A stretch of 64,000 bases of DNA from Hormoscilla sp. (GTDB lineage: Bacteria; Cyanobacteriota; Cyanobacteriia; Cyanobacteriales; Desertifilaceae). The stretch is taken from NCBI GenBank assembly GCA_051439505.1, contig JBFRWI010000135.1:32001-96000 (forward strand), in the 5' to 3' direction. Below, one piece after another: positions 1-64,000 of the stretch (positions within the stretch are counted from its first letter, which is position 1; each line of letters begins with the position of its first letter). The position numbers and the translations under genes are program-made. Under the pieces are notes generated by a model. The model saw only the letters and a program-made list of their open reading frames with translations. It did not search any database and was not told the origin of the DNA.

Positions 1-424
1 CTCTTTCTGTTGTTCCAGGTCTGACTATCACTTGTGTAGCTCTGATGAAGAATGGGGCAGAAAACTTGATTCCATGCTGGACTTCTCTCGCGCGGGTTAT
101 TGTGTTAGGACCGCATTCTAAATGTACCGTCCCCCTGTTGACCAATTCCCACCGTCCTTGTGTTGTCGAGCTGTAAAACATCACTCGCACGGGTCTTTGC
201 AGTTCTTTGCTCAAGCTTTGTGCGAAAGCTGAGGCTAAATCTACACAATAGCCCTGACGTTCTCTGCCTTTTCTAAATCCAAATAGAAGTGCATCATCTC
301 TGACTCCAACTTTCAAAACACCAGTGGAGCTAATTTCATTGAGAATTGCTCTTGCTTGACTGGGTAACAGCAGACCTGCTAACGCTAGGCCCAGCAGAAA
401 GGCTATAATTCGTCTCTTCTTCAT
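1..424 (-). CDS. Amino-acid ABC-type substrate-binding domain protein (SBP_bac_3), 3' end outside window
   Basis: Manual translation from ATG at 424: MKKRRIIAFLLGLALAGLLLPSQARAILNEISSTGVLKVGVRDDALLFGF...GYCVDLA...VHLECGPNTITRARE...FSAPFF; signal peptide plus typical SBP_bac_3 motifs. Not in the ORF track because it runs off the edge. Confidence 0.8.
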   Translation of the reverse strand, partial: MKKRRIIAFLLGLALAGLLLPSQARAILNEISSTGVLKVGVRDDALLFGFRKGRERQGYCVDLASAFAQSLSKELQRPVRVMFYSSTTQGRWELVNRGTVHLECGPNTITRAREVQHGIKFSAPFFIRATQVIVRPGTTER

Positions 425-708
425 TTGCTCGCCCAACTCCTTTGTCTAAAATGCTATTTTTTATTTCGATGCACCCGCTTTGCCGACTGCCTCTGGAATA
501 GTTTGGAATTCTTTACTTCTGTACCAGGGCCCGATCGGGGACTGTTAACATCTCCTGACAGTCGCTTCCCCTGTTGGCTCAATTATAACAATGTTCGACA
601 ACCACAAATACCCTATGTTACAAAAATTTACCATCTTTTCTTCCAGTTGCCACCGGTGTATATCCTCTCTATGTTCCCGATCTTCTCCGTATATATACGA
701 ACCGGCTT

Positions 709-1575
709 CTAAAAACCGCTAATCACGCCAATTGTATGGGGTATTTTTCGATCGGGCTCGTCACTAGAGTTAACATATTCTCTCCCCTGCACGATCGCCT
801 GCGTGGAACCCCCGCCATCCAGCATCATCACTGCCGAGGATCCAAATTCTCTTAATACTTCAGCAGCATGAGATTGACTGGCCCTGCTAGAAGTGAAAAT
901 CAAAACTGTTTCATTTGTACCATTTTTGTCTCCGTCTTTTACCCCAATAAAAGTTCTTCCTACCTGGCGATCGAATCCCTTATCAGCATCTTCTGCCAAA
1001 CCCACTATCATATTCGGGACTGAAGAGAACAGCGGATTTTCGGGATAATCATTCTCAGGGAATGGGACTAGATTAGCATAATTTTTACTCACTGTCAACA
1101 TCATTTTTGCTCCCGCAAATTCAGAGTCTCCTGCATACCCCCCACTATAGATAATTCCGTCAGCTTTTACCGGAAAAGCTAACTGCTGAGAACGGACACT
1201 GAAAAACTGACCATTTGTTACTGAAAATGCTCTCTTGCCATGCGATCGCACGAAATCATCCCAGTGAGTTTGAATGCTTTGAAACTCTATGATAGCACTA
1301 ATATTGGTGCCGTAAGCGCCTTGAGTATCGAAACCCGTGACATGTCTGTTATCAAATAAATATATACAAGCACCGGCATCTAGATCGACAGCTTGCACGT
1401 AATCTCGTTTATCTATATGCTGATATAAATTCACACCTGGTGCGGTTTTAATCGCAGTAAAACCCGGGGGAATGTCATTGGAGACAGATATATCCTTTGC
1501 CAATAGTTGCGAAGCTGCCACTGGCAAATAGAAATGATATATTAAAGTGAATGTTGTGATTAAATATAGAAACAT
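709..1575 (-). CDS. Phosphodiester glycosidase (NAGPA/DUF2233) family secreted protein
   Basis: N-terminal hydrophobic segment; NGQFF, RTFIG and MLDGGGSTQ motifs typical of the family. Confidence 0.75.
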   Translation of the reverse strand: MFLYLITTFTLIYHFYLPVAASQLLAKDISVSNDIPPGFTAIKTAPGVNLYQHIDKRDYVQAVDLDAGACIYLFDNRHVTGFDTQGAYGTNISAIIEFQSIQTHWDDFVRSHGKRAFSVTNGQFFSVRSQQLAFPVKADGIIYSGGYAGDSEFAGAKMMLTVSKNYANLVPFPENDYPENPLFSSVPNMIVGLAEDADKGFDRQVGRTFIGVKDGDKNGTNETVLIFTSSRASQSHAAEVLREFGSSAVMMLDGGGSTQAIVQGREYVNSSDEPDRKIPHTIGVISGF

Positions 1576-1603
1576 AGGATTTCATCAAACTCCCTTAATT
1601 CAT

Positions 1604-1669
1604 CGTTTGTAGTAAAGACTTTAGTCTTTACCTGCGCGTTTGTAGTAAAGACTTTAGTCTTTACCTGCG
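1604..1669. repeat. Two tandem 33-bp GTAG-palindrome REP-like units
   Basis: cgtttGTAGTAAAGACTTTAGTCTTTACctgcg x2; partial copy gtagtaaagac at about 40761. Confidence 0.8.
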
Positions 1670-1704
1670 CCAACGGTGCATCCTTCTGGCGTGCAAATAT
1701 ATCT

Positions 1705-1820
1705 GTAGGGGCGTAGCGCTACGCGCACTGCGTAAAAGCGCAGCGGCTGCGCAGCAGCTAGCATTTGGGCGACCAAATAAGTTATAAATTGATAAATGTA
1801 AAACCCAAATGCTTCGCCCA
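1705..1820. repeat. GTAG-REP-like inverted repeat with a short GC-rich insert
   Basis: gtaggggcg...agcatttggg and cccaaatgcttcgccc arms; the left arm is interrupted by tagcgctacgcgc...gcagcagct. Confidence 0.55.
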
Positions 1821-1885
1821 CCGCGATCGTGAGATGCACCCCCAACCCCCAACAACATCTGGAGGGTTGGGTTTATGCCTCTAGG

Positions 1886-3700
1886 TTAAGACAAAGGCAG
1901 AAGTTCCCGCAAGATATTTTCATCTATTTTGGGCATATGCTTGAGCAGTTTTTGACGCATCGGTGCTTCTACAGCTTGCAAGATTGCCTCTGGCGAGTTA
2001 AGCTCTGACTTCAGTGTTAAACTGAGTTCGGGTAAACTACCCCCCTCCGGTTCCGTAACAAAACAATCAGCTGAAAGCAGCACCAACAGAGTCTTTTTCA
2101 CCGATTGTTCGCTGACTGGCGGTGCTATTCGCTGAGTTAATTTAGCAATTCCCTCTCCCAACTTTTCTCCAGTTAAAGGATTTTGGGCCAAACCTGCCAA
2201 TACCTGACTAAAGTCTGATGGCGATGGCAATCTGAATATGGGATATCCAGCGGAGAGAATTCGGCGGTACTTGCTCAAGGAATGAATATTACTGGCTACT
2301 GCAATTTGCTCGGAATTAGCCGACTCTTTAACTTCAGAAACTTCCACATTATGCACGATCAGTCTGGGTTCGGTGGGAGTTTTATCAATCACGCTAAATT
2401 CCGTTCCTTGGCAAATAAACTCCAAACAATGTTTCCATTTTTCAAATCCCAACTCTTTGGAGTTAACTTTGGGCAGTCTTTCATGAAAAACCTTCCAAAC
2501 TTCGCTGAGATACATTCCTTCGGTTTGCAGCTGACGACTGTACTCTGGATGCTGCTTCAGCCACTGCAAAGTTCCTCTGGCCTCAACCATGATTCGATCG
2601 CCTTTGTTCGGCTGTATAACCTTAACTCCTATCGTTTCGGGATCGGGAATAGCCACAAAAGCATCGCAGACCGCTTCTAGGAAGGAATTGGTGGATTTCT
2701 CATAGGCGCAGCCGATGACTGTTTTCCCATATTCATGCAGTTTATTGGCAACAGAAGCAAAGGCCCCATCCCCAGAAACAATGATAAATAATTGAATCGA
2801 GGGCTTGTTATGGACGAACTCTATGGCATCTATAGTCAGCTGAATATCAGCCGCATTCTTTTGAGAATGGACTCCAAAACCAAATACTTGAACTGGTTCT
2901 ATTCCTAAAGACAAAATTTCATTCTTAATCTGCTTTAACTGGGGAACACTCCAATTAGCATAGGCTCGTTGGATCGCCAGTTTGCCAAATTGATGTTTGT
3001 CTCGTATAGCTTCGACGATCTTTTCCAGAGATAATTTGGAGATGAAATTGGTGGTGAAGTTGTATCCCTTGGTCAGGTTTTCAACATCGTATAAGATGGC
3101 TGTATTGAATTCTTCCTCTGGTAGCAGAACGCCAGTCCCCTGTCCTCGGGGCTGAATGTCTCGAATAGTTTCGATCAGAGGGGTGAGGTCAAACTGGGGG
3201 TTCGCTATTTTTGAGGCTGTAACTTCCTCTGCCATTGTTTTGAGAGTCGCCTCAGTTGCTGCTAGCTGTTGTCTCAGCTGCACCACAGACCCAGATAGCG
3301 CCTCAAATTCTAGAATTTGTTGGCGTTCGTTTTTGGCCGCTATTAAAGCTGCCTCAGTTTTGCTAAACTCTTGGGGGTAAACTGCCTCGGTAAAAACCAG
3401 TAATGCGGCTTGATAGCCCGCGATCGCAATGGAGAGATTGCGTTCTTTACTGCCTTGAGGGAACAGCTGCATCAGTTCGCTAAACTTAAAAACAGTTTCT
3501 GCCAGGGTTTTCGCCGTGGCGGGCTTAACCTTTGTGAACTTCTCAGTTGCCCAAACTTGTAATATTTCTGCCAAGTCCTCTCCGGACTGGGCCAGTTTCT
3601 CTTGCAGCAGGGGGTAGACGACCTGTCGATCGCCCTTGCTCGTGTAGGTGGTTTTTAAGACTTCCAACAGGAAGGTCAACTGCTCTGTTGCTTTCATCAT
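1886..3700 (-). CDS. NYN (LabA/DUF88, PIN-like) domain protein with N-terminal helical TPR-like domain and probable LOTUS/OST-HTH region
   Basis: AILYDVENL...RAYANW...KNAADIQLTIDA...IIVSGDGAF...LHEYGKTVIG...CDAF is the NYN signature; N-terminus paralogous to 3753..4799. Confidence 0.8.
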   Translation of the reverse strand: MMKATEQLTFLLEVLKTTYTSKGDRQVVYPLLQEKLAQSGEDLAEILQVWATEKFTKVKPATAKTLAETVFKFSELMQLFPQGSKERNLSIAIAGYQAALLVFTEAVYPQEFSKTEAALIAAKNERQQILEFEALSGSVVQLRQQLAATEATLKTMAEEVTASKIANPQFDLTPLIETIRDIQPRGQGTGVLLPEEEFNTAILYDVENLTKGYNFTTNFISKLSLEKIVEAIRDKHQFGKLAIQRAYANWSVPQLKQIKNEILSLGIEPVQVFGFGVHSQKNAADIQLTIDAIEFVHNKPSIQLFIIVSGDGAFASVANKLHEYGKTVIGCAYEKSTNSFLEAVCDAFVAIPDPETIGVKVIQPNKGDRIMVEARGTLQWLKQHPEYSRQLQTEGMYLSEVWKVFHERLPKVNSKELGFEKWKHCLEFICQGTEFSVIDKTPTEPRLIVHNVEVSEVKESANSEQIAVASNIHSLSKYRRILSAGYPIFRLPSPSDFSQVLAGLAQNPLTGEKLGEGIAKLTQRIAPPVSEQSVKKTLLVLLSADCFVTEPEGGSLPELSLTLKSELNSPEAILQAVEAPMRQKLLKHMPKIDENILRELLPLS

Positions 3701-3752
3701 AATCAAATCATACCATCTCTGATGAGGTGGCAATGTTATTTTTGTCCCTAAA

Positions 3753-4799
3753 TTATTTAAATTTTCGCGCCCAGCGAGTCAGACGCCAAATTCCCATAAA
3801 CATCATAGACGCTAGCATTGCCTCTAGATTCAATTTTACTGAATTTTGCAGCGGCTTTTGGAAATTTTCGATTGACGGGGCCCGACTGAGCGGGGAAGCT
3901 AGCTGTTCTGTGGGGTTTCCCGATCGCTCGATATTTTCGGTGTCCGTTGGTTGGGCAATTTTCCTAGGAGTAAGCGCCCCGCGATCTGCATATATCTCCC
4001 AGGTATGACCAACTCCTAAAACCAGCATCCACATATAGAACATCCCCAGCAACAGAGAAACCCAGGACAACAACCGCAACAGATGCATTTCTGCTTTTGC
4101 CACATAACCTCGCTGACGGGAAAATACCAATAGCAGCCCCAATAAAGGAATCCAAACATCTGATACGACGCGCCCGATCGTCTGCAAGTCCCACACCGGA
4201 TCTGTCCAGTCAAAGGGGATAAATATATTAACATATTCAATTACCGCAAACACCAAGAGAAAGTAGCCAGCGACAGACCATAAAGAATTGGAACGCGCCT
4301 CTACCTTTTCCGAGAGATACACCCCCTCACGAGGCCGCTTCTGGCTACTATAGCGCCAGCCTTCTGGGGTCGAGCGCGGCTGTTTCTGGTCGAGCAGCAT
4401 AATTTGTTGGCGTAGCTGTTTAGCTGTTGCCAAGGCTGCCTGAGTTTTGGTAAACTCCTTTGAGTAATTATGGTCGGTAAAAAACTGCAAAGCAGCTTGA
4501 TAGCCAGCAATAGCAATTGCCAAATTATTAACTTTGCTCCCTTGGGGAAACCGTTCAACCAGTTCGCTAAAATTCAACAAGGTTTCTGCCAGAGCTTTGG
4601 CTGTAGCTGGTTTGACTGTAGCAAACTGCTGCCTGGCCCAAGTAGATAATAGTTGAGCCAAGCTTTCGTCCAGTTGGGAGAGTTTTTCTTGCAGTAGCGG
4701 GTACATAACTTGAGTATCGGCCTTACTGGTGTAGGTTGTCTTCAAAACTTCCCGCAGGAATTGCAACTGCTCTTGAGGTGTTTTACTTGTCGGTGTCAT
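3753..4799 (-). CDS. HpsJ-like membrane protein fused to an N-terminal helical domain shared with the neighbouring NYN protein
   Basis: YVNIFIPFDWTDPVWDLQTIGRVVSDVWIPLLGLLLVF resembles the cyanobacterial HpsJ family; about 4 TM segments. Confidence 0.6.
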   Translation of the reverse strand: MTPTSKTPQEQLQFLREVLKTTYTSKADTQVMYPLLQEKLSQLDESLAQLLSTWARQQFATVKPATAKALAETLLNFSELVERFPQGSKVNNLAIAIAGYQAALQFFTDHNYSKEFTKTQAALATAKQLRQQIMLLDQKQPRSTPEGWRYSSQKRPREGVYLSEKVEARSNSLWSVAGYFLLVFAVIEYVNIFIPFDWTDPVWDLQTIGRVVSDVWIPLLGLLLVFSRQRGYVAKAEMHLLRLLSWVSLLLGMFYMWMLVLGVGHTWEIYADRGALTPRKIAQPTDTENIERSGNPTEQLASPLSRAPSIENFQKPLQNSVKLNLEAMLASMMFMGIWRLTRWARKFK

Positions 4800-5040
4800 A
4801 TTATCTGCCTGGTATGCCTAATGTTCAATCTGGTAGAAATCGCGCTGGGAACGGCGATCGCTAACTTGGCCCGACTGCACCCAATCTCCCGAACGATATC
4901 GCACTGGTGTGAATTAAACGGGAGTAATACAAAATTATTATTATAATACGGAAGTTATAGGTTTGTCTCGCCCAGACAGATATTTTGCGATCATTGACTG
5001 GGGCGAGACAGATATTTTATTACCGATCGGGCTTGACTTC

Positions 5041-6786
5041 ATGACTAAAAATAAAAAAACGCCTCTGGTACTGGCTGTGGTTGTCGCTACCTTGCTAATT
5101 GCTGGCGGTGCGGCTACCTACTGGTTCCTGAGTCAAAAGCGTCAACAGGAAGTGATCTTAGAGATGCCGGTGGGGGTGGAGGTGGTCCCCCAAGACGTGC
5201 TGATGAGTATCTCCATGAGCACGGATGAGGAGCAGTGGCACCAAATGAGGCAGTTTGGCACCCCCGAAACCCAAGCGGCCTTTGACCAGCGCCTGGCGGA
5301 ACTGCGCGATCGCTTGCTGACAGCCAATGGCTACGACTATAGCAAAGACATCCAACCTTGGGTGGGTCCGGAGGTAACAGTTGCCTTTTTATCGCCAAAT
5401 CAGTTATCTTCAAACAGTAGCAGGATAGGGATGGCCACCGAGAAAAACTCTCTGGTCCTGGTAGTGCCGGTTGCCAAGCCTTTGCTAGCCAAGCAATTGC
5501 TAGACCAGCAAGGGTTCCAGGCCGACTGGGTCGAGCGCACCTACAAGGGCATCGAGATCAAAGAAAGCAAAAAAACTGCCTCAGAGCAAGAGCAATACTC
5601 AACTGCGGTACTATCGACAAGTTACCTGGTAGTGACGAACAATCCCCAAGCGACAAATCTCCTCATCGATACCTACCAGCAGGGTAATCCTTCTTTAGCG
5701 TCAACTCCGGGCTACAGGGAAGCTAATGGCCAAATTCAAAATCCCGCGCCCTTCGCTAGGATCTATGTCAACCTGCCTAAAGCAGCCGCGATCGCCTCGG
5801 CAAATGCCGCCCAACCCATTCCCAAGGAGAAGCTAGCTGAGGTGCAGCAAAATCAGGGACTCGCGGCAACGGCGATCGTCATGCCAAATGGCATCCTATT
5901 TAAGGGGATTTCCTGGCTGCATCCGGAAAGTGAAAAGCGGCATGTGGTGGAAAATAATGCCCAGATCATGCCACAGCTCTTGCCCGCAGATACCATGCTC
6001 GCGATCTCTGGGGGCAATTTGGCGCGGTTGTGGCAGGAGTATACTCGTGAGGCGGAGGCTAATCCCATTGAGATTATTGATGCCGAGTGGGTGCGTCGGG
6101 CCCTCGCCCAGACTACTGGTTTAGACTTAGAAGCAGATTTACTCAACTGGATGGAGTCGGAGTTCTCTATTGCGATGATTCCAGCAATTTCCGATACCGA
6201 TAGCACTGTTCCCTTTGCCTTGTCCTTGATGGTGCAAGCGACCGATCGCCGGGCGGCTACCAAAACCCTCAAGGAACTGGATGAAATTATGCAAGAAAAA
6301 TATAAATTCCAGGTCGAAGAGGGTCAAATTACCGATAAGTCGGGGGCCGATCGGGATGTCATCACCTGGACGCCGAACTTTGGTTTGCTGGATATCACGC
6401 GCGGTTGGTTAGACGATAACATCGCTTTTTTGACCGTGGGTGCCCCAGTTGCTGAGGCAATTATTCCCCGATCGCAAACCGAAGCAGATTCTTCCCAACA
6501 ACCCAGTTTGGCTACTAGCGAATTATTTAGGGAAACGGTGCCCTTGGAACTACAACCGAACAACGGACATTTTTTTATTGATGTCGATCGCGTCTTCGAT
6601 CCTAACATTTTATCTTTTCTGATCGTCCCTCCCAAGCAACAAGCGATGTTAAATGCCATTCGTTCCCTGGGCGTTACGGCTGCGGTTACCAGTTCTCGGA
6701 CAATCCGCTACGATATTTTTGTCGGTCTCAAGCAGGGGAACTCTCCAGGAGTCTTACCCAGTCCCCCTCCCACCCCGTCTCCCTAA
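5041..6786 (+). CDS. DUF3352 domain membrane-anchored protein
   Basis: N-terminal TM helix; YDYSKDIQPWVGPEVTVAFL and LDLEADLLNWM motifs typical of cyanobacterial DUF3352 proteins. Confidence 0.7.
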   Translation: MTKNKKTPLVLAVVVATLLIAGGAATYWFLSQKRQQEVILEMPVGVEVVPQDVLMSISMSTDEEQWHQMRQFGTPETQAAFDQRLAELRDRLLTANGYDYSKDIQPWVGPEVTVAFLSPNQLSSNSSRIGMATEKNSLVLVVPVAKPLLAKQLLDQQGFQADWVERTYKGIEIKESKKTASEQEQYSTAVLSTSYLVVTNNPQATNLLIDTYQQGNPSLASTPGYREANGQIQNPAPFARIYVNLPKAAAIASANAAQPIPKEKLAEVQQNQGLAATAIVMPNGILFKGISWLHPESEKRHVVENNAQIMPQLLPADTMLAISGGNLARLWQEYTREAEANPIEIIDAEWVRRALAQTTGLDLEADLLNWMESEFSIAMIPAISDTDSTVPFALSLMVQATDRRAATKTLKELDEIMQEKYKFQVEEGQITDKSGADRDVITWTPNFGLLDITRGWLDDNIAFLTVGAPVAEAIIPRSQTEADSSQQPSLATSELFRETVPLELQPNNGHFFIDVDRVFDPNILSFLIVPPKQQAMLNAIRSLGVTAAVTSSRTIRYDIFVGLKQGNSPGVLPSPPPTPSP

Positions 6787-6860
6787 TTGGGAAGTATTGA
6801 CAGATAGCAGATCGTAAGCTACGATCGATAGCAGTGAAAACAACAAGAGGAGAACAATCT

Positions 6861-7913
6861 ATGGATCTGGTAACACTCCAGAGCTGGCTAGACAACATTG
6901 CCTTCGCTGTCCTGTTCGCAACCATGCTGATTTATTGGGCCGGGACGGCTTTTCGGGAAGTCCCCTTCCTGGGATCTTTGGGGACGGCGGGCATGGCGAT
7001 CGCGAATCTCTGCATGGCGGCCTTGCTTGCTTCCCGCTGGATCGAAGGGGGATATTTTCCTTTGAGCAATCTTTACGAATCATTATTCTTCATCGCCTGG
7101 GGAGTAACGGCGGTTCATTTAATAGCCGAAAATATGAGTGGTTCTCGCCTAGTGGGGGCAGCAACGGCACCAGTCGCCATGGGTATTACGGCTTTTGCCG
7201 CCCTATCTTTACCCCCAGAAATGCAGTTTTCTGAACCTTTAGTACCCGCCCTCAAATCCAATTGGTTGATGATGCATGTCAGCGTCATGCTACTCAGCTA
7301 CGCCTGCTTGATGGTCGGTGCGACGATCGCGATCGCCTTTTTAATCGTGACCCGGGGCCAGAAAGTCGAACTCCGAGGCAGTTCTTTTGGGAATGGGGGC
7401 TTCCGCAGTTCTAACAACCCCTTGCGCCAAGGGGCAGAATTGGTAACTCACCCAGAAGTTACGCAAGAACTGCTGCAACCTATGACTCTATCCGCTGAAA
7501 ACAATGGTGGTGGGAATACGGCAGTTCTGGATGTAGTCACGACCAAAACATTACCCAAAACGGAAATAGCGGCACCTCTTTCACCCCAGCGTCTGAGTCT
7601 AGCGGAAACTTTAGATAACATCAGCTATCGGATCATTGGTTTGGGCTTTCCGCTATTAACAATTGGCATCATAGCGGGTGCGGTGTGGGCCAATGAAGCC
7701 TGGGGTACCTATTGGAGTTGGGATCCGAAAGAAACTTGGGCGCTAATCACTTGGTTGGTATTTGCAGCATATCTGCACGCACGCATTACCCGGGGTTGGC
7801 AAGGACGGCGTCCGGCAATTTTAGCAGCCACTGGCTTTATAGTCGTCTGGGTTTGCTATTTGGGTGTGAACTTTTTAGGTAAGGGTTTACATTCTTACGG
7901 TTGGTTCTTCTAG
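6861..7913 (+). CDS. ccsA: Cytochrome c biogenesis protein CcsA/CcsB (system II)
   Basis: [35 protein letters not shown] (WWD domain), GLHSYGWF. Confidence 0.97.
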
Positions 7914-7950
7914 ACTGTGAGTTGTGGCGGGTACACTGCATCTTTGCATC

Positions 7951-8003
7951 GCCCGAACCCTAAAGGGTCCGGCTACACTCACAAAGCCCGCCTGCGCGGG
8001 CTA
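7951..8003. repeat. Bipartite hairpin REP-like element (family A), copy 1
   Basis: ccgaaccctaaagggtccggctac...aaagcccgcctgcgcgggct; related copies at about 27832-27882, 55159-55209 and, inverted, 36012-36090. Confidence 0.75.
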
Positions 8004-8009
8004 AATTAT

Positions 8010-8153
8010 GTGAGTTGTAGCAAGAAACCGGGTTTCTGCGATATCTCAGATTCTTTACCCAAGGTGGAAATCAGAAACCCGGTTTCTGGTCCCGTGAGTT
8101 GTAGCAAGAAACCGGGTTTGTGCGGGATCTCAGAGTCTTTACCCAAGGTCGAA
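8010..8153. repeat. Tandem 84-bp-period REP-like unit (gtagcaagaaaccgggtttct)
   Basis: gtgagttgtagcaagaaaccgggttt...tctttacccaaggt at 8010 and 8094; agaaacccggt core also at about 34216 and 34681. Confidence 0.7.
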
Positions 8154-8252
8154 CAGCGCGGCTCATTTGTAGTTGATATCCTTTGTTAACCTTTGGCAAG
8201 GATGTATTTGCGAAGATAGAGAAGTTGATGTCATTCGGAGGAGTTGGATAAG

Positions 8253-8726
8253 ATGACTGAAAATCGAATTAGTGCCAGTTTAACGCCTGAAGATAAACTG
8301 GCAGTTCTCGCCGCGATCGCTACGATCAAGGAAAAGTTACCATTTTTGCAGGGGTTGAGTCCCGAGGAAAGTAAATCTTTACCGCGTTTCGGGGATAAAA
8401 GTCGGGGGTTTGTGACCAAGGCGTTGGAAGTGGCGACCCAAAACCCAGATTTTTTGCCTCGGTCTTTTGACATTGAGGAGATGCGCAAAGATGTGGAGTT
8501 GTTCGAGGCCCTTTATCCTATTACTTTGGCCTTGAGTCAACTCCAAGAACTTCTGGACGATACAGCGGCCTTGGCAGGAAGCGAGGCTTATATGGCAGCT
8601 TTGGCGGTCTACAACTATGCCAAGGCCACCAAGGGAAATGCGGGGTTAGAAGCGGCGGTGGACGATATGGCCCGTCGGTTCGCCCGCAAGTCCGGCGGTG
8701 GGGCGTCACAACAGCCTGAGTCTTAG
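8253..8726 (+). CDS. Hypothetical all-alpha protein (157 aa) adjacent to a 21-bp tandem array
   Basis: RBS ggaggag at 8237-8243; ENRISASL...LPFLQGLSPEE...GDKSRGFVTKALE...AGSEAYMAALAVYNYAK; recalled as a widespread uncharacterised family. Confidence 0.8.
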   Translation: MTENRISASLTPEDKLAVLAAIATIKEKLPFLQGLSPEESKSLPRFGDKSRGFVTKALEVATQNPDFLPRSFDIEEMRKDVELFEALYPITLALSQLQELLDDTAALAGSEAYMAALAVYNYAKATKGNAGLEAAVDDMARRFARKSGGGASQQPES

Positions 8727-8785
8727 TTCTGGGGAGGGTACTTTGACCTCAACCGGCACCTACTAGCTGCAAACCCGTGCCCCAC

Positions 8786-9016
8786 TGTTGGGGTTTTGGA
8801 CCTCTCGGTTCGGGTTTTAAACCTCTCGGTCGGGGTTTAAAACCTCTCCGTTGGGGTTTAAAACCTCTCCGTTGGGGTTTAAAACCTCTCGGTTGGGGTT
8901 TTAAACCTCTCGGTTGGGGTTTTGGACCTCTCGGTCGGGGTTTAAAACCTCTCGGTCGGGGTTTTGGACCTCTCGGTCGGGGTTTTAAACCTCTCCGTTG
9001 GGGTTTTGGACCTCTC
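8786..9016. repeat. Tandem array, 11 x 21 bp, consensus (G/C)GT(T/C)GGGGTTT(T/A)(AA/GG)ACCTCTC
   Basis: Units counted directly; each ends in acctctc at 21-bp spacing from 8806 to 9016. Confidence 0.97.
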
Positions 9017-9209
9017 AAGAGGCCATTCGGGCCGTTTCATTCTTCCCGGTCACCCATGACGAAGGTTCAAGACAGTTTAGGCCATGAGGGCAGACCGGTG
9101 TTAAGAGAGACCATGGCCCGCTACCGGTCGGACAGGTCAAAATTAAGAAGGGTCAGCCCTTGTTGAAGGGTAATTGGATATCATAGTTAACAATATAAAC
9201 GGGAGAAAT

Positions 9210-9575
9210 ATGAGCAACGAAAATTCGATCGGGCTAGCGGATTTGATTCAACAAGTCAAGCAGGAATTGCTGATGCCTGCACCGGATGGCGAAACAGATA
9301 TCCCGATATTGGCGGTTGATGCTGTGGAACTGGAGTTACAGGTGCGGGTGAAAAAAGCCGCACAGGGGGGGATTAAAATCTATGTTTTGGAGATGGGTGC
9401 TGGTGGCAGTCGCGATGACGTGCAAAGTATTAAGGTGAAGTTGTCTCCCCTTTTGAATAAGCAACAGCTGTTGAAGATTTATCAAAAGCGCTATCCGGAA
9501 CGTTGGCCGGAATTGTTGGAGAAGGCGATAGAAGCGACGACGAAAGGATCGGATGGAACGGATCTGATAGAATAA
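9210..9575 (+). CDS. Trypco2 (trypsin co-occurring domain 2) family protein
   Basis: IGLADLIQQVKQEL...VELELQVRV...GGIKIYVLEMGAGG...QSIKVKLSP matches the Trypco2 pattern. Confidence 0.7.
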   Translation: MSNENSIGLADLIQQVKQELLMPAPDGETDIPILAVDAVELELQVRVKKAAQGGIKIYVLEMGAGGSRDDVQSIKVKLSPLLNKQQLLKIYQKRYPERWPELLEKAIEATTKGSDGTDLIE

Positions 9576-9593
9576 GAGTAAAGCAAGAGAGTT

Positions 9594-11465
9594 ATGAAAC
9601 TTCTGGAGTTATACCTGTCACCTCTTGACAAGACTAGGTTCAAAGTGATTGTGACTCAGTCTCCGGTGGCGGGAGGTGGAGAAACTGAATCCTCGTTGCC
9701 TTTCTCCGATGCGGAGGATAACAGGCGAGGTACTCTTATAAAAAGTTTGGAATTTTCTAGCTTTGAACCTCGTAAGTTCTCGAAGAAGGGAGAACAGGAT
9801 TGGATGGTAAAGGCGGGGTTTTTAGCAAAAGATGGCAAGTATTTCCATCCTAATTATCTGGCTAACATCGGTAAAGCACTCTACCAGGCCCTGTTCCCTA
9901 AAGGTAGTCAAGTAGAGCAGTGCTTGAAAAGTTCGATTCATAAGGCTCAGTCTGAATCGACTCAACTGGTAGTACGGCTGAAATTTATAGAAAATGTGGA
10001 AGGACGGGCTCGACTAATAGATTATCCTTGGGAACTGGTGCATGATTCCCAAAAGTTTCTGTCTCATTACGGAGTGGAATTTTATCGATACATTGACTAC
10101 CTGGGGGCGGTACCAAATTTATCTCCTCTGGAAAAGTTGCATGTTTTGGTGGTATCATCCTCGGCAGGTGACGATCGACTGGGACTAAAACGGCTCCCTG
10201 GAAACAGGCAAAACCCACAAGGGGAACTGCGATCGATTCGGAAAGGGTTGGAAACAGCTAGGAATAAGGGGCATATTTCCCTGGAAGAACTGCCAAACCC
10301 CACCTTCGGGGAATTAAGAAAATATCTCACGGATCATCCCGGGAATAACGCGCCCCACGTGCTGCATTTTGACGGCCATGGTTTGTTTGGCAAGCGCTGT
10401 CAGCACTGTCAGACGATGCACTCGGGAACAATACCTCAACAATGTAGAAAATGTAATGCCGAGTTGCCTTCTCCCCAAGGATATCTGGTGTTTGAGGATG
10501 AAGATGGAAATGCAGATTACATCAGTGCTAAAGAACTGGGAAATCTGCTGCAACAGTCTAGTTTGAGTGACGGTTCCAGTCAAACTGGGGGCGTGGTGCT
10601 AGTGGTATTGAGTGCTTGTCAGTCGGGGATGGCAATAGCGGGAGAGTCAGTGTTTAATGGTGTAGCCCAAAATCTCATTGCCCATCAGGTGCCCGCAGTG
10701 GTGGCGATGCAATATTCGGTGAAAGTTGGTAGCGCCACTAAGTTTGCCGAACAGTTTTATCGTTCCCTGGGGCAGAAAAATTCCCTAGCGGTGGCGGTGA
10801 GTCAGGGACGCGCGGCCATGGGAGTGGAGGGAAATCAGTGGTATCGCCCGGTGCTTTATCTGCGCTGGCAGGATAACGAGGGCGGTCAACTATTTGCCTC
10901 ACGAAAGTGCAAAATCAATATCGTAATTTTTGTAATTCTCTCGTTATTGATTGGTATCTTATTCCCGGAGTTGCCTAGAATTTTCCCTTTTGTATCTAAA
11001 AACATAGAAAAAACAGAAAGCCCGTTGTCAGAACAAAATATCAAGTATAGAAAGTTGGAGAAATTATTGGCATCGAGACAGTTTCAAGAGGCTGATGAGG
11101 AAACCTGGTGCCTTATGTTGCAGGCTGCGGGACAAACATGTCCAGGATTTCCGCCTAAAGACTTAATTGAAACGGTTTCCTGCCCGGACTTGCTCACGAT
11201 CGACAAGTTGTGGGTAAAATATAGCGATGGACGCTTCGGCTTTTCCATCCAGAACCAAATTTATCGACAATTATTGGCAAACCCAAAAATAGAAGATCAA
11301 ATCTGGAAAGACTTTGCAGTTCGAGTGGGCTGGCAAAATGGACAGATCTATTTCAAGAATCTAAAATTGGCTTCATCACCCCGTGGTCACCTCCCGTGGC
11401 GTGCTGGTCAGTATCAGATTCAGTTGCTCTTCGATCGCGTACAAGGATGTAACCCGCGCAAATGA
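9594..11465 (+). CDS. CHAT (caspase-like) domain protein with Zn-ribbon insert, TM helix and C-terminal GUN4 domain
   Basis: YPWEL, HVLHFDGHG (catalytic His), VVLSACQS (catalytic Cys), VVAMQ; CQHC...CRKC; TM IVIFVILSLLIGILF; GUN4 motif YRKLEKLL...EADEET...IDKLWVKYSDGRFGFSIQ...VGW. Confidence 0.85.
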   Translation: MKLLELYLSPLDKTRFKVIVTQSPVAGGGETESSLPFSDAEDNRRGTLIKSLEFSSFEPRKFSKKGEQDWMVKAGFLAKDGKYFHPNYLANIGKALYQALFPKGSQVEQCLKSSIHKAQSESTQLVVRLKFIENVEGRARLIDYPWELVHDSQKFLSHYGVEFYRYIDYLGAVPNLSPLEKLHVLVVSSSAGDDRLGLKRLPGNRQNPQGELRSIRKGLETARNKGHISLEELPNPTFGELRKYLTDHPGNNAPHVLHFDGHGLFGKRCQHCQTMHSGTIPQQCRKCNAELPSPQGYLVFEDEDGNADYISAKELGNLLQQSSLSDGSSQTGGVVLVVLSACQSGMAIAGESVFNGVAQNLIAHQVPAVVAMQYSVKVGSATKFAEQFYRSLGQKNSLAVAVSQGRAAMGVEGNQWYRPVLYLRWQDNEGGQLFASRKCKINIVIFVILSLLIGILFPELPRIFPFVSKNIEKTESPLSEQNIKYRKLEKLLASRQFQEADEETWCLMLQAAGQTCPGFPPKDLIETVSCPDLLTIDKLWVKYSDGRFGFSIQNQIYRQLLANPKIEDQIWKDFAVRVGWQNGQIYFKNLKLASSPRGHLPWRAGQYQIQLLFDRVQGCNPRK

Positions 11466-11585
11466 GAAGGTCTGAAACAATTGACAGCTGGTTGTAGCCC
11501 GGATATTGGCCCAAAGGAAAAGCCAGCAGCAGACTCGGTCTGTCTTTGTAGTGTTAATAAATTACCCATTACCCACGATCTAATT

Positions 11586-12308
11586 ATGAAATCCTCTAAT
11601 AACCGACACAATTTAGTCAAAACCGGGATAGTTGTTTTAGCCGCGATCGCCCCCGCGATCGTCACCGCTAGCGGAATAACACCCACTACTCCCGCTACAG
11701 CAGTTCCCACCACCACACAAAGTTGTACTCTGCCCCCACCCCCAGTGGGTGCAACTGCTGTTTTGGTGGATGACTTGGAAGATGGTGATAGTTTTAACCA
11801 ATTTCGAGGAACCTGGTTTACCTACGACGATCGCGATGTGGGAGGAGATTCATACATCATCTATAAAAATGGTAATAGCGCTTTTAAGGCTAGTTCTGGA
11901 GGCCCCAACGGGTCCCTTTTTGCTGCCAGGATTCAAGGTGTAGTCACCAACACTTATCCGTATGGCTTTTTAGGCATGGGAACGAATCTCCATAACAGTA
12001 ACTGCGCAGTAGATATCACGCAATATTATAATGGCATTAAATTTTGGGCTAAAGGAGACGGCAAACGTTATCGACTCAAGTTGCGATCGCCCGTCACGGG
12101 AGATGACGGTTTTGGTTATAACTTCGTAGCCGATACCCAATGGAAAGAATATGACGTCAAGTTTGGGCAACTCCAACAAGGAGGTCCGGGCCCAGGAGCC
12201 GATCTAAACGATGCTTTAAGGCAGGTAATTAGCATTAACTGGCAAACCGTCGATCAGCCTCACGGTTCTATCGAGTTAATTGTGGATAATATCCGTTTTA
12301 CTCAATAG
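11586..12308 (+). CDS. Secreted CBM11/CIA30-like carbohydrate-binding protein
   Basis: Signal peptide, Thr/Pro linker, LVDDLEDGD...WFTYDD...GIKFWAKGDGKRYRLKL...WKEY...VDNIRF. Confidence 0.7.
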   Translation: MKSSNNRHNLVKTGIVVLAAIAPAIVTASGITPTTPATAVPTTTQSCTLPPPPVGATAVLVDDLEDGDSFNQFRGTWFTYDDRDVGGDSYIIYKNGNSAFKASSGGPNGSLFAARIQGVVTNTYPYGFLGMGTNLHNSNCAVDITQYYNGIKFWAKGDGKRYRLKLRSPVTGDDGFGYNFVADTQWKEYDVKFGQLQQGGPGPGADLNDALRQVISINWQTVDQPHGSIELIVDNIRFTQ

Positions 12309-12674
12309 TAGTGATGGGAACAGCTGAAACACTTGACAGATATTGGTCGAGTCACCACTGAGGACCCCATCCTTGAGGTTCGCAAAGAGCGATCGGGGCC
12401 ACTGCCAACAAAAGAGATCGCTCTTTTTCCCTGCTGTTAACTTGTTAAATTGATATTGAGCGAATGCGAACATTTGCAGATTATCTCGCAGATGGAGAGT
12501 GAAGAGTAGGGAGGTGCGGTTAAAAAGAGGGTGCGATCGCGACGGGTGGTTTAATTGAAAGCGATTTTAATTGCCCCTGTCAGACTGCCCCAGACAATTC
12601 TGCCGAGTTACGATACAGTTATAATTGTTAACCAGTAGGGACATTCAAAAACATCAACCAAGGAGAAATCAACA

Positions 12675-12998
12675 ATGGAAAAATTCGACCGAATAGCGAT
12701 CGACCCCAAAATTGGCCTGGGGCAACCAACAATAAGGAATATGCGGATAACAGTCAGCTTTGTCATCAAAATGTTAGCCAGCACAAAATCTATCGAAGCA
12801 GTTCTCGAAGCATATCCAGAATTGGAAGCAGAAGATATAGAACAAGCCTTAGAATACGCCGCTTGGGCCGTTTCCGATCGCATTGTTAATATTCCTAAGC
12901 AAACGCCAAAGCTGCTTGAATTGCTTCGCGCGTCAGTCGCGGATGATCATCCAGCAGTTGTTCTTGAGTCTCCCCCGCAGCCAGACTTTCGAGGATAA
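12675..12998 (+). CDS. DUF433 domain protein; C-terminus runs into the opposite-strand gene
   Basis: RIAIDPKIGLGQPTIRNMRITV...YPELEAEDIEQALEYAA; the native end is probably near 12896. Confidence 0.8.
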   Translation: MEKFDRIAIDPKIGLGQPTIRNMRITVSFVIKMLASTKSIEAVLEAYPELEAEDIEQALEYAAWAVSDRIVNIPKQTPKLLELLRASVADDHPAVVLESPPQPDFRG

Positions 12999-13101
12999 AT
13001 TCGACAGTAATGCGAGTGCCGGCGATGGTTGGTTTACCCATCATTACTTTAGGATCCGAAACTATAAATTGTCGATACCGATCCATGATTTTTACCTTCA
13101 A
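12895..13101 (-). CDS. DUF433 domain protein, probably 3'-truncated
   Basis: IVSDPKVMMGKPTIAGTRITVEFILESLAAG...HPRLTREAIQAALAFA. Confidence 0.75.
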   Translation of the reverse strand: MKVKIMDRYRQFIVSDPKVMMGKPTIAGTRITVEFILESLAAGETQEQLLDDHPRLTREAIQAALAFA

Positions 13102-13115
13102 AAAGTTGTATTAAT

Positions 13116-13385
13116 TTATTGTAGCATAAGCGATCGTAATCGCCGCCACTGCCAATAAGGGCGATCGCTCTTGGCTATAGGGACAACCCCAATTGTACCC
13201 AAAGCTATTGCGAGTTCTTCCATATAGGCATCATCCAAATGACCGATCGCCTTAACAATTCGATACTTGTCAATTACTCTAACCTGTATTTGTAAAATTA
13301 CCACAGGTCGTATTCCTGCTTGTTCCGTACCAATTACGGGATTGAGATCGCACAATACCACATCGCCTCGGTTAACGTTTACCAT
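13116..13385 (-). pseudogene. PemK/MazF toxin with an in-frame internal deletion
   Basis: RGDVVLCDLNPVIGTEQAGIRPVVILQ is joined directly to IQVRVIDKYRI; the central ~40 residues typical of MazF/PemK are absent. Confidence 0.75.
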
Positions 13386-13609
13386 TGAATTTCTCCACTA
13401 GCTAAACGTTCCTCATAGTCTTGCAAGTTAGATAAATAATCGGAAAAATCAGATTCTGCTAATTCTATTCCCTCTGTAAAATGCACCCACAACTGCCTGC
13501 GATCGCCATCGGGTTTCGTCAACAAGAAGCTAACAAAATCATTAACTTCCCGAACCAGGTCTTCAGGCAGTTGATTAATCTTAGCAATAGTTTCTTCGCG
13601 GACGTTCAT
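13379..13609 (-). CDS. DUF2281-like antitoxin
   Basis: MNVREETIAKINQLPEDLVREVNDFVSFL; RBS ggagg; overlaps the PemK start. Confidence 0.65.
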   Translation of the reverse strand: MNVREETIAKINQLPEDLVREVNDFVSFLLTKPDGDRRQLWVHFTEGIELAESDFSDYLSNLQDYEERLASGEIQW

Positions 13610-13794
13610 CTGTCCTCCTATGTTAGTTTTTAGTTTGACTTTGAGATATTCTAGCATGGCTATTGGCAGTTAGCACTAAGCATAACTTGACATAATCACG
13701 TTTAATTTTGTTCGACAATGCCCCAACTAACAACAAATGCGATCGGCCATCCAAATTTCACCGGTGTATCGGAAATGACAACACTACAAAATAT

Positions 13795-14028
13795 TTAATC
13801 ATCCCACTCCGCCCTTAGTGCTTTTTGAAATTCAAGGGAGTCAACCCGTTTTGGCAGAAAGCCAAACAGGTCAAAAGGCTCATCGGGTTCTTCAGGAACT
13901 TCTGTTAGTGGCGACAAAGGTTGTACCACGACAATAACTTCTACTAAACCCGGTTCCACAGCATCGGGCAGGGGAATTTCCAGTAGGCGATCGCTGCCAA
14001 CTGAAACAACTTTCCGAATAGTTTCCAT
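13795..14028 (-). CDS. Small hypothetical protein, antitoxin-like
   Basis: METIRKVVSVGSDRLLEIPLP...VEVIVVV...DSLEFQKALRAEWDD resembles cyanobacterial PIN-toxin-associated antitoxins. Confidence 0.55.
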   Translation of the reverse strand: METIRKVVSVGSDRLLEIPLPDAVEPGLVEVIVVVQPLSPLTEVPEEPDEPFDLFGFLPKRVDSLEFQKALRAEWDD

Positions 14029-14100
14029 AATTACTCTTTTGACACAAGGCAACAATAATTTATAATCAAACCATTCTACTGTTATATTTTACTGCCGAAT

Positions 14101-15105
14101 ATGGCAAAGCAAGGTTGGACAGAACTCCACGCCCAGCTACATCGGACATTACGCACGCGCCAACTCCTGCCCAAAAACAGCCCCATCCTGGTGGCAGTAT
14201 CGGGGGGACAAGACTCTCTATGCTTAATAAAATTACTGCTAGACTTGCAGTCCAAATGGGGGTGGTCCCTGGCGATCGCCCACTGCGATCATCGCTGGCG
14301 TGGGGACTCCCAAGCCAACGCCCAGCACGTAGAAAAGCTGGCCCAAACTTGGGGGCTCCCATATTACCAACAGACAGCAACCGAAGCCTTAAATAGTGAA
14401 GCAGCAGCCAGGCAGTGGCGCTATCAGGCCCTCAGGGCGATCGCCACAAACTCCGGGCAGAAGTACATCGTCACCGGACACACGGCGAGCGATCGGGCGG
14501 AAACCCTACTATACAATCTCATTCGCGGTAGTGGAGCCGACGGTTTACAAGCCCTAACCTGGAAACGCCCCCTCGATCCCGGTATCCAGCTAGTCCGTCC
14601 CCTGCTAGAAAGCACCCGCAGTCAAACTGGCGCCTTTTGCCACCAGTTCCACATCCCCATCTGGGAAGACTCCACCAACCAAGAGTTAAAATATGCCCGC
14701 AATCGCATTCGCCGAGATTTAATTCCATATTTACAGCAATATATCAACCCCAAAGCCGAAGAGAACTTGGCGAAGACAGCAGAATTACTGCAAGCCGAAG
14801 TAGAGTATCTAGAACAGACAGCCACCCAGATCCGAAAGGAAGCTCAACATCCCAGTCAACCAGGCTTAAATCGTCGGATAGTGAGTGCAGTACCCCTGGC
14901 CCTCCAGCGCCGAGTACTGCGACAATTTTTGACCATGGCCCTATCCGGCAGTCCTAGCTTCGACCAGATAGAGAAAATTCGCAGCCTGATATCAGCCCCC
15001 AACCGGTCCAACACCGATCCTTTTCCCGGGGGGGCGATCGCCCGAGTAGAAGACCCCTGGATCTGGATCATCCCAGGCCATAACCCAAATGCATCTGGGC
15101 CCTAA
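14101..15105 (+). CDS. tilS: tRNA(Ile)-lysidine synthetase
   Basis: AVSGGQDS PP-loop, EAAARQWRY, TGHTASDRAET, RPLL, DSTN, RNRIR. Confidence 0.97.
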   Translation: MAKQGWTELHAQLHRTLRTRQLLPKNSPILVAVSGGQDSLCLIKLLLDLQSKWGWSLAIAHCDHRWRGDSQANAQHVEKLAQTWGLPYYQQTATEALNSEAAARQWRYQALRAIATNSGQKYIVTGHTASDRAETLLYNLIRGSGADGLQALTWKRPLDPGIQLVRPLLESTRSQTGAFCHQFHIPIWEDSTNQELKYARNRIRRDLIPYLQQYINPKAEENLAKTAELLQAEVEYLEQTATQIRKEAQHPSQPGLNRRIVSAVPLALQRRVLRQFLTMALSGSPSFDQIEKIRSLISAPNRSNTDPFPGGAIARVEDPWIWIIPGHNPNASGP

Positions 15106-16832
15106 TTAGTGAGACTGGCAATAGTTTGCTGCATTTGGGCGATCGCCTGAAGTTGATAGTCACCCGTTTCCTGCGCTTGGTTGAGGGTCTCAGAAATTGC
15201 CTCCAGTTTTGAGCGCAGGCCATTAACCATATCCTGCATTGGCTGTAGAGTCTCTTGATATAGATTCACCATCGCCCTAACTTCTGTAGCTGAGACCCGC
15301 TGTGCTTGGCAATTAAGCTCCAGTTCTTTGATTTCATTGCCTTTGGCCTCTTGTTCGCTCATCTGAGATTTAATCAAACTTTCTGCTTGACCAATAGCCT
15401 CCCGCATCTGAGCAATTTCCCCTTCCAACTTTTGCAGTTCCTCTGTCTGTGCTTGTCGCTGTGTCTCCAACTGTTCCAGCACCGGTCCCAGATTAATCTG
15501 CGCTCCTTTTCCCGGCTCCATCGGAAATCCCTGCCGGCGTTTCAACACCACTTCATGCTGATTGAGGATCTCTTCTCGTTCTCGGAGATTCCGGCGGGAA
15601 CCTACCAAGGATTCATTCAGGTACTGATAGCTTTCCTCCTCACCCGAGAGTTCCGTCTCCAGAGTCAGGCGATCGTACTCACTCGCTTGCTCTATCTTCT
15701 GTTTCAGTTCATCAATTGCCTGAAGTTGGTATTGCAGTTCTTCTTCCTGGTCTTTAACAAAACCTGATGCTTTATCTAGATCCCGTTGCAAATCTCCTAC
15801 AATTCCTTGCAGCTCTTCTATCGGCATCTTTTCTAGAGCTTCCAAATCCACGCTCACAATCACTTGACCCGCCGACTCCGCTAGCTGGTTAATTTGTTGA
15901 TATAACTCTTCGGTAGTTTTCAGATTTAGCCCCAATGTTTCAGCATATTCTTGCTTCAGACTCAAAGCTTTCTGCTGCGTTTTCAACTCTGAGTTTGCCT
16001 GAGCTAGGGCCTCTTCTGCTTGCTGCCACTGTTGCTTTCTATTTTCCATATCTGCCGTGATTCTGTCAACTTCCGCTTGCAGATCTTCAGCTGCATTGCT
16101 TTGTTGATCCAACTTTTGCCAGTAGCTATCCAGATTGCCCTGCTGAGAGTTCGCCAGTTCAAACACCTGATTTAATTCTGACCGCACCGATTCCGTCGGG
16201 GCGATCGCACCCGATAAGCGATTCAATATCTCCTGAATTTTCCCACTTTGCTCTTCATCCAACACCGACGCCTGCTGCAACTGAGCCTGTCCCTCTTCCA
16301 GACGCTGCTGTGCCCCCCGCAGTTGAGCCCATGCTCCCTCCAGTTCTTGTTGGTTGCGTTCTATCTCTGACTTCAGGCGATCGGCCTCTTCACGCGCCTT
16401 TTCAATTTCGAGACGTTGTTCCTCTATCTTTTCCGACTCTTCCTCCAACGCCTCCAGTTGTTCTTGCCGAGCTTGCATTTCCATTTCCCGGCGATTCAAC
16501 TCCTGCGCTTGATAAGTCAGAGACTGTTTCCACGTCTCTATTTCTTCTTCTTGATTCTTAAACTTTTCCTGCAATTTTGAAAAATTTTGCAGAATTGCCA
16601 CCAAAGGTCGTCCCGCCTTTTGTGGCGGTCGCTGCACCTGTTTGCTCGCCGATAGTTCTATCAGTACCAATTCCCCATCTTCAAAATTCTTTGCCTGTTC
16701 ATCAGCAATCACCTCCTCTTTTTCCGCGTTCCAATTCTGCTCACTACGCTGACTTGCCAGCAGTTTAAATTCTGCTTTCGCACCTACCCCAAAAGTTCCC
16801 ACCTTTTTTTGTACTTCCGCTAGATACAGCAC
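15102..16832 (-). CDS. hmpF: Pilus motility/taxis coiled-coil protein HmpF
   Basis: MLYLAEVQKK N-terminus, long coiled coil, divergent from the hmpA-E cluster as in Nostoc. Confidence 0.9.
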   Translation of the reverse strand: MLYLAEVQKKVGTFGVGAKAEFKLLASQRSEQNWNAEKEEVIADEQAKNFEDGELVLIELSASKQVQRPPQKAGRPLVAILQNFSKLQEKFKNQEEEIETWKQSLTYQAQELNRREMEMQARQEQLEALEEESEKIEEQRLEIEKAREEADRLKSEIERNQQELEGAWAQLRGAQQRLEEGQAQLQQASVLDEEQSGKIQEILNRLSGAIAPTESVRSELNQVFELANSQQGNLDSYWQKLDQQSNAAEDLQAEVDRITADMENRKQQWQQAEEALAQANSELKTQQKALSLKQEYAETLGLNLKTTEELYQQINQLAESAGQVIVSVDLEALEKMPIEELQGIVGDLQRDLDKASGFVKDQEEELQYQLQAIDELKQKIEQASEYDRLTLETELSGEEESYQYLNESLVGSRRNLREREEILNQHEVVLKRRQGFPMEPGKGAQINLGPVLEQLETQRQAQTEELQKLEGEIAQMREAIGQAESLIKSQMSEQEAKGNEIKELELNCQAQRVSATEVRAMVNLYQETLQPMQDMVNGLRSKLEAISETLNQAQETGDYQLQAIAQMQQTIASLTN

Positions 16833-17968
16833 GCTGATATTCCTCTTGATAATTTCTTGTACGATTGTCTGGCTTTACATTTCTCTAATAGTTTATTTAC
16901 TTTTCTTCTACCTATTCACTGTTCATACTCTTGCCCAAGTCCTCTTTCTTTTTTTCATTTTTGCTTTTAGACATAATTACCCCCATCCCCGGCGAGCTGT
17001 GGCGAGCGCCGACATGCCGGACTAACCTGACTCGACTCGGAGCTGTCATCGTCGCGTGTTACTTTCAACCCGGTAGCTGGACTTCACCAATCACACCCAA
17101 GATAGAGACGCTCTGACAATCATATCGCAAGTTAACTCTCAACCGGGTATGATAGGCAAATAGCCGAGTAGCCCGAGCCCTCAGAGCCACCGGGTCTATG
17201 TCGAGCGCCTTGACTCGTGGGACCGGCGAGGTTGTAACTACCGGTCGGAATCTGGGGCTACCACCTAAGCCTCCTCCCATGAGGGGGCTTGCGACTAGAC
17301 CGAGAATACTCCTGTTGAGCATAGGTAATTTCGCAGCTGATGAAGATGAGCGCCGGTGATTAACAGAGCAATCAGCCCAGAATACACCGAAATTACTCAT
17401 ACCTAGATCTGGCAAGGGAATTACAATATAACTAAGGAATGACGTCTTGATTAAACGCCAACGGAAGTGACCTGTGAAATCCGACCTATAAGCGGCTAGC
17501 GAGCGCATCGTTCCTAATTTAGCACAGCTTGGATATTTATGCCCGTCCCCGGAGAGGGGGCAAGGGTTAAGCCAATGTCATTGCTTTTAACCTGAAGTAA
17601 GATCTGTCTGGTGCAGCTAGCTAGAAGCTGAAGCTTTTGGACTCAGTCCCAGGGATAGGAACTAGCGGCCAAGTCAGCCGGTGGCATGAGGTAGAATTAT
17701 CAGCAAGGGAAAGCAATTGTGGGTCAAGTTGCAGATCCAACTGGAACCCATACCCATAAATATCTCCCATGCAGTCGCCGGGCCACAGGAGAGCCAATAG
17801 TGCCCAAGCCCAGAGCACGCCCTCAGCTGAGAGCGTGCAGCTAGCAGAAGTACGAGAGGTGACGGCCTGAGCAGTCTCCTCGCCGTTTGATGGTTCTCAC
17901 CGATCCAGTATGTGCGCGATCGCGGCGATCGGAAACAAACAAGAGTAAAAGATAGCATCGGGATCTGC

Positions 17969-19279
17969 ATGCAAGGACAGTTGAGCGAAATCGATATCCG
18001 TAGCATCTTGCAACTGATAGAGTTGGGACAGCGAACAGGAGAGTTGTTTGTAGAGGCTTATGCCTCGGGGCCAGGTAGCGGCGATCACAGTTGTCGTTTG
18101 CCGAGTTCGCAATCATGGTTTGTCTTTTTTCTCAACGGTAAGATTATCTATGCAGCAGCCGATACAGATAGCAATTTGTTGCGTTTGCGGGACTACCTGC
18201 GTTACTACAAAAAAGATGCTGCCAACCAAGAGATCCGCACCTCCAAAAGATCCTCCATCAATGCGCCAGAGTACGGTTACCTGTGGGCAATGCTGGAAAA
18301 TCACGACCTAACGCCAGCTCAAGGGCGGGCCATAATCGGGAAAATGGTGCATGAAACCCTATTTGACCTGCTCTCGCTGCACCAAGGTTCTTTCATCTTT
18401 GAGGTAGGGCCAGCTTTGGCACCACAGCTAACAACCCTGGATAATCGCTCCCTAGTAACAAAAATTATGCAGCAGATGCAGGAGTGGATGCAGTTTCATC
18501 CCCACATACAATCGCCAAACCAATGTCCGGTGATTGCCAATCATGCCCGATTGAGCTCAAGCATGAGCAAAAATAACTACAGAATCCTCCGGACCTGGGC
18601 AGATGGAAAAAGTTCCATGCGGCAAATAGCCCGTTACTTAAATGGAGATGTCTTGACAGTGGCCAAGGTAATTTATCCTTATGTACAAGAGGGATGTGTA
18701 CAGCTGGTAGAGCGGCATGATGGGGAACCGACAGCGGCAAAAAAGGAATGGCCGAGCGATCGCGCACCGTTCGGGAAAAATCGGATTCCCCGCATTGTTT
18801 GTATTGATGATAGCGTTGCTATTTGTAAAGCAGTAGAGTCCATGCTGAAGCAGCATTACGAAGTCGCTGCGATCGGCGATCCCATCAAGGCCCTGAGTAT
18901 GGTGTTCCAACTGAAACCTGACTTGATCCTGTGTGACATTGCGATGCCGGAACTAGATGGCTACGAAATTTGTGCTATGCTCCGGCGCTCAACAGTATTT
19001 CGCCAGACTCCAATAGTGATGCTGACTGGTAAGGATGGATTTATTGACCGAGTCAAGGCCAGGATGGTGGGAGCAACGGACTACCTGACAAAACCCTTTG
19101 GAGAAGGGGAACTATTGACAATATCAGAAATATATCTGGGCAGAGGCCCGTCTGGGGTGCCGGGTTCGTTAGCTTCTAGGCCGCTAGATGATGGATCCAA
19201 CACCGTGCCGGAAAAATCAGAGAGTGCCAACTGGAGATTGGCTCAATTGAGACAGCACCCTAGCAGACATTTTAGCTAA
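17969..19279 (+). CDS. hmpA: PatA-family response regulator (HmpA/PilG)
   Basis: MQGQLSEIDIRSILQLIELGQRTGEL (PATAN/DUF4388) plus C-terminal receiver domain (CIDDS, CDIAMP, KPF). Confidence 0.9.
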   Translation: MQGQLSEIDIRSILQLIELGQRTGELFVEAYASGPGSGDHSCRLPSSQSWFVFFLNGKIIYAAADTDSNLLRLRDYLRYYKKDAANQEIRTSKRSSINAPEYGYLWAMLENHDLTPAQGRAIIGKMVHETLFDLLSLHQGSFIFEVGPALAPQLTTLDNRSLVTKIMQQMQEWMQFHPHIQSPNQCPVIANHARLSSSMSKNNYRILRTWADGKSSMRQIARYLNGDVLTVAKVIYPYVQEGCVQLVERHDGEPTAAKKEWPSDRAPFGKNRIPRIVCIDDSVAICKAVESMLKQHYEVAAIGDPIKALSMVFQLKPDLILCDIAMPELDGYEICAMLRRSTVFRQTPIVMLTGKDGFIDRVKARMVGATDYLTKPFGEGELLTISEIYLGRGPSGVPGSLASRPLDDGSNTVPEKSESANWRLAQLRQHPSRHFS

Positions 19280-19369
19280 ATTGGAGAGTGTTGCATAGAT
19301 GAGACAAAACATAGGTAAACATAGGTATTTACCCTAGTGGGAGGCAGCGCAGTTAGCAGGTAGGAAGTT

Positions 19370-19735
19370 ATGAGTACTGTTCTAGTGGTTGAAGATAGTG
19401 TGGCCCAACGGGAGATGATCGCAGAACTCTTGAAGGGAAGCGGCTTAACTGTAGAAAAAGCAAGTGATGGGGTAGAGGCATTGGAGAAAATCCAATCGAC
19501 TCGCCTGGATTTAGTGGTATTGGATATTGTCATGCCGCGAATGAATGGCTACGAAGTTTGCCGTCGTCTGAAGGCAGACCCCAAAACCCAAAATGTGCCG
19601 GTGGTAATGTGTTCTTCCAAAGGAGAAGAATTCGATCGCTACTGGGGAATGAAGCAAGGGGCAGATGCCTACATTGCGAAACCGTTTCAGCCGACAGAGC
19701 TAGTGGGAACGGTCAAACAACTGCTACGAGGGTAG
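19370..19735 (+). CDS. hmpB: CheY-like response regulator (HmpB/PilH)
   Basis: Single receiver domain VLVVEDS...LDIVMP...KPF. Confidence 0.92.
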   Translation: MSTVLVVEDSVAQREMIAELLKGSGLTVEKASDGVEALEKIQSTRLDLVVLDIVMPRMNGYEVCRRLKADPKTQNVPVVMCSSKGEEFDRYWGMKQGADAYIAKPFQPTELVGTVKQLLRG

Positions 19736-19986
19736 TCATGGCCGTAGGTGGTTAGTGGTTAGAATAATGATAACCGCGTTCGACCGCTCCAGACCGCTCG
19801 GGAGGTGAAGGCAGCTGTTGGCCTCCAGACTGGCGAACCGATTGAGTCCGACAGTGAGGGATGACAAGTGGGAAGTTAGTTCCATCTATACCGAAGGTGC
19901 GTGCAGTTGTCCAGTAACAACCTACAACTGACTAACAACCTTCCCACTGATAACTAACAAATAACAACTGACAAGCGTAGGGGGAA

Positions 19987-20523
19987 ATGGTAGGTAATCC
20001 TGACTTTTTAACGGCTGCTGAGGCAGAAAAGGGGCAAGCACCAGCATTCGAGGAACTGCAAAATCCAGAGGGAGAGTTGCACTTGAGGTTTTACATCCCT
20101 TCGGGGGAGGAGTTGGCCCTGAATGCAACTGGGATTAGGGAAGTTCTGTCCCAGTCACCAGACATGATTACGGCGATACCGAACGTTTCTCCCTTGCTAT
20201 TGGGCACCATAAACATACGAGGCCGGGTGATTTGGGTCGCTGACCTGGGTAAGTTTTTAGGGGATGAAGAGCCATTAAATACTGATAGATCGGACATTCC
20301 GGTGATTGCAGTCGAAGATCAAGACACGATGCTGGGATTAGCAGTCGATCGTATAGTGGGAATGGTCTGGCTGGATGTAGAGGAACTGCAAAGACCCAGA
20401 GATGTACCGGATACGATGGAACCATTCCTCAAGGGTGAATGGTTGATAGATAAGGAGAACGATAAATATCTACGGCTGCTAAACCAAGTGGCCCTGCTGC
20501 GATCGGCAAGGTGGGCAGCATAA
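19987..20523 (+). CDS. hmpC: CheW (HmpC/PilI)
   Basis: MVGNPDFL...LLGTINIRGRVIWVADL...LGLAVDRI. Confidence 0.92.
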   Translation: MVGNPDFLTAAEAEKGQAPAFEELQNPEGELHLRFYIPSGEELALNATGIREVLSQSPDMITAIPNVSPLLLGTINIRGRVIWVADLGKFLGDEEPLNTDRSDIPVIAVEDQDTMLGLAVDRIVGMVWLDVEELQRPRDVPDTMEPFLKGEWLIDKENDKYLRLLNQVALLRSARWAA

Positions 20524-20576
20524 AAACAAGGGGGAGAAAAGGCATGGATAAATTGTTGAGCAGGGAGGCGTGGTAG

Positions 20577-23417
20577 ATGGACTATCTACAAGAATACCAA
20601 AAAGCGGAAACAGCATACATGCAGGGGAAATATGAAGAGGCGGCGGAAATTGTCGATCCATTAGTGGAAGATTTCCCATCAGAGCCCAATGCCCATTTAC
20701 TCCGGGGCCACATCTACTGTTATGGGCTACAACAGTATGAGACGGCCCTGGAAGAGTACGAGGAGGTACTGGCGATCGCAACTGAAGAAGTGTTGGTGAA
20801 TTATGCCAACGAAGGGATCGCTTACGCTAGTCAATTTACGACGCAACCAGGCTCGCCGACCGAGTCAGTAGCGCCAGAGTCAGCGGCAGAACTAGATTAT
20901 GCAGAGGTTGACAATCAGCCGTCTAGAGAAAAATGGGAAGAACTACCAGATAGCAGCGACTCAGAAATTGACTTGGAAAGTTTCAATCTCAACGGCCAGA
21001 CAGGTCTTCCGGAGCAATCTTCGGGGTTGACAGGAGATGAAATGTCTGGACCATTTGCTAGCCCCTTTGATGTAGATAGTTACACGGATTTAGACTCAGG
21101 GCCAAAAATAGATCGCGAAGGTGATGAAAATCCCTTTGCTGATTTATCTGAGAGCTACGATCAGCCAGATGATTATAGCCTGAATAATTCAGTAGACATA
21201 TTTGATGAGGAAATCCCAGAACTAGAAGAAAAAACTTTGTTAGCGGCAGCTGACGATATTACTTTCGAGCAAGAAGGTTCAGAGAATTATCAGGATCTAG
21301 GGAAAAATGTATTGTCAAATCAGGTTGACCAGTTACTGCCAGCTTCAGAGCAAGAAAATTATCCAAATACAGCAGAAGCTGAACAAGATCCGCCTTTAAG
21401 ATACCTAGAAGAGGAGGAGTATTCAAGCAATGGTAATGGGAAGTTGCCCTCGACACCGCAAATTTCCCCTAGAGGGGAAGAAAAAACTCTATTTATGCCC
21501 GGGATAGAACCGCTACCAGAGGAGTTTGATGTTGATGCGGATGAGGTACTGGGCAATGGCAACGGCGATAATAAAACTCTATCCGATCCCCAGAAGTATT
21601 CTTTGCCAGACAGTGACGAGATTTTTGATGATGAAGACCCCGATCTCTCAGATGAATTGGCAGATATAGAACCAGAAGAAACATGTGACATCAGCGAGCC
21701 ATTATCCTCCGATAATGGCAGGGTTGATTTCTTGGAAGAATTCGATGTATTTGACGATAATATAGACGAATTTTCTGATTTTACCGATGAGGATACAGAC
21801 ATTCCTGACTCGATCGCCCCACCAACGGAAAGCTCCCAGATAGAGGGCGATATAAATTCCAGCTCTTTGCAGGTAAAAAGTGATATATATGGGAGCGTCG
21901 ATAACTCGGGTATCCTCGATCCAGTAGACATGTTTACCTCTACTGAACAGGTTCGGAATTTCCCGAATACAGTTAAGCAAAAATCGGAACCAGCAGTTTC
22001 AGAGGATCAGGGGTTGTTGGGTTTTTTTAAGAATGCCTCCCTGATCCAAAAACAATTGTACACGGCGATGATTGCTGCTGTAGTATCTGCTCTGTTGGGT
22101 GCGGGTGTGATATATACCACAAAATCAGAAGCTTCAGCTCTGTCAAAGTTATTAATGATTATACTACCAGGAGCTGGTGCTGCTGGCACCACCTATGGTC
22201 TGGGCTGGGTAACATGTCAACAAATAAAGCAGTCTACCGATAACTTACAAGCTCAATGTGAGGCACTTGCCTCACATCAGTTCGGGGCTGAGGCGAAGAT
22301 GTACGGAGAAGATGAACTGGGGCGTCTAGCAGATAGCTTTAACCGGATGGCTCGGAATATTTCGACGACTATGACTGATTCCCTGCGTAGAGCGGCGGAG
22401 CAGGAACAGGCGAAGGAGGATTTGCAGCGTCAGGTGATTCGGCTGCTGGATGATGTAGAAGGTGCAGCTCGTGGAGACCTGACGGTACAGGCGGAGGTGA
22501 CTGCTGATGTTTTGGGTGCGGTGGCAGACTCGTTTAACCTGACAATTCAAAATCTACGGGAAATCGTCCAACGGGTGAAGGAAGCGGCGCGACAAGTCAA
22601 TAGGGGTGCGACTGATAGCTCGGAGTTTGCCAGAAGCTTGTCTTCTGATGCTCTGCGACAGGCCGAAGAGCTAGCGGTAACGCTCAATTCGGTTCAGATG
22701 ATGACTGACTCGATTCAACGGGTGGCAGAAAGCGCTCGTCAGGCAGAAGATGTGGCCCGCTCGGCTGCGACTACGGCTATTAAGGGCGGTGAGGCAGTGG
22801 AACGCACCGTTGAGGGGATCCTGGCGATCCGGGAAACGGTGGCTGAGACGACTCGTAAGGTGAAGCGATTGGCAGAATCTTCTCAGGAGATTTCTAAGAT
22901 TGTGGCCTTGATTTCCAATATTGCTTCCCGGACTAATCTGCTAGCTCTTAATGCCAGTATTGAGGCGGCCCGCGCTGGTGATGCCGGTCGGGGCTTCGCG
23001 ATCGTGGCCGATGAGGTGCGCCAACTAGCTGACCGATCGGCCAAAGCGTCAAAGCAAATTGAGCAGATCGTTTTGCAGATCCAGAGCGAGACCAATGGAG
23101 TCATGCAGGCGATGAGTGAAGGGACCGATCAGGTTATTAAAGGGACTAATCTGGCAAAAGAAGCTGCTACGGCTCTCGAAGAAATCATTCAAATCAATAA
23201 TCGCATCGATGTTCTGGTCCGCTCGATTACGGCTGACACGGTCGAGCAGATTGAAACTTCCCGAGCGGTTGCTCACGTGACTCAGTCAGTAGAACTGACC
23301 GCCCAAGAAACTTCTCAAGAGGCTCAGCGGGTATCGGGCTCTTTAGGAAGCCTGGTAAATGTGGCACGAGACCTATTGACTTCGGTAGATCGCTTCCGCG
23401 TGGAAACAAAAGAATAA
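20577..23417 (+). CDS. hmpD: Methyl-accepting chemotaxis protein with N-terminal TPR (HmpD/PilJ)
   Basis: TPR N-terminus, acidic linker, 2 TM, HAMP (DELGRLADSFNRM), MCP hairpin RTNLLALNASIEAARAGDAGRGFAIVADEVR. Confidence 0.95.
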   Translation: MDYLQEYQKAETAYMQGKYEEAAEIVDPLVEDFPSEPNAHLLRGHIYCYGLQQYETALEEYEEVLAIATEEVLVNYANEGIAYASQFTTQPGSPTESVAPESAAELDYAEVDNQPSREKWEELPDSSDSEIDLESFNLNGQTGLPEQSSGLTGDEMSGPFASPFDVDSYTDLDSGPKIDREGDENPFADLSESYDQPDDYSLNNSVDIFDEEIPELEEKTLLAAADDITFEQEGSENYQDLGKNVLSNQVDQLLPASEQENYPNTAEAEQDPPLRYLEEEEYSSNGNGKLPSTPQISPRGEEKTLFMPGIEPLPEEFDVDADEVLGNGNGDNKTLSDPQKYSLPDSDEIFDDEDPDLSDELADIEPEETCDISEPLSSDNGRVDFLEEFDVFDDNIDEFSDFTDEDTDIPDSIAPPTESSQIEGDINSSSLQVKSDIYGSVDNSGILDPVDMFTSTEQVRNFPNTVKQKSEPAVSEDQGLLGFFKNASLIQKQLYTAMIAAVVSALLGAGVIYTTKSEASALSKLLMIILPGAGAAGTTYGLGWVTCQQIKQSTDNLQAQCEALASHQFGAEAKMYGEDELGRLADSFNRMARNISTTMTDSLRRAAEQEQAKEDLQRQVIRLLDDVEGAARGDLTVQAEVTADVLGAVADSFNLTIQNLREIVQRVKEAARQVNRGATDSSEFARSLSSDALRQAEELAVTLNSVQMMTDSIQRVAESARQAEDVARSAATTAIKGGEAVERTVEGILAIRETVAETTRKVKRLAESSQEISKIVALISNIASRTNLLALNASIEAARAGDAGRGFAIVADEVRQLADRSAKASKQIEQIVLQIQSETNGVMQAMSEGTDQVIKGTNLAKEAATALEEIIQINNRIDVLVRSITADTVEQIETSRAVAHVTQSVELTAQETSQEAQRVSGSLGSLVNVARDLLTSVDRFRVETKE

Positions 23418-23618
23418 TCTCGGTTTGGCCCGATCGGCGTCCGCCGACTTGTGCGGCCAATTTGCCGTTTTATATAGTCATTTAATCACAGAAATAGTCA
23501 AACTGCATAATTTGTCGTCACAGGTAAGACAAGTTTGAGATTTGAGATTTGCTATTGCCTGCACTAGGTCGCTCCCAGGATTTTGGAGCTGGACATCAGT
23601 AGCAAAATTAGTCGAAAG

Positions 23619-23627
23619 TGGTATAAT
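23619..23627 (+). promoter_or_regulatory. Possible extended -10 promoter upstream of cheA/hmpE
   Basis: TGgTATAAT in the 435-bp hmpD-hmpE gap; a 17-bp tandem duplication aataggattaaccgatt lies at 23759-23792. Confidence 0.35.
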
Positions 23628-23852
23628 AAGACAACTGTGGGCCTCTGCGAAGCACTGGTAACAGGTTAAAAGCGGTAGATCGCAAGGGCTAAAAGATGAT
23701 TGTCTACAATTGTCATCAAAGTAGATGAGCTGTGGGAGGTATGTCCTTAAGATAATACAATAGGATTAACCGATTAATAGGATTAACCGATTTGTGTAAA
23801 GGTCACCAAGGAACAATCGGCTGTTGAAAAGAGCAATCAAAGAGGAGAAAAA

Positions 23853-26800
23853 ATGGTAGCGAACTCCAGAGAACTAGAGACTCTAAATGAATTATTTGCC
23901 GGTTTAGAGTCGGAAGAAGAGCTGAGATTTTCACCAGAAAAACATGTAATTAAAGAGGAAGAAATTTCGATAAGCAATAAAATTGAATCGAGTTTTCCTA
24001 GCAAAGAGCGGAGATTGACTAGAGAAGTATTGTCATCCGAAGAATTAGAAATAACGGCCAAAGATATCGAAGAATTGGAGCGAGTGGGTGAGTTAGATAT
24101 TAGCAATATCCAACTCACCACGGAAGATGGTAAATTGCCGTCCCAGAAGGGCCAGAATGCAGAGGGTGCATGGGAAAATTATGGTGAAATGACCGCAGAT
24201 CCAAAAAACGCACCGTTCCGGAAAAATCTACAAGGTAAGAATCCCAACAGCAAAAAGCAAAAATCAGAAAAGTCCGGTTATAAATTGGGTGCGGAACCGG
24301 TAGCTACGCAGTCCCAGACTCTAGCAGAGGCAGAATCAGAGGATTTTGACGATCTGCTGGCGATCGGGGGAACGGACAATGACCAGTCGGAAAATTGGGA
24401 CGTGCTAGAACCTTTGGAAAGTTACTCCTCTCAATCCCAGGAAATAAATGACCTGGAACTAGAGCTGGAGACTCTGGAGACTCCAGAAGATTGGTCAGAT
24501 TTTCAGATGAGTGAGAGTGAGTCGGAAGATGATAGCACGCTAATGCCAGAAGGTTCATTGGAAGCAAAAGAAATGCTCTCGATGGAAGATTTAGACCTGG
24601 GCGACTATTCAGAAAGTGCGCTATCTGAGTTGGAACTGGAGATGTCGGCGGCTCCCGCGACGGGCATGGAGCTAGAGGAACTTTCTTTAGACTCTCTGGA
24701 GGAACTCTCAGCAGAAACAGAACCTGACACTTTACATTTCCAAGGGGAAGAGCCCTCCCGAGAGTCAGGCGCTCAAGCAGAAATGCTCTCGATGGCAGAT
24801 TTAGACCTGGGCGACTCTTCTGAAAGTATGCTATCTGAGTTGGAACTGGAGATGGAGTCGGCTCCCGCGACGGGCATGGAGCTAGAGGAACTTTCTTTAG
24901 ACTCTCTGGAGGAACTCTCAGCAGAAACAGAACCTGACACTTCTATTGACTCGGAAGAGTTGGATATGGATCTATTTTCAGAGTATGGCCAGGAGTCAGA
25001 AGAGGTAGATGAAGCAACATTTGATTCTATCCAGATAGAAACAGAAAATCACACCGTGCCGGAAAAATCAGAGTTGTTACAGGACATAGACTTGGGTGAA
25101 GACTCAGATCTGATGTGGGATTGGGAGGAAAGTGAAGCTGCTGGTGAAAGTGAAATGCCGCCTGACATGGATGGAAATCTGTTGGGATCTGGGCAAAGTA
25201 CAGATGATATTGAAGCAATGCTTTACGATTTTTCCGACACGGCAATGGATGCTACGGAGGAGTTGGCAGATGACTTTGACTTCGATTCGATAGATTTGGA
25301 CTTAGAGCGGGAATTGTTGGGCGATCGCACGACATCGCCCAAGAATGTTACAGCAGCAATGACATCGGCTTTAGATAGTGATGTTTTAGATTGGGACTTG
25401 TTAGGAGATATAGGAGTCGATCTGATAGGGGAACAGACTGACGATATTTCCCTTACGGTAGCAGATGCGGAAACGGTATCGGAAGGGCAAACGCCCCCAT
25501 GGGAAGAGTTGGAGGCTTTACTGGGGTATGAAGAGCCGGCTAGCCTAGGGGATACAGAGAAAGTAGTATTCGATCGACTAGAAGAATTTTTGAATGCATC
25601 GCCAGAAAGTCCGCAAGCAGAGTCGGTCGGAGACTCCGATACAGAATCGGATGTTTCCGGCACGGTAGGAACCAAGAGTTCATCAAAAAATGATGATTTT
25701 GATGAACTCCAAGCACTGTTGGAAGATGCAGACAAGTTGGGTGGGCCTTCGATAAAAAGCAGCAGCATACAGCGGCCACAACAAATGAATAGCCGACCAA
25801 GGCCGATCGAGCAGAATATGAAGGTGCCGATCAAGCAACTGGACAACCTCAGCAACTTGGTCGGGGAATTGGTGGTGAACCGCAATAGTTTGGAGCAAGA
25901 CCAAGACCGGCTACGGACGACTTTGGATAATTTGCTCTATCAGGTGCAGCAACTCAATGATGTGGGCGGGCGCATGCAGGATCTATACGAGCGATCGCTC
26001 CTGGAAGCGTCTCTACTGTCTTCGCGAGCTAGCAACCGAGGGGGTCCGGGGTCTAAGGGAACTGTGTCTAACAATCAACACCATCCGGGAGAAGAATTCG
26101 ATCCGGACGAACTGGACAGTTTTACGGCTTTCCATGAGCTTTCCCAGGAGATGATCGAGCTAATTGTACGGGTGCGGGAGTCGGCTTCTGATATCGAGTT
26201 CATTGTTGATGAAACAGATCAGGTGACTCGCCAGTTCCGGCAGGTAACGACCCAACTGCAAGAGGGTCTGACGCGCACTCGCATGATACCTTTCGCCCAA
26301 ACGGTAGACAAGCTACCACCGGCTGTGAAACGGGTTTGCATGCAGTTGAACAAGCAGGCCCAAATTCAGATAGAAGGTCGGGAAACTCTGATCGACAAGA
26401 TGATCCAAGAGCACCTGTCTGGCCCCATGACCCACCTGATTAATAATGCTATGACTCACGGGGTGGAGTCGCCAGAGGTGCGAGAGACTATGGGCAAGCC
26501 TCCTGTGGGTCAGATTACTGTCCGTGCTTTCCATCAAGGGAACCAGACGGTGATTTCTGTATCGGATGATGGAGCCGGGATCGATGCAGAACGGGTGAAA
26601 AATAAGGGGATAGAGAAAGGGTTGATCTCTCAAGAGGAAGCAAAAACTATCTCCCGTCTAGATCTGTATGACCTGCTTTTCCACCCAGGGTTTAGCACGA
26701 AGGATCAAGTGGATGACTTGGCAGGTCGCGGTGTGGGGTTGGACGTGGTGCGTACTAGCTTGAGGGATATTCGCGGGGCGATCAATATTGATTCTACCCT

Positions 26801-27746
26801 CGGAAAGGGCACTACTTTTACTATCCGGCTGCCTTTAACTCTGAGTATTTCTAAAGCTCTCTGCTGCATTAGCAATTGGGCCAGGATTGCTTTCCCGATG
26901 GATGGTGTGGAAGATATGTTGGATGTGCCCAAAGAGCGGATATCTGTCAATAGCGAAGGTCAATCCTGCATTATGTGGCGGGATATCCAGTTGCCTTTCC
27001 GACCTCTATCAGAACTGCTACAATATAATCGTCAAATCGGTCGCGCTCGGGTGTTTGGCGCCAACGAGGAAGAGGATATTGTTTCGATTGTGGTCCTGCG
27101 CGGTGCTGGTGAATACATTGCCCTCCAGGTGGATCAGGTGCTGGGCGAGCAGGAAATCGTGATCAAGCAGCTGGAAGGCCCGGTACCTAAGCCCATGGGA
27201 GTGGCTGGCGCTACGGTGTTGGGGGATAGTCGGATCATGCCGATCGCGGATGTGCTGGAACTGATTGACCTCTCGAAGGGACGTTCCCCACGGCGGGGAA
27301 CCTGGGATTACGATGCGACTGAAAATATTTCCGAACCACCACAGCTCAAAACTGAGACGACTGTACTGATTGTGGATGACTCAATTACCGTGCGGGAACT
27401 GCTGTCGATGACCTTTAATAAGGCTGGTTACCGGGTGGAACAAGCTCGTGACGGTCAGGATGCTTGGGATAAATTGCGATCGGGTCTGGCTTGTGATATT
27501 ATTTTCTGTGACATGGAAATGCCCAGAATGAATGGTCTCGAACTGCTGGAGCGGCTTCAGAAAGACGAGCACCTCGATCGTATACCTATGGCGATGCTGA
27601 CTTCTCGCGGTGCTGATAAGTACAAGGAAAAGGCGGCTAACTTGGGTGCTAAGGGATATTTCACTAAGCCTTATTTGGAAGAAGCTTTGCTGGAGGCCGC
27701 TCAACAAATGCTTAAAGGCGAAGTCCTCATGAGTGCTGCGAGTTGA
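23853..27746 (+). CDS. hmpE: CheA-like hybrid kinase (HmpE/PilL), no recognisable Hpt domain
   Basis: KVPIKQLDNLSNLVGELVVNR dimerisation region, HATPase (DDGAGID, GRGVGLDVV, GTTF), CheW, C-terminal receiver; about 640-aa acidic N-terminus. Confidence 0.92.
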   Translation: MVANSRELETLNELFAGLESEEELRFSPEKHVIKEEEISISNKIESSFPSKERRLTREVLSSEELEITAKDIEELERVGELDISNIQLTTEDGKLPSQKGQNAEGAWENYGEMTADPKNAPFRKNLQGKNPNSKKQKSEKSGYKLGAEPVATQSQTLAEAESEDFDDLLAIGGTDNDQSENWDVLEPLESYSSQSQEINDLELELETLETPEDWSDFQMSESESEDDSTLMPEGSLEAKEMLSMEDLDLGDYSESALSELELEMSAAPATGMELEELSLDSLEELSAETEPDTLHFQGEEPSRESGAQAEMLSMADLDLGDSSESMLSELELEMESAPATGMELEELSLDSLEELSAETEPDTSIDSEELDMDLFSEYGQESEEVDEATFDSIQIETENHTVPEKSELLQDIDLGEDSDLMWDWEESEAAGESEMPPDMDGNLLGSGQSTDDIEAMLYDFSDTAMDATEELADDFDFDSIDLDLERELLGDRTTSPKNVTAAMTSALDSDVLDWDLLGDIGVDLIGEQTDDISLTVADAETVSEGQTPPWEELEALLGYEEPASLGDTEKVVFDRLEEFLNASPESPQAESVGDSDTESDVSGTVGTKSSSKNDDFDELQALLEDADKLGGPSIKSSSIQRPQQMNSRPRPIEQNMKVPIKQLDNLSNLVGELVVNRNSLEQDQDRLRTTLDNLLYQVQQLNDVGGRMQDLYERSLLEASLLSSRASNRGGPGSKGTVSNNQHHPGEEFDPDELDSFTAFHELSQEMIELIVRVRESASDIEFIVDETDQVTRQFRQVTTQLQEGLTRTRMIPFAQTVDKLPPAVKRVCMQLNKQAQIQIEGRETLIDKMIQEHLSGPMTHLINNAMTHGVESPEVRETMGKPPVGQITVRAFHQGNQTVISVSDDGAGIDAERVKNKGIEKGLISQEEAKTISRLDLYDLLFHPGFSTKDQVDDLAGRGVGLDVVRTSLRDIRGAINIDSTLGKGTTFTIRLPLTLSISKALCCISNWARIAFPMDGVEDMLDVPKERISVNSEGQSCIMWRDIQLPFRPLSELLQYNRQIGRARVFGANEEEDIVSIVVLRGAGEYIALQVDQVLGEQEIVIKQLEGPVPKPMGVAGATVLGDSRIMPIADVLELIDLSKGRSPRRGTWDYDATENISEPPQLKTETTVLIVDDSITVRELLSMTFNKAGYRVEQARDGQDAWDKLRSGLACDIIFCDMEMPRMNGLELLERLQKDEHLDRIPMAMLTSRGADKYKEKAANLGAKGYFTKPYLEEALLEAAQQMLKGEVLMSAAS
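24569..24942. repeat. Intragenic 164-bp direct repeat (period 210 bp) in hmpE
   Basis: 24569-24732 and 24779-24942 encode EMLSMxDLDLGD...LEELSAETEPDT twice. Confidence 0.9.
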
Positions 27747-27922
27747 TGGTTGTCAGTTGCTAGTTGTCAGTTGATGGTTGTCAGCCGAACCGTGCCGGAA
27801 AAATCGGCCATTGTTACATGCACGCGCACGCCCCCCCACCCTCAAGGGTGGGGCTACAATACAAAGCCCGCCTGCGCGGGCTTGATACCGCCAACTTTAA
27901 ATTTGATTAAAAGTACCATATT

Positions 27923-30007
27923 ATGTCGGATTCAAACCAGCAGATAGTCTATCCAGTCAGCCGCAAGGTTGACCAAATCGATTTGCTTCACGGAGTAAAG
28001 GTGCCAGACCCTTATAGATGGCTAGAAGACCCAGACTCGGAAGAAACTAAGGCTTGGGTTGAGGCTCAGAATCAGGGAACTTTTGGTTATCTGGGTGAAA
28101 TTCAAGCCCGGGTGAAGCTTCAGCAGCGACTGACTCAGTTGTGGGATTTTGAAAAATATGGGATTCCTTTTAATCGGGGCGATCGCTATTTTTATTCCCG
28201 CAATAGCGGTCTGCAAAATCAATATGTCCTTTACACTTTGACAGACCTGTCCGGTGAAGCAAGGGTGCTGCTGGACCCGAATACTCTCTCGGATGATGGG
28301 ACGATCGCCCTATCGGGGACGGCGATTACTGAAGATGGGAAGTTAATGGCTTATGGCCTGTCTAGTTCTGGTTCTGATTGGCAAGAATGGCAGGTGCGGG
28401 ATGTGGAAACGGGTGAGGATTTACCAGATTTGATTAAATGGGTGAAGTTCTCGGGCGCATCTTGGACTAAGGATGGTAAGGGCTTTTTCTACAGTCGCTA
28501 CGATGAACCGAATGAAGCGACGAAGTTGGAAGATGTCAATTATTACCAGAAGCTTTATTATCATCATCTGGGTCAACCCCAATCAGAGGACCTGCTAATT
28601 TACGAACGTCCCGACCACAAGGAATGGATGTTTAATGGCAATGTAACTGAGGATGGACGTTATTTAATTATTAGCGTCGGGCGGGGAACAGATCCTAAAA
28701 ATTTGCTTTTCTATCGGGATTTAACTAAACCAGAGGCACCGGTAGTAGAACTGATTGGCGAGTTTGAAGCTAGCTATAGCTTTATCAATAACGATGGCTC
28801 GTTGTTCTGGTTGCAGACTGATTTGGATGCGCCCCGGAGTCGGGTAATTGCTATTGATGTCGATAGCCCCGATCGCGCAAATTGGCAAGAGGTGATCCCC
28901 CAAGCGGCGGAAGTGCTGGAAGATGTGGGAATATTGCATAACCAGTTTGTGGTCAATTACCTGCAAGATGCCCGATCGCTTGTCAAGATTTTCAACTTGG
29001 ACGGGACTTTGGTGCGAGAGGTAAAATTGCCGGGGATTGGTTCTGTGCGGGGATTTTACGGTCAGCGTCACGATCGGGAAACCTTTTACATGTTTACCGG
29101 TTTTACCACGCCGGGAACTATTTACCGCTACGATCTGGTAACGGACGAAAGTACCATCTATCGGCAACCCCAGGTAGATATTTCTTTTGATCCAGCTGAT
29201 TACGAGACGCAGCAGATTTTCTATAGCAGCAAGGATGGGACCAAAGTCCCGATGTTTATCACCCACAAAAAAGGGTTGCAGTTGGATGGGAATAATCCTA
29301 CTTACCTCTATGGCTATGGTGGATTTAATATCTCGCTGACGCCCAATTTCTCCATCTCTAATCTGGTGTGGATGGAGATGGGTGGTGTCTATGCGGTCCC
29401 GAATTTGCGTGGCGGTGGCGAGTACGGTGAGGAATGGCACCAGGCGGGGACGAAGCTACAGAAGCAGAATGTGTTTGATGATTTTATCGCGGCGGCTGAG
29501 TGGCTGATCGATCGCAAATACACTTCATCAGCAAAACTGGCCATTGCTGGCGGCAGTAATGGGGGTTTATTGGTGGGTGCTTGCATGACCCAACGCCCGG
29601 ATCTGTTTGCGGCGGCGCTACCAGCCGTGGGGGTGCTGGATATGCTGCGCTTCCATAAGTTTACCATTGGCTGGGCTTGGTGTTCGGATTACGGTTCTCC
29701 TGACGAGCCCGAGGAGTTTAAGGCCCTTTATGCTTATTCGCCTTTGCATAATCTTAAACCTGGCACGGCTTACCCAGCAACACTGATTACTACGGCAGAT
29801 CATGACGATCGGGTGGTTCCTGCTCATAGTTTCAAGTTTGCTGCGGCTTTGCAGGAGGCCCATGAAGGTGAAAATCCCGTGTTAATCAGAATTGACACTA
29901 AGGCGGGACATGGTGGTGGCAAGCCTACTGCTAAGATTATTGAAGAGATTGCCGATAAGTTTGCCTTTTTGGTGCGGGTGATGGATATGAAAATGGCTAA
30001 TGGCTAA
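27923..30007 (+). CDS. Prolyl oligopeptidase (S9A)
   Basis: DPYRWLED, YGYGGF, RGGGEYG, GGSNGG nucleophile, DHDDRV, AGHG. Confidence 0.96.
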   Translation: MSDSNQQIVYPVSRKVDQIDLLHGVKVPDPYRWLEDPDSEETKAWVEAQNQGTFGYLGEIQARVKLQQRLTQLWDFEKYGIPFNRGDRYFYSRNSGLQNQYVLYTLTDLSGEARVLLDPNTLSDDGTIALSGTAITEDGKLMAYGLSSSGSDWQEWQVRDVETGEDLPDLIKWVKFSGASWTKDGKGFFYSRYDEPNEATKLEDVNYYQKLYYHHLGQPQSEDLLIYERPDHKEWMFNGNVTEDGRYLIISVGRGTDPKNLLFYRDLTKPEAPVVELIGEFEASYSFINNDGSLFWLQTDLDAPRSRVIAIDVDSPDRANWQEVIPQAAEVLEDVGILHNQFVVNYLQDARSLVKIFNLDGTLVREVKLPGIGSVRGFYGQRHDRETFYMFTGFTTPGTIYRYDLVTDESTIYRQPQVDISFDPADYETQQIFYSSKDGTKVPMFITHKKGLQLDGNNPTYLYGYGGFNISLTPNFSISNLVWMEMGGVYAVPNLRGGGEYGEEWHQAGTKLQKQNVFDDFIAAAEWLIDRKYTSSAKLAIAGGSNGGLLVGACMTQRPDLFAAALPAVGVLDMLRFHKFTIGWAWCSDYGSPDEPEEFKALYAYSPLHNLKPGTAYPATLITTADHDDRVVPAHSFKFAAALQEAHEGENPVLIRIDTKAGHGGGKPTAKIIEEIADKFAFLVRVMDMKMANG

Positions 30008-30029
30008 TGGCTAATGGCTAATGGCTAAT
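29992..30029. repeat. STRR heptamer (aatggct)n
   Basis: About 5 tandem copies at the gene end; other heptamer runs at about 44727-44756, 55085-55122, 57158-57185 and 45286-45315. Confidence 0.85.
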
Positions 30030-30116
30030 AGTAGGGTGGTCAAAACCAGTTGGTAGTAGGCTTCACTTTTGACCTCCCCCTACCCCCCATGAGAGGGAAA
30101 AAAAATTATTAAACCC

Positions 30117-30146
30117 TTGACAAGTTCCACTTCCGTTAGCTATACT
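30117..30146 (+). promoter_or_regulatory. Sigma70-type promoter
   Basis: TTGACA-N18-TATACT. Confidence 0.7.
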
Positions 30147-30227
30147 TTATTTAGCAATATTGGTTCATGGGGGCTTGGAAAATCAACGTAACACAAGCCC
30201 AAGCGAAACCAGGGATGCCCGGCCCGG

Positions 30228-30262
30228 ACTGCGCAAAAAGCGCCCTATTTGGGTTAAGCAAC
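30228..30262 (+). CRISPR. Solitary degenerate CRISPR-like repeat downstream of a leader-like sequence (putative mini-array)
   Basis: ACTGCGCAAAAAGCGCCCTATTTGGGTTAAGCAAC resembles cyanobacterial type I-D repeats (ATTGC...CCCTATTAGGGATTGAAAC); no second clear repeat and no cas genes in the window. Confidence 0.4.
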
Positions 30263-30330
30263 GGTTCTGAGGCGTTTTAGCGTAACTCCGGGTCAGGTAA
30301 ATCTCTAATTCGCTCACTTCGACTCCACAA

Positions 30331-30366
30331 GGAGAGCCCTGTGGCAGGGTTCTCCCTGCGCATTTT
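30331..30366 (+). terminator. Hairpin, probable terminator of the small transcript
   Basis: ggagagccctg-tgg-cagggttctcc followed within 7 nt by ttttt. Confidence 0.55.
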
Positions 30367-30477
30367 TAAATAATTTTGATAGTGAAGAAGGGGAGATGCC
30401 GCTGCAACTACAAATGAGCCGCACCCGGGTGGGCATTGCCCACCTTACAGCTGACGATTGTTTGGGAAAATATTACC

Positions 30478-31626
30478 GTGAATGAAGAACAACAGCAAAT
30501 AATAGAAAAAACAGACTCTGAGAATGAAGAGCAAAAATTGACGGCAGTAACAGAAAGCAGTTATGCTGAAAAAACAGACCGGATCCGCTCTTGGGTGCAA
30601 CTGATTAAGTCTGTTACCCCGCTAATATGGGCGATCGTAATTTTAGCTGTCCTCTTTCCCCTGCTGGGTCAATTATTTATCTCTCAAGCTTTTCCTCAGC
30701 TCAGAAATGTTCCCGAAAAGACTGAGATTGTGGTTGTGGAAAAGCCTGACTGGAGTCAGGTTGATCGGGCAATAGTCGAGGCCCTGAATGAGGCCCATGC
30801 CAGTGCGGAAAATTATGCCTCGGAACAACTGGATCTCTGGATTGCGGAATTGCTCGATCGGGTGGACAATAACTTTTTAGATTGGTACTTTGGCTACTTG
30901 AACCAGAAGCAAATAGAATTGAAAAGCTTTTTCTGGCAAATATCTTCAGCTGCAGGCCATTTGCTGAACTCAGATAATCCCACTGCCAATGAAAAAGTGG
31001 TCCAAGTGATTACCTCCGATTTCCAGCGCGAATTTGCCAAACGAGTCCTGAGACCAACTATCGCTCAACTGAGACTAGAACGATTAATTCAAGCTACTGT
31101 TAACCTTTACCTGGATGAGTTGAGTGGTAAGATCGAGAAAATTCAAGGAAGTTATAACATTACCCAGGCTGACTGGGATCGATATCTCAGTGATATTGCG
31201 ATCGCGATTAATGATACTGATGGGAAGATCTCTAATCTGTCCCTGAAGGTTTTGGCCGCTGGCGGGGGTTATTTGGCACTCAAGCCTTTAGTTGTTCCGA
31301 TCGCGGCTAAAATTGGCAGTAAAGTGGTGGCGACCATGTCTGGTAAAGCGGGGGGCAAAATTGCTGCGAAAACCGGTACAGCGCTGGCGGGCAAAATCGG
31401 AGCCCAACTGCTAGACCCGATCGTCGGCATTGGCATTATCATTTGGGATGTCTGGGATTATCAGAACACTGTCAAGGTCGATCGACCGATTTTACATGAC
31501 AATATTGCCGATTATTTGCAGGAAGTTAAATATTCTTTGCTCTATAATTCGGAAAATGGGATAATGAGTGCGATCGTGCTTCTGGAGAAGGATCTTTCCA
31601 AATCACTTAGTGCGAAATCATCTTAG
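30478..31626 (+). CDS. Hypothetical membrane-anchored protein
   Basis: About 380-aa ORF, N-terminal TM, FLDWYFGY motif, Gly/Ala/Lys-rich hydrophobic hairpin near the C-terminus. Confidence 0.75.
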   Translation: MNEEQQQIIEKTDSENEEQKLTAVTESSYAEKTDRIRSWVQLIKSVTPLIWAIVILAVLFPLLGQLFISQAFPQLRNVPEKTEIVVVEKPDWSQVDRAIVEALNEAHASAENYASEQLDLWIAELLDRVDNNFLDWYFGYLNQKQIELKSFFWQISSAAGHLLNSDNPTANEKVVQVITSDFQREFAKRVLRPTIAQLRLERLIQATVNLYLDELSGKIEKIQGSYNITQADWDRYLSDIAIAINDTDGKISNLSLKVLAAGGGYLALKPLVVPIAAKIGSKVVATMSGKAGGKIAAKTGTALAGKIGAQLLDPIVGIGIIIWDVWDYQNTVKVDRPILHDNIADYLQEVKYSLLYNSENGIMSAIVLLEKDLSKSLSAKSS

Positions 31627-31671
31627 AAGGTGATTATTTGCATGAGTTGGGACAATATTCTCGCTCCCTCT

Positions 31672-32091
31672 TTAAAGAATCGTCAGATATGTTTGTGTCG
31701 GACTAATGGGTAACGGTTCTAACCTTTGGTTCTTTAAGTCCAGTTCTATTCCTAATGCTTCCAGGGGGATGACACCGAGTAATGGAGAACTCCCACCGGG
31801 GAGTTCTAAACATTCAAATGTCCCTTCTCGTGATAATAAGGAAATCTTCGCATCTTGAAATATCCTGGCTTTACCAATGCCACTTGCCGTTTCCACATCA
31901 ACTTCTTTTAACAATTCCAGTCCTAAAGATGCGATCGCCTCTTTTGGCAAGCACAACGTGGTGGCACCTGTATCCACGAGCACATTCGAGATCGTAATCG
32001 ATCGGACTTCCTCTGGGCTTATCATATCTCTTGTTGCCAGAATTTGGTCAGCACGATTCGTGACCACTAGCGTTGTTATAATTCTACCCAT
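31672..32091 (-). CDS. Clan AA (retropepsin-like) aspartic protease
   Basis: VLVDTGATTLCLP and LLGVIPLEALG motifs. Confidence 0.85.
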   Translation of the reverse strand: MGRIITTLVVTNRADQILATRDMISPEEVRSITISNVLVDTGATTLCLPKEAIASLGLELLKEVDVETASGIGKARIFQDAKISLLSREGTFECLELPGGSSPLLGVIPLEALGIELDLKNQRLEPLPISPTQTYLTIL

Positions 32092-32296
32092 TTGCGCTAT
32101 GCGGAGTTGATGACGTTTTTACTCCGACCTCCTCTAACTTGATTATAGCATAGAGATTCTGATTATGACGAATACCACTGGATCGCTTGACAGGCATTAG
32201 TTGATAGTATATCATGTCTATCAAGCGATGGGAGGATACCCGCAGCACGAGAATCCAGTTGATTTGTAACTCTGGTAGTTGACAATGGGCGATCGT

Positions 32297-32482
32297 CAAT
32301 ACTTCTCGGTTAACATCTTATTTGTCATTGCGAGGGGGGCGCACCATCCGACATTGTGGAGATCTCCGCGTAAGATCCCCCGAAGCAATCTCATGCGTTG
32401 TCGGGGAGATTGCTAGCCCTCCTGCGTCGGGCCGCTACGCTAACGGGGGGGGGATTGCTTCGTGCGGAGCAACGCTGCGCGA
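32297..32482. mobile_element. Partial MITE (family C, TIR CAATACTTCTCGGTTAA)
   Basis: First ~85 bp are near-identical to the reverse complement of 35826-35911; second TIR not found. Confidence 0.7.
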
Positions 32483-32488
32483 CTCAAT

Positions 32489-33100
32489 TCACAGAGTTAC
32501 CGTGACTATATTGCTTGGGGTTCCTTCTCCGGCTTTATTAATGGCGATTACTTGGTAAATTAACTCTTTCCCCCGGGGTTGATTGACTAGAGCGATTTCT
32601 GACTCTATAGCAGTGGCCACATCTACCGGCGCGTCTTCGGATGCGGTAATGCGACGCTGCACTTTATATGCTTTTACGGGGCCTCCTTCTTTAGGGCCTT
32701 TCCAATCTAATGCTATCCAGCCCGGTCCTTGAGAGACTATTTCCAGAGAGCGTACTTGCCCGGGAGCCCCTTGGGCACTGGGACGCGATCGCCCTCCCCA
32801 GCCCAATAGTTCCAGCTTTTCATCGCTATAATTTACGGTGTTCTCGGCATAGCGCAATACCCTTTTGAGGTTATCTGTCAGGGTTTCAAAAGCGTCATTT
32901 TTAGTGATTGTTGCCTCTTTGGCGGCGGCGGTAGCAGCGATCATCGCGTTTTGGGTGGCGATCAGGTTGTTAAGGTTAGCTGTCAACTCTTCTGTTGTCA
33001 GTGGTGGTGAGGGATAGACAGTGGTGTTAGCCGTTAATCCGCCGATTACAGCTTGAGCGAGGGCAATAACTTCTGATTCAGATCTTGGAAATTTAGCCAT
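32489..33100 (-). CDS. Fibronectin type III domain protein with N-terminal helical domain (203 aa, no signal peptide)
   Basis: APGQVRSL...IALDWKGPKEGGPVKAYKVQRR...YQVIAINKAGEGTPSN is an Fn3 signature; purine-rich RBS before ATG at 33100. Confidence 0.88.
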   Translation of the reverse strand: MAKFPRSESEVIALAQAVIGGLTANTTVYPSPPLTTEELTANLNNLIATQNAMIAATAAAKEATITKNDAFETLTDNLKRVLRYAENTVNYSDEKLELLGWGGRSRPSAQGAPGQVRSLEIVSQGPGWIALDWKGPKEGGPVKAYKVQRRITASEDAPVDVATAIESEIALVNQPRGKELIYQVIAINKAGEGTPSNIVTVTL

Positions 33101-33134
33101 TTTTGCCTCTTCCTTTACTCCCAATAGGTTTACA

Positions 33135-33365
33135 TTGGCTTTGAGTAAGCTTACTTTGGCTTTGAGTAAGCTTACTTTGGCTTTGAGTAAGCTTACTTTG
33201 GCTTTGAGTAAGCTTACTTTGGCTTTGAGTAAGCTTACTTTGGCTTTGGGTAAGCTTACTTTGGCTTTGGGTAAGCTTACTTTGGCTTTGGGTAAGCTTA
33301 CTTTGGCTTTGGGTAAGCTTACTTTGGCTTTGGGTAAGCTTACTTTGGCTTTGGGTAAGCTAGCA
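33135..33365. repeat. Tandem array, 11 x 21 bp, TTGGCTTTG(A/G)GTAAGCTTACT
   Basis: 5 A-variant units then 6 G-variant units (last degenerate); A-variant units contain the 12-bp palindrome AGTAAGCTTACT. Confidence 0.97.
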
Positions 33366-33699
33366 ATAGTTTATTGTAAGGCGTTGTCACAAGTCGTTGA
33401 TAGTCATTTGCTGCCGAGCCCTGTAGGGGCTGAGCTTAGGCGCGTCAATTGTGACATAACTTGACAGATATCCTAGCAGTGATTTTTCCCTCACGGTATG
33501 CAACGCCGGGCACTTCGCGAGGTCTCCCCGTACCAACTGACCCATGACCACACTTTTTATTGTAAGCCAACAATGGCTTATTGTCAAGCTGTCGTGCTGT
33601 TGAAATAGCTGATGACCTGAGATTCCTCGCTGCTATCCCGCACTCGGAGCGAGGAATCTAGATTGAAATCGTCAAATATGGGCGATCGCCCCCAAACCC

Positions 33700-34095
33700 C
33701 GGCGACTGGGAGATCCCATGCACGGTGGACTACATGACCTGAAGCAATGGATTGTCACAGATAACTGCCAGTTGATTGCGATGTTGGGTATGGGGCCTTG
33801 GCAAAAGGGTGTGGTCAAAAACAGTTGATCGTTCGGGCGGCCCTCCCAGTCGCCGGATCCCCCCAAACCCCCCTTAAAAAGGGGGGCTTTCGGAGCCCCC
33901 CCTTTCGGGAAGGGGGGGTTTGGGGGGGATCCTTTACAACAAATGCATGACCACACCCTTGGCAAAAGGGCCCTGGCGAGGTGGCCCAAGAGATTCAGGG
34001 TGAGTTTGATGATGTGGTGTGGCGCAGTCTTCGCTCCGGGGCCAGCACGATGGCGATCTGTTGGCAGATTTGCTCTTATTCCTCTCTGACAAGCC
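33700..34095 (+). pseudogene. NB-ARC (STAND NTPase) gene fragment interrupted by a MITE
   Basis: LKQWIVTDNCQLIAMLGMG-LGK, then the MITE, then VAQEIQGEFDDVVWRSLRS...LLADLLLFLSD, matching cyanobacterial NB-ARC-WD40 proteins; frameshifted. Confidence 0.75.
33807..33958. mobile_element. MITE family B (152 bp), TIR GGGTGTGGTCA, 9-bp TSD TTGGCAAAA
   Basis: TSD at 33798-33806 and 33959-33967; internal ccccccaaaccccc/ggggggtttggggg hairpins. Confidence 0.9.
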
Positions 34096-34317
34096 ATCGG
34101 GAGATGGGACTCTCAACCCCCCTCTCCCTGCTTTGAGCTCCCTGCTCGAAGAAGCGATGTGGGCGAAATATGTGAGTAAGGAACATGTTGATGGCGGGGG
34201 TGGGAAAGCAACTAAGAAACCCGGTTTCGCAGGAGTTACCGGGTTTCTGGGGTATCTTCGAGAGGGGCTGACGCCAGCCCAATGCTATACTCTTAGCTTG
34301 CGATCGCCAAGCCTATC

Positions 34318-34584
34318 CTAATGATATTGCTGGGAGTTGGTAAAGGCATTGAACAGACGGGCACCCAGATCCAAAAGATCTAGAGAGCGCTTGGTGCCTA
34401 ATGTTGTGTCTCCGACAATATCACCGTCAGAGTCGATCGCCAGACACTGCACGTCGCCAGTGCCCTGATAGTAGATTAGGAAACCATCAGAACATTCGGA
34501 AAATCCCAGATAATCGGCAAATGGATGGTACTCGGCCACGGCATTGCTAAACATGCGGTGCAGCATTCCTTCAGCAGCAGACAT
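34318..34584 (-). CDS. Small hypothetical protein
   Basis: 88-aa ORF with RBS ggag upstream; flanked by ~55-bp direct repeats (34187-34241, 34653-34707). Confidence 0.45.
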   Translation of the reverse strand: MSAAEGMLHRMFSNAVAEYHPFADYLGFSECSDGFLIYYQGTGDVQCLAIDSDGDIVGDTTLGTKRSLDLLDLGARLFNAFTNSQQYH

Positions 34585-34769
34585 ATCATTTTCTCCTGTC
34601 CAGATCGCTTTTCACTGATATATCTGGCGAGAGTCAGGCTTCTATGCAGCAGGTTGATAGCGGGGGTGGGAAGGTAACTAAGAAACCCGGTAAAAGATGA
34701 GTTACCGCAATACTTCTCGGTTAGCAACTTGTCATTGCGAGGGGGGCCCAAACCGACATGTCGGAATCG

Positions 34770-34895
34770 TACAATATGTCAGAGGCTTCATCCACTATAT
34801 CCACTCGTTTGCGGTCTTGACAAGCAATCACGAACTCCGATACCTCCTCGCAGAGCTTTTCGCGGATCTTGTCTGCATGGCCATTTTTGACTATG
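34770..34895 (-). pseudogene. HisE/MazG-like pyrophosphatase fragment
   Basis: Translates IVKNGHADKIREKLCEEVSEFVIACQDRKRVDIVDEASDILY (EExxE...ExxD pattern); bounded by element ends on both sides. Confidence 0.55.
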
Positions 34896-34987
34896 CATTT
34901 TAAATGCGCGACAGCTTATTTCCGCAAAATACAACAAGTGGACCGGTCATCTGGGATCTGTTCTGGCATCTGGCGACAGAGGGTAGC

Positions 34988-35253
34988 CTAAAGGTTCTGA
35001 TATACTTCATCATCATTACGCTTGCCTACCCTGAAAATTTCCACCTCACCTTCGTCAATTGTGTAAAGAATTCTAAACTCACCTTGGTCCGGTAACTCCC
35101 CTCGTAACCTTCTAATTTTTTACAATCTTGAGGCATCGGAGTTGCTTGAAGAGAAAAATTTTTTTTTGCCACCTGCTTAAACTGCTTAGGTTGTAACTTA
35201 TACAAAGTTTTCTCAGCCGCTTTTGTCAGTCTGATAGCGTAACGTTCAGTCAT
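34988..35253 (-). pseudogene. RelE/ParE toxin, frameshifted
   Basis: MTERYAIRLTKAAEK...KKLEGYEGSYR, frameshift at about 35090, then DQGEFRILYTIDEGEVEIFRVGKRNDDEVYQNL*. Confidence 0.85.
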
Positions 35254-35560
35254 TCATAATACTCTCCATCGTGAAGTCCGTGCCGTGCAACTTGTTATAA
35301 TTGGCAATTAAAGTCTCAGGGGTGACAAACTCACCATCATGTTCGGCTATAGCGCGACGCATGTTCTCTGATTCTATAGCATCTTCTAAAGCCTCAAGCC
35401 GCCGGAGTTCGGAATAGCTAACGATCGCCGCAACTGCCTGACCTTCTCGTTCTATCATAATCCGTTCCCCACTGTCACCCATCATACGGGTCAGCAGTTC
35501 GGCCAAATGGGCTTGCGCCTGCATTACATCTACTACAGTTGCCGTCGTTAACGGTTCCAT
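35246..35560 (-). CDS. Phd/YefM family antitoxin
   Basis: QAQAHLAELL...ERIMIEREGQAVAAIVSYSELRRLEALED; overlaps the toxin start. Confidence 0.85.
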   Translation of the reverse strand: MEPLTTATVVDVMQAQAHLAELLTRMMGDSGERIMIEREGQAVAAIVSYSELRRLEALEDAIESENMRRAIAEHDGEFVTPETLIANYNKLHGTDFTMESIMND

Positions 35561-35673
35561 AATTCACCTTCTCCGCAAAATACAACAAGTGGACCGGTCA
35601 TCTGGTATCTGTTCTGGCATTTCAGTCATTCATAATGCTATCCGACGATCGCCGCTTCCGCCCCAACCGGTGC

Positions 35674-35911
35674 CAATACCTCTCGGTTAAGGATATAGAT
35701 TGTCATTGCGAGGGGGGGGGACAACCGCGATCGACAAGCAGGGAAATTGAGTTAACCCCCCCGAAGCAATCTCCCCGACGACGCATGAGATTGCTAGCCC
35801 TCCTGCGTCGGGCCGCTGCGCTAACGGGGGGATCTTGCGCGGGGTTCCGAACAATGTCGTATGGTGCGCCCCCCTCGCAATGACAAATAAGATGTTAACC
35901 GATAAGTATTG
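35674..35911. mobile_element. MITE family C (238 bp), 17-bp TIR CAATACYTMTCGGTTAA, 10-bp TSD CAACCGGTGC
   Basis: TSD at 35664-35673 and 35912-35921; internal tgtcattgcgagggggg...cccccctcgcaatgaca inverted repeat. Confidence 0.9.
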
Positions 35912-36126
35912 CAACCGGTGCGGTCTGGGTATGGCATCATTTTTTCTTTCTCCCCGATTATAGCTATCCATCTACAATATGGCAAATGGCTATATCTCAA
36001 TTTTATTATTTAGCCCGCGCAGGCGGTTGCCGCGCTGCGCTCGCAATGACATTGCTTTGTTTGTGTAGCCCCACCCTTTAGGGTGAGGGCGTCGTATACA
36101 ATAGTATAAGTTTACCATCGATCGCC

Positions 36127-37512
36127 ATGGAATTCAACAGCAATCCTACATCTCTGGCCACTACCCTCAAGCAGCGGCGGCAACGACTTGCCCAACAGAT
36201 TGATTTCCCCATTATCCTCTGGTCAGGGAGTCCGAGTCCGCGCAATTTCCCCGCAAATCTTTTCCCCTTCCGCGCCAGCAGTCATTTTCTCTATTTTGCT
36301 GGGTTGCAGTTGGAGAATGCAGCCATTCGCCTAGACAATGGTAAGTTAGAACTGTTTATGGATGACCCGACCCCTGCTGACACCCTCTGGCATGAGATCC
36401 CAACCAGGTCAGACATTGCCCAAAAAATCGGGGCCGATGCTGCCTATCCGATGACAGAATTAGCATCCCATGGCTCGGGTGCCGCAACTATTGCCGTACA
36501 GGATGCTAATACTTGTCAGTCCCAAGCCCAGATTTTAAGCCGTCCGGTAACATCCGTTCCCGAAGGAATTGACCTGTCCTTAGCTAAGGCAATTGTCTCT
36601 CTCCGATTGTATCACGATGGGGCGGCTTTGTCCGAGTTGCGGCAAGGAGTTGCCGTGACAGTCAAAGCCCATCAGGCGGGGATGACCGCCACAATGCATG
36701 CTGACTCGGAAGCCAAAGTCCGGGGCGCGATCGAGGCTGTTTTTCTGGCGCACAATATGAGTCCTGCTTATGGCAGTATCGTCACGGTACATGGGGAAGT
36801 TTTGCACAACTTCAAGTATCACCATGCCCTACAGCGGCAAGATTTACTATTAGTAGATGCGGGAGCCGAAACCGCCAATGGTTGGGCCTCCGACGTAACC
36901 CGCACCTGGCCCGTGAAGGGCAAGTTTTCCCCCACCCAGCGGGACTTATACGATCTGGTTTTGACAGCCCATGATGCTTGTATTGCCGAGGTCCGCCCCG
37001 ATGTCGAGTATCGGGATATTCATTTACTAGCCGCCTCAGTAATGGCCTCCGGTTTAGTAGATTTAGGCATCTTAAAAGGTCACCCCGCAGACTTGGTAGA
37101 AATGGATGCCCACGCCCTGTTCTTCCCCCACGGAGTCGGTCATATTCTGGGGCTGGATGTCCACGATATGGAAGATTTGGGTGATTTGGCCGGCTATGCT
37201 GAAGGTCGCCAAAGAAGCGATCGCTTTGGTTTGGGCTTCCTGCGCCTCGATCGCCCTTTAAAACCAGGTATGGTAGTGACAATAGAGCCAGGATTTTATC
37301 AAGTACCCGCTATTTTGCAGGATGCCGATAACCGGGCAAAATATCAGGAAGTGGTAAATTGGGATCGGCTAGCAAAGTTTGCTGATGTCCGGGGGATCAG
37401 AATAGAAGATGATGTCTTGGTCACGGAATCTGGCAATGAAGTGTTAACATCTGCTTTGCCCACATCCCCCGATCAAATAGAAGAATTGGTAGAAGAAGGA
37501 GGTGGTTTCTAA
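36127..37512 (+). CDS. pepP: Xaa-Pro aminopeptidase (M24B)
   Basis: VDAGAE, SDVTRT, HGVGHILGLDVHD, TIEPGFY, GIRIEDDVLVT. Confidence 0.95.
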   Translation: MEFNSNPTSLATTLKQRRQRLAQQIDFPIILWSGSPSPRNFPANLFPFRASSHFLYFAGLQLENAAIRLDNGKLELFMDDPTPADTLWHEIPTRSDIAQKIGADAAYPMTELASHGSGAATIAVQDANTCQSQAQILSRPVTSVPEGIDLSLAKAIVSLRLYHDGAALSELRQGVAVTVKAHQAGMTATMHADSEAKVRGAIEAVFLAHNMSPAYGSIVTVHGEVLHNFKYHHALQRQDLLLVDAGAETANGWASDVTRTWPVKGKFSPTQRDLYDLVLTAHDACIAEVRPDVEYRDIHLLAASVMASGLVDLGILKGHPADLVEMDAHALFFPHGVGHILGLDVHDMEDLGDLAGYAEGRQRSDRFGLGFLRLDRPLKPGMVVTIEPGFYQVPAILQDADNRAKYQEVVNWDRLAKFADVRGIRIEDDVLVTESGNEVLTSALPTSPDQIEELVEEGGGF

Positions 37513-37571
37513 GTCTCCTGGCCCGCCGTGGGTTTGAACCCCCGGCGGGCTAACAACGAAGCGAGAAAATT

Positions 37572-38135
37572 CTATTTACCCAATATTTCATCAACAGCAA
37601 ACACCACATCCGGAAAAGCTTGAATAGTCACGGTGTCCCCAAACTCTAGCTTCTGCACATTCTGGTATCCGTTAACAGAAGGTTCGCGATAAACCTCAAG
37701 ACATTGTTCGTTGACATTCACCAGCCAGACTTCCGGAATGTTATCTTCAGCATAGAGTGGGATTTTAACCTCCCGGTCTTTTCTAACAGTCGTATCTGCT
37801 ACTTCTACTAACAAAAATACATCCTCTGGCCGAGGATGTCCTCCTTTATAAAAATCTGTTCGTCGTCGCAGCAATGCTAGATCTGGTTGCAGTTCGGATG
37901 TCTCGTCTAATTCTACAGGATTTTGGACTCTAACCGTTACCCTTGGAACTAAATGCAGAATAAATAATTCACTAAGACGGTTTACATAACCAGCATGTAA
38001 TGGACTAATAGGCGACCTGTGGACAATTTCGCCTCGGATAAGTTCTACCCGATCGCACTCTTTCAAGATCCCCGCTGCTATCATTTTGTAGTATTCTTCT
38101 ACCGTAAACAACCGCTTGACTAATGCTACAGACAT
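37572..38135 (-). CDS. Uma2 family endonuclease
   Basis: LFTVEEYYKM...VELIRGEI...QPDLALL...LLVEVADTT...DREVKIPLYA...EVWLVN. Confidence 0.92.
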   Translation of the reverse strand: MSVALVKRLFTVEEYYKMIAAGILKECDRVELIRGEIVHRSPISPLHAGYVNRLSELFILHLVPRVTVRVQNPVELDETSELQPDLALLRRRTDFYKGGHPRPEDVFLLVEVADTTVRKDREVKIPLYAEDNIPEVWLVNVNEQCLEVYREPSVNGYQNVQKLEFGDTVTIQAFPDVVFAVDEILGK

Positions 38136-38228
38136 TATCACCTCCAGAATAGCATTTTAATTTAAAATAAAAACTTAACAGACTAACCTAAAGTTGCTTT
38201 TATTTGTCGCAACTTTTTATAAAATGCT

Positions 38229-38286
38229 ATTAGTCGGTTTTAACCGACTTTAGCTATTAGCCGGGGGTTTGAACCCCCGGCGGGCT
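38229..38286. repeat. 58-bp double-hairpin element; identical inverted copy at 61621-61678
   Basis: attagtcggttttaaccgactttagctattagccgggggtttgaacccccggcgggct; partial copy at about 37520-37551. Confidence 0.85.
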
Positions 38287-38309
38287 AACAACGAAGCGAG
38301 AAAATTATA

Positions 38310-38360
38310 TTAACCCAAGATTTCATCCGTAAACAATCGAATTGGCAATTCTACTGACAT
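38310..38360 (-). pseudogene. Internally deleted Uma2 paralog (16-aa mini-ORF MSVELPIRLFTDEILG)
   Basis: Same RBS (ggaggtga), N-terminus, C-terminus and 41-bp downstream flank as the adjacent Uma2 gene. Confidence 0.8.
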
Positions 38361-38378
38361 CATCACCTCCCGAAAATT

Positions 38379-39326
38379 TTACCTTGACGACTTCATTTCA
38401 TTATAGGCTGCATAGACTGCCTTGACATTATACCAATTCAGAAAAATTCTCGCCACTTCCAAGGCTAACTGGGATTTTCCCCGATCGATCGCCCATTGCA
38501 ACCCGGGGGCGATCGACCGTTCGTTCAGCCTCCCACCCAAGGATAGCATACCCCAGAGGAACAGATGCAACCAGGTCATTTGAATCATCATTCGGACTTC
38601 CCAGGTAGGATGTTTTTGATAGAACAAAACCCCCATCCGTCCCCGTTGGATTTCCCGATCGATCATCCCCGGAATTTGGTCCAGGGCGAAGGGAGGATGC
38701 CAGTGATAGCCGACTGCTTCTGGACATTTGATCAGTTTTAATCCCATTTTGTTTAGTCTCACCCCCAGTTCTAAGTCTTCCCAGCCATAAAGTTGAAACC
38801 TGGGGTCGAATAACCCTGCTTCTAATAACCATTTGCGGGCAATAGCGACATTTCCCGTAGCAAAATAGGCAGCAGAAAAATCAGTAATCTTGTATCGTTC
38901 CGATGTAGGATCCTCGAAGTTGCAGGTGTTCACCACCCGACCGTAGGTAAACAGGCGATCGCTTCCTAATTTCTCTCGTCCCCGCAGCAGTGCATCAGCA
39001 TGGGATTGCAGGAAAGTTTCCGTAACCACTAGATCGCTATCAATAAAGACGATCGTATCCCCTTGGGCCGATTCTACACCCAGATTGCGGGCCGCTGCAG
39101 GTCCTTGGTGCCCCTGACTGAGCGATCGCGCGTGGGGGAATTCAGTTGCACGGGACTCCAACCAGGGCAAAGTCTCATCTGTCGAACCATCATCGACCAC
39201 CACAACTTCATAACCAGTAACAGCAGCATTAGTAAATTGCTGCCGTTCTAAGGCTTTCAGGCCCTTGGACAGAATCGGCAAGCGATTATACGTAGGAATG
39301 ACAACGCTAAAAAACACAACAATCAA
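38379..39326 (-). CDS. Glycosyltransferase family 2
   Basis: SVVIPTYNR, VVDDGSTD, GPAAARN, FIDSD, GWEDLELG. Confidence 0.92.
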   Translation of the reverse strand: MIVVFFSVVIPTYNRLPILSKGLKALERQQFTNAAVTGYEVVVVDDGSTDETLPWLESRATEFPHARSLSQGHQGPAAARNLGVESAQGDTIVFIDSDLVVTETFLQSHADALLRGREKLGSDRLFTYGRVVNTCNFEDPTSERYKITDFSAAYFATGNVAIARKWLLEAGLFDPRFQLYGWEDLELGVRLNKMGLKLIKCPEAVGYHWHPPFALDQIPGMIDREIQRGRMGVLFYQKHPTWEVRMMIQMTWLHLFLWGMLSLGGRLNERSIAPGLQWAIDRGKSQLALEVARIFLNWYNVKAVYAAYNEMKSSR

Positions 39327-39515
39327 ACAATTGGCAAAATCACCAATATTTTAGACCGCCCAGGGGCGACCGGCCCCGATCGCCCCCAAAGAAATCCTGT
39401 AAGCCTTTCCCCGTAAGCATTTCGGGCCTCAGCAGAAAAAAAGTTCCCAGGGAGATACTTATTTGCTCGCGACCAGATACAATAGCGGATTAGTCGTTTT
39501 TGAGAATGATCGTCT

Positions 39516-40718
39516 ATGGGTCGCGCTACTAAAGTGGTACTCGCCTATTCTGGCGGAGTCGATACATCCGTCTGCATCCCCTATCTCAAGCAGGAGTGGG
39601 GCGTCAAAGAAGTAATTACCCTCGCCGCAGACTTGGGACAGGGTGATGAATTAGGACCAATTCAAGAAAAAGCCCTCAAAGCAGGTGCTAGCGAATCTCT
39701 CGTTGTTGATGCCAAAGAGGAGTTTGTCACAAATTACGCCTTTCCCGCAATTCAGGCCAATGCCCTCTATGAAAATCGCTATCCCCTCTCCACCTCCCTC
39801 GCCCGTCCCCTGATAGCTAAGCTGTTGGTAGAAGCAGCGGCAAAATATGGCGCAGATGCGATCGCCCACGGTTGTACTGGCAAAGGTAACGATCAAGTGC
39901 GCTTCGATGTCTCCACAACCGCCCTCAACCCCCAATTGAAAATCCTGGCCCCCGCCCGAGAATGGGGATTTTCCCGCGAACAAACCATCGAATATGGCGA
40001 ACGCTTCGGCATTCCTTCACCTGTCAAAAAGAAATCTCCCTACAGTATCGATCGCAACTTATTAGGGCGGAGTATTGAAGCAGGTCCATTGGAAGATCCC
40101 ATGACGGAACCGCCAGAGGAAGTTTATCTGATGACAAAGGCGATCGCCGACACCCCCGACAGTCCCGAATATGTAGAAATTGGGTTCGAGAAGGGCATTC
40201 CCACCACAATTAACAGTGAAACCCTGGCCCCCGTGGCCCTAGTGAGCAAACTCAACGAAATCGTCGGGAATCACGGTTTCGGGCGCATCGACATGATCGA
40301 GAACCGCTTAGTCGGGATCAAATCGCGGGAAATTTACGAAGTCCCCGGGTTATTAGTATTAATCCAAGCCCACCAGGACTTAGAAAGTTTAACCTTAACC
40401 GCAGATGTCACGCAATACAAGCGGGGCATCGAAGAAACCTACAGCAAACTGGTGTATAACGGACTTTGGTACAGTCCCCTGAAAGCAGCAATAGATGCCT
40501 TTATTCAACAAACCCAGGAACGAGTCACGGGGACAGTGCGGGTGAAATTGTTTAAGGGAACAGCAACCATTGTGGGACGCAAGTCAGAGAATTCCCTTTA
40601 CAGTTCCGATCTGGCGACCTATGGAGAAGAAGATCAGTTCGATCACAAAGCAGCGGAAGGATTTATCTACGTTTGGGGATTGCCAACTCGCGTTTGGTCC
40701 GAGAAAATGAAGGGATAG
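39516..40718 (+). CDS. argG: Argininosuccinate synthase
   Basis: [37 protein letters not shown]. Confidence 0.98.
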
Positions 40719-41119
40719 AATTATGAGCAAACCCAGCCATTAGGCTGGGTAAAGCCGTTCGTAGTAAAGACGTAGGGTGGGCACCGCCCACCATCGCTCG
40801 GTTAAGCTAACTGTGAATGTGTAAATATTTTTTTTCACCTACTTAACGCCTCCAAAAAGCGATTCGTCCGTTGAAATCTGCCATTTCTCTGTTCAAACAT
40901 TTGTCCGGCGATCGCCCGTTCTCCAATATTTGCCATCCCCCGGTTTCGCCTCGAATTATATATATCTTCCAAATAAGCCTCATTTTACTTACCTTGACGG
41001 TAATATTTTATTAACTTATTTTAAGTTTTAAGCGCTCGTCTATAGAAAGTATAAAATTACCGGTTGCAGCTCTTAACTGATGGCAAAATTAGTTGTGAAG
41101 GTTGGAGGAGGTATTCGAC

Positions 41120-41515
41120 ATGCTAAACTATACAACAAACCTTGTAAGTCTAGATCCTGAATCCCTGGTAGATGTCTACCGTTGCACCAAGGGAGGATTA
41201 GAGTGGTGTGCTGGTGGATGGGAAAGCAAGGGTTGCCTTCCGTTGGCAGAGGCACTCGCTATCTGTAGGGAACATCCCGACTATGAAATCTGGCAAGTCC
41301 CTATATCCGACAACCCTTGGACTGTATGGAATTACTTCCAGCATTTTCCCGATCGCTTTATACCAGAAATTTGTAGCTGCTCCCTAGATGCGGCCAAAAA
41401 TGCTGAAAAACAATTAGCAACCGCAACCGCGATCGCCCTTTCTGCTTTCTGGAGAAAAAGACTGCCAGGGACTGGAGATCTCCAACCAGATTCCTTCGCA
41501 ACAGTCCAGTTGTAG
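41120..41515 (+). CDS. Hypothetical protein
   Basis: 131-aa ORF with ggaggagg upstream; no recognised motif. Confidence 0.5.
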   Translation: MLNYTTNLVSLDPESLVDVYRCTKGGLEWCAGGWESKGCLPLAEALAICREHPDYEIWQVPISDNPWTVWNYFQHFPDRFIPEICSCSLDAAKNAEKQLATATAIALSAFWRKRLPGTGDLQPDSFATVQL

Positions 41516-41524
41516 CTGCAACTG

Positions 41525-42145
41525 TTAGGAAACGTTCCCCTTTCTCGACTCCCACCAAATCGGCACAACAATCCAGGCAATCACCAGCAATAAAGCCCCG
41601 ACGGCAAATTCAGCCACCCAAGCCACCAATTTCTCTAGAGGCACAATTCGTCCGACAAAGAACGACAAACTTACCATCACGCTGGCCCACATAGTGGCCC
41701 CCGCCGCGTTACACAGCAAAAATAATCCGTAGGGCATTTCCGCAATGCCCGCGATCGGTCCTGCAAAAATACGTAGCAAGGCCACAAATCTCCCCAGAAA
41801 CACGGCTCTGGCGGCGTTGAGGCTGAACTGGTGTTTCACCTCTAACAGCTGCTGTTCGCTGATGCGGAATAGCTTACCCACCCGCAACAAAACTGGCCAA
41901 CCGCCATATCTGCCGATCCAGTAACCGCAGTTATCCCCCAGGACAGCACCAGCGATCGCCACCCCCAGCACCCACCAGTAATTCAACTCACCGCTGCCAG
42001 CCAAAAACCCACCCACGAGGGTAATGGTTTCCCCTGGCAGAGGCACCCCCGTATTTTCCAGCATGATTCCCAGAAACACTGCCCAGTAGCCGTATTGATG
42101 GGCGATTTCCTTGATTGTCTCCAGTGACAAAAAATCTAATGACAT
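41525..42145 (-). CDS. DedA family membrane protein
   Basis: LENTGVPLPGET, AVLGDNCGYWIGR, GRFVALLR. Confidence 0.93.
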   Translation of the reverse strand: MSLDFLSLETIKEIAHQYGYWAVFLGIMLENTGVPLPGETITLVGGFLAGSGELNYWWVLGVAIAGAVLGDNCGYWIGRYGGWPVLLRVGKLFRISEQQLLEVKHQFSLNAARAVFLGRFVALLRIFAGPIAGIAEMPYGLFLLCNAAGATMWASVMVSLSFFVGRIVPLEKLVAWVAEFAVGALLLVIAWIVVPIWWESRKGNVS

Positions 42146-42517
42146 TATTCTGCTATTTTTTGACAAATCTTTACATTATAGCTATTTTCGCGCAGTTTGG
42201 CAGTTTCTGGCAAACAAATCAATAATTTTTTCCCAAAAACCTGTATGTATATGAAGATTGTGCAAACTTCTTCAACGCAACCAGACGCTCCGATGGTTTG
42301 AGGCTTATATTGCAAACATCAGTCATAACATCAAAGACTCGCCCTGCTAGCTTAGCTTTCGGTCTAGCTTTAAGGAAAGGGATGAGTTGATTTTGTAGAA
42401 CTATATAGGTTAGATGTCAACAAGATTAAAACGCGAACCTTAATGACGTGGCGCTTGTGCGCTAGCAAACAAACATAATTGACACCGCAAAGGAGATTTA
42501 TACAAGGAGGCAAAACC

Positions 42518-42883
42518 ATGATAACTAAGCCACTTAATCATACATATGTACTCAGACCTCAAGGGCGTCTAGACCTTCATGGCGGCGAATTATTGCAGCA
42601 ACAGCTGAGGTCGCTCCCCCGAGATTACTATCCTCTATGGATTATCGATCTCTCAGGCATAGACTTTATCGATACATCTGGTTTAGGTTCCTTGATTTCG
42701 GGACTAAATCTTTCCCGTCAACATCAATGCCGTCTCGTCCTCTGCAATCTCCAAGCGGCAGCTAGGCTAATTTTTGAAATCACCCAGCTCGATCGGGTAT
42801 TTGAAATCTTCGATAGTTACGACAGCTTTCTACTAACCATCAATGAACCCATCAACCCTGTTCCGGTTTTGGTAGCAGCCTGA
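42518..42883 (+). CDS. STAS domain anti-sigma factor antagonist
   Basis: GRLD...IDLSGIDFIDTSGLGSL...IFEITQLDRVFEI. Confidence 0.9.
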   Translation: MITKPLNHTYVLRPQGRLDLHGGELLQQQLRSLPRDYYPLWIIDLSGIDFIDTSGLGSLISGLNLSRQHQCRLVLCNLQAAARLIFEITQLDRVFEIFDSYDSFLLTINEPINPVPVLVAA

Positions 42884-43027
42884 TACTATCATATTATAGC
42901 TAGTAGGGATCGATCGCCTCACCCCACAGCTGAGCGATCGCATCAGGCCAGCAAGAAGCCTCATGCGATCGGCCTACTGCCATAATAGATGGTACTGAAA
43001 ATAAAAACTGCAAAATCGCCCACAACC

Positions 43028-43594
43028 TCATGTTTTTTCTAGTTTTGCCATCTTGGGAGCGTCAGCATCTAAAGGAGGGAAAGAAGGTAAATCGATCGCG
43101 CTACGGGTTTTGAGAGCCAGACGGTAACTCACACTTTGCAATTCGGCATGGAGTTGACGGTTTTCCCGTTGCAGCATATCCAGTCTTTCTTTTACCGGTT
43201 CTATTCGTTCGGCAAACTTCTGGCGATAGATGTGAGGCAATTCCTGCACCGCCATTTCCAACATCTGACTGCGATCGGTCAATTCCTGTACTGTATGCCG
43301 CAATTGGTAAATTTCCGCATCCCGAGAGGCAATTTGTTCTTGATAAAATCCGATCTGTTCGGAAAAGCCTCGTAACTGTTCTTGCAGAGCCTCAATTTGG
43401 GCCATATCCCCTGCGGTTTCCGATGGATCGGGCATAAAACTAGCATTGCCTTTCACCAACCGGAAAAGCTCTTGAGACAATTGTTGTACTAGCTGGTCTC
43501 GCATCTGTAACTCTGCGCGCAAGTGAGTTACTTCTGCTTGTAGCTGTTCGAGATTAACAGCATTATCGTCAGTAATATCAGTCACCAATTTCAT
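43028..43594 (-). CDS. Conserved cyanobacterial coiled-coil protein (Npun_F5560-like)
   Basis: RDQLVQQLSQELFRLVKGN...LQRENRQLHAELQSVSYRLA. Confidence 0.75.
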   Translation of the reverse strand: MKLVTDITDDNAVNLEQLQAEVTHLRAELQMRDQLVQQLSQELFRLVKGNASFMPDPSETAGDMAQIEALQEQLRGFSEQIGFYQEQIASRDAEIYQLRHTVQELTDRSQMLEMAVQELPHIYRQKFAERIEPVKERLDMLQRENRQLHAELQSVSYRLALKTRSAIDLPSFPPLDADAPKMAKLEKT

Positions 43595-43600
43595 GCTCCG

Positions 43601-44605
43601 TTAACTGACTGCCCCATAGTCTTTTATCTTCTCTTCCCTTCGACGTGCCTGTGATGCACGACGGATATCTCGCCAAATAGCCGTTGCCGCTAACGTCCCA
43701 TCTGCCACCGCAACTGACACTTGATTGATACCCACTTTTAAGTCTCCCAGGGCAAATAAACGAGGATGAGAAGTACGACACATATCATAGGTAACCAAGT
43801 TATTGCCCTGCCACTCCAGATCCAGCCCCTGGAGATATTCATTGTGGTAGTGAGAACCCATCGCCACCAGTCCCGTTTCCAGTTCAACTGTCGAGCCATC
43901 GGCCAGTTCTACCCCAGTCATTTCATGATTATGCCCCAAAAATCGCTTGATGGGCTGCTCAACTAGGGGATAGCCATGTTCTGCCAGTTTCTGACGCATT
44001 TCCCTACCGACGGCAAACAACCCCTGAGTAAACACCGTGATGTACGGGGTAAACCAATTCAAGACAAAAGCTGTATCGATCGCGCTTTCCGAACCAACGA
44101 ACAACCCACAATTCTTATCCGCCATCTCGTAACCGTCACAGATCATGCAGACATGGAGATTGTATCCAGCATAGTCATAGACATTCTGCATATCTGGTAC
44201 CTGGGGAAGACGATCGATGATGCCACTGGCGGCGATCAGGTATTTAGAGCGAAATACTGCATTAATGCTATCTTTCTTACCAATCTTCACCTTAACTGCA
44301 AAATTTTCCCCTTCATCTGAGACTTCTTCGACATAACCCCGTAGATGATCGCCCTCCAGAGATAGGAAATGTTTCTCTCCCTGTTGCAACATGGTACGCC
44401 CTGGTGTATCTGGAGGCAAACCCAGGTAATTTCTCAAGTCCTGCATCCAGAAAGAACGCCCCCGCCCTTTTTCGATTACCAAACAGTTCAGGCGATATCG
44501 CTGTAGGTAAATCGCCGCTGACAGTCCCCCGGCACCACCCCCGACCACGATCGCATCGTATAAATGGGATAACCGCTGGTCTAAGTTATTCTTGGATAGC
44601 TTCAT
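43601..44605 (-). CDS. NAD(P)/FAD-dependent oxidoreductase (thioredoxin reductase-like)
   Basis: VVGGGAGGLSAA, CMICDG, FALGD. Confidence 0.9.
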   Translation of the reverse strand: MKLSKNNLDQRLSHLYDAIVVGGGAGGLSAAIYLQRYRLNCLVIEKGRGRSFWMQDLRNYLGLPPDTPGRTMLQQGEKHFLSLEGDHLRGYVEEVSDEGENFAVKVKIGKKDSINAVFRSKYLIAASGIIDRLPQVPDMQNVYDYAGYNLHVCMICDGYEMADKNCGLFVGSESAIDTAFVLNWFTPYITVFTQGLFAVGREMRQKLAEHGYPLVEQPIKRFLGHNHEMTGVELADGSTVELETGLVAMGSHYHNEYLQGLDLEWQGNNLVTYDMCRTSHPRLFALGDLKVGINQVSVAVADGTLAATAIWRDIRRASQARRREEKIKDYGAVS

Positions 44606-45104
44606 CGCCTTTATTCCTTATATCCTACCTTAACGCTAGCTTATCGTTCGCCCATACTTAAAATATAATTTATATCGGCCAACTCTTGCTGCTGGACGAC
44701 CGGCTGCCACAGACCGGTGACTAACAAATTCAAAATTCAAAATTCAAAATTCAAAATGGGGAAATTAATTGATTCTTGGGTTTCAGCATTTGGATCCATG
44801 CAATTTAAATGCGCGACAGCTTAGCATCAGCGGTTACCAGTCACCAATGTTATGAAATCGGTTCTAGATATCCCGTCCCGCCGAGTCTGCCAGCCCAAAA
44901 ATCAAGCCTATCTCTGCTAGTCTAGCGAATAGGAGCAATTTATATCTAATATCTGACTTAATCGCCTTTTTTCAATTTGCGATTTTCAATTTTTAATTTT
45001 TAATGCTATGCTCAGCACCTCTCAATTGCATGAGGAGCGTAAATTAAGCATTTCTCTTCGGGAAGTGCGATCGAGCATCTATTGCTGAAACCATTATGAT
45101 GTAT

Positions 45105-45427
45105 GGGTGTGGTCATGCATAGAGTTGGTTCCGATCCCCCCCAAACCCCCCCTTTTTAAGCTTACCATTACGAACATAATTCTTTACAATCTTGAAAGCC
45201 TTATGAGGCAATGGTTTCGAGGTCTGACGACAGCAGATGGCTTGACTTTTACCACCATCTATGCTGCCGACTGGAAACCCCCCCTCTCCCTGCTCCCTGC
45301 TCCCTGCTCCCTGCTATTTGAGAAATGTTAAGAAATATGTGAGTAAGGCATAGCTTTTTAAGGGGGGTTTGGGGGGATCCGGCGACTGGGAGGGCCCTAG
45401 AACTATCAACGGGTTTTGACCACACCC
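45105..45427. mobile_element. MITE family B (323 bp), TIR GGGTGTGGTCA, 9-bp TSD ATGATGTAT, with a nested insert
   Basis: TSD at 45096-45104 and 45428-45436; opposite orientation to the 33807 copy. Confidence 0.9.
45161..45353. mobile_element. Nested MITE (family D, 193 bp), 9-bp TSD CTTTTTAAG
   Basis: TSD at 45152-45160 and 45354-45362; imperfect TIRs CTTACCATTACGAACATA / CTATGCCTTACTCACATA; right end also seen at about 34115-34187. Confidence 0.65.
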
Positions 45428-45645
45428 ATGATGTATGGAATTCAGCCGACATGATTTGGCAGATAGGCCGATCGCATCAATCTGAGAAACGACGAAGACG
45501 AGAATCAAGATTAGGCGTTGCACTTCGACACCGACGACCGGTGATCGTGGCCATGACGTGACCACGTGCCATGCCGACTGACAATTGACCAATGACAACC
45601 GACAACTGACAAGCATCATCCCCGATCGGGTGCAACGCCCGCCGA

Positions 45646-45975
45646 TTATACCGACTCTGATTCTGGAGTCTCTTTGTCGGACTTGACCTCCTGCTTAATG
45701 GTAAGATAGCGAATCACATCCTCACTGAGGCGCATAGAACGCTCCAGAACGGCGATCGCACTTCCATCGGCAGTGTAATTCATTTGGATATAGACACCCT
45801 CTCGTTGTTTTTTAATCTCATAGGCCAGACGGCGCTTACCCCGGTGCTGGGTTTCGGTGATTTCCGCGCCCATATCACGCAGCAGGGTTTGATACTTCTC
45901 GATCGCCCGCTCGGTCAATTCCTCGCCCAAATCAGGACGCAGGATGTACATTGTTTCGTAAAGGTAACGTTTCAT
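45646..45975 (-). CDS. rpsF: 30S ribosomal protein S6
   Basis: [11 protein letters not shown]...[10 protein letters not shown]...EGVY...VIRYL. Confidence 0.98.
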
Positions 45976-46198
45976 CGATGGTAGATTCTCCTTATGGACG
46001 AGATGGCTTCCCCGACAGCAGTATCCGAGTCGGTAACTCCGATCGCAGAAGCAAGGGAATTTCTATTGTATATTGTCAAAGCCAGAATATTCCGACTAAA
46101 ATCACAACCAAATCTATTTTTGCCCCACACCCTGCCGAGCACCGCCGGTGAGGTGACGGTCAAAAATCAAGTATATAGAATGCCCCGGAGCTGAGGTT

Positions 46199-46984
46199 AT
46201 GGCGCAACGCTACGTCCGAGTGCAAACGACAGAAGGACAGATTTACTACGGGTTGCTGCAACTGAACCGACAGGTGCAGGTACTGGATGCTCCCCCGTGG
46301 TTGCAAGGTCAACCGACCAATCTGTCCCTAGAGTACGAACAGTACCAGGTTCTCGCCCCCTGTGCCCCTTCTAAGATTGTGGCGGTAGGTAAAAATTATG
46401 CCCAACATGCAGCTGAGATGGGAACAGATGTCCCAAAGGAGCCCTTGTTATTTCTCAAGCCATCCACTACAGTGATACCAGCCGGTAGTCCCATCCGTTA
46501 TCCATCTCAATCCCAGCGAGTAGACTATGAAGGTGAATTGGCTGTGGTGATCGGCGATCGTTGTCTAGATTGTACCCCCGAGCAAGCTCAGGCAAAGATT
46601 TGGGGCTACACGATCGCTAATGATGTCACTGCCAGAGATCTACAGAAGCGGGACGGTCAGTGGACACGGGCCAAGGGCTTTGATACCTTCTGCCCTCTCG
46701 GTCCTTGGGTCGTGAGAGAATTAAGTCCGGGTGCCCGATTGCAAACCTACCTCAATGACAGCGATCGTCCCGTCCAATCTGTCTCCATTGACGATATGGT
46801 ATTTTCACCTGATTTTCTCGTCTCCTACATCTCTGGGATCATGTCCCTGTTACCAGGGGATGTGATCTTGACTGGTACCCCAGCCGGAGTAGGCCCCATG
46901 CAGATGGGCGATCGGGTGCGGGTGGAAATCGAAGGCATCGGCTTCCTGGAAAATCACGTTATAGCTCGCACAGTCACGCCCTAA
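46199..46984 (+). CDS. Fumarylacetoacetate hydrolase family protein
   Basis: VGKNYAQH, DYEGEL, NDVTARD, KGFDTFCPLGP, GDVILTGTP. Confidence 0.95.
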   Translation: MAQRYVRVQTTEGQIYYGLLQLNRQVQVLDAPPWLQGQPTNLSLEYEQYQVLAPCAPSKIVAVGKNYAQHAAEMGTDVPKEPLLFLKPSTTVIPAGSPIRYPSQSQRVDYEGELAVVIGDRCLDCTPEQAQAKIWGYTIANDVTARDLQKRDGQWTRAKGFDTFCPLGPWVVRELSPGARLQTYLNDSDRPVQSVSIDDMVFSPDFLVSYISGIMSLLPGDVILTGTPAGVGPMQMGDRVRVEIEGIGFLENHVIARTVTP

Positions 46985-47023
46985 GTTCCGAGCTTGGGAT
47001 CTGCCGGTTGTAACAATCAGATG

Positions 47024-47500
47024 CTAACGGACTTGCATGCGAGCTGCTTCACTGATCAAAGGTATTTCCGAGTCACGCCCCATGACTGACGACACGACTG
47101 CATACAGGCAGGCGATGACAATCGCCAGAAATATTGTATTGTAAAGCGTTTCTACCACCAAAGGCACAGCAATGGCATTAGCCAAGAAAGGTACAACCAG
47201 ACTACAGAGAATCAAAGCGATGTCGATCAGAATCGCCTGCATGGTGTTCAAGCGAATAAAGTAGTTGATGTCAGTATTTCTGACTACCAGTAAAAATAAA
47301 GCAAAGAAAATAATCAGCCCTGCAAATGGCACGCCACGGTAAATTTGCAGCAAAGGCACCAGTGGCAGAAAAATTACTCTCAGAACTGGAAACTGCCTAA
47401 ATAAGAATTCGCCAAACCCCAGTCCATCCATTAAGGGCAGCAAATAAGGCAGGGCCGCAAAAATCCGGTCCCGTACAGTTGTAGATCCTTGCCAAGTCAT
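47024..47500 (-). CDS. Tic20/Ycf60 family protein
   Basis: DRIFAALPYLLPL...FIRLNTMQAILIDI...IPLISEAA. Confidence 0.9.
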   Translation of the reverse strand: MTWQGSTTVRDRIFAALPYLLPLMDGLGFGEFLFRQFPVLRVIFLPLVPLLQIYRGVPFAGLIIFFALFLLVVRNTDINYFIRLNTMQAILIDIALILCSLVVPFLANAIAVPLVVETLYNTIFLAIVIACLYAVVSSVMGRDSEIPLISEAARMQVR

Positions 47501-47599
47501 GATAATATATCCTCTCCAAGCAGTTGCAGCAGTTAGTTAACCTTTAACATCTACAATAGCGCAACTCCAGGGAATCATCAGCCTGGCCTGTTGACCCTT

Positions 47600-47797
47600 C
47601 TATTCCACCTTGGCCACTCGAAATCCCATTTGACATTCATACTGATCTGGTTGCTGAGGAGCCAGTTTCTGAAGAGCTTGACCGCAACGCAGCTGGCCGC
47701 CATGCCAGCGGGGTTCGCCCCGGCGATCGGCAAGTAAACAGCCTTGACAAACTATTTTGGGAGCGAGGATTTGATCGTCTATTAACATTACTAACAT
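47600..47797 (-). CDS. Conserved small cyanobacterial Cys-containing protein
   Basis: MLVMLIDDQ...VCQGCLLAD...LRCG...YECQMGFR; RBS ggagg. Confidence 0.7.
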   Translation of the reverse strand: MLVMLIDDQILAPKIVCQGCLLADRRGEPRWHGGQLRCGQALQKLAPQQPDQYECQMGFRVAKVE

Positions 47798-48060
47798 GCT
47801 TACCTCCAGTACCTCTCTACGAGGCTACTAAGTTTATTTTAAGTGGGTAGTTGTTTAAAGTGGTGTTAATCTATACATAACTTAACATCAGCGCCGATGG
47901 GATTGGGTAAATCTGCTAGCACGTGGAATCAGGGTAATTAGATCCCGATCGCCGGAAAGTCCTTCGTTTTCAGTTATGATGGTTGACTCAGGAGACCATT
48001 GGTGCTTGCGATCGCCGATAGAGGAACCTGAAATTGTGAGTTTAAGGAAAAAAGCTGAGA

Positions 48061-49344
48061 GTGACTTTGACAAACATAGACGAATTGACTAAAACAGATC
48101 CGGCAATTGCTGAAATCATCCAGTCCGAACTACAGCGTCAACGGGATCATCTGGAACTGATAGCCAGTGAAAATTTTACCTCGCCAGCGGTGTTGGCCGC
48201 TCAAGGCTCGGTTCTGACCAACAAGTATGCCGAAGGATTACCCAAAAAACGCTATTACGGCGGTTGTGAGTTTATAGACAAGGCGGAACAACTGGCCATT
48301 GACCGGGTTAAACAGCTGTTTGGTGCAGCTCATGCCAATGTCCAACCCCACTCAGGCGCTCAGGCTAATTTTGCCGTGTTTCTAGCCCTGCTGGAGCCTG
48401 GCGATGGGATTATGGGTATGGATCTGTCTCACGGAGGTCATTTGACTCATGGTTCCCCCGTGAATGTGTCCGGTAAGTGGTTTAAGGTCTGCCATTATGG
48501 GGTGAGTGAGGAAACAGAGCTGCTGGACTACGACCAGGTGCGAGATCTGGCACTTCAGCATCGTCCTAAGTTGATAATTTGCGGGTACTCAGCTTATTCG
48601 AGGATAATCGAGTTTGAGAAATTCCGGGCGATCGCCGATGAAATTGGTGCCTACCTGATGGCAGACATTGCCCACATCGCCGGTTTGGTTGCTACAGGTC
48701 ATCATCCCAACCCCGTTCCTCACTGTCATGTGGTGACTACAACCACTCACAAGACTCTACGCGGTCCCAGGGGTGGTTTAATCATGACTAACGATCCCGA
48801 ACTGGCCAAAAAGTTCAATAAAGCTGTATTTCCCGGTACTCAAGGCGGTCCCTTAGAACATGTAATTGCCGCTAAAGCCGTGGCCTTTGGCGAAGCCTTG
48901 CAGCCTGACTTTAAAAACTATTCCGCTCAAGTGATTGCTAATGCTCAAGCTTTAGCCCAGCAGTTACAGCAGCGGGGTCTGAAGGTAGTCTCTGGTGGCA
49001 CAGAGAACCATTTATTGCTAGTGGATCTGCGGTCCATCGGCATGACCGGTAAGAAAGCCGAGCAGTTACTCAGTCAGGTGAATATTACTGCCAACAAGAA
49101 CACCGTGCCCTTCGATCCCGAATCTCCCTTTGTCACTAGCGGTTTGCGGCTGGGATCGCCAGCAATGACCACGAGGGGTATGGGCACGGGGGAATTCACT
49201 GAAATCGCTACTATTATTGCCGATCGCCTGACTGCTCCAGAGGATGATAGCATTGCTGGGGAATGTCGGCGTCGGGTAGCTGCCTTGTGCGATCGCTTCC
49301 CCCTCTATCCACACTTAAGCTATCAAGTGCCCGCCCAGGCTTAA
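48061..49344 (+). CDS. glyA: Serine hydroxymethyltransferase
   Basis: [27 protein letters not shown]. Confidence 0.98.
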
Positions 49345-49729
49345 ATTCCACCCGCAGTCAGAAGTATTATAGCTTCTGACTGCACATTTGCCCTAAATTT
49401 TCGCTTTTATCTGTAATTGTTCTCTGGCCAACTGTATATATCCTATAATCAAATAGGCGTTGCACAATTAGGGGATGATAGAGGTTGTTGATGGGAGAGC
49501 GTTTCCTGTCATATATGCCTATTAATTGCGGTCTTTGTCTATTAGCAATTAGCCAGAGCGCAATTAGCAAAAGGATAAAATATATCAACCATCATCGGTA
49601 AAAATGTGCAACGCCATCAAATATATATGCCCTATCTTCAGAGATATTAATAGCTTTAATTGAGAACATTAGCTCCCGAAAAGATCGAAAACTAGAGTTA
49701 TATATGTAAACAGTTACAATCGCCAATGA

Positions 49730-50809
49730 ATGGATAGCACCCAAGCTGAATTTCAGATGTATTCCCAGTTATACCATCTGGTTGCCTTTATAGTATCCGC
49801 CTTGGTTGTCCTAGCAACCACGCCAATAGTCAAGCAAATAGGACTAAAAAGTGGGCGCGTGGATATCCCTGACAAACGGAAAGTTCACTCGGCGCCAATG
49901 GTACGTTTGGGGGGTGTGGCCATATTTTTAGGCACAATTGGAGCCCTATTGGTAGTATGGTGGGCGGGAGGATTTGGAGTTTTGCCCCCAGATAAAGAGT
50001 ATGAGGTTTGGGGAGTCACGGTTGGCAGTCTGGCTTTTTTCCTGATTGGTCTGGCAGATGACCTGTTTGGTCTCTCGCCTTTCTCTAGACTCCTGATCCA
50101 GGTAATCGTTGCTAGTTGCGCCTGGAATGTGGGGGTGCAAATCGAGTTTATCACAATTCCCTTTGCTGGTCTAGTCTCTCTACCAGACTGGATCTCAATG
50201 CCGATCACCGTGATTTGGCTCGTGGGAATGGTCAATGCCATTAACTGGATCGATGGTCTCGATGGTCTAGCCGCAGGAGTCTCGGGAATTGCCGCCATGG
50301 TCATGTTGGTTGTCAGCTTGTTTATGGATCAACCAGCAGCGGCTTTAATTGCCGCTGCCCTTGCAGGGGGATGTTTGGGATTTCTGCGCTATAATTTTAA
50401 TCCCGCTCAAATCTTTATGGGAGATGGCGGGGCTTATTTTATGGGCTTTACTCTGGCCGGAGTAGGGGTGATTGGTTTGGTGAAAACTACGGCTGTTACG
50501 GCTGTGTTGCTGCCATACTTGATTCTGGCAGTGCCGATTTTGGATATGTCAGCCGTGATTTTGAACCGAGTTCTTGATGGCCGATCGCCCTTTATCGCAG
50601 ATAAGCGTCATCTGCATCACCGACTGCTGTCAGCTGGTCTCTCCCATCGTTTAACGGTTTTATTTATTTACACCTTGACTATCTGGGTGGGAAGTTTAGC
50701 ATTGGCTGTTGCTGGTATCCCGAGTGGTCTGACTTACGCGATCTGTGCTACCTTACTCTTAGCTTACACTACTTGGAAAGTAAAAAAACAGGCTTCTTCG
50801 TCAGGTTAG
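49730..50809 (+). CDS. MraY/WecA-family (GT4) polyprenyl-phosphate GlcNAc-1-P transferase
   Basis: NAINWIDGLDGL, YNFNPAQIFMGDGG, HLHHRL. Confidence 0.92.
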   Translation: MDSTQAEFQMYSQLYHLVAFIVSALVVLATTPIVKQIGLKSGRVDIPDKRKVHSAPMVRLGGVAIFLGTIGALLVVWWAGGFGVLPPDKEYEVWGVTVGSLAFFLIGLADDLFGLSPFSRLLIQVIVASCAWNVGVQIEFITIPFAGLVSLPDWISMPITVIWLVGMVNAINWIDGLDGLAAGVSGIAAMVMLVVSLFMDQPAAALIAAALAGGCLGFLRYNFNPAQIFMGDGGAYFMGFTLAGVGVIGLVKTTAVTAVLLPYLILAVPILDMSAVILNRVLDGRSPFIADKRHLHHRLLSAGLSHRLTVLFIYTLTIWVGSLALAVAGIPSGLTYAICATLLLAYTTWKVKKQASSSG

Positions 50810-50947
50810 TGGCAAGTTGCGATCGCCAAAAATAATGAAGGAAAAATCCCGAACAGATCTTGACATGGACAAGAAAATAAGGGTTATACTATTTTAAGAA
50901 AACAAGGCTACGGGCAAGATCTGAACAATTAACAATCTCTGTTAACA

Positions 50948-52201
50948 ATGACGGCTGAAATAATCTGCGTGGGAACGGAATTACTTTTAGGAGATATTCT
51001 CAATAGGAATGCCCAATTTTTAGCTCAAGAGTTGGCGAGGCTGGGAATTCCACATTACTATCAAACGGTAGTGGGGGATAATCGGGCACGACTCAAGGGG
51101 GCGATCGCAGTGGCGATCGATCGGGGAGCGAAAATCTTGATATTCACTGGCGGTCTGGGACCAACTCCCGATGACCTGACCTGCGAAACTATTGCCGACT
51201 TTTTTGAAGTGCCCCTAGTGGAGGATCCGAAGGTATTGGCAGACATTACCCAAAAATACGCATCTAGAGGGCGTAGAATGAACCCCAGCAACCGCAAACA
51301 AGCATTGATTCCCCAGGGCGCTGCCGTTTTACAAAATCCAGCTGGAACGGCACCAGGCATTATCTGGCAACCCCGTGGGGATCTCACGATTCTTACTTTC
51401 CCGGGCGTCCCCTCAGAAATGCACCGGATGTGGAGGGAAACTGCGGTACCCGATCTCAAAAGTAAGGGCTGGGGTAAAGAAAGTATTTACAGTCGGACGT
51501 TAAAGTTTTGGGGTATTGGAGAATCAGCCTTAGTAGAAAAGATCCCACCAGACATCCTAGATATGTCCAACCCTACAGTTGCGCCCTATGCGGGGAAGGG
51601 AGAGGTGAAGCTACGCATCAGCGCGAAAGCGCCTTCACCAGAGGCTGCTAGCCAAATGATTGGGCCAGTAGAAGAACAGTTGCGACAGATCGGCGGACTA
51701 AACTGCTATGGTGCTGATGGCGAAACGCTGGCCGAAGTGGTGGGAAAACTTCTGCTGGCGGCGGGTGAAACCCTCAGCGTTGCCGAATCATGCACCGGTG
51801 GTGGGTTGGGGAGTATGCTCACCACGGTAGCTGGAAGCTCTTATTATTTCCAAGGCGGGATCGTTTCTTATGATAATCGGGTGAAGGTTGACCAGCTGGG
51901 TTTAAATCCCGCCGATTTGGCCCTTTCGGGAGCTGTAAGTGCTGTTGTCGCCCAGCAAATGGCTGTGGGAGTCCAAAAGTTGATGGGGACTACCTGGGGA
52001 CTGAGCATTACGGGCATTGCTGGACCAGGAGGCGGTACGGAGGCCAAACCGGTGGGATTGGTTTATGTGGGTCTGGCTGCTGCTGACAGGGTACAAAGCT
52101 TCGAGCATCGTTTTGGTTCCCAGCAAGACAGAGATGCAATTCGTCACCGCAGTGCTTGCAGTGCTCTGGACCACTTGCGACGCCAAATGCTAACCAGATA
52201 G
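50948..52201 (+). CDS. cinA: Competence/damage-inducible protein A
   Basis: GTELLLG, TGGLGPTPDD, AESCTGG, ITGIAGPGGG. Confidence 0.96.
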   Translation: MTAEIICVGTELLLGDILNRNAQFLAQELARLGIPHYYQTVVGDNRARLKGAIAVAIDRGAKILIFTGGLGPTPDDLTCETIADFFEVPLVEDPKVLADITQKYASRGRRMNPSNRKQALIPQGAAVLQNPAGTAPGIIWQPRGDLTILTFPGVPSEMHRMWRETAVPDLKSKGWGKESIYSRTLKFWGIGESALVEKIPPDILDMSNPTVAPYAGKGEVKLRISAKAPSPEAASQMIGPVEEQLRQIGGLNCYGADGETLAEVVGKLLLAAGETLSVAESCTGGGLGSMLTTVAGSSYYFQGGIVSYDNRVKVDQLGLNPADLALSGAVSAVVAQQMAVGVQKLMGTTWGLSITGIAGPGGGTEAKPVGLVYVGLAAADRVQSFEHRFGSQQDRDAIRHRSACSALDHLRRQMLTR

Positions 52202-52321
52202 GAGACAAAAACCAGGCTTGTCGATCTCGGAAAAAATTCGTTATGATGAGTAAAGAAGCAAGCGATGACTGTGATCACGCGGATTTGTGAGAACAGGCTA
52301 TAGTGAAGGAGCTTTGAATTA

Positions 52322-52462
52322 ATGGACTACATTGACAAGGTACTGGAAAAAATTAAGGAATGGGCTCGCCAGCTCATAGATGCTCTAGTCGGACCAGATG
52401 TCCAGCCAGAACCGGAGCTGATTCCCATCCCAGTCAAAGATCCACACAGTAGGCGTCGGTAG
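52322..52462 (+). CDS. Conserved small cyanobacterial protein (46 aa), below the ORF-track cutoff
   Basis: MDYIDKVLEKIKEWARQLIDALVGPDVQPEPELIPIPVKDPHSRRR; aaggag upstream; the EPELIPIPV motif is common in cyanobacterial small proteins. Confidence 0.7.
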   Translation: MDYIDKVLEKIKEWARQLIDALVGPDVQPEPELIPIPVKDPHSRRR

Positions 52463-52490
52463 TTGGTTCCCTTGATTTAGGAGGAGGATT

Positions 52491-52928
52491 TTGTTAGAGG
52501 TTTTAGTACTGCATGGGCCAAATCTAAATCTATTGGGTCAGCGAGAGCCAGAAATCTATGGTAGCTTAACCCTAGAGGACATTAATCGCCTCCTAGTAGA
52601 GGAAGCGCGATCGCTCAATGTCAAGGTGTCAACCTTTCAGTCGAACCACGAGGGTGCTTTGGTAGATGCCATCCATCAGGCTCAAGGTCGCTATGCTGGG
52701 TTGCTGATCAATGCTGGAGCATATACCCATACCAGTGTGGCGCTAGCAGATGCGATCGCGGCAGTGGCCATACCGACGGTGGAGGTTCACCTCAGCAATA
52801 TCTATCGCCGCGAAAGCTTCCGCCATCATTCCTATATAGCACCGGTGGCAGTGGGGCAAATTAGCGGCTTTGGCGCTCAAAGTTATCGACTGGGGTTACA
52901 GGCCCTAGTGTCGGCGCTCGGTGACTAG
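52491..52928 (+). CDS. aroQ: Type II 3-dehydroquinate dehydratase
   Basis: [30 protein letters not shown]. Confidence 0.97.
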
Positions 52929-53233
52929 CGCTCCGTGGCGCAGGGTAAAATCAGGCGCAAATTGAGCGATTCTCGCGTCGCTGGTCAGTCATTTTGGCAA
53001 ACAGCCTGTAGTCCGGGCAGATAGCCTGTCAGTTGACTGTGCGCACAGTCGGGCTGATTGGTGATGCATTAGTGGCTCGCCCTAAAAATGCTGGCGCTCG
53101 TTCACGAAAGGATAGAAGAAAACAGATAAAAGCAAAAGTTAAGATTTAAGAGAAAAAATTGGCAACAGAGCGATCGCGGCAGCTAGCATGGTGTTAGTTG
53201 TCAGTTGTTAGTTGCACAACTAACAACTGACAA

Positions 53234-53647
53234 CTAAGGATTTTGGTGAGGAGTTTTTTTGTTTTTGGGCTTGGCAAGGGGCAAGAATCGATCGAGGGCA
53301 GCCTTGAACTGTTCGATTTCGACCTCAATATTGCCATCTTTAGCGGCTCGGGCAATACAGTGAGTTAAATGTTCGTCTAAAATAATCCGGGAAACGCGAT
53401 CGACGGCACCGCGCACGGCGGCCAGTTGGATCAAGACTTCCGGACAAGGGCGGCTCTCTTGTACCATAACCTTAATACCTCGGACATGCCCTTCAAGGCG
53501 AGAAAGCTGATTGATGATGCGTCGGAGTGATTCTTCGCTGTGGACATGTTGATGCAGGCTCTCGGAGTGGAGATGGTCGGGATCTCGCGAGGTAGTAGGG
53601 TCATTTTGGGGTAGAGTTTCGTTAGTTAAGGGGTTAGCTCCAGTCAT
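53234..53647 (-). CDS. CsoR/RcnR-family metal-sensing repressor (InrS-like)
   Basis: His-rich N-arm, LSRLEGHVRGI...RPCPEVLIQ...EHLTHC. Confidence 0.88.
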   Translation of the reverse strand: MTGANPLTNETLPQNDPTTSRDPDHLHSESLHQHVHSEESLRRIINQLSRLEGHVRGIKVMVQESRPCPEVLIQLAAVRGAVDRVSRIILDEHLTHCIARAAKDGNIEVEIEQFKAALDRFLPLAKPKNKKTPHQNP

Positions 53648-53869
53648 TATTCTCCACAGGGCAGCAAGGTAAGCGCGCTTCGTGCTTACTACAAACCAAA
53701 TAGTAATCTAGATCTTAACGTAAAGAAGAATTTATGAAAGGTGGGCGGCTATCCTCCCCGAGAAGGAAGGGCTTACCCGCCGCTCTCGGACTGTAATTTG
53801 GGGATAGTTTTTGTCAAAATTATCAATAATTACCAATAGATAGACTACTAGATAGAGAGGATTGGCACT

Positions 53870-55075
53870 ATGCGGTGGAAAAAAGATTCCCGCGCCTTAC
53901 GCCTTGTGGGTACCCATGTTTTGGCCTTCGCTCTAGGAGCATTGCTTGCCCTGGGCGTGGTTTTACCTTCTCAAGCGGATCCAGTGGACTTACGGGCGAC
54001 AGCAAAGATACCGCCATCTGCGGTGGCTCTGCAAATTCCTCAAGCTGGCGCCAACTTTGTGACCGCAGCGGTGCAGCAGGTAGGGCCTGCGGTGGTCAGA
54101 ATTGACACGGAGCGCATTGTCACCCGTAGTAATAGTAATTTCGATCCGTTTTTTGACGACCCCTTCTTCGAGCGCTTTTTTGGCGATCGCTTCTCCCAGC
54201 AAATGCCGCGCGAACAGTTGCAACGGGGACAGGGTTCGGGTTTCATTGTCGAACGCAATGGGATCATTTTAACTAATGCCCATGTGGTGAGTGGGGCGGA
54301 TAAAGTGACGGTGACGCTCAAGGATGGACGGGAGTTTGAAGGCCAGGTATTAGGGAAAGATGAGGTAACGGACTTGGCAGTTGTCAAGGTTAATGGTAAT
54401 AATTTGCCTGTGGCGAACTTGGGAGAGTCCGCTGGCGTTCAGGTGGGTGACTGGGCGATCGCGGTTGGCAACCCTTTAGGATTGGATAATACTGTTACTT
54501 TGGGGATTGTCAGTACCCTCAACCGTTCCTCTTCAGAGGTTGGCATTCCTGATAAGCGTGTGGACTTCATTCAAACTGATGCGGCGATCAATCCCGGTAA
54601 TTCCGGCGGTCCCCTGTTGAACGACCGGGGTGAAGTGATTGGCATTAATACGGCTATTCGCGCTAACGCTAATGGGATTGGCTTTGCTATCCCGATCGAT
54701 AAAGCGAAAGCGATTAAAGATCGGCTGGCCCGTGGAGAAGAGATTCCTCATCCCTATATCGGAGTGCGCATTGCCAACCTGACACCGGAAATGGCCAGGG
54801 AAAACAATAGCGACCCCAATTCATCCATTGTACTTCCAGAAACTACTGGCGTATTGGTGGTGGGAGTGATGCGCGATACCCCGGCAGCTAGGGCAGGTTT
54901 GCGTCGGGGAGATGTGATTGTCGAAATTGATGGGAAACCTGTTACTACTGCCGATCAGTTACAGAAGATGGTCGATCGCAGTGGTGTTGGCAAGGTGCTG
55001 CAAGTTAAGCTAATACGCAACAACCAAACCCAGCAACTTTCGATTAAGACGGCTCAACTTCAAGATACTTTGTGA
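53870..55075 (+). CDS. HtrA/HhoA/HhoB serine protease (trypsin plus PDZ)
   Basis: [26 protein letters not shown]-terminal PDZ. Confidence 0.96.
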
Positions 55076-55381
55076 AGATTGCGAATTGTGAATTGCTAAT
55101 TGCTAATTGCTAATTGCTAATTTAATTCACAATTAGCTCCCGCTACTCCGCTACCGCGCCCCCAGCCTAAAGACTGGGGCTACACGAACAAAGCCCGCCT
55201 GCGCGGGCTTGATTATTTGATTCGATATTGTCAATGGTGAATTGTTAATTGTTAATTATGGTAAATTGTTAATTGTTAATAACTAGCAACTAACAAGTAG
55301 CAACTAGCAACTCAAAACTGCAAGACTTTGCCGCATTACTACTGCTATTTTTGTTCTCTGTGAATGACAGTTCTTGTGCTG

Positions 55382-55867
55382 TCAAGATCTGCCATATCTT
55401 CGCTGGGCAAACCAAGTTTGCAGTTGCTGGCGACATTGGGACTCCATTACTCCCGCTATTACTTGCAATTTATGATTTGAACAAGGGCTATCGGGAATAT
55501 TGGCAACGGTACGAATGGCACCTGTCTTGGGGTCGTCAACTCCATACACCAGAAGACCGATGCGGGCTTGCACTATGGCCCCGGCACACATGGGACAGGG
55601 TTCTAATGTGACATAGAGGGTGCAGTGGTTGAGGTGCCAGTTTTGTAAGGCTTGCCCTGCGGCCCGAATGGCGAGGATTTCTGCGTGGGCGGTGGGATCT
55701 TTGTCCCTCTCTTTGCGGTTACATGCTAAGGCGATCGCCTTTCCTTCCCCGTCCACGATCGCCGCACCTACCGGCACTTCTCCAGCTTCACCGGCAGACT
55801 GGGCCAGTTCTAGGGCCCGACTCATCCATTGCCGATGTCTCTGATAGGCTGGATCTGCAATTAACAT
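55382..55867 (-). CDS. tadA: tRNA adenosine(34) deaminase
   Basis: EVPVGA, HAE, TLEPCPMCAGA. Confidence 0.95.
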   Translation of the reverse strand: MLIADPAYQRHRQWMSRALELAQSAGEAGEVPVGAAIVDGEGKAIALACNRKERDKDPTAHAEILAIRAAGQALQNWHLNHCTLYVTLEPCPMCAGAIVQARIGLLVYGVDDPKTGAIRTVANIPDSPCSNHKLQVIAGVMESQCRQQLQTWFAQRRYGRS

Positions 55868-55876
55868 CTACTGACT

Positions 55877-56191
55877 TTAGCTTGCTGGTTGAGCTAGCAG
55901 AGGATCTAGTTGGCCTTTTGTGTCTAACTGATAGACTTCATCACACCCGCCCACATGCTGATTATTAATGAAAATCTGCGGCACCGTCCGGCCACCGTTG
56001 GCGCGATCGGCCATGCGGTCTCTGGCTTCGGCATCGCCGTCTATCTTATATTCTTGGTATTTTACTCCTTTCCACCAGAGCAGCATTTTGGCTCGGATGC
56101 AGTAGGGACAGGTTTGCCAGGTGTAGATTTCGACGTTGGCTTTGATGCGATCGGGATTACGACCTAAGATGGGATTGAGAAAGTCAAGCAT
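55877..56191 (-). CDS. grxC: Glutaredoxin 3
   Basis: CPYC, TVPQIF, GGCD. Confidence 0.93.
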   Translation of the reverse strand: MLDFLNPILGRNPDRIKANVEIYTWQTCPYCIRAKMLLWWKGVKYQEYKIDGDAEARDRMADRANGGRTVPQIFINNQHVGGCDEVYQLDTKGQLDPLLAQPAS

Positions 56192-56227
56192 TTTCCGAAA
56201 TTCTGCTGATTCTGCTTACCATTATAC

Positions 56228-57148
56228 ATGATGAACTTGCGCCTCGTTTACCATCCTGATTACGTTGCCCCCTTGCCCGAGGGACATCGCTTCCCCATGG
56301 CCAAGTTTGGTCAACTTTACCAGATGCTGTTGGCTGATGGCGTCGCGGAATTAAGCCAATTTCATACCCCCACCCTGCCCTCACGGGAGGCGATCGCCCT
56401 AGTCCATACCCCAGAATATGTCCGAGCTTACTGTGAAGGGACAGTCGATGTCAAGGCCCAGCGGCGCATTGGTTTGCCCTGGAGTCCGGCCCTGGCAAAC
56501 CGGACTTGTATGGCCGTGGGTGGGACTATTTTAACAGCTCAATTAGCCTTGCGTCACGGTTTGGCCTGCAATACTGCTGGCGGTACTCATCATGCTTTCC
56601 CTAGCTATGGTTCTGGTTTCTGCATTTTTAACGATCTGGCGATCGCCTCCCGGGTGCTGCTAAAACTGGGGCTTGTCCGGCAAATTCTGATTGTAGACTT
56701 AGACGTGCATCAAGGAGACGGTACGGCCCTTATCTTTCAGGATGACCCCAGTGTTTTCACTTTCTCCATGCATTGTGAAGTTAATTTTCCTAGCAAGAAG
56801 CAAAAGAGCGATTTAGACGTGCCTTTGCCAGCAGGAATGGATGATGATGGCTACCTGCAAACTCTGGCTAAATATTTACCAGATTTACTCTCCGATGTCA
56901 AGCCAGATATAGTCCTTTACGATGCGGGAGTTGACACCCATGTAGGTGATGCCTTAGGAAAATTAGCCATGACCGATACAGGGTTATTTCGGCGCGAAAT
57001 GCAGGTTTTGAGTACCTGTGTAGCCGGGGGTTATCCCGTTGCTTGTGTCATCGGGGGTGGTTATGCTAAGGATATGAACGCCTTGGTTTATCGGCATTCC
57101 TTGCTGCACCGCGCCGCTAGGGATGTTTGTCGCCAGTACAAACTTTGA
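56228..57148 (+). CDS. Histone deacetylase family protein
   Basis: GHRFPM, GGTHHA, GFCIFND, DLDVHQGDGT, GGGY. Confidence 0.95.
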   Translation: MMNLRLVYHPDYVAPLPEGHRFPMAKFGQLYQMLLADGVAELSQFHTPTLPSREAIALVHTPEYVRAYCEGTVDVKAQRRIGLPWSPALANRTCMAVGGTILTAQLALRHGLACNTAGGTHHAFPSYGSGFCIFNDLAIASRVLLKLGLVRQILIVDLDVHQGDGTALIFQDDPSVFTFSMHCEVNFPSKKQKSDLDVPLPAGMDDDGYLQTLAKYLPDLLSDVKPDIVLYDAGVDTHVGDALGKLAMTDTGLFRREMQVLSTCVAGGYPVACVIGGGYAKDMNALVYRHSLLHRAARDVCRQYKL

Positions 57149-57214
57149 ACGATCGCTATTGCTAATTGCTAATTGCTAATTGCCAATGGTAACTTGGGCA
57201 ATTATTATCAATTT

Positions 57215-58168
57215 CTAGTCTTTAGAGAAAGATTTACGCCAAAAGAAAAAGGGACTTTGGATGCTAGAGATATATAGTTCCAGTTCGCAAGCTGCAACTA
57301 TATCGTCGCGAACTGCGGTTTTATACTTGAGCAGATGCCGAATTATTTTGCGCAGATCGTTAACCATATAAGCAGGGAGTGCCAGGGGTCTTTGCCAAGG
57401 TTGAAAACTCAGCATCCGAGTGCGATAGCGACTCAACCCAATGCCCCGGAATAGTTTGAGCAAATATTCTTTTTCTAGACGGGTTTTGGGAATTTTGTGA
57501 TGCAGGATCATTTCGGAATTATACCATATTTCCCATCCTGCTTGCTGAATGTAGAGCAATGCTTCCAAGTCTTCTCCAGCTAACATCGAGTCCCCCACTC
57601 GACCTTGCAGCAAAATATTCTGGGGCACCTTATCCAACCAGACTTGTTTGCGAATAACTAATCCTGCACCTGGAGGGAGAATTTTTTTGTGGGGTGCGTA
57701 GATGCGAGGGCTAGAACCTCTGTCTGTGAGGGCGAGAAAAGCGGCAATTCTCTGAAAGTTTGGTGGTGGAGAAACTTCATATTCAGGGTAGATGCGACTG
57801 CCATAAGCACCAGCTTGGGGGTTGGCTTCACCAAAGGCAAATGCTGCTGCTACCCAGTTGGGTGCGGCGAGGTTATCGTCGTCGAGAAAGCCGACATATT
57901 TACCTGCGGCTTCTGTAACGGCCCGTTGTCTGGCATGGGCGAGTCCTTGTTGCGATTCAAAGGTATATTTGATGGGATAGGGTTTGTCCCAGTTTGCTTG
58001 GTAGTCTCGCGCAACTTGGGCGGTGTTGTCTTTGCTGTTGTTATCTATTACCAGAATCTCCCAGCTGCAAGATTCTGTATCGGTTTGCTGGCGCAATCTT
58101 TCCAGGACTGCGGGTACTCGCTTGGCACCGTTGTAGGTGCAGATGGCTACTGTTAAATCTACTGTCAT
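57215..58168 (-). CDS. hpsE: Hormogonium polysaccharide glycosyltransferase (GT2, HpsE-like)
   Basis: AICTYNG, QGLAHARQRA, FLDDDN, LPPGAGLVIRKQVW, GEDLEAL. Confidence 0.8.
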   Translation of the reverse strand: MTVDLTVAICTYNGAKRVPAVLERLRQQTDTESCSWEILVIDNNSKDNTAQVARDYQANWDKPYPIKYTFESQQGLAHARQRAVTEAAGKYVGFLDDDNLAAPNWVAAAFAFGEANPQAGAYGSRIYPEYEVSPPPNFQRIAAFLALTDRGSSPRIYAPHKKILPPGAGLVIRKQVWLDKVPQNILLQGRVGDSMLAGEDLEALLYIQQAGWEIWYNSEMILHHKIPKTRLEKEYLLKLFRGIGLSRYRTRMLSFQPWQRPLALPAYMVNDLRKIIRHLLKYKTAVRDDIVAACELELYISSIQSPFFFWRKSFSKD

Positions 58169-58300
58169 TGGAGTGGGAGAGTCAAATGTACTGCTGTTAA
58201 TTATAGCTGCACTGGGGACTGGAGTGCAAGGTTGAGGGGCGATCGGCTATAATCCCAGATGAGGGGCGATCGCAACTTCCGCATAGGAGAAGAAAGAACT

Positions 58301-58690
58301 ATGAGTGAAATTCGTTGGAAACTGGCTGAATACATGAGGTTCCGGGGCGTCACCTCCGACAAACTGATAGCCACTATGGGGGATACAGTCGCTCCTGAAA
58401 TTGTCTACAGACTGGTAGATAACCCTGAAGAACAGCGCCAAATCGACCTAAACATGGTAGCAGCTATCATGGAGGGTCTGATCTTAGTGACTGGTTTTCC
58501 GGTGGGGGTGTCAGAAATACTGGAATTCGTCCCCCATCTGCCTCAAGAATTTCTGGAAAACTCGCCTTGGCGGGATCTCTTCGAGAAGGAGTATAACGAA
58601 CCCTATTATCCCGAAGATGTAGACCAGACAACACTTGGTCAGGCTGTGCGCTATATTCCTGGCGTAGGTCTAGTTCTCTCAGATGAATAG
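58301..58690 (+). CDS. Cro/C1-type HTH protein
   Basis: IRWKLAEYM...IVYRL...IDL...VSEILEFVP resembles HTH_26. Confidence 0.55.
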   Translation: MSEIRWKLAEYMRFRGVTSDKLIATMGDTVAPEIVYRLVDNPEEQRQIDLNMVAAIMEGLILVTGFPVGVSEILEFVPHLPQEFLENSPWRDLFEKEYNEPYYPEDVDQTTLGQAVRYIPGVGLVLSDE

Positions 58691-58834
58691 GACTACCGGT
58701 AGATGGTGGCGACGCTTGTATCTATTTTCTACTTGACAATGCCATGCCCCTACTCCTATATCTTGGAAAGACAGCCCGATCGCTTAAACACTTATTGGGG
58801 CGCACTACTGCAAGCAATATCTGGAAAACTAGAG

Positions 58835-59221
58835 ATGACAACCAAAACAGCAAACTTTCAACAAGTCGCTACAGCAGCGTCAACACTCACGCCAGAGGAA
58901 CAAGCAATTCTGCTGGATATTATCAAGGAGAACATATCAGATTATTTGGCGCAAAGGCGACATGCACAAGCTTGGGAATTGGCACGCATAGCAGCAAAGC
59001 TACTGCGGGAGAAATTTGGGGTGACGCGAGTAGTAGTATTTGGAGCGCTTTTTGAACGCATTAGGTGCGGACACAGCGCGGACATTGAATTAGCGGCTTG
59101 GGGAATTCCCCCAAGGCAATATTTATCAGCTGCGGATACTGTTGCTACCATCAACCCTGAATTCGAGGTGGATCTGATAGATTTAGAAATTTGTAGTGAC
59201 TGGGATACCGAAGCGATCTAA
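58835..59221 (+). CDS. Minimal nucleotidyltransferase (MNT) domain protein with degenerate active site
   Basis: AAKLLREKFGVTRVVVFGA...SADIELAAWGI...FEVDLIDLE; canonical GS and DxD appear as GA and DIE. Confidence 0.65.
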   Translation: MTTKTANFQQVATAASTLTPEEQAILLDIIKENISDYLAQRRHAQAWELARIAAKLLREKFGVTRVVVFGALFERIRCGHSADIELAAWGIPPRQYLSAADTVATINPEFEVDLIDLEICSDWDTEAI

Positions 59222-59576
59222 GATTATGGAGTCGAGATAATTGGTAATTACCCTAACCCTAAAGTAGAGCTATAATATCCTCATGGAGACTAATTATCTC
59301 ATGAAAATATGACGAGGTTTGAGTAAACTTGACGGTGCAGTCAGTGGCGATCGCCTGACTTGCGCGAATTTCCAGAAAAGTTCGAGATCCCATACTTTGA
59401 GCTACATATGAAAAATGTCCCGTATGCTATGGGATCTGGTTTGATGCTGGGGAGTTTAAGGATTTCAAGGAAGAGGGTATTCGCGATCTTAAGGGCAGAA
59501 TTATGGATTTGTTGGCCCAAGGGAGAAGTTAATTGTTGGTTCCGTAGGACAGGCGATCCGCCCGTCCTGCGATGTC

Positions 59577-61583
59577 CTACGATCGCTGTCCGACTAACTT
59601 CTCTCGCAACTGCTTCAGGCGATCGCGATATTTTGCGGCTTTTTCAAACTCCAAATTTTTGGCAGCTTCCTTCATCTGTGCTTCCAATTGGGTAATCACT
59701 TCGGGAATTTGTTCTAAGGACAGATCCTCTACCTGTGCGGAAACTGCTTCTAACTCCCGCACATTCAAGCGCCGGGAAACATCCAGAAATGCTAATATCG
59801 CATTACTGGATTTCTTGACGATCGGTTGGGGAGTGATTCCGTGCATCTTATTATATGCCATCTGAATCCCTCGCCGCCGATCGGTCTCTTCTATGGCCCG
59901 CTTCATGCTATCTGTCATATTATCCCCATAGAGGATCGCTTGTCCCCGAACGTGACGGGCCGCGCGACCGATCGTTTGGATCAGAGAACGTTCCGCCCGC
60001 AAAAAACCTTCTTTATCTGCATCCAAAATTGCTACCAGGGAAACTTCTGGTAAATCTAACCCTTCCCGCAACAAGTTGACGCCAATTAGCACGTCAAAAT
60101 TACCTTCCCGCAAATCCTGCAAGATTTCAATCCGTTGAATTGATTGGATCTCGGAATGCAGATAGCGCACCCGTATTCCTCTCTCTTCCAGATAGTCGGT
60201 TAAATCTTCCGCCATCCGCTTGGTGAGAGTTGTCACTAACACCCGTTCCGACTTTTCCACCCGGTTTTTAATTTCCCCTAGCAAGTCGTCAACTTGACCT
60301 GCTGTGGGTCGCACGCTAATTTCCGGGTCGATCACCCCTGTGGGTCTAATTACTTGTTCGATCACCTCATCTTGGGAAATTTCCAGTTCCCATTCTCCTG
60401 GGGTAGCCGAGACAAATATACATTGATTCACCTTTTCCCAAAATTCCTCTGCTTTTAGGGGACGGTTGTCGGCGGCGCTGGGCAGGCGAAACCCATGTTC
60501 TATCAATACCTGCTTCCGAGACCGATCGCCATTGTACATCCCCCTAATTTGCGGTACGGTAACGTGAGATTCATCCACCACTAATAACCAATCTTTGGGG
60601 AAATAATCAACCAAACATTCTGGGGGTTCCCCCGGGTTCCGTCCTGCTAAATGGCGGGAATAGTTCTCCACGCCGTTGCAAGTCCCCACCTCAGACAGCA
60701 TGTCGATATCGTATTTTGTCCGCTGTTCGAGACGCTGGGCTTCTAATAATTTACCCGCATGTTCTAATGCTGTCAAGCGCTGTTGTAATTCAGCTTTGAT
60801 CTCCTCACAAGCAGCTTCCAGTCGGTCGGCGGGAGTGACGAAGTGACGGGCCGGGTAAATATTTACAGCCTCCAGATCCTGGATGGTTTTACCGGTTACG
60901 GGGTCAACATAGAGAATAGCGTCTATTTCATCCCCAAAGAATTCTACTCGAATGATGCGGTCTTCGTAAGCGGGTCCTATTTCCAGCACATCCCCTTTGA
61001 CCCGGAATTTTCCCCGACCTAGATCTATATCGTTGCGGCTATATTGGATCGTAGCTAAATCTCGCAGCAGTTGACGTTGGTCTATTTCCGATCCTATTCT
61101 GAGGGGAATGGAGGCTTTCAGATATTCTGCGGGAATTCCTAATCCGTAAATGCAACTGATGGAGGCTATGACTATGACATCCCGCCTTTCAAACAGCGAT
61201 CGGGTGGCGGAATGGCGCAGCATGTCAATTTCATCGTTAATGGAAGCGGTTTTTTCGATGTAAGTATCGCTGACGGGAATGTAAGCTTCCGGTTGGTAAT
61301 AGTCGTAGTAGCTGATGAAATATTCTACAGCATTGTTGGGGAAAAATTCTCGCAACTCGTTACACAACTGGGCGGCGAGGGTTTTGTTGTGGGCCAGAAT
61401 TAATGTCGGTTTGCCGATTTTTTCGATAACGCAGGCCACCGTGTAGGTTTTCCCCGTTCCCGTCGCCCCTAACAGGGTTTGGTAGCTGTTTCCCCCTTGG
61501 ATGCTGGTCGTCAGTTGCCTGATCGCATCTGGTTGGTCTCCCGTGGGTGCAAATGGTGCTTGGATCTGAAATGGTGTCATCAT
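59577..61583 (-). CDS. uvrB: Excinuclease ABC subunit B
   Basis: [36 protein letters not shown]-terminal UVR domain. Confidence 0.98.
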
Positions 61584-61769
61584 AAGTTGCGAGTTCGTTC
61601 AACTCCTTCACTTCGCTGCCAGCCCGCCGGGGGTTCAAACCCCCGGCTAATAGCTAAAGTCGGTTAAAACCGACTAATATAATTTACATGGTTTTCAACA
61701 ATTTTTATTTATTTTTATCATAACTTGCGCTTTCAACTCCTTATCTTTGCTTTTATCCCGCCTGGTAGT

Positions 61770-61988
61770 TTAACATTTCAGGCCGCAGGTCGATCGGATA
61801 ACTATTAGCTGTTCGGCCCGGACGGCAAAACTGGCGTAGGTACAGCCATCATTGTCGCTGAATTCCACTTCAAAAACATTTGGGGCTAAAATTTAGACCA
61901 CTGTACCAACTTGCCCTCGGCGCAAACCCCGATCGGGCAATTCCTCAGTTAGCGCTACGACATCAAGCATCTGGATGTTCCTCTTCAT
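61770..61988 (-). pseudogene. DUF4926 domain gene with an internal stop
   Basis: MKRNIQMLDVVALTEELPDRGLRRGQVGTVV*ILAPNVFEVEFSDNDGCTYA; TAA at 61893-61895 where GAA is expected. Confidence 0.8.
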
Positions 61989-62070
61989 TTAATCTCCTCG
62001 TTCTTTCATGACCGACCTGTACTATAATTATAACGTATTTGTCATGTTTTTGTGTTTTGTTAAAAAAAAC

Positions 62071-62556
62071 GTGAAAACTATATCGCAACTTGACGCGCCT
62101 AGAATTCCCGATCGCAGCTTAGGCGGCTTTGACTTAAGAACGCCTATTCGCGAGTTCAGCGATTTGTTAGTTGGCTTAGGTTCGTGGAGAGAAGGGTTCT
62201 GTGAATTAGCATCAGCCTTTGAAGCCCGATATCGCCTGGGAAAAGGCGAAATCGAACTTGCTGTTGACGTGAGAAATGGCAAAATGTTTAAGATCGCAGC
62301 TTACCCGGGATACAAAGGAAAGCTGTTCGACAAAATTGTTGTGGGCATGAGAGTGAAAGCAGCAATGGAGTATGAACCCAGGTTATTTTACAGTGAAGCA
62401 GAAGCAGCGATTCTCTGTCAATATTTCCCGGGTCTGACTCTGGACGTTCCTGACATTGATCCGCCACCGGAATTAATCCCAGATATGACGATTTCGGCAA
62501 TTTCCGTACATATTGCAGAACTCTACACTCCGCGAGGAATGTCTGGCGACTGGTAA
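62071..62556 (+). CDS. Hypothetical protein
   Basis: About 161-aa ORF; no recognised motif. Confidence 0.55.
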   Translation: MKTISQLDAPRIPDRSLGGFDLRTPIREFSDLLVGLGSWREGFCELASAFEARYRLGKGEIELAVDVRNGKMFKIAAYPGYKGKLFDKIVVGMRVKAAMEYEPRLFYSEAEAAILCQYFPGLTLDVPDIDPPPELIPDMTISAISVHIAELYTPRGMSGDW

Positions 62557-62601
62557 CCATAGTCTCTCACCCACAAAAAGGGGTGACATTACCCCATTTA
62601 C

Positions 62602-63012
62602 TCACTCCTCGGTCGATAGCCAGTCTTCTAACTTCAGTCCCGGAACCCGCTGCATGTCAGAATCGTGAGAAACTAGAGTCAAGTCACGGGCGATCGCCGT
62701 TGCCGCGATTAAAATATCTGCATCTCCTATCGGCGTCCCCCTACGCTTTAACGCTGCATGGATCGCTGATGCCCTTTCTACAATTTCCATGTCATCCAAG
62801 AATAAAACTGTCACTTCTTGGCAAAACCTGTTAAAGATAGACAGCTTTCTGGTGGCATTAACGGCTAGCAGTCCTCTTTTAACTTCGTAGTAAGTTATGC
62901 AACTAATTGATACATCTTGCCCTAAACTATCCAACTGCCGGTATTTTTTCTTTACTGGTTCGTTGTTTTTGACAATGGCCGTCACTATGTTCGTATCCAG
63001 CAGATAACCCAT
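62602..63012 (-). CDS. vapC: VapC PIN-domain toxin
   Basis: YLLDTNI, ITYYEV, IGDADILIAATA, LVSHD. Confidence 0.9.
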   Translation of the reverse strand: MGYLLDTNIVTAIVKNNEPVKKKYRQLDSLGQDVSISCITYYEVKRGLLAVNATRKLSIFNRFCQEVTVLFLDDMEIVERASAIHAALKRRGTPIGDADILIAATAIARDLTLVSHDSDMQRVPGLKLEDWLSTEE

Positions 63013-63014
63013 TT

Positions 63015-63314
63015 TTACCATCTCCCTTCTACGGCAGCGTCAAAATTTTCCATTTCTTCTGGACTGAGATCGTCTAACATTCCCGACAACAACTCTAGCA
63101 CCAGCATTTTCTTGATTCTGCGGGTTAGTTCGCGATCGTCGATCGCATGGAATTGCTCCGCCGACAAATTTTCTTCCATTGTTGTATAGACTATGGAAAT
63201 CATTTCCTCTGGATCTAATTCCTGCTGAAATTGGCTATCTTCTTGAATCGCATTTTCTACGATTCCGGATATCCGGGTAAATGTTGCGTTTTTGCTGGTA
63301 GCTTCTGCTATCAT
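63015..63314 (-). CDS. Putative antitoxin cognate to VapC
   Basis: Acidic 99-aa ORF directly upstream of vapC, ggagg RBS. Confidence 0.7.
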   Translation of the reverse strand: MIAEATSKNATFTRISGIVENAIQEDSQFQQELDPEEMISIVYTTMEENLSAEQFHAIDDRELTRRIKKMLVLELLSGMLDDLSPEEMENFDAAVEGRW

Positions 63315-63373
63315 ACAATCCTCCTAATTATTATGCAATAGAACAACGGTTCTGGCCCCCTTCCTCAAGGATA

Positions 63374-64000
63374 TCAGATAACTTGGGATAATGCCTGTAG
63401 GAATTCTGCTGCCGTCTTAAAATGGATCTGTGGGTTATCAATTAGGGCCAGGTCTATTACTTCTGCTAGATCCTTGGGAAGGGATGGGTTGCGCTGTAAT
63501 ATGGGCACCGCATTGGTCTGCAATATTACTAACCACGGTTCTGGTTTAGCATCAAAGTTGCGCGGGTAGGTTCCCGTAAGCATATAATATAAAACTGCTG
63601 CTGCTGCCCACACGTCAACTTCTGGTAAGGCATATTTAAAATCTATTACTTGCTGTCGGGGCATAAAGCAGGGCGTCCCTGCTTTGGTCCCCGTGGCCGT
63701 CAGTCCGCTTAGTCCTGCTAAATCGAAGGCTTTCGATAACCCGTAGTCGGCGATCTTCGCTATGGGAAAACTATCAATATTGGTCAGTAAGATATTACTC
63801 GGTTTCAGATCCCGATGGACCAATCCTCGACCCGTGTTAACGCGACTATCTGCTAGTTTGACTTCGGGAAGATAGGCGTTGTGGGCGTATGCTAATCCTT
63901 CCAGGACTTGCTTGATAATGGGGATGGCTGTTTCTAGGTCTAGTTTACCTCCCCGGCGCGAGATGAAGTCTGCTAAACTGCCTCCTTCACAATATTCTAA
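63374..64000 (-). CDS. Ser/Thr protein kinase, 5' end outside window
   Basis: Frame open to the window edge: LEYCEGGSL...VHRDLKPSNIL...IADYGL...GTPCFMP...DVW. Confidence 0.93.
   Translation of the reverse strand, partial: LEYCEGGSLADFISRRGGKLDLETAIPIIKQVLEGLAYAHNAYLPEVKLADSRVNTGRGLVHRDLKPSNILLTNIDSFPIAKIADYGLSKAFDLAGLSGLTATGTKAGTPCFMPRQQVIDFKYALPEVDVWAAAAVLYYMLTGTYPRNFDAKPEPWLVILQTNAVPILQRNPSLPKDLAEVIDLALIDNPQIHFKTAAEFLQALSQVI

Follow-up and report, generated by a model that had tools for sequence, protein, structure and literature searches.

Two genes, each beside an array

In the window, the 64,000-nucleotide stretch of Hormoscilla sp. DNA analysed here, two small genes each lie beside a tandem array of eleven 21-bp units, which raises the question of whether gene and array belong together and, if so, what the protein does with its repeats. 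Gene 1 (8253..8726, plus strand) encodes P0001, an all-helical protein of 157 residues; downstream of it, array 1 (8787..9016, plus strand) begins 60 bp past the stop codon and runs for 11.0 copies with an 88% match and no indels. Gene 2 (32489..33100, minus strand) encodes P0002, in whose 203 residues an N-terminal helical hairpin is followed by a C-terminal Fn3 domain. Here the array is upstream: array 2 (33130..33361, minus strand; 11.0 copies of 21 bp, 99% match) stops 29 bp ahead of the ATG, the interval forming the leader of the gene (33101..33129, minus strand). An earlier sequence-only reading had reported both arrays, each within 60 bp of a small gene, and in this it was right, save that its array ends were off by 1–5 bp; the two arrays share unit length and copy number, but they lie on opposite sides of their genes. 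The palindrome GGTTT(T/A)AAACC does occur in most units of array 1 (7 of 11), with GGTTTTGGACC in 4 of 11, and array 2 holds 10 occurrences of GTAAGCTTAC. The two unit families are, as claimed, without mutual similarity (0.364, the level of shuffled sequence, 0.365–0.374).

The two loci do not lie in a single MITE-rich island: 24 kb separate them, a stretch that contains tilS as well as chemotaxis and peptidase genes. MITE-like dispersed repeats are found in front of gene 1 (8010..8150), and the 300 bp upstream of this gene returns 234 BLAST pieces genome-wide. Cassette 1, comprising leader, gene, array and 3' spacer, extends over 8170..9200 (plus strand; ends approximate) and shares this extent with five Hormoscilla loci, each set in different immediate surroundings. 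The co-oriented Trypco2 and CHAT/GUN4 genes behind array 1 (9210..11465, plus strand) are weak context, and the PADLOC match to PD-T4-6 involves the GUN4 part only. Gene 1 is single-copy in the Hormoscilla genome; gene 2 has four paralogues.

Strongly hydrophobic stretches are absent from both proteins (maximum 17-residue hydropathy of 1.46 for P0001 and 1.31 for P0002), in keeping with the suggested lack of a signal peptide, for which hydropathy is a proxy and not a predictor. The AF2 model of P0001 (pLDDT 93) has helices at residues 12–28, 37–42, 48–63, 74–125 and 133–141 and is without strands, which, as far as the model goes, argues against an RHH fold. P0001 belongs to no Pfam, NCBIfam or PADLOC family, and it has no match in PDB (Foldseek, VIA) or BFVD by structure, and none by sequence; the best result of the fold searches (Z 5.3, rmsd 3.2, 70 aligned) is no clear match, and this is no proof of a new fold. 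Family and fold searches found neither a recognised DNA-binding fold nor a transposase or recombinase match for P0001 or for P0002 taken whole, and proteins of the two families are mildly acidic, with a median net charge of −2 and −3, respectively. The N-terminal helices of P0002 (8–24, 36–88 and 93–99) give it the same predicted layout as P0001, helix–loop–long helix–short helix, with congruent lengths (16/52/9 residues in P0001 versus 17/53/7 in P0002); by simple arithmetic with the standard helix rise, a helix of 52–53 residues measures ~78 Å, and 21 bp measures ~71 Å. The idea that the two are diverged members of one class has the common layout in its favour, but homology was not detected by BLASTP, by hhalign (probability <1% with full and trimmed profiles) or by cross-HMM with the PQLLE family as bridge, where P0001 did not exceed the reversed control, and it is unproven.

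Linkage, unit structure and spread of the arrays

Two arrays in one window are unsurprising alone, because this genome has many such arrays: among those with at least four copies, 52 have a period of 21 bp and 21 a period of 22. The link between gene and array is nevertheless far above chance. In the P0001 family, a 21-bp array lies downstream in 64/85 loci and upstream in 10/83, and in the P0002 family upstream in 37/73 and downstream in 17/87; the background is ~1–2% (1.2% of 1500 random windows; 10/433 distal flanks). The gene-plus-array class that had been postulated is therefore borne out by enrichment beside homologues of both proteins, on a family-specific side, although all of these counts overstate independence, since the loci are the best matches of each search and are mutually related. 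With clustering at 80% identity, an adjacent array is detectable in 25/42 P0001-family and 12/27 P0002-family clusters, and at 70% in 8/23 and 4/9; relatives of P0001 form 2,450 clusters at 50% identity. The covariation of unit sequence with protein, which the earlier reading had proposed as a check, is likewise seen, unit similarity following protein identity.

Gene-linked arrays hold roughly 10–11 units (medians for the two families of 10.4, IQR 9.9–11.2, n = 36, and 11.4, IQR 10.4–12.6, n = 53) in exact phase, even where the units are just 65–75% alike. In the P0002 family they are old and degenerate: identity is 0.65 at a lag of 21, 0.66 at 42 and 0.62 at 105, as against 0.23 at lags of 20 and 22. 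Units of this family keep the gene strand, and in 23 of 36 loci they stand at 10 mod 21 relative to the start codon (R = 0.89); for array 2 the phase is 12 mod 21, and the unit of this array scores best against the family profile on the gene strand (0.53 versus 0.46). The dyad of the P0002-family unit co-varies: when 20 distinct unit consensuses are compared, one axis, the best of 21, gives 122 complementary pairs against 103.9 ± 4.7 after shuffling. Unit-by-unit compensation was not found in this dyad, folding shows no strand preference (z −3.23 versus −3.19), and G·T and A·C mismatches are balanced (398 versus 409); on these grounds a symmetric site in double-stranded DNA would fit better than a hairpin. 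The hairpin RNA considered for this family thus gained no support from the folding test, and the structured RNA envisaged earlier left no strand-specific sign there. Palindromy is only a tendency, significant in 13/54 and 10/38 arrays. The P0001-family arrays show a slight bias towards pairing on the sense strand (G·T 442 versus A·C 373), with the sense strand folding better in 14/22, and have a 7-bp sub-period.

Several features were sought around the arrays. An IHF-like motif is perfect in 3/8 post-array segments and matches at 8/9 positions in 9/38 leaders (2.2 expected, mostly one clade); it is not enriched after P0001-family arrays (10/54 versus 7.5) and is a lead only. A promoter at the distal end of the array in the P0002 family (6/34 versus 2.8 expected, in related loci) was not persuasive, and for the promoter-like site at 33587–33559 one was found with 1.0 expected. 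From a single small-share RNA run came a 231-bp contig within gene 1, which is uninformative. In some P0002-family loci, defence genes separate the array from the gene, the cargo counts covering 2.5 kb flanks of metagenome loci; duplication of the leader around such cargo was not significant in any of five loci (p 0.10–0.35).

The majority of arrays are orphans that lie apart from any gene of the families. By unit type, the Hormoscilla genome has 15 array loci for P0001, 7 for P0002 and 24 for PQLLE, and BLAST matches to arrays and to genes number 33 versus 6, 36 versus 7 and 51 versus 4 in genomes G098, G206 and G260, respectively. Two unit types were tested across 301 cyanobacterial genomes: they are present in 12 and 9, all among the 20 that carry the gene, and in none of the other 281. 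Orphan length is loose (2.6–15.9 units, median 8.2, n = 39), and 20 orphans have mixed orientation relative to their neighbours.

The Hormoscilla genome contains further gene–array pairs of other folds, namely, PQLLE genes with 21-bp arrays and HU-Ig genes with 22/23-bp arrays, the latter in 4/4 testable loci, so that the array period follows the protein fold. The PQLLE array is upstream in 4/4 loci examined. Elsewhere, HU-Ig arrays were found at 1/2 loci in genome G602, and two plasmid loci have a weak best lag of 23. Among the HU-Ig genes, C167 matches HU-DNA_bdg (E 1e-25), HU-HIG and DUF4469, and C174 and C102 match DUF4469 with the HU match weak or absent; this architecture, an HU-like domain plus DUF4469, is absent from P0001 and P0002. 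The PQLLE family (NCBIfam NF052641), to which no function is attached, has a tandem duplication of a helix–loop–long helix module. Against its model P0002 scores 18.7 bits, below the curated cut-off of 80, but an HMM of the P0002 N-domain reaches E < 0.01 for 34/120 PQLLE proteins and none of the reversed controls, suggesting a remote similarity; P0001 has none that is detectable. The orphan arrays, the other folds with 21–23-bp periods and the intervening defence genes had all been missed in the sequence-only reading.

A proposed protein coat on DNA and its rivals

The cassettes are likely to be an undescribed protein-coated DNA module, with a possible role in regulating the defence genes near it or in attracting them. 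In the best explanation, held tentatively at a probability of roughly 0.45, each cassette has two parts, a small protein gene and a dedicated array of some eleven 21-bp units in phase: the protein would bind the units as double-stranded DNA, with a putative symmetric dimer on each unit of two helical turns, and dimers on successive units would build a cooperative coat over ~230 bp. Such a coat might serve as an operator or roadblock for transcription through or past the array, its targets being the gene itself in the P0002 family and, presumably, often defence or conflict genes. Most speculatively, a coated array could be prone to recombination, yielding orphan copies and cargo between array and gene; the coat alone does not explain the origin of orphan arrays. 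What points to a coat is the family-specific side, the exact period, the near-constant unit number and the co-divergence of unit and protein, together with the co-varying dyad and fixed start-codon phase in the P0002 family, the sibling cassettes of other folds with 21–23-bp periods, and the restriction of orphans of the two tested unit types to gene-bearing genomes. Against it count the slightly acidic families, the lack of a recognised DNA-binding fold and the many clusters without a detectable array; moreover, Ig-fused HU-HIG proteins are argued, in section 10 of PMC5499826, to be unlikely to bind DNA. A bolder version, which we consider improbable, has a widespread, multi-fold class of array-coating proteins propagating their 11-unit arrays through the chromosome, with the array–gene junction as a landing pad for arriving defence genes and the switch that controls them: an integron-like adaptive platform that has no recombinase of its own.

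The fixed strand and start-codon phase suit a site in the mRNA leader equally well, and the array could instead act as RNA, as leader (P0002, PQLLE) or trailer (P0001, HU-Ig), with a protein oligomer on its 21-nt units controlling translation, termination or stability of linked or downstream genes. The first long ORF beyond P0001-family arrays is indeed co-oriented in 36/50 cases (upstream neighbour, 26/51), and the account of heptamer repeats in PMC4679880, in the part drawn on here, proposes such a role for those that precede start codons. We regard this reading as doubtful: in the P0002 family neither folding nor wobble pairs favour a strand and unit-level compensation is lacking, 8 loci gave no Rfam match, and the orphans are oriented either way. 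Also unlikely is a selfish element of RAYT–REPIN type, in which the protein copies or mobilises the array in trans, orphans are non-autonomous progeny and regulation is incidental. The few genes beside many dispersed arrays, the confinement of orphans to gene-bearing genomes and the same layout of RAYT and REPIN in the available account (PMC3116915) favour it, as does proximity to a MITE-end motif (10/15 arrays of P0001 type, 12/24 of PQLLE and 3/7 of P0002, counts that take in the gene-linked array, versus 205/2000 control windows). The families, however, have no catalytic motif, no column of at least 50% His in either alignment and no transposase or recombinase match; orphans, although inspection by eye had suggested it, are not significantly nested in inverted repeats of at least 9 bp (8/37 versus 42/300 controls; 1/20 in G206; the accompanying tally of direct repeats, confounded by residual array units, is left aside), and the Y1 transposases of the genome itself (3 matches) could carry arrays as passengers.

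That the arrays are neutral minisatellites beside an ancestral mobile gene, co-inherited and spread by host MITE traffic without any protein–array interaction, would accord with their abundance in a repeat-rich genome, with unit similarity simply following protein identity, with the many array-less clusters and with the loose orphan lengths. It is very unlikely in view of the 21-bp period recurring in three protein families whose units are unrelated (22/23 bp in a fourth), of exact phase and ~10–11 units persisting despite 35% divergence, of the phase fixed to the start codon and of the absence of orphans from the 281 gene-less genomes. Most improbable of all is that the arrays encode short heptad-repeat peptides as partners of the protein, one of the earlier proposals: 21 bp is seven codons, the sense frame is open in some Nostoc arrays and the P0001-family arrays have their 7-bp sub-period, but stop-free frames are at chance (27/38 arrays versus 28.6 expected; 45/54 versus 44.9), all six frames of several arrays are interrupted by stops, and the sibling periods include 22 and 23 bp.

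Relation to known systems

CRISPR and TIGR guide arrays also place a repeat array beside a gene, with unique spacers and a Cas or Nop-domain protein. The present arrays differ in having neither unique spacers (within-array column identity 0.63–0.93, no hypervariable block) nor, in the 8 loci compared, an Rfam match, and Pfam, NCBIfam and PADLOC gave no match to a Cas or Nop-domain effector. RAYT–REPIN systems, as portrayed in part of PMC3116915, resemble the cassettes more: a single- or low-copy gene lies beside its own repeat type, different for each gene, with many dispersed extragenic copies. RAYT, however, is an HUH/Y1 transposase, whereas P0001 and P0002 contain no His and have no Y1_Tnp match; REPINs are inverted doublets, not head-to-tail arrays of ~11 × 21–23 bp; and the present cassettes involve several unrelated folds.

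ParR/parC, omega and pCXC100 ParB, on the portion of PMC3074162 consulted, likewise pair a small gene with some ten unspaced, degenerate, phased repeats, and the cooperative dimer binding described there is the model that we propose by analogy. The present loci differ from these plasmid centromeres in lacking a conserved NTPase neighbour (no ParA, ParM or TubZ gene beside the window genes, or in the 91/141 and 96/156 neighbour ORFs scanned at E 1e-8) and, as far as the models go, an RHH fold. Moreover, their arrays are chromosomal, multi-copy and often orphan, and their genes are nearly absent from plasmids (P0001 in 1 and P0002 in 0 of 72,556 records) and viral contigs (0 loci and 1 locus). 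HU-HIG clade genes are, in the main text of PMC5499826, patchy, expanded and operon-less, with a proposed role in biological conflict; the HU-Ig proteins of the sibling cassettes (HU plus Ig/DUF4469) provide the likeness, but that text uses 'repeat' once, and not of DNA arrays, and P0001 and P0002 are not of HU fold. The heptamer repeats of Cyanobacteria and Beggiatoaceae are, in the part of PMC4679880 used here, tandem repeats of intergenic DNA close to start codons, with a patchy distribution among phyla, and are suggested as protein-binding sites; they differ in their 7-nt units, variable copy number and lack of a cognate adjacent gene, as against family-specific units of 21–23 bp. No description of gene-plus-array cassettes was found in the main texts of the open-access literature. 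Their newness rests on the architecture and on this limited literature; the mechanism we infer.

If the proteins do bind their arrays, this would give a function to large uncharacterised families (P0001, PQLLE, helical-Fn3 and HU-Ig) and would explain the abundant dispersed repeats of large cyanobacterial genomes. The cassettes would then represent a new protein–repeat partnership beside RAYT–REPIN and the plasmid centromeres, and would offer many orthogonal protein–site pairs of fixed 21–23-bp period.

Two window loci and their relatives

Both 11-unit, 21-bp arrays picked out by the sequence-only reading are present, each adjoining a small gene. Array 1 (8787-9016; 21 bp x 11.0, 88% match) lies 60 bp downstream of gene 1 (8253-8726, + strand), which encodes the 157-aa protein P0001, whereas array 2 (33130-33361; 21 bp x 11.0, 99% match) lies 29 bp upstream of gene 2 (33100-32489, - strand), which encodes P0002, a 203-aa protein with a C-terminal Fn3 domain. 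The two loci share the 21 bp x 11 arrangement beside a gene and differ in the side on which the array lies. P0001 matches no family from Pfam, NCBIfam or PADLOC, and its nearest named homologues are from Hormoscilla (88-95%). Gene 2 is adjoined by a gene for a retroviral-type aspartyl protease domain (31672-32091, - strand) and by a 396-aa ORF with no Pfam or PADLOC match (30436-31626, + strand). About 200 bp past array 2 there is a promoter-like site (33559-33600, - strand; 11/12), which by eye looks like degenerate units of the array and like the sequence flanking array-2-type orphans (arrays away from any family gene; contigs C2 and C221); it may be a detached array end.

The source genome (6.47 Mb) is rich in such repeats: with a minimum of four copies, 52 tandem arrays have a 21-bp period and 21 have a 22-bp period. 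Units of the array-1 type recur at 15 loci and those of the array-2 type at seven; P0001 is encoded once, and P0002 has four paralogues. One P0002 paralogue (contig C77, 19568-20274) is split by a ~100-bp insertion after codon 28 and lacks an upstream 21-bp array. Given this abundance, a pair of arrays inside one window is little proof, and relatives had to supply the test.

Non-identical homologues having at least 350 bp of flank were scored by lag-21 autocorrelation (threshold 0.45) over 500 bp per side. A 21-bp array lies downstream of 64/85 and upstream of 10/83 genes in the P0001 family, and upstream of 37/73 and downstream of 17/87 in the P0002 family; in 450-bp background windows, the figures are 1.2% of 1500 random windows of the source genome and 10/433 distal flanks. 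The suggested enrichment of such arrays beside homologues is thus far over background, and the best period is 21 in 64 of the 67 (P0001) and 37 of the 38 (P0002) positive flanks. The scored loci are best hits and mutually related; after single-linkage clustering, arrays accompany 25/42 (P0001) and 12/27 (P0002) clusters at 80% identity, and 8/23 and 4/9, respectively, at 70%. Two of the four P0002 paralogues in the source genome have an upstream 21-bp signal (0.55 and 0.48) and two do not, and the gene-array link is also seen in Lysobacter (L171, L172). The P0001 family comprises 2,450 clusters at 50% identity; its genes occur in 20/301 cyanobacterial genomes, with at most seven matches per genome, and in 3/301 genomes of the phylum of genome G301. 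Plasmids and viral contigs almost entirely lack genes of either family. In a few relatives of P0001 the array is of another kind, 18/27 bp or 22 bp (L024, 3080-3352; L021, 3048-3359), and one relative (L028) has a 22-bp signal upstream.

Units and proteins

With an array finder requiring at least five units, the median size of gene-linked arrays is 10.4 units (IQR 9.9-11.2, n=36) in one set and 11.4 (IQR 10.4-12.6, n=53) in the other; 22/38 and 32/54 arrays are free of indels. P0002-family units are only ~65% alike, and their identity stays level at lags 21, 42 and 105 (0.65, 0.66 and 0.62) but drops to background one base either side of the period (lags 20 and 22). The unit retains the strand of the gene, and its phase to the start codon is fixed (10 mod 21 in 23/36, R = 0.89); window array 2, at phase 12 to its start codon, agrees with the family profile, scoring 0.53 when read on the gene strand (vs 0.46). 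The P0001 family has a variable stop-to-array gap (0-345 bp) and a 7-bp sub-period. Lag 42 exceeds lag 21 by >0.05 in 5/38 and 13/54 arrays; at L102, L118 and L075, A and B units alternate to give a 42-bp higher-order repeat.

Closer proteins have closer unit sequences within each family, in keeping with the proposed covariation of unit and protein, and between families unit likeness is at the shuffled level. The description of the units as palindrome-centred survives as a tendency: mean paired positions are 12.9 vs 10.7 and 12.3 vs 10.3, but the symmetry is significant in 10/38 and 13/54 arrays only. In the P0002 family, one axis, the best among 21, co-varies over 20 distinct consensuses (122 vs 103.9 +/- 4.7, uncorrected for kinship). 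Genome-wide, the central five bases of the array-1 unit family occur in reverse-complement pairs (TTAAA/TTTAA, TTTGG/CCAAA, TTGAA/TTCAA and TGAAA/TTTCA), as if the dyad centre flips.

The AF2 model of P0001 (pLDDT 93) has helices at 12-28, 37-42, 48-63, 74-125 and 133-141, and that of P0002 (pLDDT 91) at 8-24, 36-88 and 93-99, followed by the Fn3 domain, which superposes on a twitchin Fn3 domain (Z 16.0, rmsd 1.3, 92 aligned). As to the two being diverged members of one class, the core layout of these models is congruent, but sequence comparison did not detect homology. Structure searches with P0001 gave no clear match. The N-domain of P0002 remotely resembles a duplicated module of the PQLLE family (NF052641), with 34/120 at E < 0.01 and none among reversed controls. 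Both families are slightly acidic, and neither has a conserved His.

Sibling cassettes, orphan arrays and neighbours

Sibling pairs were sought beside the remaining array families of the source genome. A PQLLE-family gene (L147; contig C130, 31772-32667; E 6e-72) has an upstream 21-bp array whose unit recurs at 24 loci, more than any other array family there; outside the source genome, 3/3 PQLLE loci have upstream 21-bp arrays, with differing units. Four genes for HU-like + DUF4469 (HU-Ig) proteins (L139-L142; C102, 2251-3345; C144, 58325-59418; C174, 29249-30237; C167, 48324-49193) each have a 22- or 23-bp array downstream, and a fifth stops at a contig end. Elsewhere, a 23-bp array accompanies one of two HU-Ig loci in genome G602, lag 23 scores best, though weakly, at two plasmid loci (0.41 and 0.43), and a weak viral match has no array. 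Both families are rare among 301 cyanobacterial genomes, PQLLE occurring in two and DUF4469 in the source genome only. A 220-aa gene with no family match (L146; C145, 34136-35126) has an upstream 21-bp array, matches the P0002 profile weakly (E 0.008), and probably represents a further member family; its paralogue on C212 has no array within 256 bp. Smaller 21/22-bp array families include two with no cognate gene assigned (C226/C111/C161 and C58/C144/C91) and one (C100/C145/C161/C6/C198) possibly tied to the P0002 paralogue on C198.

The majority of arrays are distant from any family gene, even in near-complete genomes. In G098, G206 and G260, BLAST with one unit type yields 33, 36 and 51 matches, and with a second 18, 19 and 20; these matches overlap and do not equate to copies. 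The gene itself is matched 6, 7 and 4 times in the three genomes, and array 1 has 29 matches in G602. Twenty orphans in G206 are intergenic, in mixed orientation, and retain no remnant of a family gene. The two unit types occur in 12/301 and 9/301 cyanobacterial genomes, all within the 20 that bear the gene, and are absent from the 281 that do not; for one surveyed family (f6), the figures are 11/14 gene-bearing vs 0/21 gene-less genomes. In this survey two candidates were scored per genome, kin are non-independent and some genomes are incomplete. Within the source genome, 10/15, 12/24 and 3/7 array loci lie near a MITE-end motif (vs 205/2000 control windows). The flanks of a few match sequence around cassette 1 (gene 1 and its array); enclosure within inverted repeats is not significant.

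No conserved partner gene was found beside either family. In raw, uncontrolled tallies, genes for polysaccharide synthesis recur near P0002-family genes (91/141 neighbours scanned), as do domains of restriction-modification and defence; near P0001-family genes (96/156 neighbours scanned) the recurring domains are NACHT-associated, CHAT, Uma2, HEAT and WD40, together with housekeeping genes. For 36 P0002-family genes the 500 bp upstream contain no array; in 13 of them an array directly follows the gene, mostly ahead of a second paralogue, and in nine a family array on the same strand lies 0.45-2.5 kb further upstream. Four of these nine intervals contain a gene of defence type (DpdB/DndB, Mrr, a type II restriction enzyme and PDC-S59); in the others the scanned ORFs matched nothing, some ORFs lying outside the scan. 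Leader duplication as a mark of integration is not significant. At L043, L068, L074 and L079 (also L058, L059, L072, L091 and L036), family array and Fn3 gene are separated by other genes, some of them defence-type, and in several cases a short GC-rich palindrome precedes the start of the Fn3 gene by ~45-60 bp. An identical 13-mer, TAAGTCGTTGATT, follows the array at L068 (1109-1121), L072 (206-218) and L098 (2683-2695); it matches an IHF-site consensus.

Possible function and relation to known systems

Any explanation has to account for exact phase despite degeneracy, a unit number near 11, a period tied to the protein fold, a co-varying dyad with no hairpin signal, and orphans that depend on the gene. 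We favour coating of the array as dsDNA, at a probability of roughly 0.45: a symmetric dimer would bind once per two helical turns, and bound dimers would build a cooperative DNA coat, with putative regulatory consequences. Such a coat would explain the phase, the unit number, the fold-linked period and the dyad lacking a hairpin. Binding of the array as RNA, for which the strand-retaining units might be cited, seems doubtful: in the P0002 family neither unit-level compensation nor strand bias of folding is seen, and Rfam gave no match among eight loci.

Protein-driven spread, which would address the gene-dependent orphans, we regard as about equally unlikely, and it is compatible with dsDNA coating. 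Neutral hitch-hiking of the arrays, to be set against that same dependence and the exact phase, is less probable still. The earlier suggestion that the arrays encode a heptad peptide can largely be set aside, as stop-free frames are at chance level (27/38 vs 28.6; 45/54 vs 44.9).

Dimer coating of dsDNA would share its logic with plasmid centromeres (PMC3074162), but here there is no NTPase; the dependence of orphans on the gene resembles RAYT-REPIN (PMC3116915), but with no transposase. The main text of PMC5499826 describes the sibling HU-HIG proteins without DNA arrays and doubts that they bind DNA, and PMC4679880 is concerned with heptamer repeats. Searches of open-access articles turned up no account of such gene-array cassettes. 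On those defining features that were tested, the cassettes fall outside RAYT-REPIN, partition systems and guide arrays, and we therefore rate them as a new class.
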